Shown here: positions 1 through 64,000 of the stretch, one piece after another | Position numbering within the stretch: the first letter of the stretch is position 1 | Layout of the letters: each line of letters starts with the position of its first letter | Assembly (NCBI GenBank): GCA_963665115.1 | Contig: OY762007.1 | Span: forward strand, 6,784,001 to 6,848,000 | DNA from: an uncultured Rivularia sp. | GTDB taxonomy: Bacteria > Cyanobacteriota > Cyanobacteriia > Cyanobacteriales > Nostocaceae | Direction of reading: 5' to 3' | DNA length: 64,000 nt | Notes under the pieces: model-generated | Seen by the model: the letters and a program-made list of their open reading frames with translations, nothing else | What the model was told of the DNA's origin: nothing | The model's database searches: none | Translations under genes and position numbers: made by a program

Positions 1-97
1 AATAAGTATTGTCCGCAAAAATAGTTCGGAGTTCGGAGTTAAGAGTTATAAATCCACAACTTATATTTTTTAATTAGTGATTTGTAACTGGTCACTG

Positions 98-168
98 TAT
101 GTCCCTTCGGGGCACGCTCCGCTAACGGGACACGCTATGTCCTATCGGACAGGCTCCGCTAACGCTAA
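98..168. repeat. Nested small dispersed repeats (SDR-like hairpin + GCTCCGCTAAC units)
   Basis: tgtcccttcggggcacgctccgctaac and tgtcctatcggacaggctccgctaac; relatives near 42480, 42554, 45130 and 51092. Confidence 0.7.
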
Positions 169-202
169 CACTGATAACTGTTCACTGTTCACGGGTAGGA
201 AA

Positions 203-697
203 ATGAAGTGTCTTAAATATTTAGCCTCCGCAGTTTTAATTAGTTCGAGTTTGAGCTTAGCTTACCCTGCGAAACCCGCACAAGCTCAAGTTGCATACGG
301 TAGTTATATTGGTGTTGGTGGTGCAGTTGGTGTATCTGATGGCGCTGATGTCGGAGGGGTTCTTGCCGTCCGCTACAAGCTTCTAGAAACACCCATATCT
401 TTCCGTACACAAGCTTTAATTGGTGAAAATACGGCGGTTGTACCTATGGTTTCTTACGATGTTCCTCTTAACTGGCAAACTGATGCTTATTTAGGGGCTG
501 GATTAGTTTTAGCTGGTGGAGATACACCTTCTCCCGTCGGTAATAAAGTCAGTTTTGCTTTGCAACCGGGTGTTGATTATATGGTACCTAACACCAACAC
601 TGTAATTTTTGGTAATGCAATTATTGCTTTTGATGCTTACCGTGATAAAAGTAGTACTGCTCTTTCCGTACAGGGTGGTGTCGGTTTGAGGTTTTAA
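203..697 (+). CDS. Secreted protein, probable small outer-membrane beta-barrel
   Basis: ATG at 203 after AGGA; signal peptide (LASAVLISSSLSLAYPAKPAQA), alternating beta-strand pattern, C-terminal Phe (GVGLRF). The ORF-track extension to 77 runs through repeats. Confidence 0.7.
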   Translation: MKCLKYLASAVLISSSLSLAYPAKPAQAQVAYGSYIGVGGAVGVSDGADVGGVLAVRYKLLETPISFRTQALIGENTAVVPMVSYDVPLNWQTDAYLGAGLVLAGGDTPSPVGNKVSFALQPGVDYMVPNTNTVIFGNAIIAFDAYRDKSSTALSVQGGVGLRF

Positions 698-701
698 TTA
701 A

Positions 702-1076
702 AGGGAGTAGTAAGTAGTAAGTAGGGAGTAGTAAGTAGGGAGTAGGGAGTAGTAAGTAGTAAGTAGGGAGTAGAAAGTAGAAAGTAGGGAGTAGTAAGTA
801 GGGAGTAGGGAGTAGGGAGTAGTAAGTAGGGAGTAGGTTTTTTGTTGTTTTGTTGTTTTTAGATTCAAATAAAAACCAATATATTCCTGTTAAGGAACCT
901 GCTTTTTTCAAAAACCAGGTTTCTAATTTTTTTCTTATAAGGTTTGAAAGACGCTCCTGCAAAACATCGAAGAAACAAATTTTGACTATTCCTACTCTCT
1001 ACTCTCTACTCTCTACTTACTACTTACTACTCCCTACTTTCTACTTTCTACTCCCTACTCCCCACTGCCCACTCCC
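702..1076. repeat. Inverted heptamer (STRR) arrays, (AGTAGGG/AGTAGTA)n ... (CCCTACT/TTACTAC)n, around a unique core
   Basis: Array at 702-836 and its complement at about 990-1076, between convergent genes. Confidence 0.85.
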
Positions 1077-1086
1077 TGAAGATCGA

Positions 1087-2670
1087 TCAAGCTATAATCC
1101 CATTCTCGAAATTACTTAATTCTTGCGCTTGAGCGGTGTAATTTTGACCGTATATTTTCGCGATTTTTCCGGTTTGCGCTAATATATTTCGCACTTGTTT
1201 ATTGGAAAAGTCACCGAGGTTAATATTACTTTGAAGCGCCATTCCTGCTGCAATCCCAATTCCTTGTGCAACACCGCAATTAAATTCTACAATTCTACCG
1301 GCAGAACAAGCATAGCCCTCGAATCCTGAAGCAGGGCTGATAACTGCTAAATTAGGTATATCTTTGATTATGGCGTGTTGAACGCCGATATTAAATAAAG
1401 GTTTTTGCAGGTGTAAAAGGTTTTCTATACGTTTTTGTTCTGCTCTTTTTCCTAAACCTTTGATGCCTCCGCGAATATCAAAATGATAACCAAAGGTTCC
1501 TAAAGCTTCTTCATTTCTAACTCCACCTGCAAGCATTTCTGCTCCGGTTAAAGAATCAATTGCTCCGGTAACGTTGCCTGCATGACGAATATATAGCTCA
1601 GAAGCTGGAGTGACTGTATTTGCACCAATAGTTGTAAACCATCGAATTACATAATTCATTTCCGCGAGCATTTTTGGAGTAGGTTTGGCTTTACCTCGTG
1701 CTAATGCTTCTGCATCGTCGGCATTTACATCATATAAGAATGCGTTCCAAGATAATCTGCCACCTGAAAGAATAGCAATGTTACCATTATCAAGAATTGC
1801 GCCGCTTTTTTCTAAAATTAACGGAGTTCCTCGGAAGGAATGGTAAGCGATGGAAAGAGCTTTGCAGCGCATATCAATGTAGTCTTTACCCACGTACATA
1901 GTTTTGAATTTACCATTTTTATCAACTAAGTCTTCTCTGAGACGGTTAGCGATTTCGGGGTTATTACCTCCTGCTTGATTTAACCAGTTTTGAGCATCTC
2001 TATCATTAAGATTGGTAAAGCGTTCGAGGTAAAGTTTTTCTATATGTTTGAGTCTTTCTACGCTTAAACCTTGAGTTTGAAATACTAAAGTAACTGAAAG
2101 TTCAGAATTAGGTAAGCCGAAGGTTTCAAATCCTTTGAGTTTTTTTACACCAGCAGCTTGGGCTAATTCTGCATTAACGGTAGAGTCAATAAATTGTTTA
2201 GCAAAATATGTTTCTTTTTTAGTTAAATTAATTCCAACAATTTGATTTCCGTGCTTGGTAACTGACTCAATTTCAATATTGCTTAGTATATCGGCGTGAA
2301 TTTCTTGCAACATCTCCCGCAATACTTTATCTGCTAGCCGTGGATCTAAAGCAACTTGTACCACTCCAACTCTTTGCAAAAATTCTTCGTAAATAGCAGG
2401 TGCCTCTCCGAAAGATTGTAAATTGTATGCTCTACGAATTTCTAAAGGAATGGACGATCTATCTAAGTAGCTTAAACCACCGCGTACTAAGTGCCCGCCT
2501 ATGCCTTTTCGCGAATCACCTTTGAACATTAGCAAGCTGCGCGGGTATTGATTTGTACGGCGGTAATATTCCCGTGCTGCACAGATTAAGCTTAGTATAC
2601 CGGGAAGTTCATCTCCAAAAGCAATTATGTCATAGGTTCGGGTTTTGTATCCAAGTGTAGTTTGAGGCAT
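1087..2670 (-). CDS. FAD-dependent oxidoreductase family protein
   Basis: YDIIAFGDELPG, GGHLVRGGLSYLD, FIDSTVNAELA, GTFGYHFDIRGG resemble the FAD_oxidored family. Confidence 0.75.
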   Translation of the reverse strand: MPQTTLGYKTRTYDIIAFGDELPGILSLICAAREYYRRTNQYPRSLLMFKGDSRKGIGGHLVRGGLSYLDRSSIPLEIRRAYNLQSFGEAPAIYEEFLQRVGVVQVALDPRLADKVLREMLQEIHADILSNIEIESVTKHGNQIVGINLTKKETYFAKQFIDSTVNAELAQAAGVKKLKGFETFGLPNSELSVTLVFQTQGLSVERLKHIEKLYLERFTNLNDRDAQNWLNQAGGNNPEIANRLREDLVDKNGKFKTMYVGKDYIDMRCKALSIAYHSFRGTPLILEKSGAILDNGNIAILSGGRLSWNAFLYDVNADDAEALARGKAKPTPKMLAEMNYVIRWFTTIGANTVTPASELYIRHAGNVTGAIDSLTGAEMLAGGVRNEEALGTFGYHFDIRGGIKGLGKRAEQKRIENLLHLQKPLFNIGVQHAIIKDIPNLAVISPASGFEGYACSAGRIVEFNCGVAQGIGIAAGMALQSNINLGDFSNKQVRNILAQTGKIAKIYGQNYTAQAQELSNFENGIIA

Positions 2671-2926
2671 AATTTTTTCTCATAATTATTAATTTCTATG
2701 AAAAATCAACAGCGTATATTTTTATAATTACGGAGAAACTAGGGTACCCGAAAGGGTAGTTTAAGATATTAATTAACTTAGTTAGAACGTTAAATATAAT
2801 TATTTACTGATTCAGGGAACTTAGACAACAATTAATGATTCTAATATCGCGTAGTTATGTCTATATTCTTTGATGAATAAAGCATAATTGCTTAAAACGA
2901 AGAAAACAAATAGTCGAAGAATAAAT

Positions 2927-3187
2927 ATGAATTTTTCATTTAGTAGAGTTGCAACTGAAGTTACCTCTCAACAAATTAAGCAAGTTAAAAAATGGATTTA
3001 CCAGTATTTTGAAATTGATGATGATATTTCCATCTCTCTCAGTCAGTTACAGTGTAAGGAAGAAGATTGTCCGCCAATTGAAACGGTAATTTCGGTGATG
3101 ACTAATCCCGTACAGCAGTATAAAATCCATAAAAAAATTACAGATATTCAATCTACAGATATTTATCTTCTCGTACAAGATAATTAA
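2927..3187 (+). CDS. Small conserved-looking hypothetical protein (CxxxxCPPxETV motif)
   Basis: ATG at 2927; motif LQCKEEDCPPIETVI. Confidence 0.6.
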   Translation: MNFSFSRVATEVTSQQIKQVKKWIYQYFEIDDDISISLSQLQCKEEDCPPIETVISVMTNPVQQYKIHKKITDIQSTDIYLLVQDN

Positions 3188-3483
3188 ATTAACATTAAAT
3201 ATTTGCTTCTTTAGCGAACGGGGAACAGGGAACGGGAAAAATAATTATATATATTCAGAAATAATGTTATCTGGAAAACACGGTAATCTTTGCTTAGTAA
3301 GTATTTCATGGCTTTTACCGAAATCGTAGCATTCGTTTGTATTCAAGAACCTATTTTATTAATTTCGATTATTTTTAAAACTATAGTTATAGACGACATA
3401 AACCCAGTTTCGGGTAATTAAATCGGAATGGAAGATTGTCGGTAAACACAGAGCAGTAACTGGCTTTGCTTACAGGATAAGAA

Positions 3484-3513
3484 TAGTGAGACGTAGCAGT
3501 GCTACGTCTCTAC
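3484..3513. repeat. Palindromic dispersed repeat GAGACGTAGCA(G/C)TGCTACGTCTC
   Basis: Near-identical copy at 4303-4334; variant at 53469-53499; lies just past the 3' end of a gene. Confidence 0.8.
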
Positions 3514-3521
3514 ACAAAGTT

Positions 3522-4037
3522 TTAATGGCTGCCAGCCCAGCTTGTCCATCTGGGAGATTGATTTGCAATGTCAGATTTCATAAAACCCGTATCATTACTA
3601 TCTGCTTCATTGATATTACTATCGGTCAAATTAGCATCTTTTAAATTTGCTTTGGTTAAGTCAGCACCACTGAGTTCTGCTTCTGCAAGGTTTGCTTCAT
3701 ACATATTCGCATTTGTTAAATTTGCACTCCGCAAATCGGCTTTTTGCAAGTTAGCTCTTTCTAAATTGGCGTTAGTTAAGTCTGCTCCAATTAGATTTAT
3801 TTCGCTAAGATTTGCACCACTTAGATCGGCTCCACTTAAATCGGCATCAGTTAGATTTGCTCGACTTAAATTACATCCTTTAAGTTTAGCCCCACTTAAA
3901 TCGGCTCCGCTTAAGTCTGCTGCACATAAGTTTAGACCGTTTAAGTCAGTATTTTGAAGATTTGCTTGATGGAGAATAGCTCCATGAAAATCTTTTTCTC
4001 CGACTCCATGTCGGCTCAAAAGCTGATTAACTTCCAT
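3522..4037 (-). CDS. Pentapeptide repeat protein
   Basis: Tandem A(D/N)Lxx repeats. Confidence 0.92.
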   Translation of the reverse strand: MEVNQLLSRHGVGEKDFHGAILHQANLQNTDLNGLNLCAADLSGADLSGAKLKGCNLSRANLTDADLSGADLSGANLSEINLIGADLTNANLERANLQKADLRSANLTNANMYEANLAEAELSGADLTKANLKDANLTDSNINEADSNDTGFMKSDIANQSPRWTSWAGSH

Positions 4038-4302
4038 ATTGTCACCTTTTTTGCTTTTAGCAATAGATAAGTTAATAAATACATCTCGATTTATTAACGG
4101 TAACGCTCTTAATTTTCGTATTGAGTTGTTTGATTTATCTAATTTGGGGGTAATTAAAATTAAGTTGAACCCAATGAACTTATTCTGCTAAAATTTTCCT
4201 GATGTGGAACGTTTACTTAAAATAATGATGTAAAAGTATTAAAAAGTTATCTATTCTTATATTTTTTTCTTAATTGTACTTATTTTTTAACTTAGCAACG
4301 TT

Positions 4303-4334
4303 GTAGTGAGACGTAGCACTGCTACGTCTCTACA
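4303..4334. repeat. Palindromic dispersed repeat (second copy)
   Basis: gtagtgagacgtagcactgctacgtctctaca. Confidence 0.8.
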
Positions 4335-4347
4335 TTAATTATCTTGG

Positions 4348-5347
4348 CTATAGCTGAAATAATCCTACTTTAGAGTTATTTTCTGCGTCTTTTTGTCGTA
4401 ATTCCAATAGTTTTTGTTCGATTACTTCGCTAATTAACTTATTCCCTTCTAAATTAAAATGAATGTGGTCGTGATACAAAGCTTTTGGGTCTTGAGAAGA
4501 ATTGAATATAGGTAGAAAATCTATATAGATAATATCTTGAGTTTTAGTAAATTCTTGCAAGCGTTGACGTTCTTTAATTTCATAGTCGCGAGGCCCCCGG
4601 TTCCCCGATTTCTCGCTTCAAGGGAGTCATAGCTAGTAAAAATAAAGCATTGTTTTCGCGAGTAAATTGTTGAATTTTACTAATGGCTTTTAAGTTACTA
4701 CCAACGCGATCGCCACTTTCGTTTTGAATTTCGTTTAATCCCGGTATAGGCTTTTGCTTGAGGATATAACGGTTTAATATTTCTGAAGCAGCCAGAGGTG
4801 GTTTTTCCGAAGGATAATTGCGATCTCGTCCTACTTGTAGTGGAGTGGGTGTGGTTGAGAATAAGTCATCGGTATTAATTAGCAGCACGATAACCTTAGA
4901 GCCAAAACTACCAAACCTTTGTAAATAGGCTAATTCATTTCTCGGTCCCCAGGAATTAGCAGAAGCGTTTAATACTTCGACTTGCGTAATATTTTCAGAT
5001 AGATCGGATAAATTTGATTTCAAAGAACGCATCATCAAGTTAGAAATCGTATTCTCTTGGTCAGTCCACCAACCACCATTAGCGATAGAATCTCCTAAAA
5101 GCAATATTCGCATCGTTGAAGGTAAAGGTGTTTCTTGGATATTGGCACCTCGCATCGAATACTGATTAATTTCTATACGATTGCCAAAGCGACGAGTACG
5201 TTGAGAAGGAGTTAATAAATAACCAATTTTTTCATCACCGATATAAGTCAAAGGATTGCCAAAACCAAACAGCAAGCGCAATCCAATTTCTGTAACTACA
5301 AATAATCCGATAATCGCTGCAACAATAACTAATAAAATAAATCTCAC
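4348..5347 (-). CDS. SGNH/GDSL hydrolase family protein (apparent +1 frameshift at 4594-4598)
   Basis: LLLGDSI, ASANSWGP, INTDD in 4580-5347; catalytic DHIH in 4348-4560; removing one base of the C5 run joins them as GEPGPRDYEIKERQRLQEF. Confidence 0.85.
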
Positions 5348-5658
5348 CGTTTAATACCTTTTTTCGTGTGATGGCACAATGTGATGACACAAATTACACC
5401 AATATACACGACGGGGGAGGGGGAGATGGGGAGATGGGGAGAGGGGGTAGAGGGGGTAGAGGGGGGAGAAGAATTTAATTTATAAATCAATGCCCAATGC
5501 CCAATGCCCAATGCCCTATGCCCTATGCCCATTCTTCGTTTACTTTTCTTAAGAAAATTGTTATCTGAATGTTTCGCTTATATCTGCTTATATAGGAAGT
5601 AACGGACTAAAATCAAGGCGGATCGTTTCGTCGAAATTGATAAGGGAGGATAATTTTT

Positions 5659-5799
5659 ATGTCCGATTTAAATCGAGGAATAATGAAGTTTAAAGGTGCG
5701 GATACTACTAAGGCTGTAACTATTTCTACCGTTCTGCTACTCGGTTCGATTGCATTACTTATAATTTGGGCATTACAGGTGGCTTACGCGGTAAACTAA
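5659..5799 (+). CDS. 46-aa single-pass membrane microprotein (not in ORF track)
   Basis: GGAGG RBS at 5645-5649, ATG 5659, MSDLNRGIMKFKGADTTKAVTISTVLLLGSIALLIIWALQVAYAVN, stop TAA. Confidence 0.8.
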   Translation: MSDLNRGIMKFKGADTTKAVTISTVLLLGSIALLIIWALQVAYAVN

Positions 5800-5966
5800 G
5801 AAACTAGCTACTCGCTTATATTAGGGCGCGAAATGTATTACGTATGTGTTAAGCTTGTAGACTTTTCTTTGCTTACCTTTTTGTAAAGAAATGTTGAACA
5901 AAAACACAACAAGAATTTTTAATTTTTGTTTATCACTGACAATTCGTCTTTTCGCTTACGTTGGAT

Positions 5967-6001
5967 TCTAAGGGGTGCGGACTATATTATCGCCCCTTAG
6001 A
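5967..6001. terminator. Stem-loop upstream of the PlsY fusion gene
   Basis: tctaaggggtg...cgccccttaga inverted repeat. Confidence 0.45.
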
Positions 6002-6067
6002 CCGTTATTAAACTTCTAAAAATAAGACTTTAGATTTTAGATTAAAGAAAAATCAAAAATCAATTAT

Positions 6068-8938
6068 ATGTTTGAACTGTGGGGTGCTTTATTTATTTTT
6101 ATTTTCTGTCCCCTTTTAGGTGGATTACCAGTAATTTCCTGGATTACCAATGCTTTAGCTAAGCGTCGGTTGGCCCAAATCGGTACTGGTAATATTGGCG
6201 TTAGTGCTGCTTTCTATCATGGTGGAACTTTGGTAGGAGTTCTGGCTGTTTTGTCGGAAGCTCTTAAAGGAGTTATTGCAGTTTTAATCGCACGTGCTTT
6301 TTTTGATAGTGGTTCCTACTGGGAAATAGTTGCCTTAATCGCTTTGGTAATGGGTAGATTTTGGATGAGCAAGGGCGCGGGTACTACTAACGTTGTCTGG
6401 GGATTTGCGGTACACGATCCGATGGCGGCAGCGTTTGTATTTTTAGTGGGTAGTATCAGCTTTCTGCTTTTGCGTTCCAAGGAATTAGCTAAGTATGGGG
6501 TGTTGGTTCTGTTCCCCTTGATTGTGGCTGTACTGCATTTTGACAATATACCCCACATTTTGGCGGCGGTCGTTTTAGCGGGTTTACTTGCTTGGATTTA
6601 CCAACAAATTCCCGATGACTTAAATTTAAAAGCATCCGAAGCGAAACCGGAGTCACAAGCGATGTTTCAGTTGTTGCGCGGCGATCAAAAAATACTTTCT
6701 CTGGATAATGAATTAGATGCTGCAATCGTGGGAAATAAAGCAGCTAGATCCTCCGAAATGAAGCGTGTTGGTTATCCAGTTCCCAAAGGTTGGGTACTGA
6801 CTCCGATGGATGAACCACAAATGCTGATAGATTTTCTTCAACCGTCGGATTTATCTCCTCTTGCAGTACGTTCTTCAGCGTTAGGAGAAGATACAGAGGA
6901 AGCTAGCGGGGCGGGACAATACGAAACTGTTTTGAACGTTACGACAAAAGAAGGTTTACAGCAAGCGATTAGTACAGTTCGCGCTTCTTACGAGCATCCA
7001 GCAGCAGCTCAATATCGTCGCGATCGCAATTTAAAAGAAACTGCAATGGCGGTATTGATTCAGCAACAAATCCAAGGAGTATTTTCTGGAGTTGCTTTTA
7101 GTCGCGATCCAATTACTCAAGAAAATGATGCTGTAGTAATTGAAGCAGCGGCGGGTAGTGCGGCTCAAGTAGTTTCCGGTAGATATACGCCGGAACAATA
7201 TCGAGCTTTTGTAGTGAAAACAGAGAATTTGTCTTCGGTGCATTTGGAAGGTGAAGGACAAATCCCTGCCGTTTTAATCAAGCAAGTAGCTTATTTAGCC
7301 CGCCAAATCGAACAACACTATCACGGTATTCCCCAAGATATCGAGTGGAGTTATGACGGTCAAACTTTGTGGATATTGCAAGTTCGTCCTATCACCACTT
7401 TATTACCTATTTGGACGCGCAAAATTGCTGCTGAAGTAATTCCTGGAATTATTCATCCCTTAACTTGGTCAATTAATCGTCCCTTAACTTGTGGCTCTTG
7501 GGGAGGAATTTTTGCGGTAGTATTGGGCGAACGCGCTATAGGTTTAGATTTCAACGAAACGGCAACGCTTCACTTTTCTAGAGCTTATTTTAACGCCAGT
7601 CTTTTAGGAAAGATTTTCTTACGCATGGGTTTGCCTCCCGAAAGTTTAGAATTTCTAACTAGAGGTGCAAAGATGAGCAAACCGCCTCTAAACTCTACCT
7701 TGTCAAACTTTCCCGGATTGCTGCGATTGCTGACAAGGGAGTTCAGTTTAGAAAAAGATTTTAAGCGAGATTATCGCAAGCGGTTTCAGCCCGGATTGTC
7801 TGAATTAACGCAAAAATCATTACTTGAACTCGATCAAGGCCAGCTTTTAGAAAGAATTGAATTTATTTTAGAACTGCTTAAGAACGCCACTTATTACAGC
7901 ATTATGGCTCCCTTAAGCGCTGCGATTAGACAAGGAATTTTTAAACCAAAAGATAGTGACATTGATAACAGTGCCGCTCCCGAAGTTGCAGCCTTGCGAG
8001 AACTTGGGGAATTAGCCGCAGAAGCAAAATTGATATTACCAGAATTTGATTCAGAAACTTTGTTTGAGGATCTAGCAGTTTCCACACCAGGACAAAAAAT
8101 TCTGGAAGACTTTGAAACGTTACTTAATCGTTACGGTTATCTGAGTGATGTTGGAACCGATATCGCCGTACCCACCTGGAGAGAAGAACCCGAGGCAGTC
8201 AAACTGTTGTTTATCCAGTTAATGCAAGGAAACCAACCTCCAGCAAACAAACGCAAGCGGAGGGGAATAGTACAAAGTCGCGTAGATTTGAAAGGACGAG
8301 TTACAGAAGTTTATTCCCGATTGCTCGCACAGTTACGCTGGAGTTTTATCGCCTTAGAACGAAATTGGTTGCAAAACGGTTCGATTCAAAAACCCGGAGA
8401 TATATTTTTCTTAGAAATCAAAGAAATCCGCAAAATTATCAACGATTCCGATTATCAACTGATTAGTAATTTAACAGAGTTAGTCAAAATAAGAAAAACA
8501 CAACTAGCAGAAGATGGTGAACTTAATCCCGCACCACTGTTAGTTTACGGTAATGCACCTCCGCTATCAGTTTTCTTATCCAGTCCTTCCTTGGTTCCCG
8601 ACGGAATGTTAACAGGAATTCCTGCCAGTCACGGGCTAGTTGAAGGCAGAGTAAAAGTGTTGCGAAATTTACAGGCAGTTCCAGATATTGATAAGCAAAC
8701 AATTTTGGTAGTTCCTTATACAGATTCAGGCTGGGTTGCTTTACTGGCAAGGGCTGGTGGATTGATAGCCGAAGCTGGTGGAAGGCTGAGTCACGGCGCA
8801 ATTATCGCTCGCGAGTACGGAATTCCCGCAGTAATGGACGTACATAATGCTACTTGGTTATTGCAAGATGGGCAGCGAGTACGGATTGATGGCTCTAGGG
8901 GAATTATTGAGATATCGAATGATTTAAGACCGGATTGA
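6068..8938 (+). CDS. PlsY-like glycerol-3-phosphate acyltransferase domain fused to PEP-utilizing (PPDK-N ATP-grasp + phospho-His swivel) domains
   Basis: GTGNIGVS, EALKG, KGAG in the N-terminal membrane region; VRSSALGED, SGVAFSRDP, QDIEW, LQVRPIT; C-terminal GGRLSHGAIIAREYGIPAV. Confidence 0.85.
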   Translation: MFELWGALFIFIFCPLLGGLPVISWITNALAKRRLAQIGTGNIGVSAAFYHGGTLVGVLAVLSEALKGVIAVLIARAFFDSGSYWEIVALIALVMGRFWMSKGAGTTNVVWGFAVHDPMAAAFVFLVGSISFLLLRSKELAKYGVLVLFPLIVAVLHFDNIPHILAAVVLAGLLAWIYQQIPDDLNLKASEAKPESQAMFQLLRGDQKILSLDNELDAAIVGNKAARSSEMKRVGYPVPKGWVLTPMDEPQMLIDFLQPSDLSPLAVRSSALGEDTEEASGAGQYETVLNVTTKEGLQQAISTVRASYEHPAAAQYRRDRNLKETAMAVLIQQQIQGVFSGVAFSRDPITQENDAVVIEAAAGSAAQVVSGRYTPEQYRAFVVKTENLSSVHLEGEGQIPAVLIKQVAYLARQIEQHYHGIPQDIEWSYDGQTLWILQVRPITTLLPIWTRKIAAEVIPGIIHPLTWSINRPLTCGSWGGIFAVVLGERAIGLDFNETATLHFSRAYFNASLLGKIFLRMGLPPESLEFLTRGAKMSKPPLNSTLSNFPGLLRLLTREFSLEKDFKRDYRKRFQPGLSELTQKSLLELDQGQLLERIEFILELLKNATYYSIMAPLSAAIRQGIFKPKDSDIDNSAAPEVAALRELGELAAEAKLILPEFDSETLFEDLAVSTPGQKILEDFETLLNRYGYLSDVGTDIAVPTWREEPEAVKLLFIQLMQGNQPPANKRKRRGIVQSRVDLKGRVTEVYSRLLAQLRWSFIALERNWLQNGSIQKPGDIFFLEIKEIRKIINDSDYQLISNLTELVKIRKTQLAEDGELNPAPLLVYGNAPPLSVFLSSPSLVPDGMLTGIPASHGLVEGRVKVLRNLQAVPDIDKQTILVVPYTDSGWVALLARAGGLIAEAGGRLSHGAIIAREYGIPAVMDVHNATWLLQDGQRVRIDGSRGIIEISNDLRPD

Positions 8939-8950
8939 GGAGATGGTAAG

Positions 8951-9004
8951 CCACTGCGTTGCGGGGGTTCCCCCCCGTTGTAGCAAGTGGCGCAACCCGT
9001 AGGG
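8951..9004. repeat. Small dispersed palindromic repeat
   Basis: ccactgcgttgcgggggttccccccc...gcaagtgg...cccgtaggg; relative of the insert at 51092-51167. Confidence 0.7.
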
Positions 9005-9052
9005 GGAGACAAGGGGACAAGGAGATGGGGAGAAATTTAAATTCACAACCTT

Positions 9053-9168
9053 GTTAATAGCAGGGAGTGAGACGTTATTAGCAGGGAGCAAGACGTTAAT
9101 AGCAGGGAGCAAGACGTTATTAGCAGGGAGCGAGACGTTATTAGCAGGGAGCGAGACGCTCCCACTAC
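9053..9168. repeat. 21-bp tandem repeat x5 ending in a hairpin
   Basis: GTTA(A/T)TAGCAGGGAG(T/C)(G/A)AGAC units at 9053, 9074, 9095, 9116, 9137, followed by GCTCCCACTAC; no spacers. Confidence 0.9.
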
Positions 9169-9252
9169 GTTTTTAACTCCTACTCTTTACTATTCCCAAT
9201 GCCCAATGCCCAATGCCCAATTACCAATTACCAATTACCAATTACCAATTTC

Positions 9253-9597
9253 ATGAAATTTACTTCGTTAAACAATTTATCCGAAGAAGCAGTTTCTCAT
9301 AATCCGGAAATTAAGAAAAAGGTAATGTTGCGATTTGGGGATTTACCTCACCTAACTAATTTCTCTCAAGCTCGTTTTGCTCCGGGGCAATCGGCATCAG
9401 CACACGCTCATCAGGATATGTGCGAGGTTTTTTTTGTGGAATCGGGTTCGGGCTTGATTCGGGTTGATGATAAAGAATATTCTTTGCTTCCCGGTAGTTG
9501 TGTGGCGGTGGAAGCGGGGGAAGTTCATGAAGTTATTAATAATGGCGAGGATGAATTGGTGCTGACTTATTTTGGGTTGCGGGTGGAGAAGAGATAA
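9253..9597 (+). CDS. Cupin domain protein
   Basis: HAHQDMCEVFFV...GEVHEV metal-binding cupin motifs; ATG at 9253 (upstream extension is STRR). Confidence 0.9.
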   Translation: MKFTSLNNLSEEAVSHNPEIKKKVMLRFGDLPHLTNFSQARFAPGQSASAHAHQDMCEVFFVESGSGLIRVDDKEYSLLPGSCVAVEAGEVHEVINNGEDELVLTYFGLRVEKR

Positions 9598-9655
9598 AAA
9601 ATTATTGAAACCGAATTAAGCTAATAGTAATCGCTCAACGACTCGGAGTAGTAAT

Positions 9656-10306
9656 ATGCTCTTAAGCATTAAACGTATTGATGTTCCACCAGGACAACGT
9701 GTGTTGTTACGTGATGTCACCTGGCAAGAGTTTGAAACAATTCTTGATGAATTGGGAGAACATCGCGCTGCACGTGTTGCTTATGACCGAGGAGTATTAG
9801 AAATTATGGCACCCTTGCCAGAACATGAAGATGATAAAGAAATCATTGGTGATTTAGTAAAAGTACTTTTAGAAGAACTAGATATTGAATTTAGAAGTCT
9901 TGGTTCTACAACTTTTAAAAATCAAGCAATGCTTCAGGGAATAGAACCAGATCAATGTTTTTATATTCAAAATGAAAGTAAAATTCGTGGTAAAAAGCGA
10001 CTCGATCTAACACAAGATCCACCACCCGATTTAGCTTTAGAAATCGATCTTACTTCTCGGACTCATCCAAGTATTTATGCAGCGTTGAAAGTGCCGGAAT
10101 TGTGGCGATTTGAAAAAGGTAAACTACAAATAAATTTACTGCAAAATGAGTCTTATGTTGTATCTGAGCAAAGTCAGAATTTTCCTAATTTTTATTTAGC
10201 TAAAGTTCTACCGGAATATCTTGAACAAAGTAGAGTAGCTGGTCGAAATTCTGCGATTAAAGCTTTTAGAAATTGGGTGAGAGAGCAATTAAAAAATTTA
10301 TATTAA
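9656..10306 (+). CDS. Uma2 family (DUF820) endonuclease-like protein
   Basis: VTWQEFE, LEIMAPLPEHE, EPDQCFYI, PPPDLALEID, VPELWRF. Confidence 0.92.
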   Translation: MLLSIKRIDVPPGQRVLLRDVTWQEFETILDELGEHRAARVAYDRGVLEIMAPLPEHEDDKEIIGDLVKVLLEELDIEFRSLGSTTFKNQAMLQGIEPDQCFYIQNESKIRGKKRLDLTQDPPPDLALEIDLTSRTHPSIYAALKVPELWRFEKGKLQINLLQNESYVVSEQSQNFPNFYLAKVLPEYLEQSRVAGRNSAIKAFRNWVREQLKNLY

Positions 10307-10332
10307 CTATTAATTCGTTTAGCTATCAAAAA

Positions 10333-10447
10333 CGCCTTGGAATCAATTTCCAGGCTCAAAAACAAAGTCTGATAAATCAGACTGAGTAATGCTTTTAGTG
10401 CGTTTCAACGTACTTTGCATATCAGCCCTGAAATTAATTCCGAGGCG
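10333..10447. repeat. REP-like dyad element (two inverted arms, each with internal hairpins)
   Basis: cgccttggaatcaatttccaggct ... agccctgaaattaattccgaggcg imperfect inverted repeat. Confidence 0.7.
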
Positions 10448-10536
10448 GGTTTGGGGCTAGTTAAAAATGCTGCAAGATGTAACTTAACTAATTTTGCTAA
10501 TATCTAAGTAATAACACTGGTACAGACCCCAGCATC

Positions 10537-11310
10537 ATGATTAAGCGACTTTGGCGGTGGTTTAATAATTTTTGGCAGCGTTTATTTAGTAGAAATCCTC
10601 CCAAACCGGATATTAGCGTAAAACCACGCGAGTTGTTGACAGATGCGGAATATGAATCATTATTTCTTCAGTTGTTGGATGGGGTGAATGATGAAAGCTG
10701 GAGTCGGGGACAGGTTAAAGCTTTTTTGGATTGGAATAATATTGTTGAATCGGATTTAGTGGAATGGTTGCGGGGTTTTGGCAAGAGGTTATTGGCTGGA
10801 AATGGGGAGAATCATGAGTTAGCACAGCGGATGCTGCGGTTGAGTGAAGTTGGTTTTGGGGAGTTGAGTCAGGTTGCTGGTGAAATTGGGAGGAAGTTGT
10901 TAGATAAAGGGGAAGAAGGAGAAGAAAAGGGAGAAGCGGAAGTTTGGTTTGATAGAGGTGTTGAGCAGTTTGAAACTGGGGATTTTGAACAAGCCATTGA
11001 ATCTTTTGACAAAGCAGTTGAATTTAAACCTGACTACCACGAAGCTTGGTTAGACCGGGGTGTTGCGCTGTTTCAATTGGAAAGGTTTGAAGAAGCGATC
11101 GCATCTTATGACAAAGCTGTTGAAATTAAACCTGACTACTACGAAGCTTGGTACAACCGGGGTGGCTTTAATTTATCGCTTCGTGCGCCGATAATAAGAC
11201 TAGTACCGCTGCGCGGAAGTAAAAAGTCAAAAGTAAGAAGTAAAAAGTATTATATGATAAGGCTTTCAAACTTTTTAAATGGGTGCTTTATTTACGCCGT
11301 ACTGTACTAG
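10537..11310 (+). pseudogene. TPR repeat protein, apparently truncated after the start of the third TPR; tail read through a MITE-like repeat
   Basis: AIESFDKAVEFKPDYHEAW / AIASYDKAVEIKPDYYEAWYNRG, then non-TPR sequence encoded by the 11200-11310 element. Confidence 0.6.
11200..11310. mobile_element. 111-bp MITE-like element bounded by CTAG with imperfect 23-bp terminal inverted repeats
   Basis: Left CTAGTACCGCTGCGCGGAAGTAA; right (revcomp) CTAGTACAGTACGGCGTAAATAA. Confidence 0.65.
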
Positions 11311-11373
11311 TAAAATTTTATATTGCCATACATCCCCGAAATTGATGTCGTTATTTCACACCTATCAACATAT

Positions 11374-11622
11374 ATGAAAGCAATCGAAACCACAGCTACA
11401 ATTAATGAAAATGGCGAACTTAAACTAGATTATTCGCTAGAAGTTACCAAACCACAGCGCGTTCGTATTATTGTTTTGCTTTCCGAAGATGACGAAACCG
11501 AGGATTTAGATGAAACACCGACAGAAATAGCTATAGAAGGTATTCATCAAGGGATACGAGAAGCATTAAACGGACAAACTATTCCCCTTTCAGAAATGTG
11601 GGATGGAATTGATGCAGAGTGA
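11374..11622 (+). CDS. Putative type II antitoxin (acidic small protein)
   Basis: MKAIETTATINENGEL...GQTIPLSEMWDGIDAE; stop overlaps the start of the RelE-like gene. Confidence 0.7.
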   Translation: MKAIETTATINENGELKLDYSLEVTKPQRVRIIVLLSEDDETEDLDETPTEIAIEGIHQGIREALNGQTIPLSEMWDGIDAE

Positions 11623-11991
11623 ATCATCACCGATCCAAATCGCTCTTACACCTCGTTTTAAAAAGGATCTACGAGAACTTGCTAAACGCTATCGCTCAAT
11701 TCGTAGCGATATCCAACCTTTAATTGAGCAGCTTCAAGCTGGTGAAATCCCGTAGGATGTAGAATTGCTGGAGTTAAATATCAGGTTTTCAAAGTTCGTC
11801 TCAAAAATAGCAATATTCAAAAAGGAAAAAGTGGAGGCTATAGAGTAATTTACTATTTGAAAACCGATTGGGGAATAATCCTTGCTACAATCTATTCTAA
11901 ATCCGATATTTCTGATGTCGGTAATCAAACAATTGAAGAAGCGATTGAACAATACGAACAAGAAATCCAAATAAAAGATAGCCCAAACTAG
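11612..11991 (+). pseudogene. RelE/HigB-family toxin, reading frame broken near 11750-11760 (not in ORF track)
   Basis: MQSESSPIQIALTPRFKKDLRELAKRYRSIRSD...AGEIP stop, then from 11761 RIAGVKYQVFKVRLKNSNIQKGKSGGYRVIYY...IYSKSD to TAG at 11989-11991. Confidence 0.8.
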
Positions 11992-12120
11992 CACTACTTT
12001 CTTAAGTTAAAAATAGAGTCGCGACATTAATTTGTAAGATTACCACAATAATTTGTGAAACGCGACATTTAATTTGTGAATGTACACGTGGGGAATTACG
12101 CGAGTTAGTTAAATCCAAAA

Positions 12121-12192
12121 AGCCAGCAGTCGGATTTGAACCGACGACCTACGCATTACAAGTGCGTTGCTCTACCACTGAGCCATGCTGGC
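12121..12192 (-). tRNA. trnT: tRNA-Thr (anticodon TGT)
   Basis: Revcomp GCCAGCATGGCTCAGTGGTAGAGCAACGCACTTGTAATGCGTAGGTCGTCGGTTCAAATCCGACTGCTGGCT: acceptor stem, D arm, TGT anticodon loop, GGTTCAAATCC T arm; CCA not encoded. Confidence 0.96.
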
Positions 12193-12652
12193 GAAAGTCA
12201 CACTTTGTAATTGTACCAGAAAAAATTATATTGTAAAGCTCTTATTAAATATCAATCCGAAAGTAGCTTTCATCAAAAATAATTGATTGATTAATAGGTA
12301 ATTATCGCTGTTTATCCCCTAACTTCCTCTTCAAATTTAATTAGCAGATAAGGCAAAGATTTTTCTCTGCCTAGAGAGTGATTTACCCAAACCTAAAAGC
12401 ACAGTTATTGTGATAGAAAAATAATAGAATCTCGAACATTAAAAAAAATCGAACTGTACTGCCACTTCTACAATTTATCTGAGATCGACGAACCGCAAGC
12501 AATGAATGGCGAGCAGTTGATTGATATTGATGGTTAGGGTGTGGTACTACAACCAATCAACTCCTTTTATCTTCTTGGTAGGGACTTTAGACAAATGTTC
12601 GTGCCTATTAACTGTTGATTGATAGAATTGTTTATTTTGTAACTGAAAAAGT

Positions 12653-13579
12653 ATGACAGCATTAAGCCAAAGAGATTTATTAGGCATAGCAGATTTGAAT
12701 CAGGTGGAGGTTGAAGAACTTTTGCAAATGGCAACGAGGTTGAAATCACAACAGTTGAAGTTGCAGTGTAATAAAGTATTGGGACTTTTGTTTAAGAAAG
12801 CTTCTACTAGAACCAGAGTCAGTTTTACGGTTGCAATGTATCAATTAGGCGGACAGGTGATTGACCTTAATCCTAACGTTACTCAAGTTAGTCGCGGCGA
12901 ACCAATTCAAGATACGGCAAGAGTTTTGGATAGATATCTTGATATTTTGGCAATTCGTACCTTTGAACAAGAAGAATTACAAACCTTCGCAAATTATGCC
13001 CGAATTCCGGTAATCAATGCTCTGACAGATTTAGAGCATCCCTGTCAAATATTGGCGGATTTGTTAACAATTCAGGAGGAATTTCAAACTTTAAAGGGTT
13101 TGACTTTAACTTATGTCGGCGACGGTAACAATGTCGCAAATTCTTTGCTGTTGGGCTGTGCTTTGGTTGGAATGAACGTGAAAATAGCCACTCCGGGCGG
13201 ATACGAACCTTCAGCAAATATTGTGGAACAAGCACGGGCAATTTCAGATGGAAAAACTGAAGTTATTATTACCAAAGATCCTCAAATAGCCGCAAAGAAT
13301 GCTAATATACTTTATACTGATGTATGGGCAAGTATGGGGCAAGAAGAAGAAGCAGACGATCGAATGCCAATTTTCAAACCCTACCAAATTAATCAGGAAT
13401 TGTTGAGTTTTGCTGACCCAAAAGCGATTGTTTTGCACTGTTTACCAGCGCATCGCGATGAGGAAATAACAAATGATGTTATTGAAGGCGAACATTCGCG
13501 GGTTTGGGAACAAGCAGAGAATCGACTCCACGCTCAAAAGGCTTTACTTGCCAGTATCTTAGACGCGGAACAAGTTTAA
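12653..13579 (+). CDS. argF: Ornithine carbamoyltransferase
   Basis: STRTRVSF, HPCQ, YTDVWASMGQE, HCLP, QAENRLH. Confidence 0.97.
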   Translation: MTALSQRDLLGIADLNQVEVEELLQMATRLKSQQLKLQCNKVLGLLFKKASTRTRVSFTVAMYQLGGQVIDLNPNVTQVSRGEPIQDTARVLDRYLDILAIRTFEQEELQTFANYARIPVINALTDLEHPCQILADLLTIQEEFQTLKGLTLTYVGDGNNVANSLLLGCALVGMNVKIATPGGYEPSANIVEQARAISDGKTEVIITKDPQIAAKNANILYTDVWASMGQEEEADDRMPIFKPYQINQELLSFADPKAIVLHCLPAHRDEEITNDVIEGEHSRVWEQAENRLHAQKALLASILDAEQV

Positions 13580-13714
13580 ATTTGAGGAAGACGGATTTTG
13601 GATTTTCTCTTAATTACGATCCAAAATCTCCCCGGTTTACACTTCTAATTCTAAATTTATTTAAAAAATTGCAATATAAAAGGCAAAAAACTTTGCCGTT
13701 ATGAGGTTTTTTGT

Positions 13715-13728
13715 AGTACTAATGTTCT
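13715..13728 (+). promoter_or_regulatory. LexA box upstream of lexA
   Basis: AGTACTAATGTTCT fits the Anabaena-type consensus RGTAC-N3-DGTWCB, 33 bp before the ATG. Confidence 0.85.
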
Positions 13729-13761
13729 AAGGACATTTGTATTTTACTTCCCTATAAATTT

Positions 13762-14370
13762 ATGGACAAACTGACAGAAGCACAAAGAGAACTTTACGAT
13801 TGGCTGACGGAATATATCCGAATGCGTCAGCATTCACCTTCAATTCGTCAGATGATGCAAGCGATGAATTTGAAGTCACCAGCACCTATTCAAAGCCGTT
13901 TGGAGCATTTACGCAACAAAGGATATATTGAGTGGAGTGAAGGGAAAGCACGGACAATTAGAGTTTTGCATCCCGAAGAACCCGGCGTACCGATTTTGGG
14001 AACCATAGCTGCTGGTGGTTTAATCGAACCCTTTACCGATGCTGTGGAACATTTGGATTTTAAAGAGATAAAATTACCATTCCAAACTTATGCTTTGCGG
14101 GTAACTGGCGACAGCATGGTTGAGGATTCCATAGTTGATGGAGACATGGTATTTCTGCGTCCGGTACAGGAACCAGATATGCTCAAAGATGGTACCATCG
14201 TCGCCGCAATGGTAGACGGGCACGGTACGACATTAAAGCGGTTTTATCGTACAAGCAGCGAACGTATTACCCTCGAACCTGCAAACCCCAAATATCAGCC
14301 AATTGAAGTTGATGCAGGGCAGGTACAGGTGCAAGGTTCTTTAGTTGCCGTTTGGCGTAATTACAACTGA
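13762..14370 (+). CDS. lexA: SOS repressor LexA
   Basis: N-terminal wHTH (SPSIRQMMQAM), IAAG cleavage site, GDSM serine, TLKR lysine. Confidence 0.97.
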   Translation: MDKLTEAQRELYDWLTEYIRMRQHSPSIRQMMQAMNLKSPAPIQSRLEHLRNKGYIEWSEGKARTIRVLHPEEPGVPILGTIAAGGLIEPFTDAVEHLDFKEIKLPFQTYALRVTGDSMVEDSIVDGDMVFLRPVQEPDMLKDGTIVAAMVDGHGTTLKRFYRTSSERITLEPANPKYQPIEVDAGQVQVQGSLVAVWRNYN

Positions 14371-14555
14371 AGTAGGGCATTGGGCATGGGAATAGTGAAG
14401 AGTTAGGAATTAGGAGTTATGAGTAGTAAGTAGAGAGTAGTGAGTAGTAAGTTATGAATTTTTATTCTACCCCCTCTACCCCCTTCTCCTTGTCCCCCCA
14501 TCCCCCATGCCTTTAATTAAGAATCATTAATCACCGCCAGGGTAGCTGCCATTTT

Positions 14556-16043
14556 ATGTATTTGACGCAAAAAAAATATCATCAGGCACCAATCACTTTT
14601 CGTCTGAAAATTCCTTATCGTGCAGGGGAAAAGAAGGGTACTTATCAAGCAAAACAGCTATTGCCGGGATGTCCGAAAATTCCGCCATCTCTGCAATTGC
14701 GAGATTACCAAAAGCAAGCTGTAAATAATTGGTTTGCGAATAATGGTAGGGGTACTTTAAAAATGGCGACTGGTAGCGGTAAAACTATCACGGCACTGGC
14801 AATTACTTGGGAATTATATAGTCAAATAAATTTGCAAGTATTGTTAGTGGTGTGCCCTTACCGTCATCTTGTCACCCAATGGGCGCGGGAATGCGAAAAG
14901 TTTGGTTTAAAGCCGATTTTAGCTTTTGAAAATGTCCGCACTTGGCAAACGCAACTTTCGGAGCAGCTTTACAATGTGCGTTCTAGTTCTCAACAGTTTC
15001 TCACAATTGTTACTACTAATTCAACGTTGATAAGTGATGGTTTCCAATCTCAATTAAAATACTTTCCTGAAAAAACTTTGATTATTGGCGATGAAGCGCA
15101 TAATTTGGGTTCGCCAAAGTTAGAAGAAAGTTTACCGCATAGTGTTGGATTAAGGTTGGGGTTATCTGCCACACCGGAAAGATATTTTGATGAGGTAGGA
15201 ACGGTGGCGGTATTTAATTATTTTGGTGCGGTTTTGCAACCGGAATTTACTTTGAGAGATGCGATTACTCAAGGTGCTTTGGTACGCTATCTTTATTATC
15301 CGATATTGATAGAATTAACTGAATCTGAAAGTCTTGCTTATGCCAAATTGACGCGGAAGATTGGGCGGGTTTTGATGTATAAGCAGCGAGAAAGTGGCGA
15401 TTTGATTAATATTGAAGATAATGAAGATATCAAATCTTTATTAATTCAGCGTGCAAGGTTGGTAAGTGCCGCTGAAAATAAATTAAATGCTTTGCGGGAA
15501 TTGATGTTAAGTCGTCGCGAAACTACTCATACATTATTTTATTGCAGCGATGGCTCTCAAGAAGCGGAAGGGCGTGCGAATTTACGTCAATTGAAGGAAG
15601 TAACTCGCATTTTAGGAGTCGAGTTGGGTTATAGAGTTAGTACCTATACGGCAGAAACTTCTTTGGTAGAGAGAGAAGCTTTAAGAAGTCAATTTGAAAG
15701 TGGAGAATTACAAGGTTTAGTTGCAATTCGCTGTCTGGATGAAGGAGTTGATATTCCAGCGATTAAAACAGCCGTGATCTTAGCAAGTTCGAGCAATCCC
15801 CGTCAATTTATCCAGCGGCGGGGAAGAGTTTTACGTCCTCATCCAGGTAAGGAACGTGCAACTATATTCGATATGATTGTACTGCCTCCAGATTTAGATC
15901 GAAAGACTTTAGAAGTGGAGCGTAATTTGTTGAGAAAGGAATTGCGGCGCTTTGTTGAGTTTGCCGATTTAGCTGACAATGCTGGTGAAGCAAGGATGAA
16001 ATTGCTGGATTTACAAAAGCGGTATGGATTGATGGATGTTTAA
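14556..16043 (+). CDS. SF2 (DEAH, type III Res-like) helicase associated with DNA phosphorothioation; PbeA-like
   Basis: LRDYQ, MATGSGKT, GDEAH, GLSATP, LDEGVDIP, FIQRRGRVLR; context next to dnd genes; no nuclease domain recognised. Confidence 0.85.
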   Translation: MYLTQKKYHQAPITFRLKIPYRAGEKKGTYQAKQLLPGCPKIPPSLQLRDYQKQAVNNWFANNGRGTLKMATGSGKTITALAITWELYSQINLQVLLVVCPYRHLVTQWARECEKFGLKPILAFENVRTWQTQLSEQLYNVRSSSQQFLTIVTTNSTLISDGFQSQLKYFPEKTLIIGDEAHNLGSPKLEESLPHSVGLRLGLSATPERYFDEVGTVAVFNYFGAVLQPEFTLRDAITQGALVRYLYYPILIELTESESLAYAKLTRKIGRVLMYKQRESGDLINIEDNEDIKSLLIQRARLVSAAENKLNALRELMLSRRETTHTLFYCSDGSQEAEGRANLRQLKEVTRILGVELGYRVSTYTAETSLVEREALRSQFESGELQGLVAIRCLDEGVDIPAIKTAVILASSSNPRQFIQRRGRVLRPHPGKERATIFDMIVLPPDLDRKTLEVERNLLRKELRRFVEFADLADNAGEARMKLLDLQKRYGLMDV

Positions 16044-16387
16044 TTTGGGAATTGGGCATTGGGCAATGCGATTTTCTCAAAAAAATTTATTATTTTATTT
16101 ATTGTGAGAATAAAAATGCCCTTTATGTGGGATAATTAGATATAGAGATAAATACTTTTATAATGGAGAGAAAGTAATTTTTTTGAAGTGGCTAATATTT
16201 CCATTATGATAAAATACTCTATATAAAAATAATATCAGAAAAGCGTCTTTAAAATAAAAAATATTTTTTTGTGGGATATGTTAAAAAGCGATAAATAATT
16301 TGAGTTATAACGTCGCATTTAACGCACCACTTTAATAATAAGTTATATATAAGATTGTTATCTTTTAGTAATACACTAATCCTGGAT

Positions 16388-16449
16388 GGTGCGTTAGATG
16401 CATCAAAAATATCTTTTAGATTCATAAACAATCGTGCATCTTACACACC
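16388..16449. repeat. REP-like hairpin of the GGTGCGTTA...TAACGCACC family
   Basis: ggtgcgttagatgca ... tgcatcttacacacc; half copy taacgcacc at 16320-16328; relatives at 18944-19006 and 19152-19163. Confidence 0.65.
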
Positions 16450-16652
16450 TTACAAATTATATTTATTTTTGTATTAAAAATTGTTTCAGCAAAAAGCTTT
16501 AACAAAAGGATTTACAGTTTTAAATAATACATTTGTAAGAGAGTTGACTATTAATAATCAGCCTTGAAAGGATAATTAAAGCAAACATAGTTACAGTGAG
16601 TTTACGGATAACAGAGTATACCTACTCCAGGTAAAATATAGCTTAAATTGCT

Positions 16653-16841
16653 ATGTTAAAAACCGTGATGAAAAAACAGCATAATATAGATGAAGTACAA
16701 CAACCAATAAAGTGCGCTTCACCAGAAGTACGGCAAATTATCGAGCAAGTATGGCATTTAGAAAAAAGTAGACTTGATAAAAAAAGTTTTGGTCATATTA
16801 ACGAAGATATTTTAGCAATCGTTAAGGAAGCTGTAAAATGA
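16653..16841 (+). CDS. 62-aa protein translationally coupled to the ATPase (PbeB-like position)
   Basis: Stop overlaps the ATPase start (ATGA at 16838-16841); helical EVRQIIEQVWHLEK...EDILAIVKEAVK. Confidence 0.75.
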   Translation: MLKTVMKKQHNIDEVQQPIKCASPEVRQIIEQVWHLEKSRLDKKSFGHINEDILAIVKEAVK

Positions 16842-18901
16842 AGCTGACTTCTATCAAGCTTTGTAACTTTCGTTCTTTTTACGGTAAAACTTGTGAAATA
16901 ACTCTTGCTGGGACAAGCTCAAACAATACTACTATTATTTACGGTAATAATGGTGCGGGTAAAACGAGTTTGCTGAATGCATTTACATGGGTATTATACG
17001 AAAAGTTTAGTGCAGCTTTTGCTTCGATTGACCAACTTGTAAATAAAAGAGCGATCGCCGAAGCGAAAATTGGGCAAGGTGTGGAATGTTGGGTAGAGTT
17101 AGCGTGGGAACACGACAGCAAACGCTATCGAGTCAAACGTCAATGTCGAGTTTACAAACATGAAAATGATATTGACGTTGGTAAAACAGAAATATATATG
17201 CAGGTAGCGGGAGATGACGGTAGATGGTATCTTCCACCGCAACGACCGGAAGAGATTATCGGACAAATTTTACCTGCTAGTTTACATCAATACTTTTTTT
17301 TCGATGGCGAAAGAATTGAAGAAATAGTTCGTTCGGATAAGAAGGCGGAAATTGCGGAAGCTACTAAAATATTTTTGGGTGTAGAGGTAATAAATCGTTC
17401 AATTCGACATTTACAAGAAGCCAAGAAAAGTTTAGAAAATGAGTTGAGAATAATCGGTGATTCGGAAATTAAAAAGTTATTGAAACAGCAGGGTAAAATT
17501 GAGCTTGAAATTGAAATAATTAGCAAACGTCAGCAAGAAATTATTAAAGAATTAGAATATCAAAATACTTTTAAAAAAGAAACTAGTAAACGTTTGCGGG
17601 AATTGAATGCGGCAAAGGATTTACAGGAAAGGCGGCAGGAATTAGAAAAACAAAAAGCGTCGCATCAAGATAATTTACGACAAACTAGAGAAACTATCAA
17701 AAAAGCCATCTCCACACGCGGCTATACAGTATTGTTACCGGAAACAACAGTACAGTTTCGAGAAATTATCGATAATTTGAAGCAGAAGGGAAAGTTAACT
17801 ACAGGGATTTCGCGAGAGTTTATTCAAGAGCTATTAAAATCAAGTAGCTGTATTTGCGGTACGAGTTTGAATGAAGATACAACTCGCGTAAATGTCGAAA
17901 CCTGGTTAGAGAAAGCAGGCTCCTCGGAAGTCGAAGAAACAGCAATTAGAATCAGCGCTCAAGTTGATGAAATTGACAAACAAGTAGCATTATTCTGGGA
18001 AGAAATTGATAAGGAACAAGCTAGAATTAGTCAGTTAAGACAGGTTATTGCTGAAATTGAAGCAGAGTTAGACAATATTGAAGAAAGATTAAGAAAAGAT
18101 CCTAGTGAAGAGATTAGAAGTTTACAAAAGCGTTTAGATAAAATTGAAGAAAAAATTACAGAATTAACTTTAGAGCAAGGTGCCAACCAGCAAAAAGTAA
18201 TTAACCTAAAAACCGAATTAGAAAGTTTAAATAAACAAATATCCAAGCAGAAATTAAACGAAGAAAAGCAGATATTAGCACAGCGTCGCATCAGCGCCAC
18301 ACAAGACGCGATCGATAGATTAACTCAAGTCAAAGTTTTGCAGGAAGAGCAATTCCGCTTGCAATTAGAAAAACGAGTGCAGGAGATATTTAGCGAAATT
18401 TCCTTTACACCTTATATTCCCACAATCAGCGAAAAATACGAATTAACGTTAATAGAAAATACTTCTGGTTTAGCAATGCCAGTTGCAGCATCTACCGGAG
18501 AAAATCAAGTTCTCAGTTTATCGTTTATTAGCAGCATTATCGATCGAGTGCGGGATTGGAGTCAAAATAAAATGCTCATGGTAGCCGATAGCAGCACGTT
18601 TCCAATTGTTATGGATTCACCTTTTGGAAGCTTAGATGTAATTTACCGAAAGCACATAGCTCAAATCATTCCGAAATTAGCAAATCAATTAATCGTATTA
18701 GTTACTAAAACGCAATGGAGGGGTGAAGTAGAAGACGAAATGTCATACCGAGTTGGTAGAGAATATGTTTTGACTTATTATTCTTCCAAACCCGATTGCG
18801 AACAAGATTTTATTGAATTAAGCGGAGACAGATATATGCTGGTAAAGCAAAGCCCAAATAATTTTGAATATAGTGAAATTGTGGAAGTTGAGAGAGAGTA
18901 A
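16838..18901 (+). CDS. Rad50/SMC-like ABC ATPase with central CxC motif; DndD paralog, PbeC-like
   Basis: NFRSF, Walker A GNNGAGKTS, YFFFDGE, long coiled coils with CICG at the apex, signature ASTGENQ, Walker B VMDSPFGSLD. Confidence 0.9.
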   Translation: MKLTSIKLCNFRSFYGKTCEITLAGTSSNNTTIIYGNNGAGKTSLLNAFTWVLYEKFSAAFASIDQLVNKRAIAEAKIGQGVECWVELAWEHDSKRYRVKRQCRVYKHENDIDVGKTEIYMQVAGDDGRWYLPPQRPEEIIGQILPASLHQYFFFDGERIEEIVRSDKKAEIAEATKIFLGVEVINRSIRHLQEAKKSLENELRIIGDSEIKKLLKQQGKIELEIEIISKRQQEIIKELEYQNTFKKETSKRLRELNAAKDLQERRQELEKQKASHQDNLRQTRETIKKAISTRGYTVLLPETTVQFREIIDNLKQKGKLTTGISREFIQELLKSSSCICGTSLNEDTTRVNVETWLEKAGSSEVEETAIRISAQVDEIDKQVALFWEEIDKEQARISQLRQVIAEIEAELDNIEERLRKDPSEEIRSLQKRLDKIEEKITELTLEQGANQQKVINLKTELESLNKQISKQKLNEEKQILAQRRISATQDAIDRLTQVKVLQEEQFRLQLEKRVQEIFSEISFTPYIPTISEKYELTLIENTSGLAMPVAASTGENQVLSLSFISSIIDRVRDWSQNKMLMVADSSTFPIVMDSPFGSLDVIYRKHIAQIIPKLANQLIVLVTKTQWRGEVEDEMSYRVGREYVLTYYSSKPDCEQDFIELSGDRYMLVKQSPNNFEYSEIVEVERE

Positions 18902-18958
18902 TCAATAAACAATGAACAATTATCAATAAACATTATGTTGTAAGGTGAGTTACGGCAC

Positions 18959-19231
18959 GAGAAACTTTGATTTTAAGTTATAAGTTAGAAAATGTCGTAA
19001 CGCACCAATATTCGGATTAAAAAACCGCAGAGGCGCAGAGAGTGCTGAGGTAAGAATTAAAGAGAGTTGGTAATTTTAAACTAACAGAATATCTAATATT
19101 TAATTTAAAGAAGCAAAGAAAATTTGATTTTAGGTTATGACTTATGAAATACCGTAACGCACCAATATTCGGATTAAAAAACCGCAGAGGCGCAGAGAGC
19201 GCTGAGGAAGAGTGAAAGAGAGTTGGTAATT
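18959..19231 (+). repeat. Imperfect approx. 115-bp direct repeat (two copies) between the ATPase and its partner gene
   Basis: cgtaacgcaccaatattcggattaaaaa(a)ccgcagaggcgcagagag(t/c)gctgagg...aaagagagttggtaatt in about 18959-19075 and 19117-19231. Confidence 0.85.
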
Positions 19232-19257
19232 GATAATTGATAATTGATAATTGAAAA

Positions 19258-19728
19258 ATGGCTGAAACTGGAAGAATAAGGGTTGCAAAAGATAAGGCTG
19301 AGTTAGTACAAAGTTTAACATCTTGGAATGGTGCAACGGGACCTTTTCAAACTTTTGCTGACGTGGTTGTTTTTGCGGCTACTTTGGGTAAAAAGCACAA
19401 TCGCCGCGTACCTTTGGGAGAAATTTCTAAAAGGGAACCTTCACCAATTAAAGTCGAAACTTTTGCTTCAATGGGTTATGACTGGGTGATTAAATTGATC
19501 GGAATTACCGAAACGAAAGATATAAAAGTACTTTCGGTAACTGAGGAAGAATCTCAAACTGAACGTAATAATATTTTTGAAGAATATACGAATGGTGGTT
19601 TGGAAATATTGCAAACTGAATTGCGAGGTGCGGTAGATTATTCGGAAAGGCTGTTGTTGATGTTGAGTGCGGAAAGGTTTAAGGAAGATAAGCAGGGAGA
19701 ATTTGATTTGAGTCGGTTTTTGTCTTGA
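19258..19728 (+). CDS. DNA phosphorothioation-associated protein 4-like small protein (PbeD-like position)
   Basis: RIRVAKDKAELV, GPFQTFADVVVFAA, IFEEYTNGGLEIL; follows the ATPase. Confidence 0.8.
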   Translation: MAETGRIRVAKDKAELVQSLTSWNGATGPFQTFADVVVFAATLGKKHNRRVPLGEISKREPSPIKVETFASMGYDWVIKLIGITETKDIKVLSVTEEESQTERNNIFEEYTNGGLEILQTELRGAVDYSERLLLMLSAERFKEDKQGEFDLSRFLS

Positions 19729-19740
19729 TGATAATTAATA

Positions 19741-19797
19741 CGCCCTCACCCTCGAAGGGTGGGGCTACAATTACAAAGCCCACCTGCGTGGGCTAAA
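19741..19797 (+). repeat. Left arm of a 57-bp inverted repeat pair (partner 22022-22078)
   Basis: cgccctcaccctcgaagggtggggctacaattacaaagcccacctgcgtgggctaaa. Confidence 0.8.
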
Positions 19798-19804
19798 TCA
19801 AATT

Positions 19805-21817
19805 TTATTCGGTATCTTCAGCATCTATCTCATCTTCAACAGATACTTGTTTCGTCAACAACTCACTATAAATTTCGGGCAAACCAGCTACTAATACAGC
19901 AGAAAATCTGTCACGCACCATATCCTCTTTTTTTTGCTCGCCCATTTTTTCATAGTCTTTGCCATAAAATGTATTAGTGTCAAAACCTTTATACAATGCT
20001 TTGTAAGCATCCGTACAATTTGACCACTGGACTTTATTTACATCTGCTCTGAAAAAATTTAATAGCTTTCGTCTGGATAACATCGGATAACCATTTGCAG
20101 CGTCTATTTGGACTTTACGAGAACCAAAATACCATAAGCATAGTAAGTAAAATATTCTATCTTCTACTGTTTTCGCAACCTTAATTTTGTCATTACCAGG
20201 ATTTATCGCTACAAATGTCCACAAACGATATGGGTAATTTGCTAAATTAACATCTACCTTCAAAATACCTCGATCGTAAAGCCGATTTAGAAAATCTATA
20301 ACATTATTTATATTGCCTAAACTTTCATCTGTTCTTGTATTTTTAAATTCTATAAGTTTTCCTAAACGAACTATAGCTTTTTGAAATATAACTTTGAAAG
20401 CCCACTGGTTTTCTTTCAAAGCATTAATAGCTTTGCTATGGCTAATTATTTTTGTTTGGTGCCAATCACTATCTCTTGCATTTTCCTGCTCTTTAATCGT
20501 TCCTTTGTGTTTACTTGTCTGAGCTTGGAATTTGCCAAAAGTACCTTCAATTAAATCGTTATCGCGGGCATATTCAAGCAAGTTATTGTAAGGTTTGAAA
20601 TCCAGTAAAAGCTTAATTAACCAAGGACGAAAGTTAACTTCAAAGCCCTTTATTGCTGAACTCAGATAATTCTGTGGTAATCGAGAAAAAGGTGTTTCTG
20701 GCTCTTCATCTTCATCGCAGTAATCTTCTTGATAATAAGTGAAGAGAGAGCGTCCTTCATACTCAACTGGTTGTCCGTTTATGCCGAGTGCATCGTCAAT
20801 ACTTTTTATAAACCCTTCAATTTGCTTCTTTTCCATAGGATCGCGTGGTGGTTTCAAATCCAAAGTTGCAGAAACCAAAAGATCCAAATTTACAAGTGAA
20901 TTCAGATAGTAGGAACTATCAAATTTGACAGAATCATCTTGCCAACGTACTAAGGAAAGAGGAAGTCTATCGTCCGCATCTTCACCTGTTTTCTCTGTAA
21001 TCAGCGTTCTGACGCACTGTGCGTTAATACTTTGATCGTCAAGAATTAGCTCTCTAGCTTTATCAACTGTCTTAGCATTTTTATTCAAGTCAGTAAATAA
21101 TTCACGAGCAATTCCTCGAATGGAATAATCCGCTTCACTTTGAATATTTTGAAACCCTGCATCAGGATGAAGTAAAACAAATAAAATTGGAATCTTAGTT
21201 TGTTTTTCCGTGGTATGAAGAGTACCACCTCTAAATTTTGGATCTTCACGAAAAGTACGAAGCGCCCAAAGACGATGTTGTCCATCTACAGCTACTGGTA
21301 AAATCCGCTCCTTATCCCAACGAAGCCGCGCTTGTGTTCCAACAGAAACGAATTGAACACCACCAAAGTTAGCAATTTTAGCTTGGGGTTGGTTCCATTG
21401 TGCGTCATCAGTATCACTACCATCGTAAGGAATAGGGGGAGAATTAGTATCTGGAGAATTATCAAAGGTATCTTGAATTTTTTCGTCATCTCCCTTTGGC
21501 ATCAATACTATAGTAATAGCATTGAAAAATTTTAACTTTTTAGGATCGAGAAGATAACCTTTAACAATATCGTCTCCTACTCTCTTCTCATCAATTTCTC
21601 GTTGAAAAAGTTCTTTCAGCGACCATTTTGTATCGATAGAAGCGGGAATCTGCTCGGCAATCTTCAGTTCATCAATTGCTCGGTTAATTTCAATTAAAGA
21701 AAGAAAATAAGGAAGCGCTATACCTTCGGATAGAGTATAAGTTCCAGTTAAACCATAAAGAGGTTTATTAAAACTTGCTTTTTCTTCGTCATTCGAGAAT
21801 ATAGGCATTTTTATCAC
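19805..21817 (-). CDS. DGQHR / DndB-like domain protein, 670 aa with long C-terminal extension
   Basis: LFQREID, KFFNAITIVL, VAVDGQHRLWAL, ARELFTDLNKNAKTV; start GTG 21817 or ATG 21808. Confidence 0.88.
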   Translation of the reverse strand: MIKMPIFSNDEEKASFNKPLYGLTGTYTLSEGIALPYFLSLIEINRAIDELKIAEQIPASIDTKWSLKELFQREIDEKRVGDDIVKGYLLDPKKLKFFNAITIVLMPKGDDEKIQDTFDNSPDTNSPPIPYDGSDTDDAQWNQPQAKIANFGGVQFVSVGTQARLRWDKERILPVAVDGQHRLWALRTFREDPKFRGGTLHTTEKQTKIPILFVLLHPDAGFQNIQSEADYSIRGIARELFTDLNKNAKTVDKARELILDDQSINAQCVRTLITEKTGEDADDRLPLSLVRWQDDSVKFDSSYYLNSLVNLDLLVSATLDLKPPRDPMEKKQIEGFIKSIDDALGINGQPVEYEGRSLFTYYQEDYCDEDEEPETPFSRLPQNYLSSAIKGFEVNFRPWLIKLLLDFKPYNNLLEYARDNDLIEGTFGKFQAQTSKHKGTIKEQENARDSDWHQTKIISHSKAINALKENQWAFKVIFQKAIVRLGKLIEFKNTRTDESLGNINNVIDFLNRLYDRGILKVDVNLANYPYRLWTFVAINPGNDKIKVAKTVEDRIFYLLCLWYFGSRKVQIDAANGYPMLSRRKLLNFFRADVNKVQWSNCTDAYKALYKGFDTNTFYGKDYEKMGEQKKEDMVRDRFSAVLVAGLPEIYSELLTKQVSVEDEIDAEDTE

Positions 21818-22021
21818 CCCGATAATAATTTATGAAAAGTAATATTTCTCATAAAATATGAAAAACATTAGTTTGTATAATATGCGATAAGATTATGATT
21901 TTAAATCAGTGAAACCCACAATAACAAAAGGATTAAATACGAAATTTACCTTTATCTTTCAAAAAGCTGCGAACAATAATGAAGTACTTTTATTTTACGT
22001 ATGGTAAATCATTAGGCATTT

Positions 22022-22078
22022 TTTAGTCCACGCAGGTGGACTTCGTTTCTGTAGCCCCAGACTTCTAGTCTGAGGGTG
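22022..22078 (-). repeat. Right arm of the 57-bp inverted repeat pair
   Basis: Revcomp caccctcagactagaagtctggggctacagaaacgaagtccacctgcgtggactaaa aligns without gaps to 19741-19797. Confidence 0.8.
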
Positions 22079-22115
22079 ACGTATTTTAATTAATTATAAA
22101 AACGGGTAAAACCTA

Positions 22116-23390
22116 ATGAATTCATCAAATAAATTAACTCCTCCAAAAAGGCGATCGCACCCTACTATCCAATTAGATGTTAACTTTAACGATTTACACA
22201 CCTGCTTCGGCGCTTTCTTCCGTACCATCGATCGCCAGCAATCTTTAAATGGGATTAAATCTTTTTGGCATACCGATAAAGAAGTTTTAGTCACCTTATC
22301 TGTAAGAACTAGTTTAGATTTATTGTTACAATCATTAAATCTACCTCCCGAATCGGAAGTATTAATGAGCGGCATTAATATCCGAGAAATGGCAGAAATT
22401 ATCCGTAGTCATGGATTAATTCCGGTTCCTATTGATATTTCCATAGATACTGTTGCGCCTAATTTAGAAATATTAGAGCAGTTAACTTCTCCTCGAAGCA
22501 AAGTATTATTAATCGCGCATTTATTTGGTGTAATTGTTCCTTTACAGCCTTACGTTGATTTCTGTAAAAAACATCATATTCTACTTGTTGAAGACTGCGC
22601 TCAAGCTTTTGCAGGAAAACAATATTTTGGACATCCTCAAGCTGATGTGAGTCTATTTAGCTTTGGTGCGATCAAATCTTGTACTGCTTTGGGTGGAGCA
22701 GTAGCATTAATTAAAGATAAACAATTAGCTCAAAAAATGGCAGCTATCGAGCAAAAATATTTCCAAAAAAGCGAGTTTTGGTATTTAAAAAGAGTATTTA
22801 AGTTCTATTGGTTAAAACTTCTTTCGCTGCCGAGCTTGTACGATCAAATCCTTAATTTAATGCGGTTGTTAAATTTGGATGTCGAATCAACTATAAAAAA
22901 AGCAACCCTCGGTTTCCCTACAGGTGATATACTCACAAAAATTCGCTATCGTAATCCCAAACATCTACTGTGGTTTTTAAACTATAGATTGAGTCATTGC
23001 GATGATTTTCAAGAGCGTATTCAACGAGGCAAAGATTTTTTAAAAATGCTACCAGATAATCTTACTATCCCTGGTAACAAAGCTGAATATAATTCCTTTT
23101 GGGTAATGCCAATTTTGATAGATTCTCCTGATGCTATGGCAAAAATACTGCGTGCGGAGGGTTTTGATAGTGCCAGAGGAAACCGCAGTTTATTTGCTAT
23201 TGACGCAAAGCCAAATACGCCCAATCATCTTTTACCAATTCAAAGTCAATATTCAATGGCACATATTTTATGCGTACCATTTTCGCCTTTATTAACGGTA
23301 CAGGAATCTGAATATTTAGCGCAATTAATTACGGTAAATATCGATTGTGAATTTGAACAAACAGAAAATATAGTAATTCAAAATAATTAG
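22116..23390 (+). CDS. DegT/DnrJ/EryC1/StrS family PLP-dependent aminotransferase
   Basis: PVPIDI, IAHLFG, LVEDCAQAF, FSFGAIKS (PLP lysine), GGA. Confidence 0.88.
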   Translation: MNSSNKLTPPKRRSHPTIQLDVNFNDLHTCFGAFFRTIDRQQSLNGIKSFWHTDKEVLVTLSVRTSLDLLLQSLNLPPESEVLMSGINIREMAEIIRSHGLIPVPIDISIDTVAPNLEILEQLTSPRSKVLLIAHLFGVIVPLQPYVDFCKKHHILLVEDCAQAFAGKQYFGHPQADVSLFSFGAIKSCTALGGAVALIKDKQLAQKMAAIEQKYFQKSEFWYLKRVFKFYWLKLLSLPSLYDQILNLMRLLNLDVESTIKKATLGFPTGDILTKIRYRNPKHLLWFLNYRLSHCDDFQERIQRGKDFLKMLPDNLTIPGNKAEYNSFWVMPILIDSPDAMAKILRAEGFDSARGNRSLFAIDAKPNTPNHLLPIQSQYSMAHILCVPFSPLLTVQESEYLAQLITVNIDCEFEQTENIVIQNN

Positions 23391-23410
23391 GTATCCGACG
23401 GTTGAATAGC

Positions 23411-23633
23411 CTCGTTACTAGCCTCCAGGCTGGGAACGCATTCTCCGAGGCTCTGCCTCTCGTTAAATCCTTGCTTAGAGGCGGAGCCTCACTTCGGGGA
23501 TTCCTAGTCAAAGACTAGGAAACCAGGTAGAAATTCCGAGGCTAATAGCTAAAGTCTACTAAAGTAGACTGAAAAATATCTAGTCGTCTTTAGACGACTT
23601 TCGCTATTAGCTGGGGGTTTGCAACCCCCAGTG
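23411..23633. repeat. Two adjacent multi-hairpin dispersed repeats
   Basis: 23411-23526 (gaggctctgcctc...gaggcggagcctc dyad) and 23531-23633 (gctaatagctaaagtc...gactttcgctattagc dyad). Confidence 0.75.
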
Positions 23634-23668
23634 GATTTGAAAATAAATCATTTTATGGAGGATTATTT

Positions 23669-24208
23669 ATGGTTTGGGAAATCACTACTGAAGAGTTGTT
23701 GAAAAAGTATACTTCCGGCAAGCGAAATTTTGCAGGGGCTGAAGTCATTAGAGAAAAGGGATGTGGACGTAGCTACATTGACCTTGAAGGTGCTATTTTG
23801 CGAGATGTTAACTTTCGTGGAGCCGATTTGAGTTTTGCCGATCTTAGAGGAGCGGATCTGAGTAGAACCGATCTGTTTGGTGCTTCCTTGGTAGAAGCTC
23901 GGTTGGATGGTGCGATTATCAGGGATGCTAATTTGGAATGTGTTAATTTGTTTAGGTGTTATTTGATTGGTGCTGATTTGGTTGGAAGTCACTTGTATCA
24001 GGCTAGTGCCATCGGTGCTATTTTCCGTAAAGCTAAATTTTTGTATGGTGGTGAGCATAACGTTTTCATTCGTGCTGATTTCCGAGATGCTTCCATTGCC
24101 CACGATGCTATTTGTCGAGCCATGAATGTAATTTGGGATACTATAATGCCCGATGGCAGCGTCCAAAGTGATCCTTATTTTGGAGAGTGGAAATCGATTC
24201 GGAAGTAA
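23669..24208 (+). CDS. Pentapeptide repeat protein
   Basis: GGAGG RBS; ELLKKYTSGKRNF, ADLSF/ADLRG repeats, TIMPDGS tail. Confidence 0.9.
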   Translation: MVWEITTEELLKKYTSGKRNFAGAEVIREKGCGRSYIDLEGAILRDVNFRGADLSFADLRGADLSRTDLFGASLVEARLDGAIIRDANLECVNLFRCYLIGADLVGSHLYQASAIGAIFRKAKFLYGGEHNVFIRADFRDASIAHDAICRAMNVIWDTIMPDGSVQSDPYFGEWKSIRK

Positions 24209-24249
24209 AAGATTTACAAACAAACAGAAACATCTAAACATATCCCCCC

Positions 24250-25830
24250 TCACAAAACCCCCGGCAATCCCACCTGTTTCGGCTCTACAAACTTACCTTT
24301 AAAATCCACAGTTTGATCTTCAATAGTTCTAGCTTTCGCTAAATCGTTCCTTAATTCTGCACGCTCCATCTTGTCTTTAACCCCACCCAAAATATAAACG
24401 AGTAACCGCGTTGCTAATTCTTTCCCGGCAACTAATACCCGCTTGCGATTCGCATCGTATAAAACCCCATACCAAAGAGATTTAGGAAAGTCCATTCCAC
24501 TAAAACCGCCTTTACTATCAAATTTTCTTAACTTTTCAAAAATATCTTCTATAGAAAAACCTTTTTCAAATATTAAGATACCTAAAGCCTTAGCTAATGC
24601 CATTTGTCCGACTGGACGAAATAAAATATTACCTTCTCCCTCGTCTTTTTCAAAACTAAACCTGCGGAACATTGGCGTGTCTTCGTGTTCTAAAAGTTTA
24701 TAGCTTGGTAAAGTTGCTAAATTGTCAAATAGCTCGTAAAAATCTTCTATCGCTGATTCTAATTCTTCATCCTCCGGGCGCATGGGAATTAAACCTTTGT
24801 CTAAGGGCTTCCAATGAGGATACTTGTGTTCTAAATAACGTTCTGACATCTCTTTTAAAGCTTGCAAAGTTGTCAAAACTGTAGACTTTGCTGCAACTGT
24901 GGCACTATTCCAATTTACGCGAGATTTCCGATCTTTACGCTGTTCTAAAAGTGGATGGCTAACGGCTATCTTTCTGGCAACAATAGAAAAACCATCGTCT
25001 TCATTTAACTGTGCTAACTGTCCTTTACTCAAGGGTACAGCCATTAAGTTAACGTGTACAAAAATTGACCTTACCCTGCGTCTTGCTTCCTCGCGGGTTT
25101 CTCCTTGGGCAACTGCACAAATAAATTCTATACCGATTTTTTCTTGGGGTAATTGTTGTAAATATTCGGCTTCAACTCCGTATTTTTCTGTTAAATTATC
25201 AATCGTAATAAAATTGTTAGCAGCGGCTTTATCTTTCTTGTAGCGCGGTAACTTACCAGTTTTGAGTATCTCCATCAAACCCTGTACCGCCATTAATCTA
25301 TGTTGTCCATCTAATGCATAAATAGTTACATTTTCTTCTCTAATATCAAGCAAGCCAAATTGACCGTTTTCATCTAAACTAGTAAATTCCGTAGTAGATT
25401 TTTTGGCTCGTCCTTTATTGTCCCACTCAGATGCTTTGGAATCATTTACCCAAGGCTGACTAATTACAGCTAATACGGGAGGAAATTTATGATTTTTACG
25501 TGCTGCTAAATACTGAACTAAAGGTGCTTGTCGCGACCAATCTAAGGGGCGTTGCTGAATATCATCTATACTTTCTGCGTCAATTTCGATATTATCAGTA
25601 TCGGGATTGTACTTACTTCGCAATAATGGTAACAAAGATGCAAAGCGAACCTGACTAGCAAACCATTCTAAAGTTACCGAACCAACATAAGCTTGAGTCC
25701 CGCCCATTTCTGTTTTTTGGACTAATAGCTGTTGATTTTCACCAAGATATTTGGTTAATAAAGTAGAAAATTTCTTTTTATCTGGACTGCTAATAACTGA
25801 GAAAGGTTCAGATGCACTCTTTTTCATCAC
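24250..25830 (-). CDS. DGQHR domain protein (DndB-like), 526 aa, divergent from dndC
   Basis: QQRPLDWSR, HKFPPVL, YALDGQHRLMAV, RSIFVHVN, QLNEDD. Confidence 0.9.
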   Translation of the reverse strand: MMKKSASEPFSVISSPDKKKFSTLLTKYLGENQQLLVQKTEMGGTQAYVGSVTLEWFASQVRFASLLPLLRSKYNPDTDNIEIDAESIDDIQQRPLDWSRQAPLVQYLAARKNHKFPPVLAVISQPWVNDSKASEWDNKGRAKKSTTEFTSLDENGQFGLLDIREENVTIYALDGQHRLMAVQGLMEILKTGKLPRYKKDKAAANNFITIDNLTEKYGVEAEYLQQLPQEKIGIEFICAVAQGETREEARRRVRSIFVHVNLMAVPLSKGQLAQLNEDDGFSIVARKIAVSHPLLEQRKDRKSRVNWNSATVAAKSTVLTTLQALKEMSERYLEHKYPHWKPLDKGLIPMRPEDEELESAIEDFYELFDNLATLPSYKLLEHEDTPMFRRFSFEKDEGEGNILFRPVGQMALAKALGILIFEKGFSIEDIFEKLRKFDSKGGFSGMDFPKSLWYGVLYDANRKRVLVAGKELATRLLVYILGGVKDKMERAELRNDLAKARTIEDQTVDFKGKFVEPKQVGLPGVL

Positions 25831-26038
25831 AAAACTTTAAAAAATTAAATACTGACTTCCATTTACTATATATAAAAACGTTATCAAAACAAAATATTAA
25901 ATAAAAAGTTTTTAAAAACCGCTACTGGTACAAAAATATGTAATACTAGTTTTTGCTCTTATTTTATATAAATACAAATATCTGGCAATTTAATAATCGC
26001 GATTAATCCAAAATCCAAAATCCAAAATCCAAAATCGA

Positions 26039-27632
26039 ATGACTCTTGCCCAACAATCAGAAAAAAGCCAGCCAGCACCCGTTACGGTAATTGATAAAAT
26101 TCCTCTTATTACCAAAGAAATCCAGGAATTATATTTACTAGACGAAATACCTTGGATTATTGGCGTGTCTTGGGGTAAAGACTCCAGCACAATTTTGCAA
26201 CTTATTTGGAATGCGATCGCAACTCTACCACCAAAGAAACGCGGTAAAACAATTCACGTAATTACTACGGATACGCTGGTAGAAAATCCTATCGTTTCGG
26301 CATGGGTTCGCAATTCGATGAAGTTGCTGGGATCTGCTGCGAAAGAAAAAGGAATGCCCATCGAGCCTCATTTGCTGTTGCCAGTAATTCAAGATACATT
26401 TTGGGTGAATTTAATCGGCAGGGGTTATCCGGCTCCCCGCAATCAGTTTCGCTGGTGTACGCCGCGTTTGAAAATTAATCCAGCTAACCAGTTTATTCGC
26501 GAAATGGTTAGAGCTAACGGTGAAACAATTTTGGTTTTGGGTACTCGCAAAGCCGAAAGTTCGAGACGAGCCGCCACAATGCAAAAGCATCAAGCGGGTA
26601 GAATCCGCGAGCGTTTGAGTCCGAATGCCAGTTTACCAAACTCTTTGATTTATACTCCTATCGAAGATTGGAGCAACAACGATGTGTGGATTTACCTCAA
26701 TCAATGTGAAAATCCTTGGGGTGGTAATAATAAAGATTTATTTTCGATGTATCGCGGTGCGACGGCAGATAACGAATGTCCTTTAGTTGTCGATACTTCT
26801 ACCCCCAGTTGCGGCGATTCGCGCTTTGGTTGTTGGGTTTGTACGATGGTGACAAAAGATAAATCAATGGAAGCGATGATTCAGAATGATGAAGAAAAAG
26901 AATGGATGCAGCCGCTTTTAGATATTCGTAACGAGCTAGATATTCAAGACGACCATGATAAGCGCGATTTTCGCAGAATTTGGGGTAAAGTACAGCTTTT
27001 CGAGCGTAATAAAGATGGTAAAACATCAGTGCAGCCAGTACCAGGGTCCCTATACAAAATATTGGCGCGAACATTGGTTAACGAGGGTATTGTCAGCGCA
27101 AACCCAAGCTCGTCAAACTGCGCCGGAAGATATGCGCGATATTACCTTAATTACCCCAGATGAACTGAGTGAAATCAGGCGCATTTGGTTAGAAGAAAAA
27201 CACGAATTTGACGATAGTTTACCCCGGATTTATCAAGAAGTGACAGGAGAATCTTTTGTAGACTCCCGCCCCGGTGCGGGTTACAGCTTATTAGGCAGCG
27301 ATGAGTGGGCAGTATTAGAAGAAATCTGCGACAACGACGCGATGCATTTAGAATTGATGGCGAAACTGTTAGATACAGAACGGCAATATCGTAAAAAATC
27401 GCGTCGCGTCGGAATCTACGATGCCTTAGAAAAATGTTTTGAAACAAGCTCCCGAACTCAAGAAGACGCAATTAAAAACGCCCACTTTAAACGTGACTTA
27501 AAAGATGCTGCTGGCAAAGGTGATATTGACAAAGTAAAACAGTTGACTTTAGGCGACGTTACGGCAGAAAAAGCAACAGAAAAACCAGAAAAATCTAAAA
27601 CTTGGGCAGATAAAAAATTTAAAAAACAATGA
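26039..27632 (+). CDS. dndC: DNA phosphorothioation sulfurtransferase DndC (apparent +1 frameshift at 27044-27046)
   Basis: PAPS-reductase-like SWGKDS, DTLVENP, GRGYPAP, RWCT, LGTRKAES, CPLVVD, SCGDSRFGCWVC; removing one G gives VPGPYTKYWREHWL. Confidence 0.93.
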
Positions 27633-27836
27633 ACAATTATCAATTATCAATTATCAATTATCAATGAATAATGAAAAATATATGCTGCAATGGTTTGGTG
27701 AGGCAATCCGATAAATTATTAAGGAGTTTAATTATATGCTTTTAATAAATGATAACTATTGACTTATAACACTATAAAGTTAAAGATAAAATCGAATTGA
27801 CTGATAATTGATAATTGATAATTGATAATTGATTAC

Positions 27837-29825
27837 ATGATATTTCTCGAACTTGTTTTAGAAAACTTTGGTCCTTATTATGGTCGTCAAGTCATAAATT
27901 TGCAGCCAAATAATGATGATAATCCCCACCCGATTATTCTTGTCGGTGGAATGAATGGTGGAGGAAAAACAACTTTTATGGATGCGATTCGTCTGGCACT
28001 TTACGGACATCGCGCCCAATGTTCGACTCGCGGTAATTTGAGTTATCATGACTTTCTTAATCAATGCGTAAATACCCATAAATCACCTACAGAGAAAACT
28101 CGCATTGAGCTAGCTTTTGAACATATTGAAAACGATAAACCCGTTAGATATCGTGTAGTTAGAACTTGGGAAAATAATCCTAAAGATGGTAAAGATCATT
28201 TAGGAATTTTAGATATTCGTGAAAACGATGAATGGCTGGATGAGGGATTAGTAAATATTTGGGATGAATATATTGAAAATTTATTACCTTTAGGAATTTC
28301 CAACTTATTTTTATTTGATGGCGAACAGGTAAAAGAACTTGCCGAACAAGAAGAACCACCAACTATTGTAATCGAAGCAATTCGCGCTCTTTTAGGTTTA
28401 GAATTAGCAGAACGTTTGACAGCTGATTTGGAAATATTAGTAAATCGCAAACGTAAAGAACTTGTAGATACAAAAGAACTGGCAAACTTAGAAGAAATAG
28501 AAAAGCGACTCAAAGATTTACAGGAAGAATACGAAGAAACCAAAAATGTAGAAGCGCAGGAATTAGAATTTCTACAGCAAGCAGAAAAAAATCAACAGGA
28601 AGCCTTTGATAAATTTGTCAGCGAAGGCGGAAAAATAGCTTCAGAAAGCAGTCAGTTAGAACAGCAAAAAATAGCAAAAGCTAAAGAAGCAGAAAACACT
28701 CGTCAGGAAATGACTGAATTAGCGGCGGGCGTTTTACCGTTGAAATTAATCGAACCATTACTAAATCAAGCTCAAGAAAGAGGTGAAGTCGAATCCTTAG
28801 TTAAGCAACAGCAAATAGCGCGAGATATATTGCTCGAACGAGATAAACGCTTGCTTAACTTGATTAATAAAATAGATATAGCAGCAGATCAATTTTCTCA
28901 AATAAAAACCTTTTTAGACGAAGACATACAAACTATAAATACATCCTTAAAAGAATCACCTTGGTTATTAGCAGATGCAGAAAGTTTGAGTAAATTAGGC
29001 AATATTCTCTACTACTTGCAAACTACCAGCAATACCGCCAAACAGCAATTAAAACAATTAAAAAATAAAGACGAAGAAATAATTACTTTAGAAAGACAAA
29101 TACAAGCAGCAGCAGCACCAGAAGATTATCAAAAGTTAGTAGAATCAGTTAAAGAAGCCCAAAATAAAGTTACCGATATCAAAAGTAATTGCGAAACAGT
29201 AACTCGTCGCTTAATAGAACTACAAACAGAAATTGATAAATTAAAAAAAGATTTAACAGAATATAGCGTTCAAACCATCGAACATAAAAGCAAAGAAAAC
29301 ATCATTAATGCATCCACAAGAGTACAAGAAACCCTCAAACTATTTCGCGAACGACTTACCTTAAGAAAACTTAACAAATTAGAAAACGAAGTCACAGAAT
29401 GCTTCCGCTACCTGCTCCACAAATCCGATTTAGTACATCGCATCATCATCGACACCAACACCTTCAGCCTTTCCCTATACGACTCAAACTCAAAACAAGT
29501 TGACAAACATCGTTTATCAGCAGGAGAAAAACAACTATTGGCGATCGCCTTCCTTTGGGCATTAGCAAGAGTATCCGGGCATCAATTACCCGTTGCCATC
29601 GACACCCCACTAGGAAGATTAGACTCATCTCACCGCAGCAACTTAGTAGAAAGATACTTCCCCTCAGCCTCCCATCAAGTAATACTACTTTCCACCGACA
29701 CAGAAATCGCCGAAAAAGAAGTAAAAACCCTCCGCAAGAATGAGGCGATCGCCCGCGAATACGTCCTCAAATACTCTCAGAAAACTCGTCAAACTACAGT
29801 AGAATCTGGGTATTTTTGGAAATAG
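27837..29825 (+). CDS. dndD: DNA sulfur modification ATPase DndD
   Basis: ENFGPY, GGMNGGGKTT, LFLFDGE, coiled coil, LSAGEKQLLA, IDTPLGRLDSSHR, SHQVILLSTDTEI; between dndC and dndE. Confidence 0.95.
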   Translation: MIFLELVLENFGPYYGRQVINLQPNNDDNPHPIILVGGMNGGGKTTFMDAIRLALYGHRAQCSTRGNLSYHDFLNQCVNTHKSPTEKTRIELAFEHIENDKPVRYRVVRTWENNPKDGKDHLGILDIRENDEWLDEGLVNIWDEYIENLLPLGISNLFLFDGEQVKELAEQEEPPTIVIEAIRALLGLELAERLTADLEILVNRKRKELVDTKELANLEEIEKRLKDLQEEYEETKNVEAQELEFLQQAEKNQQEAFDKFVSEGGKIASESSQLEQQKIAKAKEAENTRQEMTELAAGVLPLKLIEPLLNQAQERGEVESLVKQQQIARDILLERDKRLLNLINKIDIAADQFSQIKTFLDEDIQTINTSLKESPWLLADAESLSKLGNILYYLQTTSNTAKQQLKQLKNKDEEIITLERQIQAAAAPEDYQKLVESVKEAQNKVTDIKSNCETVTRRLIELQTEIDKLKKDLTEYSVQTIEHKSKENIINASTRVQETLKLFRERLTLRKLNKLENEVTECFRYLLHKSDLVHRIIIDTNTFSLSLYDSNSKQVDKHRLSAGEKQLLAIAFLWALARVSGHQLPVAIDTPLGRLDSSHRSNLVERYFPSASHQVILLSTDTEIAEKEVKTLRKNEAIAREYVLKYSQKTRQTTVESGYFWK

Positions 29826-30011
29826 GGGATTGGGCATTGGAGAATAGTTAGGAGTAGCAAGTCGCAAGTAGTGAGTAGCAAGTAGCAAGTAGCAAGTAGC
29901 AAGTAGTGAGTAGCGGGTTATGAACTAATTTCTCTTTGTCTCCCCATCCCCCATGCCCAATGCCCAATCCCCAATGCCCAATCCCCCATGCCCAATCCCC
30001 AACTTTAAATC

Positions 30012-30398
30012 ATGGAATCACCAATCGAACGCATCCGCTTATCCCAGACAGGCAAAGATCAACTGTTAAAACTCAGGCGCTTTACCAAAATCGATCAGTG
30101 GAATATCCTGTGTCGCTGGGGGTTTTGTCGTTCCCTCGCAGAAAAAAGTATTCCTTCTCCCGTACCGATACCCCAAGATAGTAACGTCGAATTAAACTGG
30201 CGAATATTTGGCGGTGAAATGTCCGATATGCTGCTTTTAGCCCTCAAACAACGCTGTTATAACGATGGTTTGGGAACCGATAAAGAAACCCTCGTAACCC
30301 AATTTCGGCTACATCTACATCGCGGCATCGGCTATTTAGCAGGAGATCCAAATATTAAGAAAATTGAAGATTTGATTGAATTAGCCACTGAGAATTAG
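30012..30398 (+). CDS. dndE: DNA sulfur modification protein DndE
   Basis: RIRLSQTGKDQLLKLRRFTKIDQWNILCRWGFCRSL...FRLHLHRGIGYL. Confidence 0.93.
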   Translation: MESPIERIRLSQTGKDQLLKLRRFTKIDQWNILCRWGFCRSLAEKSIPSPVPIPQDSNVELNWRIFGGEMSDMLLLALKQRCYNDGLGTDKETLVTQFRLHLHRGIGYLAGDPNIKKIEDLIELATEN

Positions 30399-30413
30399 GT
30401 AGGAGATGGGGAA

Positions 30414-30646
30414 ATTATTAAAGTAGTGAGTAGTGAGTAGTGAGTAGTAAGTAGTAAGTAGCGAGTAAAAATAGACGGGCAGAAGTACCGACATTTATGA
30501 CAATAATAAAAAAGTGATTTACTCTCTACTCCCTACTTCCTACTTCCTACTTCCTACTCCCTACTTCCTACTCCCTACTTCCTACTCCCTACTCCCTACT
30601 CATAACTCCTAACTATTTCCAATCCCCAATGCCCAATCCCCTACTC
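30414..30646 (+). repeat. Composite dispersed element: heptamer arms plus conserved 60-bp core (copy 1)
   Basis: Core GTAAAAATAGACGGGCAGAAGTACCGACATTTATGACAATAATAAAAAAGTGATTTACTC at 30465-30524. Confidence 0.9.
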
Positions 30647-30680
30647 ACCCTTCACTCTTCTATGAGATAATAATTGCCAA

Positions 30681-32165
30681 TTGCCAATTGGATTTGTAGA
30701 GATGCCCGAAGTTTTAGCAATTGAACGCCACAGAGCAGCAATTTACCGCACAGACTTATCTCGTCCGACGAAATTGGCATTGGAATTTGAAATTATTAAT
30801 AAGAAGACTACGTTTTTTGATTATGGATGCGGACATGGCGGTGATGTCAAAAGATTGGCAGAGATCAATGTAAAAAGTGCGGGTTGGGACCCTTATTACA
30901 ATCCCGATGCCCGTTTGAAGTCTGCCGATGTAGTCAATCTCGGTTATATTCTTAACGTTATTGAAGATACCGAAGAACGGCTTGAGAGCCTTCAAAATGC
31001 GTGGAAACTCGCGAAGAAAGTATTAATAGTAGCCGCTCAAGTATTAGTAAGTACCATTAGTAGCAAAAATCAATTAGCTTATGGCGATGGTGTATTAACT
31101 CGTCGCAATACTTTTCAGAAATACTACGAACAGGGAGAACTTAAAAAATATATTGATAGCACTTTAGAAGTTGATGCCGTACCTGTAGCGTTAGGCATAT
31201 ACTTTGTGTTTCGCGACGAACAAGAAAAAGAAAATTTTCGCGTCGAGTGCTATCGTTCCCGAGTAATTGCGCCGAGAATTATTCTTGCGACTAAAAAATA
31301 TGAAGACTGCAAACAGGAATTAGCTCCATTAATTGAATTCTATACAAAACGCGGCAGATTACCAGTTGAAGGAGAATTAGAACCAGAAGCTTTATCAAAA
31401 ATACTGGTTGAATTTACCAGCATTCGCCGCGCCTTCAAAGTAATATTGCAAGCAACAGACGAAGCCGAATGGGATGCGATCGCCTACCGTCGTTCATTAG
31501 ACATCCAAGTTTATCTTGCCTTGGTGCATTTTGAAGAAGAACGTCCCAGATTCTCAGAGCTACCCAAGGAAATCCAATACGACATCAAAGCCTTATTCGG
31601 TTCATATCGGGATGCTTGCGAAGTAGCTGACGAAAAGTTATTTAGTTTAGGCGAACCTAAAATAATTCAAAAAGCCTGCTACAAAGGTAAAGTTGGTAAG
31701 CTTACACCAAGCGCTCTTTACGTCCACATGAAAGCTTTGTGGGAACTAGAACCATTGCTACGAATCTACGAAGGCTGCGCCAGTCGTGTATTTGGACGGC
31801 CAGAAGAAACAACACTGATCAAACTTCACATCAAAGAACCAAAAATATCTTACCTGTATTACCCCGATTTCGATACCGATGCTCATCCAGCCTTAAAAGC
31901 AAGCATAGTAATCGACTTACAAACATTCAAAATCACTCGCGGCGACTACTCCACCAGAGAAAATCCGCCTATACTGCACCGAAAAGAAACATTTGTAACA
32001 CCCAAATATCCACTCTACAAACAATTTGCCCAACTCACCCAACTTGAAGAAGAAGCAGGATTATATGAAAATCCCCGCGAAATCGGAACCCTTAAAGGCT
32101 GGCAAAAATGTTTAGAAGAACATGATGTAGAAATTAAAGAACATCAAGTTAGAAAAAGGGAATAG
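30681..32165 (+). CDS. DNA phosphorothioation-associated putative SAM-dependent methyltransferase
   Basis: ERHRAAI, FFDYGCGHG (motif I), GWDPYY, VVNLGYILNVIE, TFQKYY, YPDFDTDAHPAL, NPPILHRKETFV; follows dndE; start TTG 30681 or ATG 30702. Confidence 0.88.
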   Translation: MPIGFVEMPEVLAIERHRAAIYRTDLSRPTKLALEFEIINKKTTFFDYGCGHGGDVKRLAEINVKSAGWDPYYNPDARLKSADVVNLGYILNVIEDTEERLESLQNAWKLAKKVLIVAAQVLVSTISSKNQLAYGDGVLTRRNTFQKYYEQGELKKYIDSTLEVDAVPVALGIYFVFRDEQEKENFRVECYRSRVIAPRIILATKKYEDCKQELAPLIEFYTKRGRLPVEGELEPEALSKILVEFTSIRRAFKVILQATDEAEWDAIAYRRSLDIQVYLALVHFEEERPRFSELPKEIQYDIKALFGSYRDACEVADEKLFSLGEPKIIQKACYKGKVGKLTPSALYVHMKALWELEPLLRIYEGCASRVFGRPEETTLIKLHIKEPKISYLYYPDFDTDAHPALKASIVIDLQTFKITRGDYSTRENPPILHRKETFVTPKYPLYKQFAQLTQLEEEAGLYENPREIGTLKGWQKCLEEHDVEIKEHQVRKRE

Positions 32166-32546
32166 GGGATTGGGCATTGGAAATAGTTAGGAGTAGGAAG
32201 TAGGGAGTAGGGAGTTATGAGTAGGAAGTAGGGAGTAGGGAGTAGGGAGTAGGAAGTAGGGAGTAGAGAGTAGGAAGTAGGAAGTAGGGAGTAGGAAGTA
32301 GGGAGTAGGGAGTAGGAAGTAGGGAGTAGGAAGTAGGGAGTAGGAAGTAGGGAGTAGGAAGTAGGAAGTAGGGAGTAGGGAGTAGGGAGTAGGGAGTAGG
32401 AAGTAGGGAGTAGAGAGTAAATCACTTTTTTATTATTGTCATAAATGTCGGTACTTCTGCTCGTCTATTTTTACTCGCTACTTGTTACTCATTACTCATT
32501 ACTCACTACTCACTACTCACTACTCACTACTCACTACTTTAATAAT
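32161..32546 (-). repeat. Composite dispersed element, copy 2 (inverted)
   Basis: Core at 32415-32474 is the reverse complement of copy 1 with one mismatch; longer heptamer arm. Confidence 0.9.
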
Positions 32547-33093
32547 GTCCCCTTGTTTCCCCCTCTCCCCCTCTCCCCCTCTCTCCATCCCCCATTCGGC
32601 GTATTGGCACAACAATAAAATACAACTGTGTCAAGATATCGTTCATGTTTTAATTAACTAAAATTTTTTCATGCCAGGGTGTAAGCATCGAGTAATAGAT
32701 AAATGTGTTTTGTAATACTTTACAAATCTATCGATGCTTTGGTAACAAATATGTCTATGCTCTTAATGCTATAAATCGCGGTTACTAGAACCGAGTTTGC
32801 AGCAAAGAGTTGTTATAAGGTTACTTGCTACCATTACAGGGACTCTGGCTGAAGAATAATCTTTGAGTAAATTCGGTATCAATTGTTAACCTTAACACTT
32901 GATGCTTGATACGCAGCGAGTAAAATAAATGACTTTTTTTATAGGAAAGCCTTCCTATTCAAAATAATTGCGATTAGCGGTTTACGATTAAAAACGCTGC
33001 ATATGCTCAACTAAATTTAAATTGCCAGTGTTTGCCCCTTGGAACCAATAATTCTTATTCGCGGAAACCAAGATAAAAAAAGGAAATAGATTT

Positions 33094-33498
33094 ATGGGGC
33101 AAGAATTCGTTGGTATTGTATCGATTGTGATTCTAATGGCGATAGGGGTTATACTCGGCTATGTTCTTTCTCAATTAATTTTGGGATATTTGACGCTGAA
33201 TTTGATAACTTTTCTGGGAACCCTTAGCTTAATAATTATTTTCGGCACTTTATATTTTGTTCTATTTTGGGAGTTTAAAAAGCGTCAGTCGCACTCGTTT
33301 TCTCCACAACCATCATATCCAACACCAGAACCCACAGCCGATGCACACCTGCAAAATCAACTCTTTGCTTTAGTTGGTGGTGATAAGGGCACTGCAAACC
33401 GCTTAGTCGAACAACTAAAGCGAAATCATCCCGAGATGTCAGAAAATTGGTATTGGCAAAGGGCGATCGCCGACTTGGAAAGGGACAGGGGGCGCTAA
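33094..33498 (+). CDS. Hypothetical membrane protein
   Basis: Two N-terminal TM segments; C-terminal LVGGDKGTANRLV...WYWQRAIADLERDR domain. Confidence 0.7.
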   Translation: MGQEFVGIVSIVILMAIGVILGYVLSQLILGYLTLNLITFLGTLSLIIIFGTLYFVLFWEFKKRQSHSFSPQPSYPTPEPTADAHLQNQLFALVGGDKGTANRLVEQLKRNHPEMSENWYWQRAIADLERDRGR

Positions 33499-33542
33499 AA
33501 TAGTTTAACTAAACTAAAAACTAATTACTAAATTTTCTACAC

Positions 33543-33761
33543 ATGGCAATATTACGTCAATACATTGCTCCCTTAATCGCAGTACTAATTTTCGGCTTAG
33601 CGTTAGTAGCAGTTAGCGCCCGGATCTTTTTACCCTCGGATATGGCAGCCCCCGCACCCATCGAAGAAGATGGAGGTGTCGGAATGTGGGAAAATGGTAC
33701 AGCACAATTTGTATCTTTAACTTCTCCGAGCTTGCAAAATAACAGTAATAAAGAAGTATAA
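33543..33761 (+). CDS. Small membrane-anchored hypothetical protein
   Basis: LRQYIAP + TM helix + ARIFLPSDMAAPAP. Confidence 0.7.
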   Translation: MAILRQYIAPLIAVLIFGLALVAVSARIFLPSDMAAPAPIEEDGGVGMWENGTAQFVSLTSPSLQNNSNKEV

Positions 33762-33784
33762 ATAAGCGAGCGAATACATCATTA

Positions 33785-34276
33785 GTGGCAGAAAAACTAC
33801 TACAGGATTACACAGTTCGTTCCGGCTCAACCTTGGATAGAGCGCTGCTGGTAAAATTCATGCAGCGCACTTACCAAGATATGTTTCCGCAACAAGATTT
33901 TTCACATTTATCGCAAACAGTCGAGCAATATCTTTCTACAAACACCCCCTTATGGTGGATAGAATATTCAGCAGAGAAAAAAGAACAAGTAGATATATTC
34001 CCCACCACTCCAATTGCTTGCTTGTGGATGGGAAACGCCATCGATCAAATTAGCGGATTGCGTCACGCACACATATTTCTTCTCTACGTAACTCCAGAAC
34101 ATCGGCGCAAAGGTATAGGAACAGCCTTAATGCAGTACGCCGAAAACTGGGCTAAACAAAGAGGCGACAACCAAATAGCACTCCAAGTTTTTCAAACAAA
34201 TACCCCCGCCCTAAATCTCTACAACCAGCTTGGCTATCAAACCCAATCCCTGTGGATGATTAAACCTTTACAGTGA
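33785..34276 (+). CDS. GNAT family N-acetyltransferase
   Basis: LYVTPEHRRKGIGTALM, NTPALNLYNQLGY. Confidence 0.92.
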   Translation: MAEKLLQDYTVRSGSTLDRALLVKFMQRTYQDMFPQQDFSHLSQTVEQYLSTNTPLWWIEYSAEKKEQVDIFPTTPIACLWMGNAIDQISGLRHAHIFLLYVTPEHRRKGIGTALMQYAENWAKQRGDNQIALQVFQTNTPALNLYNQLGYQTQSLWMIKPLQ

Positions 34277-34420
34277 ACAATTATCAATTATCAATTATCA
34301 ATTGGGCACTGAAAAATAACTCCTAACTATATTTTCTCCTTGTCCCCTTGTCTCCCCATCTCCCCCTCTCCCCATCCCCTCCTCTTCCCAAAAATACTAG
34401 GTAATGGTAATTTTAAAATT

Positions 34421-35179
34421 ATGTATGATGCAGATGACCATTACCTACTTGATGTCGAAGCGGAACTAGAAAGCCCTCTAGATAAGATGGAGCCGCTAAG
34501 TGCGGAGTCGGAAGCGGCAAAACCGAATCCGGAGGAGATGTTAGCGCTGCTTGAAAATCCCCAGCCCCAGCAGAGAATGCTGGCGGCACGTGCTTTTTGT
34601 GATATTGAAGATGCTCGCGCTACTCCTCATTTAATTCGCTTATTAACAGATGTTTGTCCTTTGGTGCGGGTAAGTGCAGCATATGGCATTGGCCGCAACC
34701 CCAGTCCTGATGCAGTTGAAGCGTTGATTGACCAATATAATCAAGATTGGAATGGTCACGTGCGAAAAGGTGTTGTTTGGGCGTTGGGGAATTGTCGAGA
34801 TGCGCGTTGTTTAGCGCCTTTAGCCGATGCTTTAAGAACCGATATTTCTGCCGTGCGATTGTGGGCTGCTAGTTCTTTAGCACAAATGGCAGAAGTGGGT
34901 TATGAAGCTGTTGTCGGTGCAATGCCACCTTTGATTGAAGGCTTAGTAAAAGACTCTGTGCCAGCAGTGCGAAGTAATTGCGCTTGGACGATTGGACAAT
35001 TATGCCGCGAATTACCTTCTAATATTGTTTACGCTACTGCTATTGATGCTTTGATTGAAGCTTTTGCTGAAGACGGAGATTTGGGAGTGCGTGAGGATAC
35101 TAAAGCCGCATTATTAGGAGTGGGCGATCCTCGCGGACTTCAATTAATCGAAACTCTCGAACAAGAAGGCTGGTTTTAA
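34421..35179 (+). CDS. HEAT/PBS-lyase repeat protein
   Basis: Repeated VRxxAAxxLG units; ATG at 34421 (upstream extension is STRR). Confidence 0.88.
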   Translation: MYDADDHYLLDVEAELESPLDKMEPLSAESEAAKPNPEEMLALLENPQPQQRMLAARAFCDIEDARATPHLIRLLTDVCPLVRVSAAYGIGRNPSPDAVEALIDQYNQDWNGHVRKGVVWALGNCRDARCLAPLADALRTDISAVRLWAASSLAQMAEVGYEAVVGAMPPLIEGLVKDSVPAVRSNCAWTIGQLCRELPSNIVYATAIDALIEAFAEDGDLGVREDTKAALLGVGDPRGLQLIETLEQEGWF

Positions 35180-35988
35180 TGCAGCCAAGAGCGAACAGTT
35201 ATAACCTGCAATTAACTTGAATAAGATCAAAAACCGCAGCAAGTATGTAGAAATGTGAAGCTTGATGCCCGTTTGATCTGAGGTTTTAGGGTATTTAAAT
35301 AATTTGAGACGGTAGTAAAGCACTTTCAGTAGCCAAGAATTAGGGCTCATACTGGAGAATATACGTATAACTGTGGGTGAAAGCGGTTGCCTTGAATCTA
35401 TTTATTGAAAGCTACAGCCACAAAAAGTCTTTCTTGGGATTTAGATATAGGTAATTATCGCTTAGTTTTCTATAGAGGGGAAGCTCTAAGCACTGCATAA
35501 GACTTAAATTTTGTTTTGAGAATAAGGAAAAATCGTTGAGCAGCAACGAAGAATGCAGTTAATCGGAAACAAGCTGCTCTCATCACTTGCTAGAGAATAC
35601 TAGGTTTTGCGGCTTATACCTATTGTCTTTTCATCACCTAGTTTTTAGAAGTTAAACCCATAAAACTACGAGAATTTCTTTCAATATTTGATTCTTCATA
35701 AAGTTTTGTCCTAAACATCTATAAGTTTTTACAAATCATAAGAATAACTCACTTTTAGACAGCTATTCGTATTACATCTACTAGGCAATCAGATGTATTT
35801 TAAAGTCCGATCATTTTAAGTAGTTTACCTGTTTTTGTTCGCAAGATTAAGTTGCGATAAATACTGTGGGTAAGGGATGACATATTCACTTACGCCGAAA
35901 TACTATACAAATATGGATACGAGGAAATACACAAACCAACTATCCAACACACAATTAAAAAAAACAGTATTTTCTAGAGAGATTAACA

Positions 35989-36700
35989 ATGAAAAATTTG
36001 AAAAAGTTAGTAAAAACCCTCGCAATTTCTACTTTAGGTTTAGGTATTGCTACAGCATCGATCTCCGAAGCACAAGCAGCTTCATTAGTTCCTCAAAGAG
36101 AAGGTGAAATCAAAACAAACCTTGGTTGTCTATTCGGTGTTCCATGTATTGATACAGAAGCAGAACTTGGTTACACAGTTACAAGTTTCGGATTTCAAGA
36201 CTTCGATCCAAGCCGCTTGTTTTCTGATGACAGAGGTACTGTAAATAATTACGCAATGGGGATTACATTCATAGCTGACGACGAAGGAACAACACCAGAT
36301 GCAGAGCAATATTTTTTACGTCCGGTAGCTTTTAAAGATGGTATAGTTTTTGAAGAAGGACGTTTGGAAGCTGGTTTGTTTGAGTTCTATTTTGGCAAAA
36401 CTATTAGTGAGATAAAACTAGACTTCTTCGATGTTGAGTATGCTAATTCCACCAAGATATTTGTCGGTGGACAACTAGTCGAAACTGTTGCAAACGGACC
36501 CTGACAGCAATATCCAAAGTGTAGTATTAAAAGATTTGAGTAAGTTTACAGTCCAGCTTGGTGAAGCCGGAGGTAAATTCGGTACTGGTGACGGTGTTTC
36601 ACTGCAAGTTAGCGTACCTGAATCTGAAAACGTTATCGGCTTGAGCGCTTTAGCAGTTGCTGGTGTACTTACCCTCAAACGTCGCAAAAGTGCTTCATAA
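35989..36700 (+). CDS. LEVG-type PEP-CTERM surface protein (apparent +1 frameshift at 36499-36501)
   Basis: Signal peptide, LVPQREGEI, GRLEAG, then GDGV and VPESENVIGLSALAVAGVLTLKRRK in the +1 frame. Confidence 0.8.
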
Positions 36701-36854
36701 AAAGCTTGAATCCGAAAGCTAATTTCTCCTTACTTACTTAGTTAAAGGGTTGCATCTCACCACTTAAATATTTGAAATTTTATTTATTGCAATTTCTACC
36801 AGGATTTACGCATCTACACCAATAAAAATATTCCCTTCTCTTTAAACTTCTACC

Positions 36855-36910
36855 GAGTAGATAGATAATCTAACCTTTAGTGGTTAAGTTATCTAACTAC
36901 TCATTTTTTT
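36855..36910 (+). terminator. Intrinsic terminator-like hairpin with T run
   Basis: gagtagatagataa...ttatctaactactc followed by a T tract. Confidence 0.6.
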
Positions 36911-37256
36911 GGCTTTTTTTACTTTTCAAATACTTAGCAATATTACTGAATTGTTCAGCGTTATCACTGAAAAAATCTTTATTAGTTTGAAGTTGGATGT
37001 TGAAAATATGAAAAAAACAGTATTTCTTCGGTGTAAATAGCAAATAGAAGCCAGTCTTAAATAATTCATTTGACAACTATCAACGCAATTTCTCGGAAGA
37101 ATATTCGATTTTTCTCTCAAAATAAAGTTTGGATTAATTCTGTTGCTTAGGGCTTACGTTTTTGCAAGTTTGTCTATTAGCTTAGTAAGTAATCGAGGCG
37201 AACAAAACAAATTAGTTACCGCCTCATTTAAACAAAGAGAAGAAGGGAAATTAATA

Positions 37257-37997
37257 ATGCGTAAGTTTAACGTTATTGCTGCTGTTTTAGGTTTAGGTTT
37301 AGGTTTCGCTGCTGCTGCTCCTGCTGCAAATGCTGCTAACTTGATACCTCAACAAGAAGGTGAAATTGAATTGACAAACCTTCAAAGTCTTGACCCCAAT
37401 CAGTCTATTAATACTAATCCTTTCGGTTTTAGCGTTACAAGTTTACAGTTTGACAATGATAATTCTCAGAATATAAATTACGGACTTAGTAGATTATTTG
37501 TTGATTCCAAAGGAACTGCAAACGATTACGGTGCAGTTAAATTCGGGACAAGAGATGGTGGAACAACCGAAGGTGATGGAGAATATTGGCTTCGTGCTGC
37601 TGCTATTCAAGACAATGGCGTAGCTTCTGAAGGTGGAGAATTAGAAGTAGGTCGTTTCTTATTTGAATTTCAAAGAGAATTAGAAGAAATTACAATTGAT
37701 TTCTTTGATGTAGAATCATTAGGCAGCGGAGTTCTTGAAGTGAACGGGCAGAGTGTTACAGATCAGATGCTAGCAATCGGAGCTGACGGTAATACCCAGT
37801 CATTAACGTTAAATAATGTAAGTTCTTTAGTGCTACAACTTGGTAATACTAACGGTGTAGGACAAGGTGACGGTGTAACCATTTCAGGAGTACAAGCAGT
37901 TCAATCCGTACCCGAACCCACAACAACTTTCAGCCTTGGTGCTTTAGCTGTAGCTGGTATGTTCGGTGTCAAGAAGCGCAAAAATCTCAAAAAGTAG
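37257..37997 (+). CDS. LEVG-type PEP-CTERM surface protein
   Basis: Signal peptide, LIPQQEGEI, GELEVGRF, VPEPTT + TM helix + KKRK. Confidence 0.88.
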   Translation: MRKFNVIAAVLGLGLGFAAAAPAANAANLIPQQEGEIELTNLQSLDPNQSINTNPFGFSVTSLQFDNDNSQNINYGLSRLFVDSKGTANDYGAVKFGTRDGGTTEGDGEYWLRAAAIQDNGVASEGGELEVGRFLFEFQRELEEITIDFFDVESLGSGVLEVNGQSVTDQMLAIGADGNTQSLTLNNVSSLVLQLGNTNGVGQGDGVTISGVQAVQSVPEPTTTFSLGALAVAGMFGVKKRKNLKK

Positions 37998-38186
37998 ATT
38001 ATTTAAACACAAGAACACTACAAAACCTTTTTTTGAAAGCTTCTTTTTAATCAGCTATTAACAATACTTGGAATATACCCGTTGCAAAAGCGCGGGTGCA
38101 TCCAATTTCAAACAAACAATTTTTTTTAATAGGAGGCTTTAGTCTCATGCTTTTTGTATAGAATTTTTAATTTGATGTGACATTTT

Positions 38187-38222
38187 ATTGGAGTATAGAA
38201 TCAATTTCTATGCTCCAATTTT
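38187..38222. terminator. Hairpin between convergent genes
   Basis: attggagtatagaa...ttctatgctccaat followed by T tract. Confidence 0.6.
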
Positions 38223-38248
38223 ATTGTTAGGGAGCTTTAATACAACAT

Positions 38249-38770
38249 TTAACTTCCGAACACCTGCGGCCAAGTAGTAAAAACAAAAAGTATGACTGCT
38301 GAAAGAGCTAAAAAACCCTGAATAATATTTCCAATCAAACTACCTACAACAATTCCCACACCAGCTTTAACTGCTACTACTAAATCTTTTCGATAAATTA
38401 ATTCACCAATAATTGCTCCTAAAAGCGGCCCGATAAAAATTCCTATCAAAGGGCCACCAACAACTAAAAAAGGTGGCAGTAATCCAAAGAATGCTACTGC
38501 TAAACCAATCATTGAGCCAATTTGTCCCCATTTACTTGCACCAGCTTTTTTTGCTCCCCAGTATGCAGCTAAAAAATCAATCCCCATACTCAGCAGCAAA
38601 ACGACTCCGGTAACAATCAAGGGTACGCTAATAGCAGCGAAAGAACCTTTAATAAATCCCCAAATAATAATTCCAATTAAAATCAAACTCGTCCCCGGAA
38701 CACCAGGAACAACAGCACCAATTACACCCGCAAGCATCAAGGCGATTATTAATCCGTAGATAATTTGCAT
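38249..38770 (-). CDS. DUF456 family membrane protein
   Basis: GAVVPGVPG, GAKKAGASKWG, GPLLGAIIGEL. Confidence 0.85.
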   Translation of the reverse strand: MQIIYGLIIALMLAGVIGAVVPGVPGTSLILIGIIIWGFIKGSFAAISVPLIVTGVVLLLSMGIDFLAAYWGAKKAGASKWGQIGSMIGLAVAFFGLLPPFLVVGGPLIGIFIGPLLGAIIGELIYRKDLVVAVKAGVGIVVGSLIGNIIQGFLALSAVILFVFTTWPQVFGS

Positions 38771-38948
38771 ATTTCTTAGTTATTAATTATTAATAATGGG
38801 CATAGGGCATCGGGCATCGGGCATAGGGCATCGGGCATCGGGGAGATGGGGAGACAAGGGGACAAGGAGAGATAATTCTTAGATACTCATAACTATTTCC
38901 AATGCCCAATGCCCCATTCCCTATTCTCAATGCCCAATTCCCAATTTA

Positions 38949-39584
38949 TTATTTTAAAGTAACAGCTAATTTATCGGCGATTCCAGCTATCCAATTTTCA
39001 TCTTGTTTGGTATAACTGCGTGGAGCGTGCGCTCCTAAAATTATGACTCCTTCTTCGCCAATTGGTTGACAAATGACACCTTGAGTATTACTTGGTAAAT
39101 AATCAAATTCAACTCTTCCGGGATACACTTTTAAATCTACTAAATAAACTGGCTTATGCTTTTCTAAAACTCTTTTTAATATTGCTCCGGGTGTAACTTC
39201 CGATTTTTCTCCTAAAATTCCACGACGCAATAAAACTTTGCCTTGATAGTAAACTACTACGCAACGAGTTACTGTATTTGTCAATAATAAATGAGATGCC
39301 CAAGCCAATTCTGTTTTTACAGCATCTGATAAATCGGGAGCAAGAATAAAGCCTTGTTCACCTATAAGTTCTACGCTGTCTGGTGTTTTCGGTTGTACTT
39401 GCTGCCAAATTAAACCCGTTAATATCAAAACAGCACTTAAAATTACACCAAGCACGTCAGCACGAGCTTGAGATTCTGTTAGTTGGGGTGAGTACAAACG
39501 GTTAATTAACAAAAGTACAGCGCCTAACCCACCCACAACGACAGGTAGACGCTTTAAAAAGCGATTGGGATCTGGATTAGCCAT
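38949..39584 (-). CDS. Cofactor assembly of complex C subunit B (CCB2/CCB4-like)
   Basis: Two TM helices + GAF-like domain (ELAWASHLLLTNT, YPGRVEFDYLP); downstream of rpaB. Confidence 0.8.
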   Translation of the reverse strand: MANPDPNRFLKRLPVVVGGLGAVLLLINRLYSPQLTESQARADVLGVILSAVLILTGLIWQQVQPKTPDSVELIGEQGFILAPDLSDAVKTELAWASHLLLTNTVTRCVVVYYQGKVLLRRGILGEKSEVTPGAILKRVLEKHKPVYLVDLKVYPGRVEFDYLPSNTQGVICQPIGEEGVIILGAHAPRSYTKQDENWIAGIADKLAVTLK

Positions 39585-39592
39585 TTTTATGT

Positions 39593-39661
39593 AGTTATGA
39601 GTTATGAGTTATGAGTTATGAGTTATGAGTTATGAGTTATGAGTTATGAGTTATGAGTTAT
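39593..39661. repeat. Heptamer STRR array (AGTTATG), about 10 copies
   Basis: Perfect tandem array; degenerate complementary array at about 39730-39810. Confidence 0.9.
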
Positions 39662-39813
39662 AAATTACCGATAGGGATTTTGAAACTTTCAAGCTCAAGA
39701 TTACTTAAAAAAAAAGTACCGTATTATATCCAACTCTTCACTCTTCACTCTTCACTCTTAACTCTTAACTATTCTTATTCACTCCTAACTCCTCACTCCT
39801 CACTCCTAACTAT

Positions 39814-40542
39814 TCATTCATCCCCCGGTTCGATTATGCGTTGAAACAAGTAGCCCGTACCTCTTGCTGTCAGAATTAATTCTGGATTGGAAGGATCGTC
39901 TTCTAATTTGGCTCGCAAACGGGAGATATGTACGTCTACTACGCGAGTGTCAACATGACGTTCTGGTGTATATCCCCAGACTTCTTGTAAAATTTCCGAA
40001 CGAGAAAAAGCTTCTCCCGAACGACTTACTAAAAGCTCTAACAGGTTAAATTCCATTCCTGTCAATCGAATGCGTTCGTCACCTTTATAGACTTGACGCT
40101 TGTTTGTATCGATTTTGATAGTACTTACGTGTATTACCCCAGAACTAGGAATTCCAGAAGCACTAGTTTTGTCTACTCGTCTAAGTACGGAACGAATGCG
40201 AGCTTCTAGTTCTTTAGGGGAAAATGGTTTTACTACATAGTCATCAGCACCGAGTTCTAAGCCGGTAATTCTGTCTGCTACATCTCCTAAAGCTGTTAGC
40301 ATAATAATTGGGACATCGGATTCTTTACGTAATTCTTGACAGACACCATAGCCATCTAGCTTTGGCATCATTACATCTAAAACTACTAAGTCAGGAATTG
40401 CTTTACGAAAGGTATCTAAAGCTTCTTCCCCATCGCCAGCCGTGACCACATCGTAGCCAATCATTGAAAGGCGCGTTTCCAAAATCCGGCGAATGCTGGC
40501 TTCGTCATCTACCACCAGGATTTTTTCTTTATGGCTCTCCAA
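39814..40542 (-). CDS. rpaB: OmpR-family response regulator RpaB (Ycf27)
   Basis: KEKILVVDDEASIRRILETRLSMIGY, WGYTPERHVDTRVVDVHISRLR; probable TTG start; divergent from radA. Confidence 0.93.
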   Translation of the reverse strand: MESHKEKILVVDDEASIRRILETRLSMIGYDVVTAGDGEEALDTFRKAIPDLVVLDVMMPKLDGYGVCQELRKESDVPIIMLTALGDVADRITGLELGADDYVVKPFSPKELEARIRSVLRRVDKTSASGIPSSGVIHVSTIKIDTNKRQVYKGDERIRLTGMEFNLLELLVSRSGEAFSRSEILQEVWGYTPERHVDTRVVDVHISRLRAKLEDDPSNPELILTARGTGYLFQRIIEPGDE

Positions 40543-40733
40543 TCTCAACGCTCCTTAACTAAAGTTTTTCTTCATGTTAATTTTTAGTACCATTTTTAGT
40601 ACCATATTATTAAGATATCATTCCAATTATTCATTCGTAAAAACCTCGAAGGTATTACTATTATTAGATTTTGCTTCGTTCAAGAACTTAAAAGAAAATT
40701 AAGATTATTTAAGATTATTTAATAAGATTAAGA

Positions 40734-42348
40734 ATGGCTAAGCCAAAAACCTATTACGTTTGCTCTGAGTGTGGTGCGGAAACTCCTCAATGGTTGGGTA
40801 AGTGTCCGGCTTGCAACACCTACAATTCTTTACAAGAGGAAATTGCCGTACAATCCTCAACGGATATACCTTCTCGGGGTGTGGGTGCTTGGCACTCTCA
40901 GATGAGTAAGAAGAAAACCTCCAATAAACCAGCTAAGCCACGAGCATCTTTAAAACTTGACCAAATTAGCGATCGTCAAGTTGAGCGTTGGAGTTCTGGT
41001 TATGGTGAGTTAGACCGAGTTTTGGGTGGTGGAGTGGTTCCGGGTTCTATGGTATTAATTGGTGGCGACCCCCGGTATTGGTAAATCTACTCTGCTATTG
41101 CAAGTATCAAATGCATTGTCTCAACAGTATCGCATTCTTTATATCTCTGGAGAAGAATCTGCACAACAAGTTAAGTTAAGGGGTTCGCGTTTGGGAGTTG
41201 CTCAGAAAGAGCATGAAGAAGCTAACGCCAATGGTGCAGTTACAGTATCAGAAAAGACGATAGAGGAGAAAAATGGAAAGATTACGGTAGTAGAAGAGAC
41301 GAAAAGTAGAGAAGAAAAAGTTAAATCTGCTAAGGTCAATAGCGATTTATATATCTTACCCGAAACAGATTTAGAAGAAATTTTAAAGGAAATCGAGTCT
41401 CTCAGACCAAATTTAGCAGTAATTGATAGTATTCAAACGGTATTTTTTCCAGCGTTAACTTCTGCACCAGGTTCGGTGGCACAGGTGCGCGAATGTACTG
41501 CGGCTTTGATGAAAGTTGCAAAGCACGAAGACATCACCATGCTAATCGTAGGACACGTTACCAAGGAAGGAGCAATTGCAGGTCCCAAAGTTCTGGAACA
41601 CTTGGTTGATACGGTGCTGTATTTTGAAGGAGACAGGTTTGCTTCCCACAGACTATTAAGAACCGTAAAAAATCGTTTCGGCGCTACCCATGAAATTGGT
41701 ATTTTTGAAATGGTGGCGCATGGTTTGCGAGAAGTCCCCAACCCCAGCGAATTATTTTTAGGTAGTCGTGATGACCCCGCACCGGGAACTGCTATTGTGG
41801 TAGCTTGCGAAGGTACTCGTCCGATAGTAGTAGAATTACAAGCTTTAGTAAGTCCGACTAGTTACACTTCTCCGCGTCGAGCTTGTACCGGAGTAGATTA
41901 TAGTCGTTTGGTGCAAATTTTGGCAGTGTTGGAAAAACGTGTCGGAATTCCCATGTCTAAGCTGGATTCTTACGTCGCTTCTGCTGGAGGGTTAAGCGTA
42001 GAAGAGCCAGCAGTCGATTTAGGAGTTGCGATCGCAATTGTTGCTAGTTTCCGAGATCGAATTGTAGACTCCGGTACCGTATTAATTGGTGAAGTTGGAT
42101 TGGGGGGACAAGTGCGATCGGTATCGCAAATGGAATTACGGTTAAAAGAAGCAGCCAAACTAGGATTTACGCGAGCAATTGTTCCCAAAGGACAGAAGTT
42201 TCCCGAATTAGATATAGAAATTTTGCCAGTTTCCAAAGTTATAGACGCAATTATTGCAGCAATTCCCCAGCAGACTTTGACGGATGAAGATTTAGAAATG
42301 GATGATATTGATATGGAAGATATTGAAATAGAAGATATGGAAGATTGA
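40734..42348 (+). CDS. radA: DNA repair protein RadA/Sms (apparent +1 frameshift at 41069-41073)
   Basis: CSECG..CPAC zinc finger, Walker A GGDPGIGKST restored by removing one C, KNRFG, Lon-like C-terminus. Confidence 0.95.
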
Positions 42349-42679
42349 GGAGATAGGGTAGAAGGGGTTTGTTTAAGTAGTGAATAACAAGTAGCAAGTA
42401 GCAAGTAAGGAATAGATGGTTGAGCAGCCCGGTTGATAATTAGAAGCGATGAGTACTTAGTACCCTTCGTGCAAGATGTATGTCCTAACGGACACGCTGC
42501 GTTAGTGGAGTGAGACGATAGTCTTAGGCAGCACTACGATATTTTCACTTTTATGTCCTTCGGACACGCTGCGCTAATGCATTATACAATTTAGCTGCAC
42601 ATCAGCTTATTTCATTGATTATATTTGTATATATTTTCGGCAAAGCTTTATAATGCTTACTAAGAATAATGGTGAAAAC

Positions 42680-43081
42680 ATGGCAGATATAGTTGATATT
42701 GCTGTTAGTGCTGATTCTTTTAATACCCTAGTTCAAGCAGTACAAGCTGCTAATTTAGTAGAAACATTAAAAAGTCCCGGACCTTTTACAGTTTTTGCAC
42801 CTAATGATGAAGCTTTTGCAAAATTACCAGCCGGGACTATTCAAACACTGTTGCAAAATATTCCTGGGCTAGCAAGAATTCTCACATATCATGTTGTAGC
42901 GGGCAAATTAATGCAGGCTGATTTAGCAAAATTGAAAACTGTAAAGTCTGTGGAAGGTTCCCCTATTAATATTAATTGTACCAATAATTTTGAAGTGAAA
43001 AATGCCACAGTTTTAGCAGCAGATATCGAAGCTGATAATGGTGTAATCCATGTAATTGATAAGGTTATTCTTATGGGTTGA
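42680..43081 (+). CDS. Fasciclin (FAS1) domain protein
   Basis: [31 protein letters not shown]. Confidence 0.93.
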
Positions 43082-43478
43082 TAGCTTCGGTTCTTTAGTA
43101 CAAAGGAATGCTTTAAAATAGTCATTTTAAGGCAGTAGGGAGAAAATAGAATAAAGTCATTAAAATTTAAACATATATAATAATAAATCCTTACATAGCA
43201 ATTGTGTGAATAATTTTTACTAACAATGACCGCATACTAACAACTGAAGAACCAAATTTTCTTTATTTAAAATCTACAAAAAAATCACAACATTGTATTA
43301 ATAATGTTAACTATTTTGTTGTGCATGGTTAAGACCTAATTAAAAAGCTCTACCTGTAATAGACTTGTAACTATATTCAAATATTTTTAAACCATTCCGT
43401 TTATTTAAGTAGTAAGAGCCTGAGTTGGTTGCAATAAATTACAATTATCATCAGTAAACTGCTCACCGTCCACCGATA

Positions 43479-44693
43479 ATGCGTATTTTATTTTTACATC
43501 CTAATTTCCCGGCTCAATTTCGTCATTTGGCTGTAGCTTTGGCGCAAGATGCAAAGAATCAAGTTGTTTTTGCTACCAATCGTCGTGAAGGTTCATTGCC
43601 AGGAGTTATCAAAGCTATTTATGGTTCGAGTAGAGAAGTTCGTGGTGAAACTCACCATTATGTCAGACCATTAGAAAAAGCTGTTCTTCAAGGGCAAGGT
43701 GTTTACCGTTTAGCGGAAGAATTAAAGCAAAAGGGTTTTATTCCAGATATAGTTTACGGTCATTCGGGTTGGGGACCAACTTTATTTATCAAAGATGCTT
43801 TTCCCAAAGCTACTTTACTTTGTTATTTTGAATGGTTTTATCAAGCACATGGTTCCGACGCTGATTTCGATCCTATAGATCCCTTAACTCCCGATGATGA
43901 AGCTCGGATTCGGATCAAGAATGCTCCTATTCTGATTGACTTATACAGTTGCGATCGCGGTTTGTCTCCGACTAGTTGGCAGCGTCAGCAGTTCCCCCCC
44001 GAATATCAAAGTAAAATTACTGTTCATCATGATGGTATTGATACAAATTATTTTCAGCCGCAGCCAGGAGCAAAGTTAGTTTTACCCAGAATTAACCTCG
44101 ATCTTTCTGATGTGGAAGAAATTATTACTTATGTTGCCAGGGGTATGGAACCTTATCGAGGTTTTCCGCAATTTATCGAAACCGTTGCGTTACTTCAACA
44201 AAAAAGACCGAATTGTCATGTTGTAATTGTTGGTGAAGACAGAGTTGCTTATGGAAAGCAGCTTCCCAATAATCAAACTTACAAGCAGCTGATGCTGGAA
44301 AAAGTACCGCTAGATATGACAAGAGTTCATTTTACAGGCTTGTTACCTTATAGTGAATATCTGCAAGTATTGCAAGCTTCTTCGGTTCACATTTATTTAA
44401 CTCGTCCTTTTGTTTTATCCTGGTCAATGTTGGAAGCTTTATCTACAGGTTGCTTGATAGTTGCTTCAAATACAGCACCCGTAACTGAAGTAATTGAAGA
44501 TGGTGTCAATGGTTTGTTAGTAGATTTCTTTTCACCACAGGAAATATGCAATCGGGTTGAGGAAGTACTTAATAATCTCGATAAGATGTCTTCGATTCGA
44601 GAAAAAGCTAGAGAAACTATTTTACAAAAATACGATCTAGCGCAGTTGCTACCGAAGCATTTGGAGTGGATACAGCAAGATTTGAAAGCTTGA
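43479..44693 (+). CDS. Glycosyltransferase family 4 protein
   Basis: HPNFPAQF, GHSGWG, RGMEPYRGF, PFVLSWSMLEA, EVIEDGVNGLLV. Confidence 0.92.
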   Translation: MRILFLHPNFPAQFRHLAVALAQDAKNQVVFATNRREGSLPGVIKAIYGSSREVRGETHHYVRPLEKAVLQGQGVYRLAEELKQKGFIPDIVYGHSGWGPTLFIKDAFPKATLLCYFEWFYQAHGSDADFDPIDPLTPDDEARIRIKNAPILIDLYSCDRGLSPTSWQRQQFPPEYQSKITVHHDGIDTNYFQPQPGAKLVLPRINLDLSDVEEIITYVARGMEPYRGFPQFIETVALLQQKRPNCHVVIVGEDRVAYGKQLPNNQTYKQLMLEKVPLDMTRVHFTGLLPYSEYLQVLQASSVHIYLTRPFVLSWSMLEALSTGCLIVASNTAPVTEVIEDGVNGLLVDFFSPQEICNRVEEVLNNLDKMSSIREKARETILQKYDLAQLLPKHLEWIQQDLKA

Positions 44694-45282
44694 TTTAACG
44701 AGCGAAAAGGGGAATAGTGGAAAGGACTACTTAGAACTAATTAAGCGGACATGATACTTCATATTCTAATAAATCATGATTTAGAGAAATAAATTACGAA
44801 ATATTGCTATTTTTTTATTGTAAAAGTAGTTTATTTTTTACATAGTATGCTGTTTGCATAAATAGATATATTCACCCCTATTATATTCATATATACAGTT
44901 ATACATTTATATTAAGCAGGAGGGCAAAAAGAGAAATTTATTTGACTACTTTGTAAGCCCAGTAAAATTGCCTCGATACACTATTATAGATTGCCGAAGT
45001 ATAAAGTTATTGTATTTTTCGGAAATAACGGTTGAGCGGACTGTATTCATAGATAGAAAGCAAGTTTGACAACTACAAGCTTTCTCACAAGCTATAGCGA
45101 TTCTAAATAGAAACCGATTGATTTGTAGTGCGTTAGCGAAGCGTGTCTGAAAGACAAGCATCTTGCTCGCTCGGTACTAGCGAGCATCTTGCTCGCACTA
45201 CGGAAATTAATTGGAATGACTATATATTCTTAAATGTCAAGCAAACTAATACTTGTAATTTGTAAACTAAGAGAAATTAATC

Positions 45283-45816
45283 ATGAAATCTAATCTGAAA
45301 GTTTTATTGTTATCTTTAGGTATGATTGTAAGTTCAGTTGGTACTATTGGTGCTGTAACTGCTCAACAACCTAGCCAAGCTTCACCAAAAAATTCATTAA
45401 GTCTTCAACAAAACAACTTTATTCAAGCATCAGCAAAGCAAGTTCGAGATAGAGAATGGAAAGCCTTCTTTAGTAGTCAATATGATTATTGGGATGCTCG
45501 CGTACTTGCAGATTACTGGGGACAATCGATCGGTGAAGCAAAAGCGAGAATGGGTAGAAAAATTCTTTGGGGTAAATCTGATGTTGCAATTCTCGAACAA
45601 TTTTTGGTAGATGCAAGATTTAAAGCTTTACAGAAAATGCAAAGTTCTAGTCCTTCTTTAGAATTATATGGCGAATCAAAGTACAAATACGATGATGCAG
45701 CAAAACTTGCTAAACTTTGGGGTGAGCGTTCCCCTTGGGAAGCAAAAATACGGATTGAGAAAAACTTAATTTTAGGTCAACAAGAGGTTATTGAACAAGC
45801 TTTAAGAGCAAGATAA
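45283..45816 (+). CDS. Secreted hypothetical protein with two internal repeats
   Basis: Signal peptide; YDYWDARVLADYWG..EAKARM / YKYDDAAKLAKLWG..EAKIRI. Confidence 0.75.
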   Translation: MKSNLKVLLLSLGMIVSSVGTIGAVTAQQPSQASPKNSLSLQQNNFIQASAKQVRDREWKAFFSSQYDYWDARVLADYWGQSIGEAKARMGRKILWGKSDVAILEQFLVDARFKALQKMQSSSPSLELYGESKYKYDDAAKLAKLWGERSPWEAKIRIEKNLILGQQEVIEQALRAR

Positions 45817-45882
45817 ATCAATTAATTATTAAAGTAATTATTAAATATTTTACTGTGTCGCAAAATGTTTTAGATATGTTAC

Positions 45883-45912
45883 TAGGTGGGCTTATTACCT
45901 ACCTATTTTTTT
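45883..45912 (+). terminator. Intrinsic terminator-like hairpin
   Basis: taggtggg...cctaccta + T run. Confidence 0.55.
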
Positions 45913-45938
45913 GTCTTCAATAACAACTAATTATATTT

Positions 45939-47051
45939 ATGTCTAAATTAAACTGGAAAATCGGCTGTGAGATTGAATTATTAGCACCAAAAGGTTTAAG
46001 TAGAAAAGATTTAGCAGAATCAATAGCAAAAGCAAATAATGCAACAGTACGTCGGATATTTTATCCTCAATCCGAACCAAGTCAGGTTCCGGGAACGCCT
46101 TTATTTCATAATCTAACTTTAGGCTTTGAAGTTATCGATCGACAAGGAAATTTAATTGCGAAATGCGTTGACGATTTAACTCTTCAAGATGATTTAGATA
46201 AATCGCATCCATCGAAACCGGGATGGTATCGAATTGTTAGCGATGACACTCGATTTTTGCAATTAATTACCTGTCAAGCAAAAGCCGAACAAAGTAAATC
46301 TGAAGTTCTTCACCCCATCGCCGATTTATTTGGAACTCATGTAGAAGAGGGAGTCGAAGGAATGATGCGCGTTACTGATAATACTGGTAATCCGATTGCG
46401 ATCGCAGCATTGTTACCAGGAGAGCGAGAGCGCCCCTGCGAGCTAATTTCACCGCCTATAGATACAAATCATTTAGAAAAATTAGAAGTTCTTTTAAAAA
46501 CAGCGCGTCTGCTTAATTTTACTGTTCCCGTTGAAGGTGCAACTCACATTCACTTTGATGCAAAACCATTATGTTCTGCAAATGTATTTACTAATTTAGT
46601 TAATGTTTTTCATGCACATGGTCAAAATCTAAAAAAATTAATAGGAACTAACTTCAAGTGCAGGCGTTTGGGCAATTGGGATATAGCTTTACTAAAACTA
46701 GTTAACGAATCCGGTTTTCGAGAATTACCGTGGCAAGAGGCTAAAACGCGACTTGCTAAACTTGAATTAACAAAATACTGTGACTTTAATTTAAAAAACT
46801 TAATTCATCCCGTACCAGATAAACTTACCTTTGAAGCTCGTATTTTTCCTGTTTGGCTTGATTCACAACCTATAATCGAAGCTGCGGCTTTATGCGAGGC
46901 AATTCTTCGGTATGCGATGAGTGAATTTCAGATACCGCCTACTGCACCTCTAGAATGGGAATTAAAATCGGTGCAAGAATTTATTAAATTACTTCCAATT
47001 TCAACAGATATTCGCGATATTTGGTTATCTCGTGCTGCAACTATTAGTTAA
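45939..47051 (+). CDS. Amidoligase (COOH-NH2 ligase type 2) family protein
   Basis: IGCEIEL, CELISPP, ATHIHFD, KYCDFNL, TFEARIF. Confidence 0.82.
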   Translation: MSKLNWKIGCEIELLAPKGLSRKDLAESIAKANNATVRRIFYPQSEPSQVPGTPLFHNLTLGFEVIDRQGNLIAKCVDDLTLQDDLDKSHPSKPGWYRIVSDDTRFLQLITCQAKAEQSKSEVLHPIADLFGTHVEEGVEGMMRVTDNTGNPIAIAALLPGERERPCELISPPIDTNHLEKLEVLLKTARLLNFTVPVEGATHIHFDAKPLCSANVFTNLVNVFHAHGQNLKKLIGTNFKCRRLGNWDIALLKLVNESGFRELPWQEAKTRLAKLELTKYCDFNLKNLIHPVPDKLTFEARIFPVWLDSQPIIEAAALCEAILRYAMSEFQIPPTAPLEWELKSVQEFIKLLPISTDIRDIWLSRAATIS

Positions 47052-47086
47052 ATATATAGCAATTATAAATAAGTGATGATAATGAA

Positions 47087-47118
47087 TAAACCCGGTTTTT
47101 TCAAAAAACCGGGTTTCT
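47087..47118. repeat. Palindromic dispersed repeat AACCCGGTTTTTTCAAAAAACCGGGTT
   Basis: Variants at about 894-924 and 56744-56772, all just past gene 3' ends; may act as terminators. Confidence 0.75.
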
Positions 47119-47461
47119 TAACGCCTTATTTTCAACTTGTTAAACCTATACCAAGCGCATAATATCTTTTCTTTGTTAAGAAGCGCCGATTTTATAGATA
47201 ATTTAATTACGACTATATGCATCTTGAGGAAGTTCCTTAAATTTCAACATCCATAGGAGACTAGATATAGAACCACCAAATATCTATCGAATATTGGAAG
47301 TTGGTTGCATTCGCTGGCTACTGACATACCGCCAATTGAGAAGCGGGAAGTTTTAACTTATCGCTGATTCTCAACACAGGCTTTTCTTCAATACCCAGCA
47401 CTTCAATTCAATACCAGTATTAAAGCTACGATTTTTAGAAAATACATGAAATGGAGGATTT

Positions 47462-49990
47462 ATGCGAGCAGTACTTATGGCTGGAGGTTCCGGAACGCGG
47501 CTTCGTCCGCTAACTTGTGACTTACCTAAACCAATGGTGCCCATCCTCAACCGGCCAATTGCCGAACATATTATCAATCTTCTCAAAAGGCACGACATTA
47601 CAGAAATTATCGCTACCTTGCATTATTTACCAGATACAATGCGAGACTACTTTCAAGATGGTAGCGATTTTGGCGTACAGATGACTTACGCTGTCGAAGA
47701 AGACCAACCTTTAGGTACGGCAGGTTGTGTAAAGAACATTGCCGAACTTCTCGATGATACGTTTTTGGTGATTAGTGGAGATAGTATTACTGATTTTGAC
47801 TTAACAGCAGCAATTAAATATCACAAAGAAAAGAGATCCAAAGCAACTTTAATTTTGACTCGCGTTCCCAATCCAATTGAATTTGGAGTAGTTATTACTG
47901 ATGAAGAAGGAAGCATCAAGCGATTTTTAGAAAAGCCTTCCACCAGCGAAATTTTCTCCGACACGGTTAATACTGGCGCTTATATTTTGGAACCCGAAGT
48001 TTTGGAATATCTACCAGCTAACCAAGAATCTGACTTTTCCAAGGAGTTATTCCCCCTACTGCTGGAAAAAGGCGAACCAATGTATGGTTATGTTGCTTCC
48101 GGTTACTGGTGCGATGTGGGACACTTGGATGCTTACCGCGAAGCTCAGTATGATGTACTCAACCATAAAGTTAAAGCTGATTTTCCTTACAAAGAGGTTT
48201 CACCCGGTTTGTGGGTTGGTCAAAATACTCACATCGAGTCTTCAGCAGTAATTGAAACACCAGCTTTAATTGGCGATAACTGTCGTATTGGCAATAGAGT
48301 TCAGATTGAAGCCGGAACCGTTATTGGAGACAACGTTACTATTGGTGCCGATGCCAATTTAAAACGTCCAATAGTGTGGAATGGAGCAATAGTTGGTGAC
48401 GAAGCTCAATTAAGTGCCTGTGTAATTTCTCGGGGTACTCGTGTAGACCGTCGCGCTCACGTACTCGAAGCTGCGGTAGTCGGTTCGCTTTCCAGCGTGG
48501 GAGAAGAAGCCCAAATAAGCCCTGGAGTGCGCGTCTGGCCTAGTAAAAAGATTGAATCCGGCGCAATCTTAAATATAAACTTGATTTGGGGTAACACAGC
48601 CCAACGTAATTTATTTGGACAGCGCGGCGTTCAAGGATTAGCCAATATTGACATTACCCCAGAATTTGCCGTTAAGTTGGGTGCTGCTTACGGTTCTACT
48701 TTGAAACCAGGTTCCGAAGTGACGGTTTCCAGGGATCAGCGGACTATCTCCCGCATGGTAACTCGGTCGTTGATAGCTGGTTTAATGTCTGTGGGTATCG
48801 AAATTCAAAACTTAGATGCAACAGCTTTACCAATTGCTCGCACCATCATACCTAACATGAAAGTAGCAGGCGGTATTCACGTGCGGGTACATCCCAACCG
48901 TGCCGACTACCTCCTGATTGAATTTATGGATAATAAAGGAATCAATATTCCTAAAGCCAAAGAAAAGAAAATCGAAGGTGCATATTTTAAAGAAGATATG
49001 CGACGAGCGCAAATTCATGAAATTGGTAATGTTGCCTATCCTACCCAATTAGTTGACCGTTACTGCAACGCTTTTGAAAATCTTTTAAACATCGACACCA
49101 TTCGTCACAGTCGAGCAAAAGTGGTGATTGACTACGTTTACGGGGTGTCTGGGGCTGTATTACCGCAGATGTTAGATAAATTTGGTGCTGATGCGGTGGT
49201 ACTAAATGCCAGCTTAAATAAACTCGCCACCTCAGAAACCGATCGCGAAGCCTTATTAACTCAATTAGGCCATGTAGTCGAAGCACTCAAAGCTAACTTT
49301 GGCGTACAGGTAACGGCAAACGGCGAGCAAATGATCTTAGTTGATGAATCCGGTATTCCCATTCGTGGGGAAATGCTCACAGCCTTGATGGTAGACATGA
49401 TGTTAACTGCCAATCCCAGAGGAAGTGTAGTAGTACCAGTTCATTCTTCTAGCGCTGTAGAACAAATCGCTCGTCGTCATGACGGTAAAGTGATTCGTAC
49501 CAAAGCAAATTCCACAGCATTAATGGAAGCTTGTCAACAAAATCCCAACGTTGTTTTAGGTGGTAGCGGCGACACCGGGTTTATTGTTCCAGCACTGCAT
49601 CCCGGATTTGATTCGATGTTCTGTATCGCCAAGTTGATTGAAATGCTAACAATTCAAGAACGTTCACTTACCACAGTACGTTCCGAATTACCCCGCGTAA
49701 TTCACAAAACTTACACCACTCGCTGTCCTTGGACGGTTAAAGGTGCATTAATGCGTCACTTAGTAGAAACTCATCCCCCAGAGCAATTGGAATTAATTGA
49801 CGGGGTGAAAATTTGTCAACCCTACGAAGACAGTTGGGTACTAGTTCTACCAGATGCAAGCGAACCATTAGTGCATCTATTCGTTAACAGCAACGATCGC
49901 GACTGGGTAGACGAATCCTTAAGAAAATACCGCGCCCGCGTTCAAGAATTTGTCGAAACAGAGCAAGAGTTAGCTGTGGCGGAAGTTTAA
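47462..49990 (+). CDS. Mannose-1-phosphate guanylyltransferase / phosphomannomutase-like bifunctional protein
   Basis: [32 protein letters not shown], hexapeptide repeats, C-terminal phosphohexomutase-like domains. Confidence 0.93.
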
Positions 49991-50160
49991 TGGTGATGGG
50001 GTGATGGGGTGATGGGTAGAGGGGGTAGAGGGGGTAGAGGGGGTAGAGTGGGGGAAGGATAATCACTTACTTGCTACTCCTAACTCCTAACTCTTTCCCA
50101 ATCCCCAATGCCCCATGCCCAATTACCAATTACCCATTACCAATTACCTATTCCCAATTC

Positions 50161-51553
50161 TCATTTTTCAAACGGTAATGACGGTGAGTTGCTTTTAGGA
50201 AATATCGCTAGTTCGGTTTCTGGATCGAAGAAGTGAATTTTCTCTGGGTTTAGGGATAACCATACTTTTTCTCCCGTATTTACCAATTTTTCGGGGGGTA
50301 CTCTCACTTGCAACTCATCTGATGCTAAATAATCTTTTTGAAATTTTGTTTCAATTAGTTTGACTGCAAGATAACTATCGTTACCGAGATTTTCTGTCCA
50401 TTCTACTTGTGCTGGTAAATTCTTAGTCGCAGGTAGGCTTATATTCCAGTGTTCCGGACGAACTCCTAATATTAGGGTTCGTCCGTTGTATTTTCGTAAA
50501 GCATTGCCCCAATCTTCTGGTAGGGTTAAGCGAAAATCACCCTTGGTTATCAAACGAGGCGATTGAAATTTTACCTCAATAAAATTCATGGGCGCGGAGC
50601 CGATAAACTCTGCCACAAAACGGTTTGCAGGACGATTGTAAATTTCTAATGGGGGAGCAACCTGCATTATTTGACCTCGATTCATCACTGCAACCCTATC
50701 GCCCATTGTCATTGCTTCTGTTCGATCGTGTGTAACGTAAATTGTAGTTATTCCCAGTTGACGTTGCAGCTTGACTATCTCAGCACGAGTTTGCATTCGC
50801 AATTTGGCATCTAAATTAGATAGCGGTTCATCCATCAAAAATACTTGTGGGTTACGAGCAATTGCACGCCCTAATGCTACTCGCTGTCTTTGTCCCCCCA
50901 GACAATTCTTTGGGATATCTATTTAACAACTCTTCTATTTGCAATAATTTAACTACATTACTTACCCGTTCGTTTACTACTTGCTCTTTATCCGAAACGT
51001 ACCGCAAACCTTTCGGTAATTTCCTTGTAGCCGCTACCACTAAATTTTCTGCTATTTTTGATAATTCATTTAATAATTTCCCCCTATCTCCCCCTTCGGG
51101 TATCTCCTCCGGAGACGCTTCGCTAACACCACTTCTCTCAACGGAGGGAACCTCCGCACGAGAGTGGATTCCCCATCTCCCCCTCTCCTCTCTCCCTGCT
51201 TGAATTCTCAATCCAAAAGCAATGTTGTCATACACCGTCATGTGGGGATAAAGGGCGTAATTCTGAAACACCATTGCAATATTTCTTTGAGAAGGTGAAA
51301 GGTAGTTTACAGCACGATTTTCTACCCAAATATTACCTCCGGTAATATCTTCTAAACCTGCAATTAACCGCAGCAATGTACTTTTTCCACAACCAGAAGG
51401 TCCCACCAACACCATAAATTCGCCATTTTCGACGGTGAGATTAATTCTCCGCAATACGGGAGCGCTTTCGCTGCGATGAGTATTATCAGATGCAACTTTA
51501 CTTTTATGGGTGGGAAAACTCTTGTAAACGTTTTCTAAAACAACTTGCGCCAC
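50161..51553 (-). CDS. MalK/UgpC-type carbohydrate ABC transporter ATPase (apparent +1 frameshift at 50894-50899; in-frame repeat insertion)
   Basis: [35 protein letters not shown] restored by removing one base, [17 protein letters not shown] tail. Confidence 0.9.
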
Positions 51554-51894
51554 GAGTCCTTCCGTGCTTCAATACTTTTCGGTTTGCGCTAATAATACAG
51601 CTTTGAAAAATTAAAAGAAAGTAAATAAACTTATCTCAAGTATTGTTACCTTTATGGAACCATTTTAAATACTCAGTGATAATACTGTTGGCAGAGAACC
51701 ATTTTCACTTCAATTGAAATCAAAATTTTTTATTTTGTGCTTTCTGAATCTTTCTTCGTCAGCCTTTTACATTCACAATATAAATGTAAAGTTTTTCTAA
51801 TGTGTGAAGAGTAAGGCTATTTTTCTTCGCCTGATATTACTTAACAGAGATTCAGGTGTGCCCGCGCAGACAGATTTATTTGTGAAGGCACTTT

Positions 51895-52110
51895 ATGTAT
51901 AGTACTAAAGAACTAATTAAGTATAAGAATTACGTTATACAGCCGTATCATCATTCTCACGAAGCGCCAGATAAACAATGGGGATATCGGATATGGAAAG
52001 GTTATGAATTAATGTGCGTAGATGAAATTGGCACTCAATCCTCTTTAGAGGCTATAAAGGCTGCCATACAAGAAATTGAGAAAGGTGTTCTATGTCGATT
52101 TTGTCAGTGA
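51895..52110 (+). CDS. Small hypothetical protein
   Basis: 71-aa ORF with ATG and plausible composition; no family recognised. Confidence 0.5.
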   Translation: MYSTKELIKYKNYVIQPYHHSHEAPDKQWGYRIWKGYELMCVDEIGTQSSLEAIKAAIQEIEKGVLCRFCQ

Positions 52111-52148
52111 AAAACCCGCCCCCGAGCCAACGCTATAGTTAAGGTTCA

Positions 52149-52352
52149 CTAACTCTCATATTCATAAATTTTACTATCTGAAACCCGATAATCGCGAGAT
52201 TGCATTACTTCCTGTTCCGCTTCTTGCAAAGCTTGCTGGGCTTCTTCCCTTGTCTTAAACCCTTTAATACTTGTTTTGAATCCCTCAGCCGCATCGGTGT
52301 TATTAGCGCCTAAATTCAGCTTTTTAGATTGTTCTATGTAATATCCAAACAT
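52149..52352 (-). CDS. Small hypothetical protein
   Basis: 67-aa ORF containing GFKTREEAQQAL. Confidence 0.5.
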   Translation of the reverse strand: MFGYYIEQSKKLNLGANNTDAAEGFKTSIKGFKTREEAQQALQEAEQEVMQSRDYRVSDSKIYEYES

Positions 52353-52597
52353 TCACTTAGTAATATATAGGGTGACTATAATTCGTAATTCGTAATTCGT
52401 AAAAATATAATAAAAGCACTGTAATAATGGCGATCGCCCCGATTGAGAACTTTCCAAAAACCTCAATATTTACAATTTAAACGACTTGTATACTATTTTA
52501 CGAGAACAATCATACAACTTTCTTGCAGAAATGAAAGCTGACTTCCGCCAAACTTATGTTCAAATTTACCACTATTTTCTTTACCGATCCGAGCCGT

Positions 52598-52630
52598 AAA
52601 GATCCTGTATTCATGCGTGGGGAGTGTCAA
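52598..52630 (+). mobile_element. Possible orphan IS200/IS605-family right-end remnant
   Basis: gatcctgtattcatgcgtggggagtgtcaa resembles hairpin-GGGGAGTGTCAA right ends; no tnpA/tnpB nearby. Confidence 0.4.
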
Positions 52631-52693
52631 CTAGCTGCCTTTATCCCCACAAAATAAATAAAGCAGCTTTAAAATTTCAAAATGCCCCTAAAT

Positions 52694-52707
52694 GGTACAA
52701 TAGTACT
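52694..52707 (+). promoter_or_regulatory. LexA box upstream of ssb
   Basis: GGTACAATAGTACT fits RGTAC-N3-DGTWCB, about 200 bp before the ATG. Confidence 0.75.
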
Positions 52708-52905
52708 GAATGCAGAATCAGCAGTCAGGCAAAGTTACCGAACAGTTGTAAATAACAGTTCGTAGCTTTCGCTTGGCTTTTATCATTAAAATAGCTTGCA
52801 GGTTAGATTGTCTAATATTTTTTTGTTACGAAAGTTTGAGAAACAGAAAAAAGTTGAGCATAAATTGATATTTGTCACAGCAAGCGTAATTTTAGGAGAT
52901 TTTTT

Positions 52906-53457
52906 ATGAACAGTTGCGTATTAATGGCAGAGATTATTCAACAACCCGAGTTGCGCTATACAGCGGACAATCAACTAGAAATTACACAAATGCTGGTACA
53001 GTTTTGGGGAGCAAGAGATAACGATCCACCAGCAAACTTAAAAGTAGTCAGTTTTGGTAAGTTAGCAAAAGAGATTCAAGAAAATTATAAAGAAGGCGAT
53101 CGCGTTATTCTAGTAGGTCGTTTGAGTATGAATACGATCGAACGTCCGGAGGGTTTCAAGGAGAAGCGTGCTGAAATGACAGTGCAGCAAATCCAACATA
53201 CAGCAGGAGGTTTTGAGACAAATCCGATGCAAACACAAACTCAATCAATACCCTCAGTACCCATAGCAACTCCCCAAGCACAAACTGTAAATCCCGTACC
53301 TCAAGCAGCTAAGCCAGTTTCGGCTAGAAGCATTAACACAGCACCTTCTCAAAACGTTCCGCAACCCGAACCCGTATCCCAACCGACAAATTACGAACCA
53401 AGCACCTATCCGGCGATGGTAGAAGAAGACATCCAAGAAGACGACATCCCGTTTTAA
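52906..53457 (+). CDS. ssb: Single-stranded DNA-binding protein
   Basis: MNSCVLMAEIIQQPELRYT OB fold, P/Q-rich linker, acidic DDIPF tail; AGGAG RBS. Confidence 0.92.
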   Translation: MNSCVLMAEIIQQPELRYTADNQLEITQMLVQFWGARDNDPPANLKVVSFGKLAKEIQENYKEGDRVILVGRLSMNTIERPEGFKEKRAEMTVQQIQHTAGGFETNPMQTQTQSIPSVPIATPQAQTVNPVPQAAKPVSARSINTAPSQNVPQPEPVSQPTNYEPSTYPAMVEEDIQEDDIPF

Positions 53458-53768
53458 ATATTACACAATGTAGAGACGTTGCCGGGCGCAACGTCTTTAT
53501 CCGTAATGCATAACAAATAATCGGCTGTATATTTTCTATTCGCTTTACCTAAATTTAACAATCCAAACATTCGTTACTTTAGTTACCGTATCGCTTGCAA
53601 CATTTGCTATAACCTATTTATAATATTTGGTCTACTTTTAACAGCAAATTCAACTTAGATGTAAAAATTCAAAAAAAAATACTTTCTACTACTGACAAAA
53701 ATAAATCTGCTGTTAAAATCCAATTAAATTAAAGTTAAATCCTTCTTAAGAATCTACCCCCGACTTCC

Positions 53769-55634
53769 ATGAGAGAAACAGTCCTAGACGTTCGCAATTT
53801 GCAAGTTGAATTCTCTGATGATGGCAACGTTGTCAAAGCAGTAAACGGAATTTCTTTTCAATTACATAGAGGAGAGACTTTAGGAATAGTAGGGGAGTCG
53901 GGGAGTGGAAAATCAGTCACATCCCTTGCAACAATGGGTTTGTTGCAAAATCCCGGAAAAATTAGTGGTGGTGAAGTTTGGTTTCGTCCCCAAGAAAACG
54001 GCGAAGCATTGAACTTAGTAGAGCTACCAGCGAAAGAAATGCAGCTTTACCGGGGTGGCGACATTGCCATGATATTTCAAGAACCAATGACTTCCTTGAA
54101 CCCGGTTTATAACATTGGTTTTCAATTAACAGAAGCAATTTTACGACATCAGAATATTTCTAGTGCAGAAGCTCGTCAAAAAGCAATCGATAGTTTGGTG
54201 GAAGTTAAACTTCTTCCCGACGACGAGCAAATTCGTCAAAATTTAATTGAAACATCGCCAAAAGCTTTAGACGAACAACAGCTCGCTCAGCTAGTAAAAC
54301 AACATAAAGAAGCAATATTAGAACGCTTTCCCCATCAACTTTCCGGGGGACAGTTGCAGCGGGTAATGATTGCAATGGCAATTTCTTGCAACCCACTATT
54401 ACTAATCGCTGATGAACCTACAACCGCTTTAGACGTTACCGTACAGGCAACAATTATCGATTTGCTGGGAGAATTGCAGCAGAAGCGCGACATGGCGATG
54501 ATTTTTATTACCCATGACTTGGGATTGATTGCAGAAATCGCCGATAAAGTAGCGGTAATGTATAAAGGTGAAGTAGTCGAACAAGGTGACGCAGCGCAAA
54601 TATTTACAAATCCCCAACATCCTTATACCAAAGGCTTGCTCGCTTGTCGTCCGACTTTAGACCGTCATCCTCAAAAGTTGCTGACAGTTTCTGACTACAT
54701 GAGCGTAGAAGAAACACCCACTGGAGAGGTAGTAATTAAAGCAAAACAACCAGATGAACCTGTAGAAGTAACTTCCGCTGACATTGCTCAAAGATTAGCA
54801 ACATTAGAACAACAACAACCACTTTTGCAAATTCGTAACTTGCAGGTTGGTTATCCCGTAAAGGGAATGTTCGGTGGTACAAAGCGTCATTTTATGGCGG
54901 TAAAGAATGTTTCCTTCGAGGTAAAAAAAGGAGAAACCTTGGGATTGGTAGGAGAATCTGGTTGCGGTAAAACGACTCTTGGTAGAAGTTTACTGCGATT
55001 GGTAGAACCTTTAAGCGGTCAAATACTTTTTGAAGGAAGAGACATTACCAAACTCAAAGGAAAAACCTTACAAAAACTGCGTAGAGAAATGCAGATTATC
55101 TTTCAAAATCCTTTTAGCGCTTTGGATTCGCGCATGAAGGTAGGTGATGCAGTTATGGAACCTTTGGTAATTCACTCTATCGGTAAAACAAAAAAAGACC
55201 GACAACAACGCGCAGTTTACTTGTTAGAAAGAGTAGGGTTGGATGCTGATGCAATGAACCGCTATCCGCACCAATTTTCAGGAGGGCAGCGTCAACGGGT
55301 TTGTATTGCTCGTTCTTTAGCCTTGAATCCCAAGTTTATTATTTGTGATGAATCGGTTTCCGCTTTAGACGTATCTGTACAAGCGCAAGTACTTAATCTG
55401 CTTAAAGAGTTACAAGAAGAATTCGGATTAACCTACATCTTTATTTCCCACGATTTGAGCGTAGTTAAATTTATCAGCGATAGAATTTTGGTGATGAATC
55501 GCGGTGAAATAGTAGAAAGTGGTAACGCGCAGGAAATTTACCGCCAACCAAAAGAAGAATATACTCAAAAATTAATTGCATCTATTCCTACAGGTAGTCC
55601 AGAAAGGATGCGGAATCAATCAGTTACCAGTTAA
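53769..55634 (+). CDS. Fused double-domain peptide/nickel ABC transporter ATPase
   Basis: Two NBDs: GESGSGKS / LSGGQLQR / DEPT and GESGCGKT / FSGGQRQR / DESV. Confidence 0.93.
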
Positions 55635-56026
55635 CAGTTAACAGTTAGGAGTTAGGAACTAGGAATTTTTTAACTTTTAGCTTTTGACCTTTGACTTTTG
55701 ATCTTATATATTAACCTCTCTTTTGGCAGATAGAAATGATGAAAATGTAAACCCAAAGAGTGATGAATCATCAAAATAAATAGGAGAGACTGTGAAGAGA
55801 AAATTAGTCAAAAAACCTGTCGAATTAATCAGTTATTTGTAGCTAGTCATAACCGCATATAAAAATGTCGGATTATAACAACAGTTGGCTGTTTTAACCA
55901 GATAATTAGCCTTTTTTGGTTGATTGTTAAGGGGCATATTCATCACAAATTACCAATTGCTGAATTATTTTGACGGGATTAAAACCTAATTTTGATAGAT
56001 AATTTTTGGTTAGACGAGGAGAAAAC

Positions 56027-56717
56027 ATGGTAGATAGAAAATATAAGCGTGCAGTTGGTACATTTGCAAGCCGTGGAGATGCGGAAAAAGCGCTTTACAA
56101 ACTCAGAGATTCTGGCTTTTCTATGGACAGAGTTTCTCTGTTGGCAAAAAATGCAGACGGTAACGATCAAATTGCTGGTGCCGACGTAAACAGCGAAACC
56201 TAGCGGAAATGAAGCTCAAGAAGGTGCTGGAATTGGTGCTACCACTGGTTCTGTTTTAGGTGGTTTGGGCGGTTTACTTGTAGGTTTGGAATCATTATTA
56301 ATTCCTGGAGTTGGTCCTTTCCTTGCAGCAGGTACTATCGCAACAACCTTGGCTGGTGCTGGATTGGGTGCTTTGTCGGGTGGTATTATTGGTGGTTTGA
56401 CTGGTATGGGTATTCCCGAAGAGGATGCCAAAGCTTACGGTGATAGCATTGATAACGGTTATTACTTGATAATAGTAGACGGTTACGAAGATGAAATAGA
56501 CCGTGCCAGTTCTGTTTTGAGCAGTCACAATATTGGTAATTGGAAAGTATTTGACGCAGAAGCTCCTAAAGGTGCGGTTGCTACCGCTCCAGCAACTCCT
56601 GTTGCTCCTGCTGCTCCTGCTACTCCCGTTGTTGAAAAAGAAGTTGTTGATAGAAAAACTGTAGTCGATCGCGATGTGGTAGAAATTGTTGATAAAAGAG
56701 ACGAGACTCTTCGCTAA
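56027..56717 (+). CDS. General stress protein-like (glycine-zipper) protein (apparent +1 frameshift at 56196-56200)
   Basis: GAGGAG RBS; RAVGTF..AEKALYKLRDSGF, then GAGIGATTGSVLGG..IPGVGPFLAAG..GMGIPEEDA in the +1 frame. Confidence 0.8.
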
Positions 56718-56770
56718 TTGATTTAACTAAAGTAAATTTGTTTGAACCCGGTTTTTTTAAAGCCGGGTTT

Positions 56771-56974
56771 TTAGCCGTCTGGAAATTGCCAGCAGGAAAT
56801 TCGTTCAACATTATTGCTACGGCAGTTATTACAAATTGCATCAAAGGATGAATCAACCCACTCGTTATTGCAACTCCGACAATGACAAAAAATATTATTG
56901 CGGTTGGCAACTTTTATCTTTTCCTGCCATTGAAAAATAATAGACTTGTTTTCCTCGGATTTAAAATCAGACAT
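56771..56974 (-). CDS. Small Cys-rich zinc-ribbon-like protein
   Basis: FCHCRSC..EWVDS..CNNCRS..VERISCWQFPDG. Confidence 0.7.
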   Translation of the reverse strand: MSDFKSEENKSIIFQWQEKIKVANRNNIFCHCRSCNNEWVDSSFDAICNNCRSNNVERISCWQFPDG

Positions 56975-57215
56975 ATTTAAAATTCACCTAAACAGGTTGG
57001 CGTTGAAAATCGTAATGATGACCATTTTTTGAATTCAAAATTACCATTACCTAAAGTCCAATCGCTTGAAGCGGGGTGTGGAATGCTTTGATATTTCTCT
57101 CCTTTTAAGGAGAGGTTTAGGTTTATATCCTTAATTTTGAATTTTGCATCTTGAATTTTGCATTCATAAATGGTCATAAATTTGTTAGACTAACGCCATC
57201 TATAGCTATAAATTG

Positions 57216-57785
57216 ATGAAAACACAAAGCCATATAGTAGTAATTACGGCTTCTGCTGGAGGGCTTAATGCGATTAGCGAAATTTTATCAAAATTACCAT
57301 CAAATTTTCCCGCACCTATTGCCATAGCACAACATTTAGATCCCAAGCGCCCTAGTATGATGGCAGAGATTTTGGATCGGCGATCGCCATTATCTGTAAA
57401 ACAAGCGCAAGCAGGAGATAAATTATATCCTGGTAAGGTTTACATCGCTCCACCCGATTTACATCTTTTAGTAAATCCGGATGGTTCTTTATCTTTATCT
57501 CACTCAGAAAAAGTGCATTTTGTTCGCCCTTCTGGTGATGTACTATTTAAGTCAGTTGCAGCTAGTTTCAAAGATAAATGTATTGCGGTTGTCTTAACTG
57601 GTATGGATGGAGATGGTGCTGCGGGAGTACAAGAAATCAAGAAGATGGGTGGTATCGTTATTGCTCAAGATAAAGCTACTTGCAAATATTCTAGTATGCC
57701 GGATTCAGCAATTCAAACCGGAGATGTAGATTTTATCGTACCTCTCGAATCTATTGCACGCTCTTTAATGTATTTAATCCTGTAA
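57216..57785 (+). CDS. cheB: CheB-type methylesterase, catalytic domain only
   Basis: ASAGG, QHLDP, YIAPP, RPSGDVLF, LTGMDGDG (Ser-His-Asp triad); no receiver domain. Confidence 0.9.
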   Translation: MKTQSHIVVITASAGGLNAISEILSKLPSNFPAPIAIAQHLDPKRPSMMAEILDRRSPLSVKQAQAGDKLYPGKVYIAPPDLHLLVNPDGSLSLSHSEKVHFVRPSGDVLFKSVAASFKDKCIAVVLTGMDGDGAAGVQEIKKMGGIVIAQDKATCKYSSMPDSAIQTGDVDFIVPLESIARSLMYLIL

Positions 57786-58779
57786 TTTAGCAGGACTTAA
57801 TATCAATGGTTTATTAAATTTAGATTGAGGTTATCTTTGAAATACTGCTGTAGTTATGAAAATTTTTAATTCCAATCATAAGATATAGTAATGATTAATT
57901 TTGTATAAGATTTAATCGCCACATACAATTAAAGCATTCTATGTGGCTTTTTACTGGTTTGATAATAATAAAAATTTAGGTTATAGCCGTAGTTGGTGTG
58001 TTAAAAAACATTTTCAAAAACGGAGCAGCAATTTCTAGGTAGGAATTAATAATTAATATCAAGCATAAATGAGAATTCTCTTTGTATAGCTTCGGTTACA
58101 AAGTTTTTCTCAATATCATGCTGCATACTATGTATAAAATAAACGTAATAATAGAAATAATGCTTCTGAAGTGAGAAACTGCGCTAAAACTTTAGCTGAA
58201 AAGACACAAACAGCCTCTATACAAAGATTATAAGCTTAAAAAACAATATTTTTATTCATCCAGTCTGCTTTCTCTATTTACTACTTCCAGATCCAGCGTT
58301 CCCTCTTCTACGACTGCTTATTTAGTATAGCAAGTACGGCTACGGTCAAAATTTATAATCGAAAAGAATATGTCTAAAAGCGTACTTATTATTTATTTAT
58401 TAACAATCTGAAAAATGTCGCAGGGAAGACAGGATAGCTGAAAATTAAGAATAATTAATAAAGCAGATTTTTTATTGTATAATTAACATTCTAACTTCAT
58501 TTCAATATGATGCTCTGCATAAAAAATAGTATAAAGTAAAAAAAGATTAGACTCATTTCTCTAGGTAATTTTGTAAAAGTTTGCTTTTAGTTGCAATGTA
58601 AAACTGTATTTTGATATTTTAAAAATGGTAATTAATTGATAAAATTAACGCATATTACAGCAAGCATATAATTTGAGATTCCCGACTTATAAATAGAGCT
58701 AACCCCTGCCGTCCGTAGGGAAAATTGTATAAAAAATCAATCAGTTACCCGTAATTCTCTTATTAATTACTTAAAACTA

Positions 58780-61386
58780 GTGACATCCGCAAATATTCTT
58801 CAACATTTGCAATCTACTAACTTGCTGAAAATGCGAACTGTGTCAGAAGTGATGCACAAGACGGTAATTTATGCATCTCCTACTGCTTCTTTACTTGAAA
58901 TCGCTCAGATGATGGCAGAGAATAAAATTAGTAGTATTGCGATCGCCCAAAAAGGATTGGTAGGAGTAGGAAGAGCAGTTTATCCCATCGGAATCATTAC
59001 AGAACGGGATATAGTGCGATTTCAAGCTTTAAAAGTGGATTTAGATCGGATTAAAGCAGAAAAGGTCATAACTGCTCCTTTATTTTGCCTTTATCCAACT
59101 GATTCGCTATGGAAGGCTCATTTGGAAATGCAGCGCAGAAATTTGCGGCAATTGATAGTACTCGGAGATGAAGCTGAATTAGTCGGAATTGTGACTCAAA
59201 GCGGTTTGTTAGAAGTATTCGATGCTGTAGAAATCACTTTACCCAGCACAAGTTTAGAGCAATACTCAGAAGAAAAAACAGCTCGCTTAAGACGTGTAAA
59301 CCAACAGTTGCAAAACGAAATTAGTCAAGGGGAACAAAGACAAAAATTATCTTCTCAAGCTTCGATTGAATTAGAAAAACAAGTTGCACAAAGAGCTGCC
59401 GAGCTGATCCAAATCAACCGAGAATTAAGCACGAGTCTTGAAGAACAAGCTGTTTTTGAGCAGGAATTGCGCCAGCAAAACGAAGAATTATCTATAGCAA
59501 CTGAAAATGCTAGGTTAGCGCAACAGCGTTATGAGGATTTATTCGAGTTTGCGCCGGATGCATATTTAGTTACTGACGTAAATGGAATTATTCAAGAAGC
59601 TAATCGTGCGGCAAAGAAGTTATTTTGCTCGCCCCATAAATATCTTATAGGTAAACCAATATTTGTTTTTATTGCAGAGTCGGATCGCCGCAGCTTTCGT
59701 ACCCAAGTAAACTTACTACAGCCGGTACAGGATTGGGAATGTTGCATAAGTCTGACGAAAGTCAAGCCTTTTAACGTCGCAATTACCATGACCAGCGTCT
59801 ATGACTTTCAAGGTAAACTGGTGGGTAAGCGGTTGATGATTCGCGAAATCGGCGAACGCGGGCAGAAACAAAATAATATTCAACAGCAAGCTGCTTTACT
59901 CGATATTACAACAGATGCAATTATGGTTTGCGATTTGGATAACCAGATATTGTTCTGGAATCGAGGCGCAGAAAATTTGTATGAATGGCTTGAAGAGGAA
60001 GCTAAAAGTCAGAATATTCAAGAACTTTTACATCAAGATATTTCTTCTCAATTTGAATCGGCTTTTTTTAGAGTCTTGCAAGAAAACTCCTGGCAGGGTG
60101 AATTGCAACAAATTACAAAAAACGGTAAACAGATAGTTAGCTATAGCCGTTGGACTTTGATACGCGACGAACAAAGTCAGCCAAAATCAATATTGATAGT
60201 CAACACTGACATCACCCAGAAAAAACAACTCGAAGCCCAATACTATCGAGCGCAACGTTTGGAAAGCCTGGGAACCTTAGCCAGCGGTATTGCTCACGAC
60301 TTGAATAATATACTGACTCCGATTCTTACAGGTACTCAACTACTGCAACTTAAACTCCCCCATCTAGAAGAGCGAAATAAATTTCTCCTCAAAATGGTTG
60401 AAGATAACTGCAAGCGCGGTGCCCAACTTGTCAAGCAAATTACATCTTTTGCCAAGGGAGTAGAAGGCGATCGCATTCCCATACAGCTAGCACACCTGAT
60501 AAATGAAGTTAACCGGATTATCGAAAGTTCATTTCCTAAATCAATTGAATTTAGTAGCAAAATATTAACTGAACTTTGGACAGTAGAAGCGCAACCAACC
60601 CAGATACATCAATTGTTAATGAATTTATGTATTAATGCTCGCGATGCCATGCCGGAGGGAGGCAGCTTAACTATCAAAGCCGAAAATAAATTTATCGATG
60701 AAAACTATATCAGCATCAATCCGGAAGCAAAAGTAGGTAATTATGTAGCGATAACCATTGCCGATACTGGATGTGGCATATCGCAAGAGATATTAGAGCG
60801 AATTTTTGAACCGTTTTTTACCACAAAGCAAGCAGGAAAAGGTACGGGATTGGGACTTTCTACAACCATTGGCATCGTCAAAAGCCACGATGGTTTTATC
60901 AATGTTTCCAGTCAAGTCAATAAAGGCAGTAAATTTGAAGTATATTTACCAGCTAACAACCACAGTCAAGAACTAAAAAAAACTTCTGATTCGCAGATAG
61001 AAGACGGCAACGGGGAATTGATTGTAGTGGTAGACGACGAAGAATATATTCGAGAAATCACCAGAAATACCTTAGAATCCCACAACTACAAAGTATTCGC
61101 TGCTGGTGATGGCTTTGAAGCTTTTTCGTTTTACATTCAATACAAAAATCAAGTTAGCTTAGTTGTAATCGATATACAAATGCCTTCTATAGATGGCTTC
61201 AGAGTTATTAAAGTTTTGCAACGAATGAATCCCGATGTCAAAATTATTGCTATCAGCGGACTTGGTTCCAATCGTCAGCGAATAGATGCAAACGGCATCG
61301 AAGTAGAAGGATTTTTATCCAAGCCTTATACGCTAGGGGAATTATTAGAAGTAATAAAAAATGTTTTAACTGGGAACAAGGGATAG
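58780..61386 (+). CDS. Hybrid sensor histidine kinase: CBS pair - coiled coil - 2x PAS - HisKA - HATPase - REC
   Basis: GIITERDIV, FEFAPDAY..TD..G.I..AN, WNRGAE, GIAHDLNNIL, NARDAM, DTGCG, FFTTK, GTGLGL, VVDDE..DIQMP..KP. Confidence 0.93.
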   Translation: MTSANILQHLQSTNLLKMRTVSEVMHKTVIYASPTASLLEIAQMMAENKISSIAIAQKGLVGVGRAVYPIGIITERDIVRFQALKVDLDRIKAEKVITAPLFCLYPTDSLWKAHLEMQRRNLRQLIVLGDEAELVGIVTQSGLLEVFDAVEITLPSTSLEQYSEEKTARLRRVNQQLQNEISQGEQRQKLSSQASIELEKQVAQRAAELIQINRELSTSLEEQAVFEQELRQQNEELSIATENARLAQQRYEDLFEFAPDAYLVTDVNGIIQEANRAAKKLFCSPHKYLIGKPIFVFIAESDRRSFRTQVNLLQPVQDWECCISLTKVKPFNVAITMTSVYDFQGKLVGKRLMIREIGERGQKQNNIQQQAALLDITTDAIMVCDLDNQILFWNRGAENLYEWLEEEAKSQNIQELLHQDISSQFESAFFRVLQENSWQGELQQITKNGKQIVSYSRWTLIRDEQSQPKSILIVNTDITQKKQLEAQYYRAQRLESLGTLASGIAHDLNNILTPILTGTQLLQLKLPHLEERNKFLLKMVEDNCKRGAQLVKQITSFAKGVEGDRIPIQLAHLINEVNRIIESSFPKSIEFSSKILTELWTVEAQPTQIHQLLMNLCINARDAMPEGGSLTIKAENKFIDENYISINPEAKVGNYVAITIADTGCGISQEILERIFEPFFTTKQAGKGTGLGLSTTIGIVKSHDGFINVSSQVNKGSKFEVYLPANNHSQELKKTSDSQIEDGNGELIVVVDDEEYIREITRNTLESHNYKVFAAGDGFEAFSFYIQYKNQVSLVVIDIQMPSIDGFRVIKVLQRMNPDVKIIAISGLGSNRQRIDANGIEVEGFLSKPYTLGELLEVIKNVLTGNKG

Positions 61387-61395
61387 GGGGGGACA

Positions 61396-61634
61396 AGGGG
61401 ACATTATTAAAGTAGTGAGTAGTGAGTAGTGAGTAATAAGTAATGAGTAACAAGTAAAAATAGACGGGCAGAAGTACCGACATTTATGACAATAATAAAA
61501 AAGTGATTTACTCCCTACTCTCTACTTCCTACTCCCAACTCCCAACTCCCAACTCCCAACTCCCTACTCTCTACTTCCTACTTCCTACTTCCTACTTCCA
61601 ACTCCCTACTCCCTACTCCCTACTCCCTACTCCC
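61396..61634 (+). repeat. Composite dispersed element, copy 3
   Basis: Core at 61454-61513 identical to 30465-30524; same heptamer arms with different copy numbers. Confidence 0.9.
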
Positions 61635-61650
61635 TTAAGAGGTAATACAT

Positions 61651-62667
61651 ATCGAACAGCAAAAAAATATCATAGCGATTGGTACTTCGGCAGGTGGAGT
61701 AGAAGCGCTTTCTTTTTTAGTTAGTCATTTGCCGGAGGATTTGAATGCTGCTGTAATGATAGTTTTACACGTGCCTACTCACGCTACCAGCGTTTTGCCG
61801 AATATTCTTAAACGTGCCGGAAAATTACCAACCTGTCATCCTCGAGATAATCAAGAAATTTCTCCCGGTTGTATTTATATTGCTCCGCCAGACTATCATT
61901 TATTAGTCAAGCCGGGATATCTTAGCTTGGTGCGAGGGCCAAGAGAAAACAATCATCGTCCTGCAATCGATCCTTTGTTTCGTACTGCCGCACGGGCTTA
62001 CGGAAAGCGAGTAGTTGGAGTAGTGCTTACGGGGGTACTTGATGATGGTACTGCTGGATTACAGGCGATAAAAATGCGCGGTGGCGTAGCAATTGTGCAA
62101 AGCCTGGATGATGCTGTTTATCCGGGAATGCCGCGCAGTGCAATTGAAAATGTCGAAAATATTGATTATATTCTGCCTTTGTCGGAGATTCCTGCCGTTT
62201 TAGTAGGACTAGCTAATACGCCTATTGAAGCCGAAGCCGAAAATCCCGTTTCTCACAGGATGGAAATTGAAACTGATTTGGTGGATATGGATATGCAAAT
62301 TTTAAATAGCGACGATAGGGCGGGTAAACCTTCAACCTTTGGCTGTCCCGACTGCGGCGGTACTTTGTGGGAATTGGAACAAGCTAATTTGTTACGTTTT
62401 AGATGTCGCATCGGTCATGCTTACTCTTTGGAAAGCTTGCTAGCAAAGCAGTCTGACGCTTTAGAAGATGCATTATGGTTTGCTTTGCGGGCTTTGGAAG
62501 AAAAAGCTTCTTTATCAAGACGTATGGCAAAAAGAATGCGCGATCGCAATCAGAATTTAGCCGCACAACGATTGCAAGAACAGGCAGAAGACGCTGTTGC
62601 TCGCGCTAATGTGATCCGAGAAACTTTACTTATAGGAAAGACAATTCTCCTAGATAAACCAAAATGA
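61651..62667 (+). CDS. cheB: CheB-type methylesterase with C-terminal CPDC..CRIGH extension; probable non-canonical (ATC) start
   Basis: Frame open upstream of the ORF-track TTG and includes catalytic IIAIGTSAGG; VLHVP, RPAIDPLF, LTGVLDDG. Confidence 0.85.
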   Translation: MEQQKNIIAIGTSAGGVEALSFLVSHLPEDLNAAVMIVLHVPTHATSVLPNILKRAGKLPTCHPRDNQEISPGCIYIAPPDYHLLVKPGYLSLVRGPRENNHRPAIDPLFRTAARAYGKRVVGVVLTGVLDDGTAGLQAIKMRGGVAIVQSLDDAVYPGMPRSAIENVENIDYILPLSEIPAVLVGLANTPIEAEAENPVSHRMEIETDLVDMDMQILNSDDRAGKPSTFGCPDCGGTLWELEQANLLRFRCRIGHAYSLESLLAKQSDALEDALWFALRALEEKASLSRRMAKRMRDRNQNLAAQRLQEQAEDAVARANVIRETLLIGKTILLDKPK

Positions 62668-63036
62668 TCTTATGCCCTTATCACGTACTTTCTCTTTCAC
62701 TTTATATCCTCTAATCGACCGCGTTTCTTCCGAATTAATAAAGACGGAAACTCGGTTTTTTAATGCTTCAAATTATTAGAATCAAATTATTATTATAAAT
62801 TATCAATAAATTGAGCGCTTACTTGCATAATTATTAACAAAAAAGGTTATTCAAAGGTTCTTCAGTAGTTGCTATCCTTATAGTAAGAATACTCCAAAAA
62901 ATTTTATTAGCGTTCCCATACTGCGGCTCAGCTTGTGCTGTTTTCTAATCTCTAACAGTTATGTGACTCCGCCGAGCTATCGCTAACATAAATAAAAACG
63001 GAGTTTTATAAAAAATTATCATAGGGAAATATTATA

Positions 63037-64000
63037 TTGAACAACACACCAGCAGACCCCGAATTAGAAAATTTATTACAATACATCAAAAGCAACCGTG
63101 GTTTTGATTTTATCGGCTACAAACGTGCCAGCTTAAGCCGTCGTATTCGCAAGCGGATGCAAACAGTTGCTGTAGATAATTTCAGCGAATACTTGGATTA
63201 TTTGGAGGTTCATCCCGACGAATTTGTTGAATTATTTAATACGGTTTTAATTAACGTTACCTCTTTCTTCCGAGAAACCTAAAGCTTGGGAATATATTGC
63301 TAATGAAATTATTCCGCAAATTATTCACAAACGAGAACTCGATAAACCAATTAGAATATGGAGTGCTGGATGTGCTTCCGGAGAAGAAACCTACACCATC
63401 GCGATTCTGTTAGCAGAGGCTTTGGGTATGGAAAAATATTCGCAGTGGGTGAAAGTATTTGCGACAGATGTGGATATGGAAGCACTCAGCTACGCTCGTC
63501 ATGCAAATTATAGCTTCAAAGAAATCCAGAATATTCCCTCAGAACTTGTAGAAAAGTATTTTGAACGCATAAACAATCATTTCAGCATTCAAAAAGAACT
63601 GCGTCGCGGGGTTATTTTTGGTCGTCACGATTTAGTACAGGATGCCCCTATATCTAGAATTAACTTGTTAGTATGTCGCAATACTTTAATGTATTTTAAT
63701 AGCGAAACCCAAAGCAAAATTCTTGATCGCTTTCATTTTGCATTAAATAGCAGTAGCTTCTTGTTTTTGGGTAAAGCTGAAATGTTGTTTAGTCGCAATC
63801 ATTTATTTTCAGCATTAGACTTAAGGCAACGAGTTTTTACCAAAGTTCCTAACGGTAACTTTCGACAAATGGTTATGGGAATGGGTTTCTCAGAGAATCA
63901 ACAGCAAGTTCCAGAGATAATCGATCGCAACCACATTTATGAAGCAGCATTTGAAATAGATCCGGTTGCTCAAATAGTCGTAGATATTAAGGGTATGGTA
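63037..64000 (+). CDS. cheR: CheR-type methyltransferase with start of a PAS-like domain; partial at window end (apparent +1 frameshift at 63275-63279)
   Basis: RGFDFIGYKRASL, INVTSFFR, then IRIWSAGCASGEETY, ATDVD, HDLV, CRNTLMYF, LFLGKAE in the +1 frame. Confidence 0.9.

Follow-up and report, generated by a model that had tools for sequence, protein, structure and literature searches.

PbeABCD/CxC genes beside dndCDE have already been published, cyanobacteria included. In the DndCDEA-PbeABCD system of Haloterrigena jeotgali A29 (PMC6459918), a helicase, a protein of about 62 to 66 aa, an ATPase, and a protein of about 152 to 156 aa lie in this order beside dndCDE, as they do at the locus studied here. 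That paper reports that haloarchaeal dnd deletions grow normally and that viral DNA is not cut, and its supplementary data (Xiong 2019, PMC6459918) list dndCD, pbeAC, and the methyltransferase gene in Rivularia and Calothrix. The CxC ABC-ATPase-DndE systems described by Rakesh, Aravind, and Krishnan in 2024 (PMC10853773) resemble the locus in having a CxC ATPase, a cognate DndE-like protein, a small protein, and an SF2 helicase, in standing in tandem with a DndD-DndE system, and in having variable nucleases nearby. The families TIGR04095 and TIGR04062 were defined in 2011 as phosphorothioate (PT)-dependent by profiling (Basu, Selengut, and Haft, PMC3226654). The combination is therefore already catalogued. 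We agree with a first-pass annotation, made from the sequence alone, that no mechanism has been worked out for it.

The locus occupies 14556..32165 of the window, which is the whole 64,000-nucleotide stretch analyzed, from an uncultured Rivularia sp. Profile matches were judged by curated cut-offs, and the features are as follows.

14556..16043, + strand: PbeA-like SF2 helicase, 495 aa; no PLD/HKD nuclease domain at the N terminus; TIGR04095, 677 bits (cut-off 600)
16653..16841, + strand: PbeB-like small protein, 62 aa; its stop overlaps the ATPase start
16838..18901, + strand: PbeC/CxC-clade ABC ATPase, 687 aa; PADLOC PbeC, 1137 bits
19258..19728, + strand: PbeD-position protein, 156 aa, dnd_assoc_4; TIGR04062, 187 bits
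19805..21817, - strand: DGQHR/DndB-superfamily protein, 670 aa, a rare accessory in a variable slot
22116..23390, + strand: DegT/DnrJ-type aminotransferase; PF01041
23669..24208, + strand: pentapeptide-repeat protein; PF00805
24250..25830, - strand: conserved DGQHR protein, 526 aa, divergent from dndC; TIGR03187, 196 bits
26039..27632, + strand: dndC, split by a +1 frameshift into ORFs of 374 aa and 225 aa
27822..29825, + strand: dndD ABC ATPase; TIGR03185, 702 bits
30012..30398, + strand: dndE; TIGR03184, PF08870
30681..32165, + strand: PT-associated class I methyltransferase; TIGR04096, 662 bits

All ORFs named by the first-pass annotation are present where it placed them and exceed the curated cut-offs, apart from the 62-aa member of the upstream four-gene set, which matched nothing in the profile library. 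Homologues of DndC, DndD, and DndE follow in order (NCBIfam and PADLOC matches), with dndC as a split frame, and the methyltransferase comes after dndE, as annotated. Judged from gene content, the proposed cyanobacterial PT system with a Pbe-type arm would fit. What the annotation overlooked is what tells most about the locus: dndC is broken, and the helicase lacks its nuclease domain. Also missing from the annotation were the aminotransferase and pentapeptide genes, both on the + strand, which lie between the two DGQHR genes. The aminotransferase, absent from the 40 related loci compared, is probably an unrelated insert, and so probably is the pentapeptide-repeat protein, which has 109 tblastn matches within its own genome. 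Promoter and terminator scans of the locus stayed at chance level.

The PADLOC PbeA profile aligned to the window helicase over positions 241 to 681 of 682 (E 3e-166). Because PbeA profiles match this protein only from about position 240 of 680, the PLD/HKD domain is missing; the motor motifs are intact. Across 151 genomes of the host's order, 127 of the 128 over-cut-off helicase matches lie in open frames of 451 to 551 aa. The HKD motif is absent in 40 of 40 helicase loci, all of which have intact DEAH and QRRGR motifs, and of the 126 genomes with the helicase, 92 lack any match to the PLD domain. Order-wide, 48 of 52 PLD matches (43 of 151 genomes) lie in frames of at least 627 aa, and 4 are short fragments. 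A quick tree placed 57 short helicases in one clade (SH-aLRT 90, support not starred) adjoining two full-length forms of 713 and 717 aa. A split PbeA was considered and rejected, because this genome has a single PLD match, which lies 5.1 Mb away in a PLD-SNF2 protein belonging to an Hma-like DUF499/DUF1156 island. Modeling gives a faint indication that the helicase may contact the CxC head and the small protein. The predicted complex scored 0.43, versus 0.22 for the best control (pLDDT 78; contact agreement 94%). Only 18 of 157 solved complexes fall in this score range, and so do the two mismatched pairs that passed among 215 scored.

The 62-aa PbeB-like gene is conserved and not fast-evolving (51 of 51 surveyed genomes; pN/pS 0.15), and its product is 59% identical to that of the small gene in a full-length pbeA operon (L073). 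The CxC ATPase, found in 128 of 151 genomes, has a CIC zinc-hook motif at position 338, with C338 and C340 invariant across 60 sequences. The PbeD-like protein (129 of 151 genomes) is 46 to 47% identical to PbeD-position genes, and its homologues close full-length pbeA operons as the last gene; our own profile comparison of the 156-aa protein with DndE, looking for the double ribbon-helix-helix type expected of PbeD, gave 1.9%.

The two DGQHR genes are indeed present, but they are not of equal status. Of 151 genomes, 91 have the 526-aa gene, whose pN/pS is 0.07. The 670-aa gene occurs in 4 of 151, always on the opposite strand in the pbeD-dndC interval. Both proteins are members of the DndB superfamily only. 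The larger one gave 71% against DndB in hhalign; the smaller one is not DndB, and we found no solved relative of it. No protein in the genome exceeded the DndB cut-off (TIGR03233), which two positive controls matched. The DGQHR proteins are likely to be ATP-dependent regulators or accessory effectors. The annotated lack of dndA held genome-wide, in that nothing scored above the DndA cut-off; elsewhere in the genome, desulfurase homologues reach up to 426 bits. Genome-wide searches without a positive control likewise returned no match to dnd_assoc_1/2/3, which we take to be DndFGH. The reported lack of DndFGH also agrees with published tables, in which dndFGH is absent in Rivularia and Calothrix (PMC6459918).

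The methyltransferase gene is present in 134 of 151 genomes, and its product is probably a looser partner of the Dnd-Pbe system. Its models (pLDDT 86.5 and 89.6) have a Rossmann domain, a helical HTH-like middle, and a C-terminal alpha/beta domain for which fold searches found nothing clear. In fold searches it comes closest to small-molecule and RNA methyltransferases (Z at most 12.0, rmsd 2.9, 146 aligned), and in the C-terminal half the helical part matches only TetR-like HTH (Z at most 7.2). None of the five methylation motifs of Synechocystis is assigned to the homologue encoded on pSYSM. We dropped the idea that the protein is a chlorophyte-type Dam, as it found no support in the available part of PMC4738411. 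Atlas searches scored below 0.9, and PHROGs yielded one weak ParB match.

We scored six genes (helicase, CxC ATPase, PbeD-like, DndC, DndD, and methyltransferase) in the 151 genomes. All six occur in 115, which speaks for a coupling of the Pbe-type genes to Dnd, and 19 genomes have neither module; 8 have PbeD without a dndC match. The Dnd and Pbe set is near-universal and mostly vertically inherited in the order, and the annotated "expanded" island does not survive this result. Every module gene is under purifying selection (pN/pS 0.07 to 0.15). In 18 of 34 near-closed genomes the genes lie at five or six separate places, often megabases apart. Genes that are near-universal, dispersed, and passed on vertically look more like housekeeping genes than like members of defense islands.

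The 5' half of dndC, which encodes the specificity loop, behaves differently from its neighbors. It was exchanged among close relatives in 12 of 16 pairs (the pairs are not independent), with a synonymous divergence of 0.57 to 0.69 versus about 0.2 elsewhere. Family labels change 21 times for this half, versus 9 to 12 times for rpoC1 and the other genes compared. Among 51 genomes there are 16 loop triplets (RNQ in the window), and 29 of 42 close pairs differ. Different triplets may give the same motif, and the sixteen natural variants offer a direct route to loop-motif mapping. The helicase, small protein, CxC ATPase, PbeD, and DndDE are mostly unchanged across the swaps, and PbeD is almost unchanged in 11 of the 12 swapped pairs. 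This suggests that the Pbe unit has no matching motif reader of its own. Matched swapping of reader and writer was rejected as a general rule, being true of few lineages only; in some heterocyst-forming lineages (G017 versus G146), PbeD changes alongside the DndC loop, which fits an independent reader.

In this strain, dndC changes frame at 27044 through one extra G. The resulting ORFs (26039-27163 and 26955-27632) overlap and match the two halves of the DndC model. The extra G is absent from three of four sister runs (X1, X3, and X4 are intact) and is shared by X2 and the window, both of which combine the frameshifted dndC with intact Pbe ORFs. Assembly error was rejected as the cause, because the same base is in the independent X2 contig, although X2 may be the assembly's own sample. 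With its dndC broken, this strain is likely unable to install the mark. Sister strains one dndC base apart would then be a ready-made PT-plus/PT-minus pair.

Our preferred reading, held with moderate confidence on sequence grounds, is a vertically inherited, non-cutting PT defense that would stall unmarked DNA, with DndC as the predicted source of specificity for both marking and blocking. From established knowledge of the family, a housekeeping desulfurase would supply sulfur to DndC, and DndCDE would write phosphorothioate at a motif fixed by the DndC loop. Type I restriction-modification and BREX use the modifying subunit as reader, and by this analogy the Pbe unit may use DndC(DE) in the same way. 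By extension from haloarchaeal PbeABCD, the helicase and the CxC ATPase would clamp or translocate on DNA wherever a motif is unmarked and block its replication. Without DndC, the Pbe unit would be idle rather than toxic, as the eight genomes with PbeD but no dndC match and the haloarchaeal dnd deletions also suggest; the frameshift would therefore be tolerated, leaving the system of this strain likely switched off. More tentatively, it may be an ancient, dispersed, nuclease-free PT immunity in which DndC is both writer and reader, a 5'-half swap resets mark and block together like a type I specificity subunit, and the methyltransferase carries out a second reaction at the sulfur mark or close to it.

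An unlikely alternative is domestication, with PT serving redox protection or gene control and the helicase and Rad50-like ATPase scanning or repairing PT-containing DNA. The six genes are mostly single copy and scattered, among solved structures, XPB/Rad25 repair helicases are the closest to the helicase, and such a role has been put forward for cyanobacterial dnd (PMC8569181, PMC12707154). Moreover, argF-lexA lies immediately upstream in 7 of 40 loci. However, this lexA linkage is confined to two families, and the only exact match to the LexA-box pattern in the locus region precedes lexA, not the helicase; we therefore rejected LexA control of the helicase. The genomes with neither module also speak against domestication, and repeated swaps of the dndC specificity half are hard to explain without self/non-self conflict.

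We give a similarly small chance to a Pbe motor that acts as a platform, recruiting interchangeable nucleases or suicide effectors from variable slots, with the 670-aa DGQHR protein as the effector here. In relatives, the slots between core genes hold HNH, Uma2, PD-(D/E)XK, AIPR, and DGQHR genes. SBD-HNH occurs in the clusters of 20 of 51 genomes, with its sulfur-pocket residues kept, and Uma2-like genes occur in 14 of 40 loci. Because nuclease genes are often within the cluster in relatives, cutting may be outsourced, and cleavage has been argued to be part of such systems (Rakesh 2024, PMC10853773). However, no single nuclease tracks the module, and the short helicases have no conserved stand-alone nuclease partner and, in dispersed genomes, no constant neighbor. 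SBD-HNH divergence does not track the DndC loop, and this genome has neither an SBD-HNH homologue nor a nuclease inside the cluster.

It is quite improbable that the Pbe unit itself reads the sulfur, or a short shared core that is G-linked, by way of PbeD or the methyltransferase. DndC alleles could then change with no need for physical coupling, and the swaps would be an escape from the PT-cutting nucleases of competitors or phages. Arg at the first loop position in 50 of 51 genomes suggests a shared core, and PT-reading SBD-HNH genes are common in relatives. However, a reader blind to the motif could not tell apart phage DNA marked by another host, and one would expect it to attack a chromosome without marks, yet there is an allele in which dndC is broken.

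Our preferred reading, a non-cutting block directed by DndC, can be set against the known systems. As described for A29 (PMC6459918), DndFGH is apparently absent and Dnd loss would be tolerated. In contrast to A29, whose PbeA has a PLD domain, that domain is lost across the order here; no dndA match passes the cut-off, conserved DGQHR and methyltransferase genes come in addition, and the genes are often dispersed. The window proteins are over-cut-off members of TIGR04095, TIGR04062 (PMC3226654), and TIGR04096, but the family name "restriction enzyme" is attached to a protein that here has no nuclease domain, and it comes with no mechanism. In PMC10853773, the vast majority of CxC systems are said to carry an HKD DNase, the small protein is described as fast-evolving, and specificity is placed in DndE, whereas here the HKD motif is absent, the small protein and DndE are conserved, and DndC varies. 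How PbeABCD blocks viruses is disputed: cleavage was not seen, although most such systems have an HKD nuclease. Here a whole order has shed the nuclease while purifying selection maintains the remaining parts, which makes tractable filamentous cyanobacteria a natural testing ground. The system may also have a bearing on why DNA transfer into them is poor. Finally, the set shares Nostocales enrichment, the apparent absence of dndFGH, and a partly vertical DndD with the cyanobacterial "solo" dnd (Jian 2021, PMC8569181; PMC12707154). Those accounts describe restriction partners as absent, whereas nearly all carriers in this order have kept a Pbe-type partner alongside dnd and, unlike in the solo view, the dndC specificity halves are swapped. 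Retention of the Pbe unit together with dnd, and the exchange of DndC specificity like a cassette, point towards conflict; they challenge the idea that dnd in cyanobacteria is a solo antioxidant modifier close to where PT originated.

In the Rivularia genome, a single contig of 8.69 Mb, every gene of the phosphorothioate (PT) system is single copy. An ORF listing and three profile libraries recovered all the genes named in the first-pass annotation. The locus is preceded by argF-lexA, and its nearest named homologues come from Rivularia and Calothrix. Window 13715-13728, 34 bases upstream of lexA, is an exact match to the Anabaena LexA box pattern, and likely reflects autoregulation. A second exact match, palindromic, lies at window 52694-52707. 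The genome also carries an Hma-like island (fetched locus L203:6987-16752; G000:C1 about 1.673-1.683 Mb) that encodes a DUF499 ATPase, a DUF1156 methyltransferase, and a PLD-SNF2 protein. The latter looks internally shortened, because it has 624 aa versus about 1050 in relatives.

Across the order, presumably GTDB Cyanobacteriales, the system parts are co-retained without linkage. Among 151 genomes, we found the helicase in 126, the CxC ATPase in 128, a PbeD-like protein in 129, DndC in 123, DndD in 128, and the methyltransferase in 134. All six genes occur in 115 genomes, none in 13, and the methyltransferase alone in 6; a few absences were deduced from tallies. No p-value is attached to these counts, because related genomes are not independent. 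In a hand-selected sample of 34 near-closed, system-positive genomes (10 contigs or fewer each), the genes form one cluster in 4 and occupy five or six separate places in 18. The clustered order is helicase, small gene, CxC, pbeD, DGQHR-526 (opposite strand), dndC, dndD, and dndE. Variable cargo lies between these core genes: DndB, HNH, SBD-HNH, Uma2-like, AIPR, other DGQHR, and unrelated genes. The cargo at the Rivularia locus is as follows.
DGQHR-670
aminotransferase
pentapeptide protein
DGQHR-526 and DGQHR-670 are members of the DndB superfamily, not DndB. Nuclease genes of the SBD-HNH type, whose sulfur-pocket residues are conserved, were seen inside dnd clusters of PT-encoding hosts, in 20 of 51 genomes (L015:13342-14283 and 19 others) but in none of the 8 genomes that have an RNQ loop.

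The helicase lacks the nuclease domain, since it aligns to PbeA profiles solely beyond the PLD domain. TIGR04095 scored over its cut-off in 126 of the 151 genomes, with 128 matches in total, 127 of them in open frames of 451-551 aa. DEAH and QRRGR were present in all 40 fetched helicase loci, and the HKD motif in none. By Pfam, the PLD domain occurs in 4 of 5 long helicases and 0 of 2 short ones. In a quick IQ-TREE analysis of 70 helicase cores, 57 short helicases form one clade (SH-aLRT 90, unstarred) that adjoins two forms of 713 and 717 aa, which carry the motif HEKLG. Of 123 genomes from outside the order, 3 had a helicase match, all long, but 77 of the 123 belong to a single distant family, which leaves the outer limit thinly sampled. 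A stand-alone nuclease partner was not found, and 92 of the 126 helicase-positive genomes are without any PLD-domain match. In six loci (L057, L059, L060, L061, L064, and L065), a second, full-length PLD-bearing pbeA operon adjoins dndC; these genomes have the short core helicase elsewhere as well.

The dndC gene is broken in the window, where two overlapping ORFs match the halves of TIGR03183. We aligned contigs of four sister sequencing runs from one study (X1-X4) to window 25900-27800. The base at 27044 is absent from X1, X3, and X4; X2 is identical to the window, and X3 is identical over 1647 bases apart from 27044. The break is thus a recent allele at the strain level and not an error of the assembler, although X2 may be the very sample behind the assembly. 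The truncated product retains the PP-loop and cysteine motifs and loses the C-terminal part, which binds DndD (PMC12193691). The strain is likely PT-negative, with its Pbe ORFs intact. Among the 123 dndC-positive genomes, only this one has two overlapping halves; the remaining partial matches look like contig-edge fragments.

The 5' half of dndC varies differently from the rest of the system. We compared FastTree phylogenies for 44 genomes of 10 families, drawn from a variation set of 51 genomes, most of them clustered, in which rpoC1 served as marker. The family changes needed were 9 for rpoC1, 10 for the helicase and CxC, 11 for DndD and DGQHR-526, 12 for PbeD, 15 for the DndC C-half, and 21 for the N-half; DndE needed 10 (38 genomes). 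In 16 close pairs, hand-picked out of 42, module genes had pN/pS of 0.07-0.15. At synonymous sites, the dndC 5' half diverges by 0.57-0.69 in 12 of the 16, with a mean near 0.2 elsewhere, and DNA identity climbs along the gene from mostly 60-78% to above 85%. Together, this divergence and gradient indicate that old alleles have taken the place of the 5' half, as opposed to a build-up of point changes. The exchanged segment includes a loop tied to motif choice (PMC12193691). Its triplets are of 16 kinds in the 51 genomes and unequal in 29 of the 42 close pairs; RNQ, found here, is outside the three published patterns. Of the 12 pairs with a swap, 11 have a nearly constant PbeD; against this, PbeD and the DndC loop vary jointly in some heterocyst-forming lineages.

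On either side of dndC lie heptamer tandem repeats (window 26005-26036 and 27625-27679), which have hundreds of genomic copies and might aid exchange of dndC. The most under-represented tetramers in this genome are GGCC (0.26), GATC (0.43), and GGTC/GACC (0.51). GGCC is tied to Arg-x-Lys/Arg loops, but methylation-based systems could explain its scarcity too.

In the modeled methyltransferase, residues 6-174 form a class I domain, and two helical units weakly resemble HNH repeats and the TetR HTH. The fold search gave no clear match for its C-terminal domain, which is present twice in most relatives. The methyltransferase sequence has no DPPY-type motif. The gene occurs in 14 genomes without dndC, and plasmid-borne copies exist; the Synechocystis homologue is absent among enzymes assigned to that host's five methylated motifs (PMC6105098). 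Homologues of ~1000 aa with near-complete internal duplication were seen in four surveyed genomes (G113:C8, G130:C4, G121:C1, and G144:C65). A 485-kb uncultured phage (LR745208.1:186167-186649) matches the C-terminal domain alone (33%, E 6e-17), possibly as counter-defence or a reader.

Swapping of the motif-choosing part of DndC argues for self/non-self conflict, and the constancy of the Pbe unit through the swaps argues against a matching reader within it. The simplest model that joins these points with the tolerated loss of dndC is a writer-presenter one. We suggest that DndC(DE) may write the PT mark and also present sites without the mark to a clamp made of the CxC ATPase and the helicase, and this clamp would stall foreign DNA; whatever goes further than the comparative data is inferred. 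A predicted complex of helicase, small protein, and CxC head scored 0.43 versus 0.22 for the best control (pLDDT 78, 94% agreement). It hints that the helicase docks on this head, although passes of this kind are wrong oftener than right unless likely beforehand.

In the open literature, we found no published statement of the order-wide nuclease loss, of dispersed co-retention, or of dndC half-gene swapping; the Rakesh 2024 supplement or the earlier CxC paper may list helicase-only forms. PT-associated families were defined in 2011 (PMC3226654), and a Microcoleus paper classes the helicase among type III restriction enzymes (PMC8546630). The cyanobacterial dndCD-pbeAC-methyltransferase combination has been published as a catalogue, with 158 cyanobacterial mentions in a pbeAC table (PMC6459918). 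The tolerated loss of dndC argues that the Pbe unit stays inactive when Dnd is missing. The haloarchaeal system behaves likewise: strains deleted for dnd show normal growth, and viruses are kept from replicating with no cleavage (PMC6459918).

What the first reader, a model, noticed from the sequence alone, without database searches (positions are those of the whole stretch)
16653..19728. Second DndD/DndE-like module: CxC Rad50-type ATPase with a coupled microprotein and a small partner
Seen: the ATPase mirrors DndD motif by motif (NFRSF/NFGPY, FFDGE/LFDGE, STGENQ/SAGEKQ, DSPFGSLD/DTPLGRLD) but adds CICG at the coiled-coil midpoint. It is followed by a small gene as DndD is followed by DndE, and preceded by a 62-aa ORF overlapping by ATGA. 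Inference: a paralogous reader module mirroring the writer module, with CxC acting as a zinc-hook-like dimerisation site and the 156-aa protein possibly having a DndE-like fold.
Basis: partly seen in the sequence, partly recalled or inferred. Interest (0 to 1): 0.7.

Follow-up and report, generated by a model that had tools for sequence, protein, structure and literature searches.

The report
Nuclease-less cyanobacterial Pbe phosphorothioate module
The three genes are real but are the already published PbeB-PbeC-PbeD core of an anti-virus system tied to sulfur-marked DNA; the twist is that across this cyanobacterial order the partner helicase lacks its usual nuclease, so the module likely works without cutting DNA.

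Summary
The 62-aa ORF, the CxC ATPase and the 156-aa gene are PbeB, PbeC and PbeD of PbeABCD (Xiong 2019), which Rakesh 2024 re-annotated as a CxC zinc-hook ABC ATPase with a clade-2 DndE and a small protein. PbeC scores 1137 bits on PADLOC. CxC is kept in 41 of 41 homologues. The 156-aa model (pLDDT 90) has DndE as best structural match (Z 9.1). This scan found the module before on other DNA (8 windows).

What differs from the published type: the upstream PbeA (495 aa) is a helicase without the N-terminal HKD nuclease. All 114 order genomes with a PbeA match carry such a copy; all 6 matching genomes outside the order carry the fused form. The ATPase is present in 112 of 129 order genomes, follows family taxonomy, and is kept or lost together with dndC/dndD even when the genes lie megabases apart. 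Likely mechanism: a phosphorothioate-licensed DNA clamp that blocks foreign DNA without cleaving it. A housekeeping role is the main rival. The dndC frameshift in the window is probably a sequencing error.

The parts
14556..16043 (+). pbeA, helicase-only form (495 aa SF2 helicase; no N-terminal HKD/PLD nuclease)
   Evidence: TIGR04095 677 bits over cut-off 600; PADLOC PbeA 553 bits matching only profile positions 241-681 of 682; Walker A, DEAH and motif VI intact, no HxK anywhere
16653..16841 (+). pbeB / small protein (62 aa as called; probably 57 aa from ATG 16668), stop overlaps the ATPase start (ATGA)
   Evidence: 35 of 40 loci; 4-nt overlap in 30 of 35; 1583 homologues; pN/pS 0.29; no Pfam or PADLOC family hit for this protein, so the PbeB name rests on size and position
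16838..18901 (+). pbeC, CxC-clade coiled-coil ABC ATPase (687 aa)
   Evidence: PADLOC PbeC 1137.5 bits over 1-647; TIGR03185 DndD only 166 bits, under cut-off 245.85; motifs conserved
17849..17860 (+). codons of C338-I-C340-G, the predicted zinc hook
   Evidence: both Cys in 41 of 41 homologues; named a Zn-hook in PMC10853773; zinc binding not tested
19258..19728 (+). pbeD, clade-2 DndE (double ribbon-helix-helix, 156 aa)
   Evidence: TIGR04062 187 bits over cut-off 74.25; model pLDDT 90.3; DndE 7x4e Z 9.1, rmsd 3.5, 111 aligned, and 5wtu Z 8.2; Foldseek ranks 1-10 all DndE chains
19805..21817 (-). accessory 670-aa DGQHR/DndB-like gene in a variable slot; not part of the core
   Evidence: weak TIGR03187 and PF14072 hits; found in 3 of 45 family genomes; skipped in a contig of run X4
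24250..25830 (-). conserved 526-aa DGQHR (DndB-like) protein, divergent from dndC
   Evidence: TIGR03187 196 bits; beside dndC in family loci
26039..27632 (+). dndC, split in the window by one extra base at 27044 (probably a sequencing error)
   Evidence: two TIGR03183 pieces; relatives whole at 522-562 aa; extra base absent in contigs of 3 of 4 runs
27822..29825 (+). canonical dndD
   Evidence: TIGR03185 702 bits
30012..30398 (+). canonical dndE (clade 1)
   Evidence: TIGR03184 128 bits; PF08870 142 bits
30681..32165 (+). phosphorothioation-associated putative methyltransferase
   Evidence: TIGR04096 662 bits

Best explanation
The three genes are PbeB, PbeC and PbeD of the known PbeABCD (CxC ABC-ATPase) system, here with a PbeA that has no nuclease domain, and they likely form a phosphorothioate-licensed DNA clamp that blocks foreign DNA without cutting it. 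Shown: identity of the parts, invariant CxC, loss of the HKD domain, intact helicase motifs, joint retention with dndC and dndD. Predicted: PbeD has the DndE fold; PbeB sits on PbeC (weak). Inferred: two PbeC molecules join their ATPase heads on ATP and their coiled-coil tips through one zinc held by two CxC motifs; PbeD inserts its two-stranded sheet into the major groove and reads the target motif; PbeA moves or loads the complex along DNA; PbeB couples or gates the ATPase; phosphorothioate marks written by DndCDE on the host chromosome switch the complex on, and unmarked incoming DNA is held so that it cannot replicate. Confidence in the identification alone is about 0.97; the figure given is for the mechanism.
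For: Family scores. CxC 41 of 41. DndE fold. The archaeal system stops viral DNA replication with no cleavage detected, needs phosphorothioate, needs pbeB, pbeC and pbeD absolutely, and keeps low resistance without pbeA (PMC6459918 sections 8 and 11). Nuclease loss: 115 of 129 match rows start at query position 210 or later of a 717-aa fused PbeA; 29 short ORFs of 457-537 aa keep Walker A, DEAH and motif VI, 29 of 29 each; no PbeA-type HKD domain in 45 of 45 family genomes. Dependence on the writer: dndC in 109 of 112 ATPase-positive and 3 of 17 ATPase-negative order genomes; dndD in 42 of 44 and 3 of 17; PbeD in 44 of 44 and 0 of 17. PbeC-PbeB prediction: weak support, score 0.60, best of 3 controls 0.00, runs agree in at least 85% of contacts, partner pLDDT at least 70; the mark was reached by 116 of 157 solved and 2 of 215 mismatched pairs, but at 0.60 or under by only 18 of the 157 and by both mismatches.
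Against: Antiviral activity was shown only for an archaeal system whose PbeA keeps the PLD domain, and deleting pbeA cut protection from about 10^4-fold to under tenfold, so PbeA matters and the share due to its nuclease is unknown. Rakesh et al. argue that DNA cleavage is part of the mechanism. Presence in 112 of 129 order genomes, tree congruence with families and scattering of the genes over the chromosome look more like core genes than a typical patchy defence island. Co-occurrence across kin is not independent evidence. No paper found here tests a cyanobacterial Pbe.
Confidence: 0.5

Rival explanations
1. Domesticated housekeeping module: after losing its nuclease the CxC module serves the host chromosome, as a second DNA-scanning partner for the phosphorothioate writer or as a reader of the marks in repair or oxidative-stress handling, with little or no defence role.
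For: Near-core presence (112 of 129); family-congruent ATPase tree, 8 label changes where 8 is the minimum; purifying selection close to lexA and argF levels (pN/pS 0.20-0.31 against 0.19-0.22); genes megabases apart yet all kept, e.g. G200 with ATPase at 3.65, helicase 2.61, dndC 1.98 and PbeD 0.95 Mb; lexA directly upstream of the helicase in 12 of 13 family loci, the 13th cut by a contig end. Jian 2021 reports vertical inheritance of dnd in Cyanobacteriales and proposes an antioxidant origin; Rakesh 2024 proposes that the CxC-DndE pair can itself serve modification.
Against: The only experiment on the family shows defence, and dndCDEA alone wrote the marks in that study. The lexA link is absent in all 24 non-family loci and no LexA-like box lies within 400 bp upstream of the helicase in 37 loci. 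Seventeen order genomes lack the ATPase, so it is not essential.
Confidence: 0.3
2. The module still cuts or kills, but borrows a nuclease or toxic effector in trans (a stand-alone PLD protein, the DGQHR/ParB-like proteins, or another nuclease), as in the restriction or suicide models of Rakesh et al.
For: DGQHR proteins flank the module; Rakesh et al. describe stand-alone nucleases and DndB as possible effectors; the genome holds other PLD-family genes.
Against: The only PLD related to PbeA's in this genome (34-37% identity) is fused to a SNF2-type helicase fragment in an unrelated cassette 5 Mb away. 31 of 45 family genomes have no match to the PbeA HKD domain; the other 14 have only 26-41% matches, nearly all inside 900-1430 aa frames. 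The 670-aa DGQHR gene is in 3 of 45. A nuclease of an unrelated fold is not excluded.
Confidence: 0.15
3. A decaying relic of a once complete defence system.
For: Nuclease lost; operon broken up in many genomes; dndC frameshifted in the window; joint decay seen in G314.
Against: All four genes are intact and under purifying selection, catalytic motifs are conserved, and the dndC frameshift is absent from 3 of 4 runs.
Confidence: 0.04

Closest known systems
PbeABCD of Haloterrigena jeotgali A29 (Xiong et al. 2019, PMC6459918)
   Same: Same gene order and sizes (helicase, 66-aa PbeB, ATPase, 152-aa PbeD) next to dndCDE; PADLOC PbeA and PbeC models match strongly; the paper's supplementary tables already list PbeA/PbeC in Anabaena, Nostoc and Calothrix.
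   Different: Archaeal PbeA has a PLD domain; this PbeA has none. Genes here are spaced (609 and 356 bp gaps) and are often scattered in relatives. No sequence match of the small protein to a PbeB model was found.
CxC ABC-ATPase / clade-2 DndE / small protein system (Rakesh, Aravind, Krishnan 2024, PMC10853773)
   Same: CxC hook at the coiled-coil apex, DndE cognate with two ribbon-helix-helix units, small protein, tandem occurrence with canonical DndDE (936 bacterial taxa in that paper).
   Different: [quoted passage not shown] The main text does not mention cyanobacteria (0 hits); its supplement could not be read.
TIGR04095 and TIGR04062 (Basu et al. 2011 ProPhylo, PMC3226654)
   Same: The helicase and the 156-aa protein pass both cut-offs; both families were defined as strictly phosphorothioation-dependent.
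   Different: TIGR04095 is named a restriction enzyme, but its 451-position model covers only the helicase part, and this protein has no recognisable nuclease.
Canonical DndD-DndE
   Same: Same ABC motifs and full-length 22% identity; same fold of the small partner.
   Different: DndD lacks CxC; the ATPase is under the DndD cut-off (166 against 245.85 bits); PbeD and DndE are not detectably alike in sequence.
Rad50/SbcC
   Same: Coiled-coil ABC ATPase with a mid-arm Cys motif; the only solved relatives by sequence are Rad50 heads (E 1e-4 to 9e-4).
   Different: CxC rather than the CxxC hook (Rad50 motif recalled); no Mre11/SbcD neighbour; 47.5 bits against cut-off 700.

Membership tests
CxC ABC-ATPase system (PbeABCD) | Coiled-coil ABC ATPase of the DndD sister clade with intact ABC motifs | tested here: met
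   PADLOC PbeC 1137.5 bits; motifs conserved in 41 sequences
CxC ABC-ATPase system (PbeABCD) | CxC motif at the coiled-coil apex | tested here: met
   C338/C340 in 41 of 41; 180 and 212 residues from the flanking head motifs
CxC ABC-ATPase system (PbeABCD) | CxC binds zinc and dimerises the arms | not testable with these tools
   needs metal analysis; no dimer model was run
CxC ABC-ATPase system (PbeABCD) | Cognate clade-2 DndE (double ribbon-helix-helix) | tested here: met
   model pLDDT 90.3; DndE Z 9.1 (rmsd 3.5, 111 aligned) and 8.2, TraY 5.6, unrelated rows 3.1 or lower; Foldseek E-values were weak (0.076 best); PADLOC PbeD model hit 4 of 129 family members, not this protein
CxC ABC-ATPase system (PbeABCD) | Small protein (PbeB) directly upstream of the ATPase | tested here: met
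   35 of 40 loci, 4-nt overlap in 30 of 35; met by size and position
CxC ABC-ATPase system (PbeABCD) | Small protein is homologous to archaeal PbeB | tested here: inconclusive
   no Pfam or PADLOC small-protein model matched 36 members
CxC ABC-ATPase system (PbeABCD) | PbeA: SF2 helicase | tested here: met
   TIGR04095 and PADLOC PbeA; motifs intact 29 of 29
CxC ABC-ATPase system (PbeABCD) | PbeA: N-terminal HKD/PLD nuclease | tested here: not met
   495 aa against 683-720 aa in fused forms; lexA ends 185 bp upstream; no HxK; not encoded separately
CxC ABC-ATPase system (PbeABCD) | Linked modification genes (dndCDE or methylase) | tested here: met
   dndC, dndD, dndE 6-11 kb downstream
CxC ABC-ATPase system (PbeABCD) | Phosphorothioate-dependent block of virus replication | not testable with these tools
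   shown only for the archaeal system
Canonical DndD (TIGR03185) | Score over the curated cut-off; no zinc hook | tested here: not met
   166 bits against 245.85; CxC present
Rad50/SbcC | CxxC hook and Mre11/SbcD partner (recalled) | tested here: not met
   Cys at 9, 19, 84, 103, 338, 340, 654: no CxxC; no such neighbour
DndFGH restriction module | dndF/G/H present in the genome | tested here: inconclusive
   TIGR03237 gave no match but also rang in none of the control genomes

The most novel reading that the evidence does not exclude
The ancestor of this cyanobacterial order disarmed a Pbe defence system once, by deleting its nuclease, and kept it as a core, vertically inherited reader of DNA phosphorothioate marks. 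It would be the missing partner of the 'solo' cyanobacterial dnd genes and would serve chromosome maintenance or stress response rather than defence.
Probability: 0.25. Interest if true: 0.65.

Novelty: new variant of a known kind. Interest (0 to 1): 0.3.

Why it matters
The module as flagged is already in print, so it adds little by itself. The nuclease-less form matters for two open points. First, Xiong 2019 saw no DNA cleavage by PbeABCD while Rakesh 2024 argues that cleavage must occur; a natural PbeA without nuclease, kept across an order, lets that be tested directly in a genetically tractable cyanobacterium. Second, Jian 2021 treats cyanobacterial dnd genes as having no restriction partner (0 mentions of pbe in its main text), yet this module is gained and lost with dndC and dndD, so those genes are not solo.

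Tried and rejected
Sequence comparison of the 156-aa protein with DndE found nothing (BLASTP E 0.048; profile-profile probability 0.4%; PDB sequence search; Pfam 0 of relevance in 129 members); only the structure shows the link. A first model from 92 close homologues was poor (pLDDT 52) and was discarded for one from a diverse alignment of 129. A split pbeA (nuclease encoded apart) was rejected. The free quick helicase tree put five fused forms inside the helicase-only set (2 changes; the careful search did not finish; four fused rows were trimmed by length, not by motif), but holding the 29 helicase-only rows together gave a likelihood higher by 7.04, p-AU 0.875: a single loss is not rejected and not proven. 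Promoter and terminator scans were at chance level (24 against 19.4 +/- 4.7; 7 against 4.7 +/- 2.1). No LexA-like box upstream of the helicase in 37 loci (motif recalled). The dndFGH check was uninformative. No Atlas look-alikes could be obtained for the small protein. The 2020 paper that first defined the CxC clade (reference 24 of PMC10853773) could not be read; it and the unread supplement of PMC10853773 may already note the cyanobacterial nuclease loss.
Full report
What is there. The window comes from a heterocyst-type cyanobacterium (top homologues are named from Scytonema, Fischerella, Calothrix, Nostoc and Mastigocoleus). The + strand carries argF, lexA, a 495-aa helicase (14556-16043), the 62-aa ORF, the 687-aa ATPase and the 156-aa gene, then two DGQHR genes on the - strand, then dndC, dndD, dndE and a TIGR04096 gene.

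Identification. PADLOC scores the ATPase as PbeC at 1137.5 bits and the helicase as PbeA at 553 bits. NCBIfam passes the helicase as TIGR04095 and the 156-aa protein as TIGR04062, and fails the ATPase as DndD (166 bits, cut-off 245.85). Xiong et al. 2019 (PMC6459918; abstract, sections 8, 10, 11 and supplement search rows seen) describe pbeABCD: PLD-helicase, 66-aa protein, ATPase, 152-aa protein. It gave about 10^4-fold protection against an archaeal virus, depended on phosphorothioate, and showed no cleavage of viral DNA. Their supplementary tables list PbeA/PbeC in Anabaena, Nostoc and Calothrix.

(a) Fold: with 129 diverse homologues the 156-aa model reached pLDDT 90.3. Against 48,161 solved chains the best matches were DndE 7x4e (Z 9.1, rmsd 3.5, 111 aligned), DndE 5wtu (Z 8.2), an F-plasmid relaxosome chain (Z 5.6), VirC2 (4.2) and single-chain Arc (3.6). 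Foldseek ranked ten DndE chains first, with weak E-values (best 0.076). The Z is middling for a helical protein, but the ranking is clean. (b) CxC: both Cys in 41 of 41. (c) Interaction: ATPase with small protein gave weak support, 0.60 against best control 0.00, with at least 85% contact agreement and partner pLDDT at least 70; the mark was reached by 116 of 157 solved and 2 of 215 mismatched pairs, but at 0.60 or under by only 18 of the 157 and both mismatches. The guess was likely beforehand: the two genes stay coupled (35 of 40 loci; overlap in 30 of 35) while PbeD is nearby in 23 of 40 and the helicase in 21 of 40.

Difference 1: no nuclease. PADLOC's PbeA profile matches only from position 241 of 682; lexA ends 185 bp upstream. 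A fused 717-aa PbeA from another order was searched in 401 genomes of the phylum: 121 matched, with 129 match rows. 115 rows start at query position 210 or later; they are this genome and all 114 matching genomes of the order (five of these matches are partial or broken, one at a contig start, so their N-terminus cannot be judged). The other 14 rows include the N-terminal domain: all 6 matching genomes outside the order and 8 extra copies inside it (7 long, 1 fragment). In fetched loci, 29 short helicases are 457-537 aa and 8 fused ones 683-720 aa. Five of five fused proteins tested hit the PLD-like family (E 3.5e-7 to 1.3e-3; one over the cut-off) and share HEKLG; four of four short ones did not. 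A profile of that domain hit only the 8 fused ORFs and the fragment among all ORFs of 58 loci. The short forms keep Walker A, DEAH and motif VI, 29 of 29 each. The domain is not encoded apart: 31 of 45 family genomes have no match, and 14 have only 26-41% matches in other large proteins, against 54-70% for the other true PbeA domains. In this genome the one relative belongs to a separate cassette.

Difference 2: it behaves like a core gene set. The ATPase is in 112 of 129 order genomes (44 of 45 in the family) and 7 of 271 outside the order. Resident copies form one side of a branch (35 rows, support 96-97) and group by family with the minimum 8 changes (quick methods, midpoint root, one long branch). 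The helicase tree does not reject a single loss of the nuclease (p-AU 0.875), though the free quick tree needed two changes. dndC is in 109 of 112 ATPase-positive and 3 of 17 ATPase-negative order genomes. For a subset of 61 genomes (44 positive, chosen mostly where the genes are scattered, and all 17 negative), PbeD was in 44 of 44 and 0 of 17 and dndD in 42 of 44 and 3 of 17. In G314 the helicase, dndC and dndD all carry stops and the ATPase and PbeD were not found. These genomes are kin, so the counts describe a pattern and are not independent trials. pN/pS against family relatives is 0.20 (helicase), 0.29 (small protein), 0.24 (ATPase) and 0.31 (PbeD), beside 0.19-0.22 for argF and lexA. 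Jian et al. 2021 (PMC8569181; passages and section 7) already report vertical inheritance of dnd in Cyanobacteriales and say restriction partners are absent in Cyanobacteria; they do not mention pbe.

Mechanism. Most likely (0.5) a zinc-hooked PbeC dimer with PbeD as DNA reader, PbeB as coupling subunit and PbeA as motor is switched on by host phosphorothioate and blocks unmarked DNA without cutting it. The parts, the lost nuclease and the joint retention are shown; the fold and the PbeB contact are predicted; the rest is inferred from the archaeal experiments and from Rad50-type architecture (established knowledge). Rivals: a housekeeping reader or co-writer (0.3), a nuclease borrowed in trans (0.15), a relic (0.04).

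dndC. The window's dndC has one extra base at 27044. Contigs of runs X1, X3 and X4 lack it; X2 has it (four runs of one study, one possibly the window's source). A second one-base difference with the same pattern lies at 23520. Both are within 4 bases of a CCAGG, while only 0.85% of the laid stretch is that close to a CCWGG. This suggests a systematic error at methylated sites (a recalled property of long reads); a true mutation in one subculture is not excluded.

Novelty. The flagged trio is already known and this scan met it in 8 other windows. I found no statement in print of the order-wide nuclease loss or of Pbe-dnd co-retention (searches; review PMC12707154 passages; ProPhylo PMC3226654 passages). 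But TIGR04095 is a helicase-only model, Rakesh et al. say 'vast majority', and their supplement and the 2020 paper were not readable, so it may be recorded there. Verdict: a variant of a known system, interest 0.3.

Noticed in passing
window 27044 and 23520: Two one-base insertions, both beside CCAGG, are absent from 3 of 4 runs; the first splits dndC. Probably systematic sequencing errors at methylated sites.
   Followed up: partly
window 19805-21817 (-): 670-aa DGQHR/DndB-like gene found in only 3 of 45 family genomes, each time between pbeC/pbeD and dndC at 74-75% identity, and missing in the strain of run X4: a swappable slot of unknown function.
   Followed up: partly
window 12653-16043: argF-lexA-pbeA synteny: lexA lies 40-532 bp upstream of the helicase in 12 of 13 family loci, even where the helicase has left the ATPase, and in none of 24 other loci. 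An exact match to a recalled LexA-box pattern sits at 13715-13727 before lexA.
   Followed up: partly
L071 7987-17752 (G000:C1 about 1.673-1.683 Mb): Separate cassette with a PLD domain fused to a SNF2-type C-terminal piece (624 aa, looks internally deleted), a methylase-like gene (726 aa) and a 1083-aa ATPase-like gene; names judged by eye from the translations.
   Followed up: no
L064, L065/L086, L087, L088: Some order genomes hold a second, divergent Pbe copy with the full HKD-helicase next to the resident nuclease-less one.
   Followed up: partly
window 30681-32165: TIGR04096 putative methyltransferase after dndE; seen in only 2 of 40 loci within the fetched range; role unknown.
   Followed up: no
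window 18960-19257, 14380-14510: Intergenic gaps hold short tandem repeats and a duplicated element of about 60 bp between pbeC and pbeD; many contigs lie on them, so they are genome-wide repeats.
   Followed up: no
window 6068-8938: 956-aa fusion of a PlsY-like acyltransferase domain with a PEP-utilising (PPDK-like) enzyme.
   Followed up: no

Follow-up and report, generated by a model that had tools for sequence, protein, structure and literature searches.

Inverted double-hairpin arms around a strain-variable gene slot in the Pbe-Dnd locus of an uncultured Rivularia sp.

In the genome of an uncultured Rivularia sp. (assembly GCA_963665115.1; 8.69 Mb in a single contig, OY762007.1), a gene of the DGQHR type lies between two inverted, REP-like arms in the midst of a defence locus. 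This arrangement raises the question of whether the repeat was the gene's insertion site or its means of mobilisation, as an earlier note on this DNA had proposed, or whether the gene came to lie between the arms in some other way. The window referred to throughout is the whole stretch of 64,000 nucleotides that was analysed (G000:C1:6784001-6848000, G000 being the source genome), and coordinates are those of the window unless stated otherwise (Table 1).

Table 1. Features of the arm pair and of the surrounding locus in the window
Feature	Position	Strand	Remarks
Closed doublet, further two-hairpin family	10333..10447		Matches arms of second Y1 clade
SF2 helicase, CxC/Pbe module	14556..16043	+	TIGR04095, 677 bits (cut-off 600)
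62-aa small ORF	16653..16841	+	Overlaps ATPase start; likely PbeB-type
PbeC / CxC-type ABC ATPase	16838..18901	+	PADLOC PbeC, 1137 bits
dnd-associated protein 4 (dnd4)	19258..19728	+	TIGR04062, 187 bits; conserved left anchor
Left arm, family A	19741..19797	+	In order: outer hairpin, CTAC (reverse strand GTAG), linker, inner hairpin, TA
DGQHR / DndB-like gene	19805..21817	-	PF14072, 31 bits (cut-off 29.1)
3' remnant of DUF1877 gene	21955..22007	+	83% nucleotide identity to end of DUF1877 gene in G019
Right arm, family A	22022..22078	-	Orthologous arm before degT in G003, G016 and run X8
DegT-family aminotransferase	22116..23390	+	PF01041
Closed doublet, another two-hairpin family	23531..23633		Matches arms of second subclass-1.2 Y1 clade
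dndB-like DGQHR gene	24250..25830	-	TIGR03187, 196 bits; conserved right anchor of wider slot
dndC, dndD, dndE	26039..30398	+	dndC frameshifted near 27044

The arm pair and its setting

The left arm and the reverse complement of the right arm align without gaps and are identical at 45 of 57 positions. Both fold the same two hairpins, with GTAG directly 5' of the outer hairpin on the reverse strand. A covariation count over 106 copies in the genome revealed that stem pairs, the outermost excepted, are kept in 94-104 of the 106, and that several positions have swapped pair types; pair 9-19, for instance, is CG in 56 copies and GC in 47. The initial description of the arms as ungapped inverted homologues with pairing-preserving stems is thus borne out. 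Two arm models, for family A and its sister family B, recover no arms in the 64-kb window other than these two. The elements at 10333 and 23531, taken earlier to have the same layout, do share it, but belong to other sequence families that neither arm model matches. A CRISPR reading (Rfam CRISPR-DR28, RF01356) was rejected, the inner hairpins scoring 27.2-31.9 bits against a gathering score of 35 and the copies being dispersed.

The 670-aa ORF first described between the arms is real and its stop codon does lie 7 bp from the end of the left arm, but the likely start is ATG 21808, after a ribosome-binding-like GGTGAT, which gives 667 aa, the length also of a 99% database homologue. A whole gene and its upstream region are indeed enclosed, but not these alone, given the DUF1877 remnant (tblastn E 7e-6). 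The remnant, common to the relative G016, represents an earlier occupant of the slot. Its presence beside the right arm implies at least two events and makes the enclosed DNA a mosaic, the right cargo junction falling within the remnant and not at the arm. No target-site duplication adjoins the arms, the sole shared 8-mer being found also upstream of degT in the arm-free relative G005. As to carriage on plasmids, one record was matched, by an arm alone.

The arm pair lies in a strain-variable slot of a Pbe/CxC-Dnd phosphorothioate locus. The locus has the Pbe make-up of an SF2 helicase, a small protein, a CxC ATPase and a DndE-like gene, and tandems of Pbe/CxC and Dnd systems are already known (PMC10853773). 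The 495-aa helicase ORF covers only positions 241-681 of the 682 of the PbeA profile, and by this comparison the HKD, or N-terminal nuclease, domain is missing. The label of the 62-aa ORF follows from its position, by likeness to the systems in the available text of PMC10853773. On the left the slot is anchored by dnd4, which is matched in 73 of 81 genomes, and degT is a frequent, optional occupant of the wider slot, present in some relatives and absent from others. A dnd-associated methyltransferase is also found on the dndB-dndCDE side of the arm pair, and the frameshift in dndC is likely an assembly error. Named homologues, together with heptamer repeats of a kind associated with filamentous cyanobacteria, suggest such an organism as the source.

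Slot contents in relatives and history of the DGQHR gene

The left arm recurs at a matching position and with a matching flank in G003, G019 and G022, and the cargo behind it is DGQHR in the source genome, Shedu in G003, DUF1877 in G019 and AIPR in G022. These four cargo sequences diverge about 5 bases or less from the terminal TA of the arm. G003 has both arms, on either side of the Shedu gene, while dnd4 is followed in G019 by the left arm, DUF1877 and the right arm, and in G016 by a deleted DUF1877 gene and the right arm. None of the three bearers of the orthologous right arm (Table 1) has the DGQHR gene at the site, and in run X8 a contig links dnd4 with the right arm by some 265 letters of different sequence. 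Different cargo therefore occurs between orthologous arms, one of the outcomes for which the earlier note had proposed an alignment with relatives.

Other relatives have other arrangements. Family-B arms surround an AIPR remnant in G009 and form a closed doublet at the slot in G013 and G018. An empty site with adjacent arms does exist in the latter two, but in family B and not in A, so that no exact empty allele of the family-A pair was seen. In G005 a family-B doublet precedes DGQHR and degT, and the right arm is absent. The junction of the two genes is likewise arm-free in G007, where a collapsed hairpin is found, and in a contig of run X5, which joins them via 106 letters. Neither cargo nor scoring arm is present in G020. 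In G001, G008, G010, G011 and G017 other cargo occurs with no scoring arm, which indicates that arms are not required for the slot to vary.

In runs X1-X3, positions 19769-22074 make up a whole contig of 2306 bp that contains nothing else. The inversion or excision envisaged in the earlier note did not appear, as no joint removing or flipping 19769-22074 is among the contig joints listed, contigs being a level at which rare variants are invisible. Joints between 19797 and 22024 in X6 and X7, which have only 20 letters on their short side, were attributed to closed doublets at loci elsewhere. No RNA data set was listed as containing this DNA.

The DGQHR gene of the slot scores 28.4 bits with TIGR03187 (cut-off 58.85) and has no model in PADLOC, and its DGQHR motif (D178-R182) is invariant in 56 sequences. 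In comparisons of a structure model (pLDDT 82.5), ParB/Srx-type chains took ranks 1-6 with weak Z scores (5.3-6.5, below 8), rmsd values of 3.2-4.7 and 78-174 aligned positions, a weak match suggesting a ParB/Srx-like N-terminal domain. The C-terminal region is helical. Foldseek with the model gave no match at E 0.001, a PDB sequence search with the protein gave none either, and an Atlas search with the homologue P0045 recovered DndB/DGQHR clusters only. By analogy with the systems in the available text of PMC10853773, the protein may be a ParB-type accessory effector or regulator of Pbe/Dnd, predicted to hydrolyse, and so degrade, nucleotides.

Full-length orthologues were found in 7 of 81 genomes, and in 3 of 27 within the genus. 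Neighbourhoods were compared for the best 45 of 54 orthologue loci, of which 31 are cyanobacterial and 14 are not; the 9 weakest were left out. Among these best 45, a dnd or pbe gene lies within 6 kb at all 31 cyanobacterial loci, a GIY-YIG gene lies just upstream at 24 of the 31, and an arm within 500 bp at one (L304); the 14 remaining loci include dnd/pbe genes in 10 cases and GIY-YIG in 8. The GIY-YIG partner was not found in the source genome (best E 0.017), nor at the loci of G005 and G007, and given the loss of this nuclease partner the DGQHR gene here may be just partly functional. Identity of the gene to its G005 counterpart is 97.7%, where the six neighbouring genes reach 91-94%; to its G007 counterpart it is 87%, where they reach 92-97%. 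Such discordance points to allele exchange, and the comparisons show a long-standing gene of the dnd locus with a discordant history.

Insertion of the gene into the arm pair, or its mobilisation by it, is not supported by this distribution (31 of 31 cyanobacterial loci with dnd/pbe genes and 1 of 31 near an arm, among the best 45 of 54). Relatives speak against it too: in G005 (99% identical protein) and G007 (87%) the gene is at its site and the right arm is absent, which is one half of what the earlier note had named as refuting its reading. From the suggested route for swapping defence genes there remains the different cargo, Shedu included, between orthologous arms, but not an arm-driven mobilisation of DGQHR.

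The repeat family, its Y1 transposase and breaks at arms

Two profile models recover 247 arms in the source genome, 143 of family A and 104 of family B. Arms within 100 bp of each other form 54 clusters, 50 of which are inward closed doublets with spacers mostly of 1-20 bp, and 137 arms are single. These copies and doublets, the GTAG before the hairpin and a cognate Y1 transposase family justify the term REP-like. In 73% of 152 arms the base after the inner stem is an A. Cut sites described so far are CT or CA (PMC8266576, available text). Neighbouring single arms at most 3 kb apart are inward in 9 cases, direct in 11 and outward in none. The 9 inward pairs compare with 1.5 expected under uniform placement, a null that takes no account of clustering in intergenic space, so that the orientation test (9 inward versus 0 outward, p 0.004) weighs more. 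Arms are therefore not so common that pairs of this kind would be expected by chance, as had been considered. Four of the 9 inward pairs span more than 1 kb and contain whole ORFs, and many other close pairs enclose ORFs that are presumably ordinary housekeeping genes. The studied pair is one among several in the genome and not unique.

PF01797 has 10 matches in the source genome, where a single match is of the subclass-1.2 type. The 140-aa Y1 gene at 2059700-2060122 of the genome has family-B arms on its flanks, shows the Y---Q--HH motif that marks subclass 1.2 and scores 77.4 bits with NF033573 (IS200/IS605; cut-off 55); with the RAYT (class 2) model NF047646 it reaches 29.9 bits (cut-off 80). 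A transposase of the RAYT/Y1 kind that the earlier note proposed to look for is thus present with cognate arms, but is of the IS200 type and not a RAYT. Its relatives occur in 73 of 121 genomes, and the signature is kept in 28 of 29 rows (one row is partial, and L112 was left out) and at all of 20 further loci.

The repeat family is physically linked to these subclass-1.2 genes, with a scoring arm within 700 bp at 30 of the 30 best Y1 loci. Family-A doublets flank the Y1 genes of G003, G007, G014, G006 and G039, the first four of which form a clade at 100/99; a family-A-type transposase was not found in the source genome among the PF01797 matches or by the search for relatives. Cognate arms occur at 19 of the 20 further loci. 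A more distant clade accounts for 19 of these loci, and at 18 of them the arms match the elements at 10333 or 23531, which places all elements of this layout with the subclass-1.2 group of enzymes; at the twentieth locus there are family-A doublets. The Y1 gene also sits between inward arms in 9 of 26 wide loci and in 4 more among the orthologue loci (best 45 of 54), and G013 has a closed doublet at the corresponding position. In the available text of PMC6006769, subclass 1.2 is tabled as "REP: no" and as generally without terminal structures, and six arm motifs compared with the REP table given there met two unrelated rows only.

Each of three other inward pairs proved to occupy a variable slot when 26 genomes of the genus were compared; in one of them the right arm is beyond a conserved gene, so that the edge is marked by the left arm only. 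At a second slot, relatives have series of a gene followed by a right arm. By the standard of integron arrays, such gene-then-arm series occur in some relatives and arm-less genes in others. Breaks of homology were then scored against the source genome at 102 distinct loci that hold part of the arms of G003 and G007, two genomes that are not independent and have some arm sites in common. At the 61 loci of single orientation, homology is broken on the inner side only in 23 cases, the outer only in 5, both in 7 and neither in 26 (p 0.0009); for G003 alone, inner-only breaks number 15 against 4 outer-only (p 0.019). Doublets are broken at 14 of 82 flanks. At 300-800 bp from the arm the counts are 19 inner against 3 outer, and a symmetric 5 against 4 for doublets. 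For single arms, inner-side breaks of homology are thus in excess, an asymmetry that is inflated since their outer ends are nearer to ORFs (median 113 bp, against 272 bp for inner ends). Singles are also expected to be doublets already damaged on the inside (PMC3116915, available text). No arm-plus-gene unit was found at two loci: of the 23 inner-broken flanks, 3 matched the source genome from a point close to the arm, and none of these matches adjoins an arm there. The inner ends of arms likely act as rearrangement boundaries.

Explanations and comparison with known systems

The explanation preferred here, with a little better than even confidence, combines a transposase, indels and host recombination. 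The Y1 enzyme would have spread doublets, one of which, between the convergent genes dnd4 and dndB, would have been split by insertions at its inner ends, indels falling in the inner spacer. Strains would then have traded slot contents through homologous recombination, with flanking genes (the conserved dnd4 and dndB, and degT) and the 50-57 bp arms as anchors. Host recombination and deletion likely brought in the DGQHR gene now present, the inner end of an arm likely being one breakpoint. The sharp left breakpoint is equally compatible with joints made by an enzyme.

A more direct role of the subclass-1.2 Y1, which would itself cut and rejoin single-stranded DNA at inner arm ends in an integron-like capture, loss and exchange of genes, is considered unlikely. 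It would account for the Y1 gene lying between inward arms at 9 of the 26 wide loci and 4 more, with the closed doublet of G013, for cargo switching about 5 bases from the terminal TA together with the A that follows most inner stems, and for the gene-then-right-arm series at the second slot; also, the E. coli enzyme TnpA-REP can recombine linker sites in vitro, and a role in sequestering genes has been suggested for it (PMC3333891, available text). However, no arm-plus-gene unit recurs behind the 23 inner-broken flanks, the DGQHR gene is never outside the dnd cluster at the cyanobacterial loci (best 45 of 54), the family-A enzyme was not found in the source genome and the right junction is inside the DUF1877 remnant. 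It is likewise improbable that domesticated subclass-1.2 Y1s, one lineage of them inside the dnd operon, would constitute an unrecognised cyanobacterial gene-shuffling system, a HuH analogue of integrons swapping Shedu, AIPR and DGQHR in fixed slots. If the enzyme did drive the swaps, this would be a new route of defence-gene turnover in cyanobacteria; if it did not, the arms would still be markers of variable defence slots.

Passive arms, each of which landed or decayed on its own in a separate intergenic gap of a defence hot spot that is variable in any case, the pair being incidental, would fit the 247 copies genome-wide, the many close pairs around ORFs that are presumably housekeeping genes, the occupation of the site by different arm families in different strains and the variation of the slot without arms. 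Such passivity is nevertheless quite unlikely in view of the orientation of single pairs, the asymmetry of breaks and the orthology of both arms to those of G003 around wholly different DNA. By far the least probable is the original proposal of a one-step insertion of DGQHR into a closed doublet, or of a mobile arm-gene-arm cassette. The stop codon so near the left arm and the closed doublets at the site in G013 and G018 are in keeping with it, but one-step capture is largely refuted by the DUF1877 remnant inside the pair, the arm-free DGQHR-degT junctions of G005, G007 and the X5 contig, the lack of a nearby arm at 30 of 31 cyanobacterial orthologue loci (best 45 of 54) and of a target duplication next to the outer ends. 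A non-autonomous transposon carrying cargo was rejected, ends and cargo not having been found together at unrelated loci and all 31 cyanobacterial loci (best 45 of 54) lying in dnd clusters.

With REPtrons, BIMEs and REPINs as described in the available texts of PMC3333891 and PMC3116915, the arms have in common the GTAG before the hairpin, extragenic copies in the hundreds, inverted doublets whose linkers vary and a low-copy, repeat-flanked Y1 gene, and capture of flanking genes by REP systems has already been proposed (PMC3333891). Unlike REPtrons, the arms have two hairpins, their doublets have the GTAG inside, the enzyme is of the IS200 type and not a RAYT, and whole variable gene slots are bounded. 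The orthologous arms with different defence cargo and the inner-end bias provide strain-level evidence on gene capture or exchange at REP doublets. A note linking TnpA-REP to lanthipeptide genes withdrew its causal claim (bioRxiv 10.1101/2020.03.09.984088, available text), which counsels caution in the case of arms and slots.

The long inverted double-palindrome ends of Y1 genes also recall TIRtrons and their TIRYTs and the cyanobacterial families GTAG-12/15/16 (PMC3733652, available text). In TIRtron ends a second stem-loop is attached to a GTAG unit, and dimers split by insertions are mentioned there. The TIRtrons described are RAYT-like, come from Proteobacteria and Acidobacteria and have a GGGGWSAS motif; in contrast, the enzyme here is IS200-type, and the motif is missing from the arms, which read GGGGCTAC. 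The likeness to GTAG-12/15/16 is one of description and not of compared consensus sequences, and the arms may be identical with one of these families.

With subclass 1.2 in the available text of PMC6006769, the enzyme shares DH[IV]H, WQ and Y---Q--HH, a length of about 140 aa, low copy number and cyanobacterial hosts. It differs by its cognate arms, found at 30 of 30 best and 19 of 20 further loci. A transposase subclass published without repeats thereby gains cognate families, and enzyme and substrate become testable jointly.

The locus itself resembles the PbeABCD and DndBCDE tandems of PMC10853773 in having dndBCDE next to genes for a helicase, a small protein, a CxC ATPase and a DndE-like protein, and these systems also have accessory nucleases and ParB-family DndB proteins. 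Unlike in those tandems, the helicase lacks the HKD nuclease and the accessory slot is bounded by arms; also, the pair of GIY-YIG and long DGQHR genes is not among the systems described in the available text of that paper. A literature search by sequence and by topic found no paper on the arm family or its dnd link, and an earlier entry in a repeat catalogue is possible. Doublets of REPs, dimers that have been split and tandems of Pbe and Dnd have all been described before. New as far as the literature was searched are two-hairpin arms cognate to subclass 1.2, defence slots that are bounded by arms and differ in cargo, and an arm-flanked Y1 gene inside dnd operons.

Y1 genes within dnd operons

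Of the 26 wide loci read, which were selected in part for a nearby Y1 gene, 11 carry a family-B gene for an IS200-like Y1 transposase in the gap that separates dndC from dndD. Arms lie inward on both sides of the gene in nine of these 11 loci, and all nine fall within ten rows of the Y1 tree that form a single clade (support 95/89). In the related genome G013, a closed doublet of inverted arms is found at this position in place of the Y1 gene. Also, four further Y1/RAYT-like genes of the Rivularia genome (G000) are each flanked by their own distinct repeat type, and long heptamer tandem arrays occur in the window in both orientations.

Positions and loci of the features discussed
Feature	Location
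Y1 between dndC and dndD	L120, L121, L122, L154-L159
Further Y1-bearing loci	L314, L318, L319, L331
Further Y1/RAYT-like genes	G000:C1 near 786445, 4654900, 2099682, 2547746
Heptamer arrays	window 639-879, 29829-30614, 32125-32463, 61362-61654
GIY-YIG gene, example	L075:3688-4296
PbeA-like helicase	window 14556-16043
Additional dndC base	window 27044 (23520 listed with it)
Inner hairpins	window 19772-19795, 22024-22047
Inner-hairpin insertions	L063 (G003 left arm); L062 (G005 doublet)

Genes of the defence locus

The long DGQHR gene and a GIY-YIG gene (∼202 aa) constitute a conserved two-gene unit (24/31 cyanobacterial orthologue loci), which in non-cyanobacterial records is located within pbe operons; the DGQHR protein is not covered by any PADLOC model. 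In the PbeA-like helicase the N-terminal nuclease domain is missing, and effectors replacing it might, speculatively, come from the variable slot. The dndC frameshift consists of one additional base, missing at full depth in contigs of sequencing runs X2, X3 and X8 but found in run X1 and in genome G003; it is likely a long-read assembly error.

Inner hairpin of the arms

Short structured insertions (∼20–55 bp) break the inner hairpin of some arms, indicating that smaller mobile repeats target this arm family. Both window inner hairpins score 27–32 bits against Rfam CRISPR-DR28, below the cut-off of 35, and that Rfam family might have been compiled from these arm repeats.

Follow-up and report, generated by a model that had tools for sequence, protein, structure and literature searches.

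A dispersed heptamer-associated repeat brackets a phosphorothioation-associated putative methyltransferase gene as an inverted pair in an uncultured Rivularia

The putative methyltransferase gene that lies next to dndE in an uncultured Rivularia sp. is flanked by two inverted copies of one intergenic repeat, which is dispersed over the genome in about 50 copies. Comparing these copies with each other and with related genomes, we consider it likely that the left copy arose by local copying or homogenisation, without crossover, between nearby heptamer scaffolds that are inverted to each other and match the element in polarity. The original prediction had proposed an invertible or mobilisable segment with possible phase variation of a modification gene; a programmed, mobilisable or phase-variable cassette is not supported. 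The feature is real and the core of its explanation is ordinary, and what is modestly new is a bias of copying towards inverted neighbours, together with concerted evolution of the partners.

The inverted pair and the gene it encloses

The window (the whole stretch of 64,000 nucleotides that was analysed) belongs to a genome, here called G000, of one contig with 8.69 Mb and a GC content of 38%. The 60-nt core at 30465-30524 does recur inverted, as originally noticed, being identical to the reverse complement of 32415-32474 at 59 of 60 positions, with the sole mismatch at core position 14 (30478 versus 32461). The gapless inverted repeat covers 193 nt, of which 176 match (91%; 30422-30614 and 32325-32517), and the similarity was rightly said to run through the heptamer arms and their flanks, where the outer AT-rich anchors (30414 and 32546) and the inner tails (about 30606-30643 and 32158-32193) match as well. 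The two copies had been called near-identical, which holds for the sequence of core and arms but not for the lengths: the right copy exceeds the left by 21 nt in its outer arm, and its inner arm takes about 230 nt against about 90 nt. Nor is the core unique, as had been supposed, for BLAST finds 53 matches in the genome at E<=0.003, 18 of them at 94% or more over at least 55 nt, and the left core is identical (60/60) to a copy at window 61454-61513. The two copies of the dnd pair are reciprocal best matches among 52 copies, and they alone in the genome share a 27-nt word that runs from the core end into the first arm units. The features are listed in Table 1.

Table 1. Features of the bracketed segment and related features in the window
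Feature	Position in window	Strand	Remarks
dndE, upstream neighbour	30012..30398	+	TIGR03184 128 bits, PF08870
Left copy: AT-rich anchor and outer purine-rich heptamer arm	30414..30464	+	joined to dndE by contigs of 4/4 runs
Left copy: 60-nt core	30465..30524	+	consensus type of largest subfamily; loop of predicted hairpin
Left copy: inner pyrimidine-rich heptamer arm and scaffold tail	30525..30643	+	closest in sequence to those of right copy
Extended -10-like motif, putative own promoter	30663..30671	+	within bracketed segment; conserved among congeners
Putative methyltransferase	30702..32165	+	TIGR04096; conserved ATG 30702, ORF open from TTG 30681
Right copy: scaffold tail and long inner heptamer arm (~230 nt)	32158..32414	-	tail overlaps stop codon
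Right copy: core	32415..32474	-	one private substitution; found also at orthologous site of G007
Right copy: outer heptamer arm and AT-rich anchor	32475..32546	-
Third copy, unpaired	61404..61630	+	core 61454-61513, 60/60 versus left core

The enclosed gene is a DNA phosphorothioation-associated putative methyltransferase by family assignment, as originally read: in a profile search its product matches TIGR04096 over the full length of the model with 662 bits against a cut-off of 150 (E 3.9e-199), and dndC, dndD and dndE precede it in this order. Its start was set by start alignment among the congener loci. Of 27 genomes of the genus, 24 contain a match to TIGR04096 above the cut-off. Inserts of about 1.9-2 kb separate dndE from the methyltransferase gene at L027 (G017) and L068 (G185), and in G010 the gene occurs with no dndE in the 6.7 kb upstream. 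A longer form of TIGR04096, with open frames of about 700-920 aa and an additional copy of the C-terminal region, is present at L071 (G182), L077 (G008) and in more distant genomes; it does not adjoin dndE at the two loci examined, and both forms are present in G008.

Several further observations concern the surrounding locus. The dndC gene (26039-27632) is broken by one extra G at window 27044, which is absent from the contigs of X1, X2 and X4, where the frame is intact, and present in X3 and in the G003 assembly, while the extra base is missing in 7 of 8 aligned relatives. Either the same sequencing error has recurred, or the frameshift is real at strain level and would switch off phosphorothioation. 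More frameshifts in normally intact genes, namely radA (window 40734-42348), rodA/ftsW (L033:4033-5245) and the methyltransferase genes of G003 and G007, suggest indel errors of single-contig assemblies. Upstream of dndBCDE, window 14556-21817 contains a PbeA-like gene, whose match spans the C-terminal two thirds of the model only, a PbeC gene and a gene for a divergent DGQHR protein of 670 aa, and is likely a PT-dependent Pbe defence module.

The element and the non-random pairing of its copies

The 53 matches give 52 copies once one partial tandem duplicate is dropped. Nearly all of them share one layout, that is, a purine-rich scaffold, an AT-rich anchor, a heptamer arm, the core, the complementary heptamer arm and a pyrimidine-rich scaffold. 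The scaffolds consist of tandem 7-mers of variable copy number in intergenic DNA and are of STRR type, the name given to heptamer arrays of heterocystous cyanobacteria. The RNA of the left copy is predicted to form a hairpin of -72.6 kcal/mol (z -6.8); consensus folding of the 51 distinct cores gives a terminal 5-bp stem only, with an energy of about 0, and a search of Rfam found nothing at gathering score, plant miRNA hairpin models staying below threshold (31.5 versus 85 bits). By crude ORF calls, 18 of the 53 copies lie in convergent gene gaps (background 16%) and 3 in divergent ones (background 24%), and those in tandem gaps have no strand preference (18 versus 14).

The core is present in 4 of 18 congeners and in none of 12 more distant genomes, being abundant only in G007, and the exact core motif occurs in none of 150 other genomes of the family; the element is a lineage-restricted intergenic repeat confined to a few congeners. 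At 12 sites where a filled and an empty state were compared by eye, the element takes the place of the middle of a pre-existing heptamer scaffold, and its strand agrees with the scaffold polarity in all 40 scorable copies (12 were unscorable). Other non-periodic units are held by the heptamer scaffolds of G000 too, among them a palindromic one with 41 sites and two others with 23 and 16 sites, and these may be further families resembling the small dispersed repeats (SDRs). At G000:C1:4902496-4902610 and 4110456, truncated or tandem-duplicated copies run into other sequence and were possibly interrupted by larger insertions.

The copies are not scattered at random. Among 52 copies, 6 neighbour pairs lie within 2.5 kb where 0.75-0.89 are expected, and 8 within 5 kb where 1.5-1.75 are expected, with P<=0.00025 under both the uniform and the heptamer-site nulls. 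Up to 12 kb there are 10 pairs, the expectation being 3.6-4.2. Moreover, 9 of the 10 pairs within 12 kb are inverted, versus 17 of 41 distant neighbours, and the single direct close pair is made up of unlike subfamilies. These excesses bear out the original view that the bracketing is more than coincidence. In 6 of the 10 close pairs the best matches of a copy include its partner, against 0.45 by permutation, a value of 6 being reached in 0 of 20000 permutations. Scaffold polarity goes along with filling: within 2.5 kb, 5 scaffolds of opposite polarity are filled and 2 unfilled, versus 1 filled and 11 unfilled of the same polarity (post hoc Fisher p=0.0095; p=0.04 within 5 kb).

Ordinary heptamer sites have no inverted-neighbour bias at any distance (34 versus 38 within 2.5 kb), which rules out a general inverted homogenisation of all heptamer sites, and some element-specific cause thus remains unexplained. 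The other cores in heptamer sites form too few close pairs for a bias to be judged, and the GC skew of the genome offers no usable replication axis.

It is unlikely that the pair results from two independent insertions of an abundant repeat which happened to fall on either side of the gene. The genome-wide count of the core, proposed earlier as a check, does establish a multicopy sequence (52-53 copies, 18 near-identical), the left core is of the consensus type and 3 of the 10 close pairs combine unlike subfamilies, all of which would suit coincidence; the excess of pairs argues against it, however, as do the inverted bias, the reciprocal-best similarity of the two copies and the 27-nt word private to them. 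At the level of the family, chance is already largely refuted.

Inverted pairs in G000 also bracket purB, rodA/ftsW, an ABC ATPase, a glycosyltransferase and mixed gene blocks, and all 7 alike pairs are collinear with the relatives. Since such pairs surround housekeeping genes, nothing singles out the methyltransferase. At G000:C1:1416354-1416878, an inverted pair 466 nt apart encloses an apparent gene remnant, and the relatives have about 1.6-1.9 kb more DNA at this site, which indicates a deletion inside the pair.

History of the pair and orientation of the gene

In G007 the right copy is present at the orthologous site and the left scaffold is of the empty type, while neither copy is found at the dnd locus of G001, G003 and the other congeners examined. 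Of the 7 alike pairs of G000, 4 are represented in G007 by a single member, 1 by both members and 2 by neither, and G001 and G003 have no copies. The four genomes G000, G001, G003 and G007 are each about 4% apart, and informative sites group G000 with G001 at 217 positions, with G003 at 99 and with G007 at 92, by which G007 does not appear clearly as the sister of G000; the choice between gain and loss therefore rests on parsimony over the empty sites. On this parsimony the simplest reading is that the left copy was likely gained from the right one. At 60/60 the left core agrees fully with the genome consensus and the 61454 copy, against 59/60 with the right core, and hence the donor is not identifiable from the core by itself. 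A variant of the inner tail is common to both copies and the right site of G007, and occurs also at the empty left site of G011 and at 2 other loci of G000. In metagenomes, no same-species contigs were recognised by flank pattern, and the core is present at 0 of 80 dndE loci.

A second lineage points to concerted evolution of inverted partners. Both copies of the purB pair in G007 share two substitutions, which occur in 2 of the 14 matching G007 copies and in none of the 18 G000 copies, and the purB pair of G000 has the consensus at both positions. The copies of G007 that lie within 5 kb of each other form one direct and two inverted pairs, with alike partners in a single one of the three, so that on these incomplete copy lists the inverted-pair bias is weaker than in G000.

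Close inverted pairs with private shared variants, together with matched empty sites in genomes 4% apart, indicate short-range recombination between inverted scaffolds, which is directly testable. In the process we propose, the right copy would be the donor and the oppositely oriented heptamer scaffold across the gene the recipient, and gene conversion or replication template switching between these nearby scaffolds would serve as the route. The element would be copied first and homogenised afterwards, with no crossover, and the enclosed gene would keep its orientation. For neighbours in direct orientation, either fold-back pairing would not be possible or deletions would arise and be purged. 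There is a precedent in yeast, in which the arms of inverted repeats homogenise with or without inversion of the spacer, according to the accessible parts of two reports (PMC8604942, PMC8748988). The methyltransferase would then be a bystander, and an effect, if any, would more probably concern mRNA structure than gene orientation, because each copy is predicted to form a long hairpin.

A transposase could instead have driven a miniature element (MITE/REPIN-like) to hop locally, or could have moved composite transposon ends that carried the gene, which we regard as improbable. Scaffold middles are replaced at the 12 filled and empty sites compared by eye, where neither fixed ends nor target duplication was seen, and plasmids and viral contigs hold no match to a parent element. 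The presence of the element is indeed patchy among genomes about 4% apart, and the genome has 10 Y1_Tnp matches, 9 of them over the cut-off, but none of the 10 is flanked by the element or lies within 7 kb of a copy, the nearest being about 7 kb away. Besides, the gene has not moved, and replicative intramolecular transposition would invert the enclosed DNA, of which none is inverted.

The orientation of the gene was compared among relatives, as the original prediction had suggested, and a single orientation was found. It is co-directional with dndE in all 20 informative congener regions out of 24 examined; the count leaves out G010 (no dndE on the stretch), G008 C74 (contig end), and G182 and G008 C213, which have a longer homologue of about 53% and no dndE. 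It is likewise co-directional in all 37 metagenome loci that carry it, the other 43 of 80 dndE loci being left out as the gene is absent. The compared congener and metagenome loci are without one or both copies and thus fix the ancestral orientation only; the methyltransferase gene stands at its ancestral locus and in its ancestral orientation. All 7 alike pairs of G000 and the purB pair of G007 are in ancestral order as well, which at even odds for each pair would have a probability of about 1 in 256, a rough figure as assemblies give the majority state. A scan of 33 plus 9 window ORFs for Pfam families of recombinases or transposases found none; it covered those of at least 150 aa save one antisense overlap and speaks to linked enzymes only.

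Whether a flip would affect expression depends on the putative promoter. In 18 of 22 congener loci the motif TGnGATAAT is found within the segment, 30 nt 5' of the conserved ATG, against a genome background of 0.0045 per 100 nt, and it is retained even at congener loci whose remaining spacer differs. The sigma-70 two-hexamer scan did not call it, and scans for sigma-70 promoters and terminators gave chance level, with none within the element. If the motif is a promoter, a flip would carry it along, and would likely not silence the gene. The supposed uncoupling from dndCDE transcription is accordingly doubtful, the more so as dndE and the gene stand about 2 kb apart in two congeners.

That the segment is a phase-variable inverton, flipping at a useful rate and switching the methyltransferase on and off, is then very improbable. 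The geometry does permit inversion, for a complete gene is enclosed by a 193-nt inverted repeat of 91% identity, and concerted evolution implies contact between inverted partners; in yeast, half of the fork-induced inverted-repeat recombinants carry an inversion, as stated in the accessible part of PMC8748988. To this extent the segment may be called invertible, as first proposed, but the gene is unmoved and the scanned window ORFs include no recombinase. Phase variation itself finds no backing in the single, ancestral orientation, in a repeat dispersed in some 50 copies (53 matches) and not specific to the dnd locus, in the housekeeping genes bracketed likewise, and in a putative promoter that would move with the gene. 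The methyltransferase is probably not an on/off switch. We hold it equally far-fetched that a mirror-copying repeat makes ordinary genes into recombinase-free invertible cassettes, flipping in more than about 1% of molecules within filaments, which if true would mean heritable heterogeneity beside a phosphorothioate defence locus.

Finally, the duplication of one copy by assembly or polishing can practically be dismissed, for in spite of the assembly frameshifts in dndC, radA and rodA/ftsW and the lack of a record spanning the whole element, the right copy is present in G007, neither the cores nor the arm lengths of the two copies are the same, and in 4 of 4 runs, which belong to one study and may include the source sample, contigs extend from dndE into the left outer arm. 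Within 29972-30443 the contigs of X1 and X2 have 0 differences, and the core contig in X1 has about 15 times the single-copy depth; by these joints and this depth the left copy is real at its outer end and the core is multicopy. Run contigs end inside the repeat and cover the stretch up to the left core, joints within repeats were not counted as evidence, and runs with small word shares were left out. Run X4 contains a divergent strain that is likewise rich in the element.

Relation to known repeat systems

No published description of the element or of its pairing was found in the literature searched, to which the original paper of Elhai et al. 2008 did not belong. The phase-variation candidate is probably a false lead, and screens for invertons need controls for copy number and neighbours. 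The pairs also give a tractable handle on an old question, namely how heptamer-associated repeats spread in heterocystous cyanobacteria without a known transposase.

Intergenic heptamer repeats occur in Nostoc and Xanthomonas, according to the accessible part of PMC4692102. Like the STRR arrays, the scaffolds here are intergenic tandem 7-mers beside gene ends, whose unit number varies between close relatives and whose complementary arms are able to form hairpins. Unlike them, the element has a conserved non-periodic core of 60 nt with subfamilies, and pairs form between its copies with whole genes in between (0.5-12 kb), whereas the ordinary heptamer sites of this genome do not pair in this way. 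The units of SDRs reportedly measure 21-27 nt, and some of them have conserved structure with compensatory changes. By description, the core here is longer, at about 60 nt, and has no conserved internal structure. The SDRs of Nostocaceae (Elhai et al. 2008, cited in PMC4390886 and PMC5861425) resemble the element as short, lineage-restricted and recently spread non-coding units within heptamer arrays, although the one insertion context compared, SDR5 in HIP1, does not fit it.

The element fails the tested features of REPIN, MITE and inverton. REP sequences and REPINs with RAYT, as far as the accessible text of PMC3116915 goes, are also extragenic, hairpin-forming, enriched between convergent genes and arranged as inverted doublets, but the partners of the element are separated by whole genes. 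The epigenetic invertons of hsdS (PMC7672463, accessible part) have in common with our case a modification-related gene between inverted repeats, and differ from it in that here no linked recombinase was found, the repeat is dispersed genome-wide and one orientation is seen. A parallel in process is the homogenisation of inverted repeats, in which, by what is available of PMC8604942 and PMC8748988, the arms converge and a flip of the spacer is unneeded; those are studies in yeast, whereas here the process is inferred from comparative genomics and would act across spacers of kilobases.
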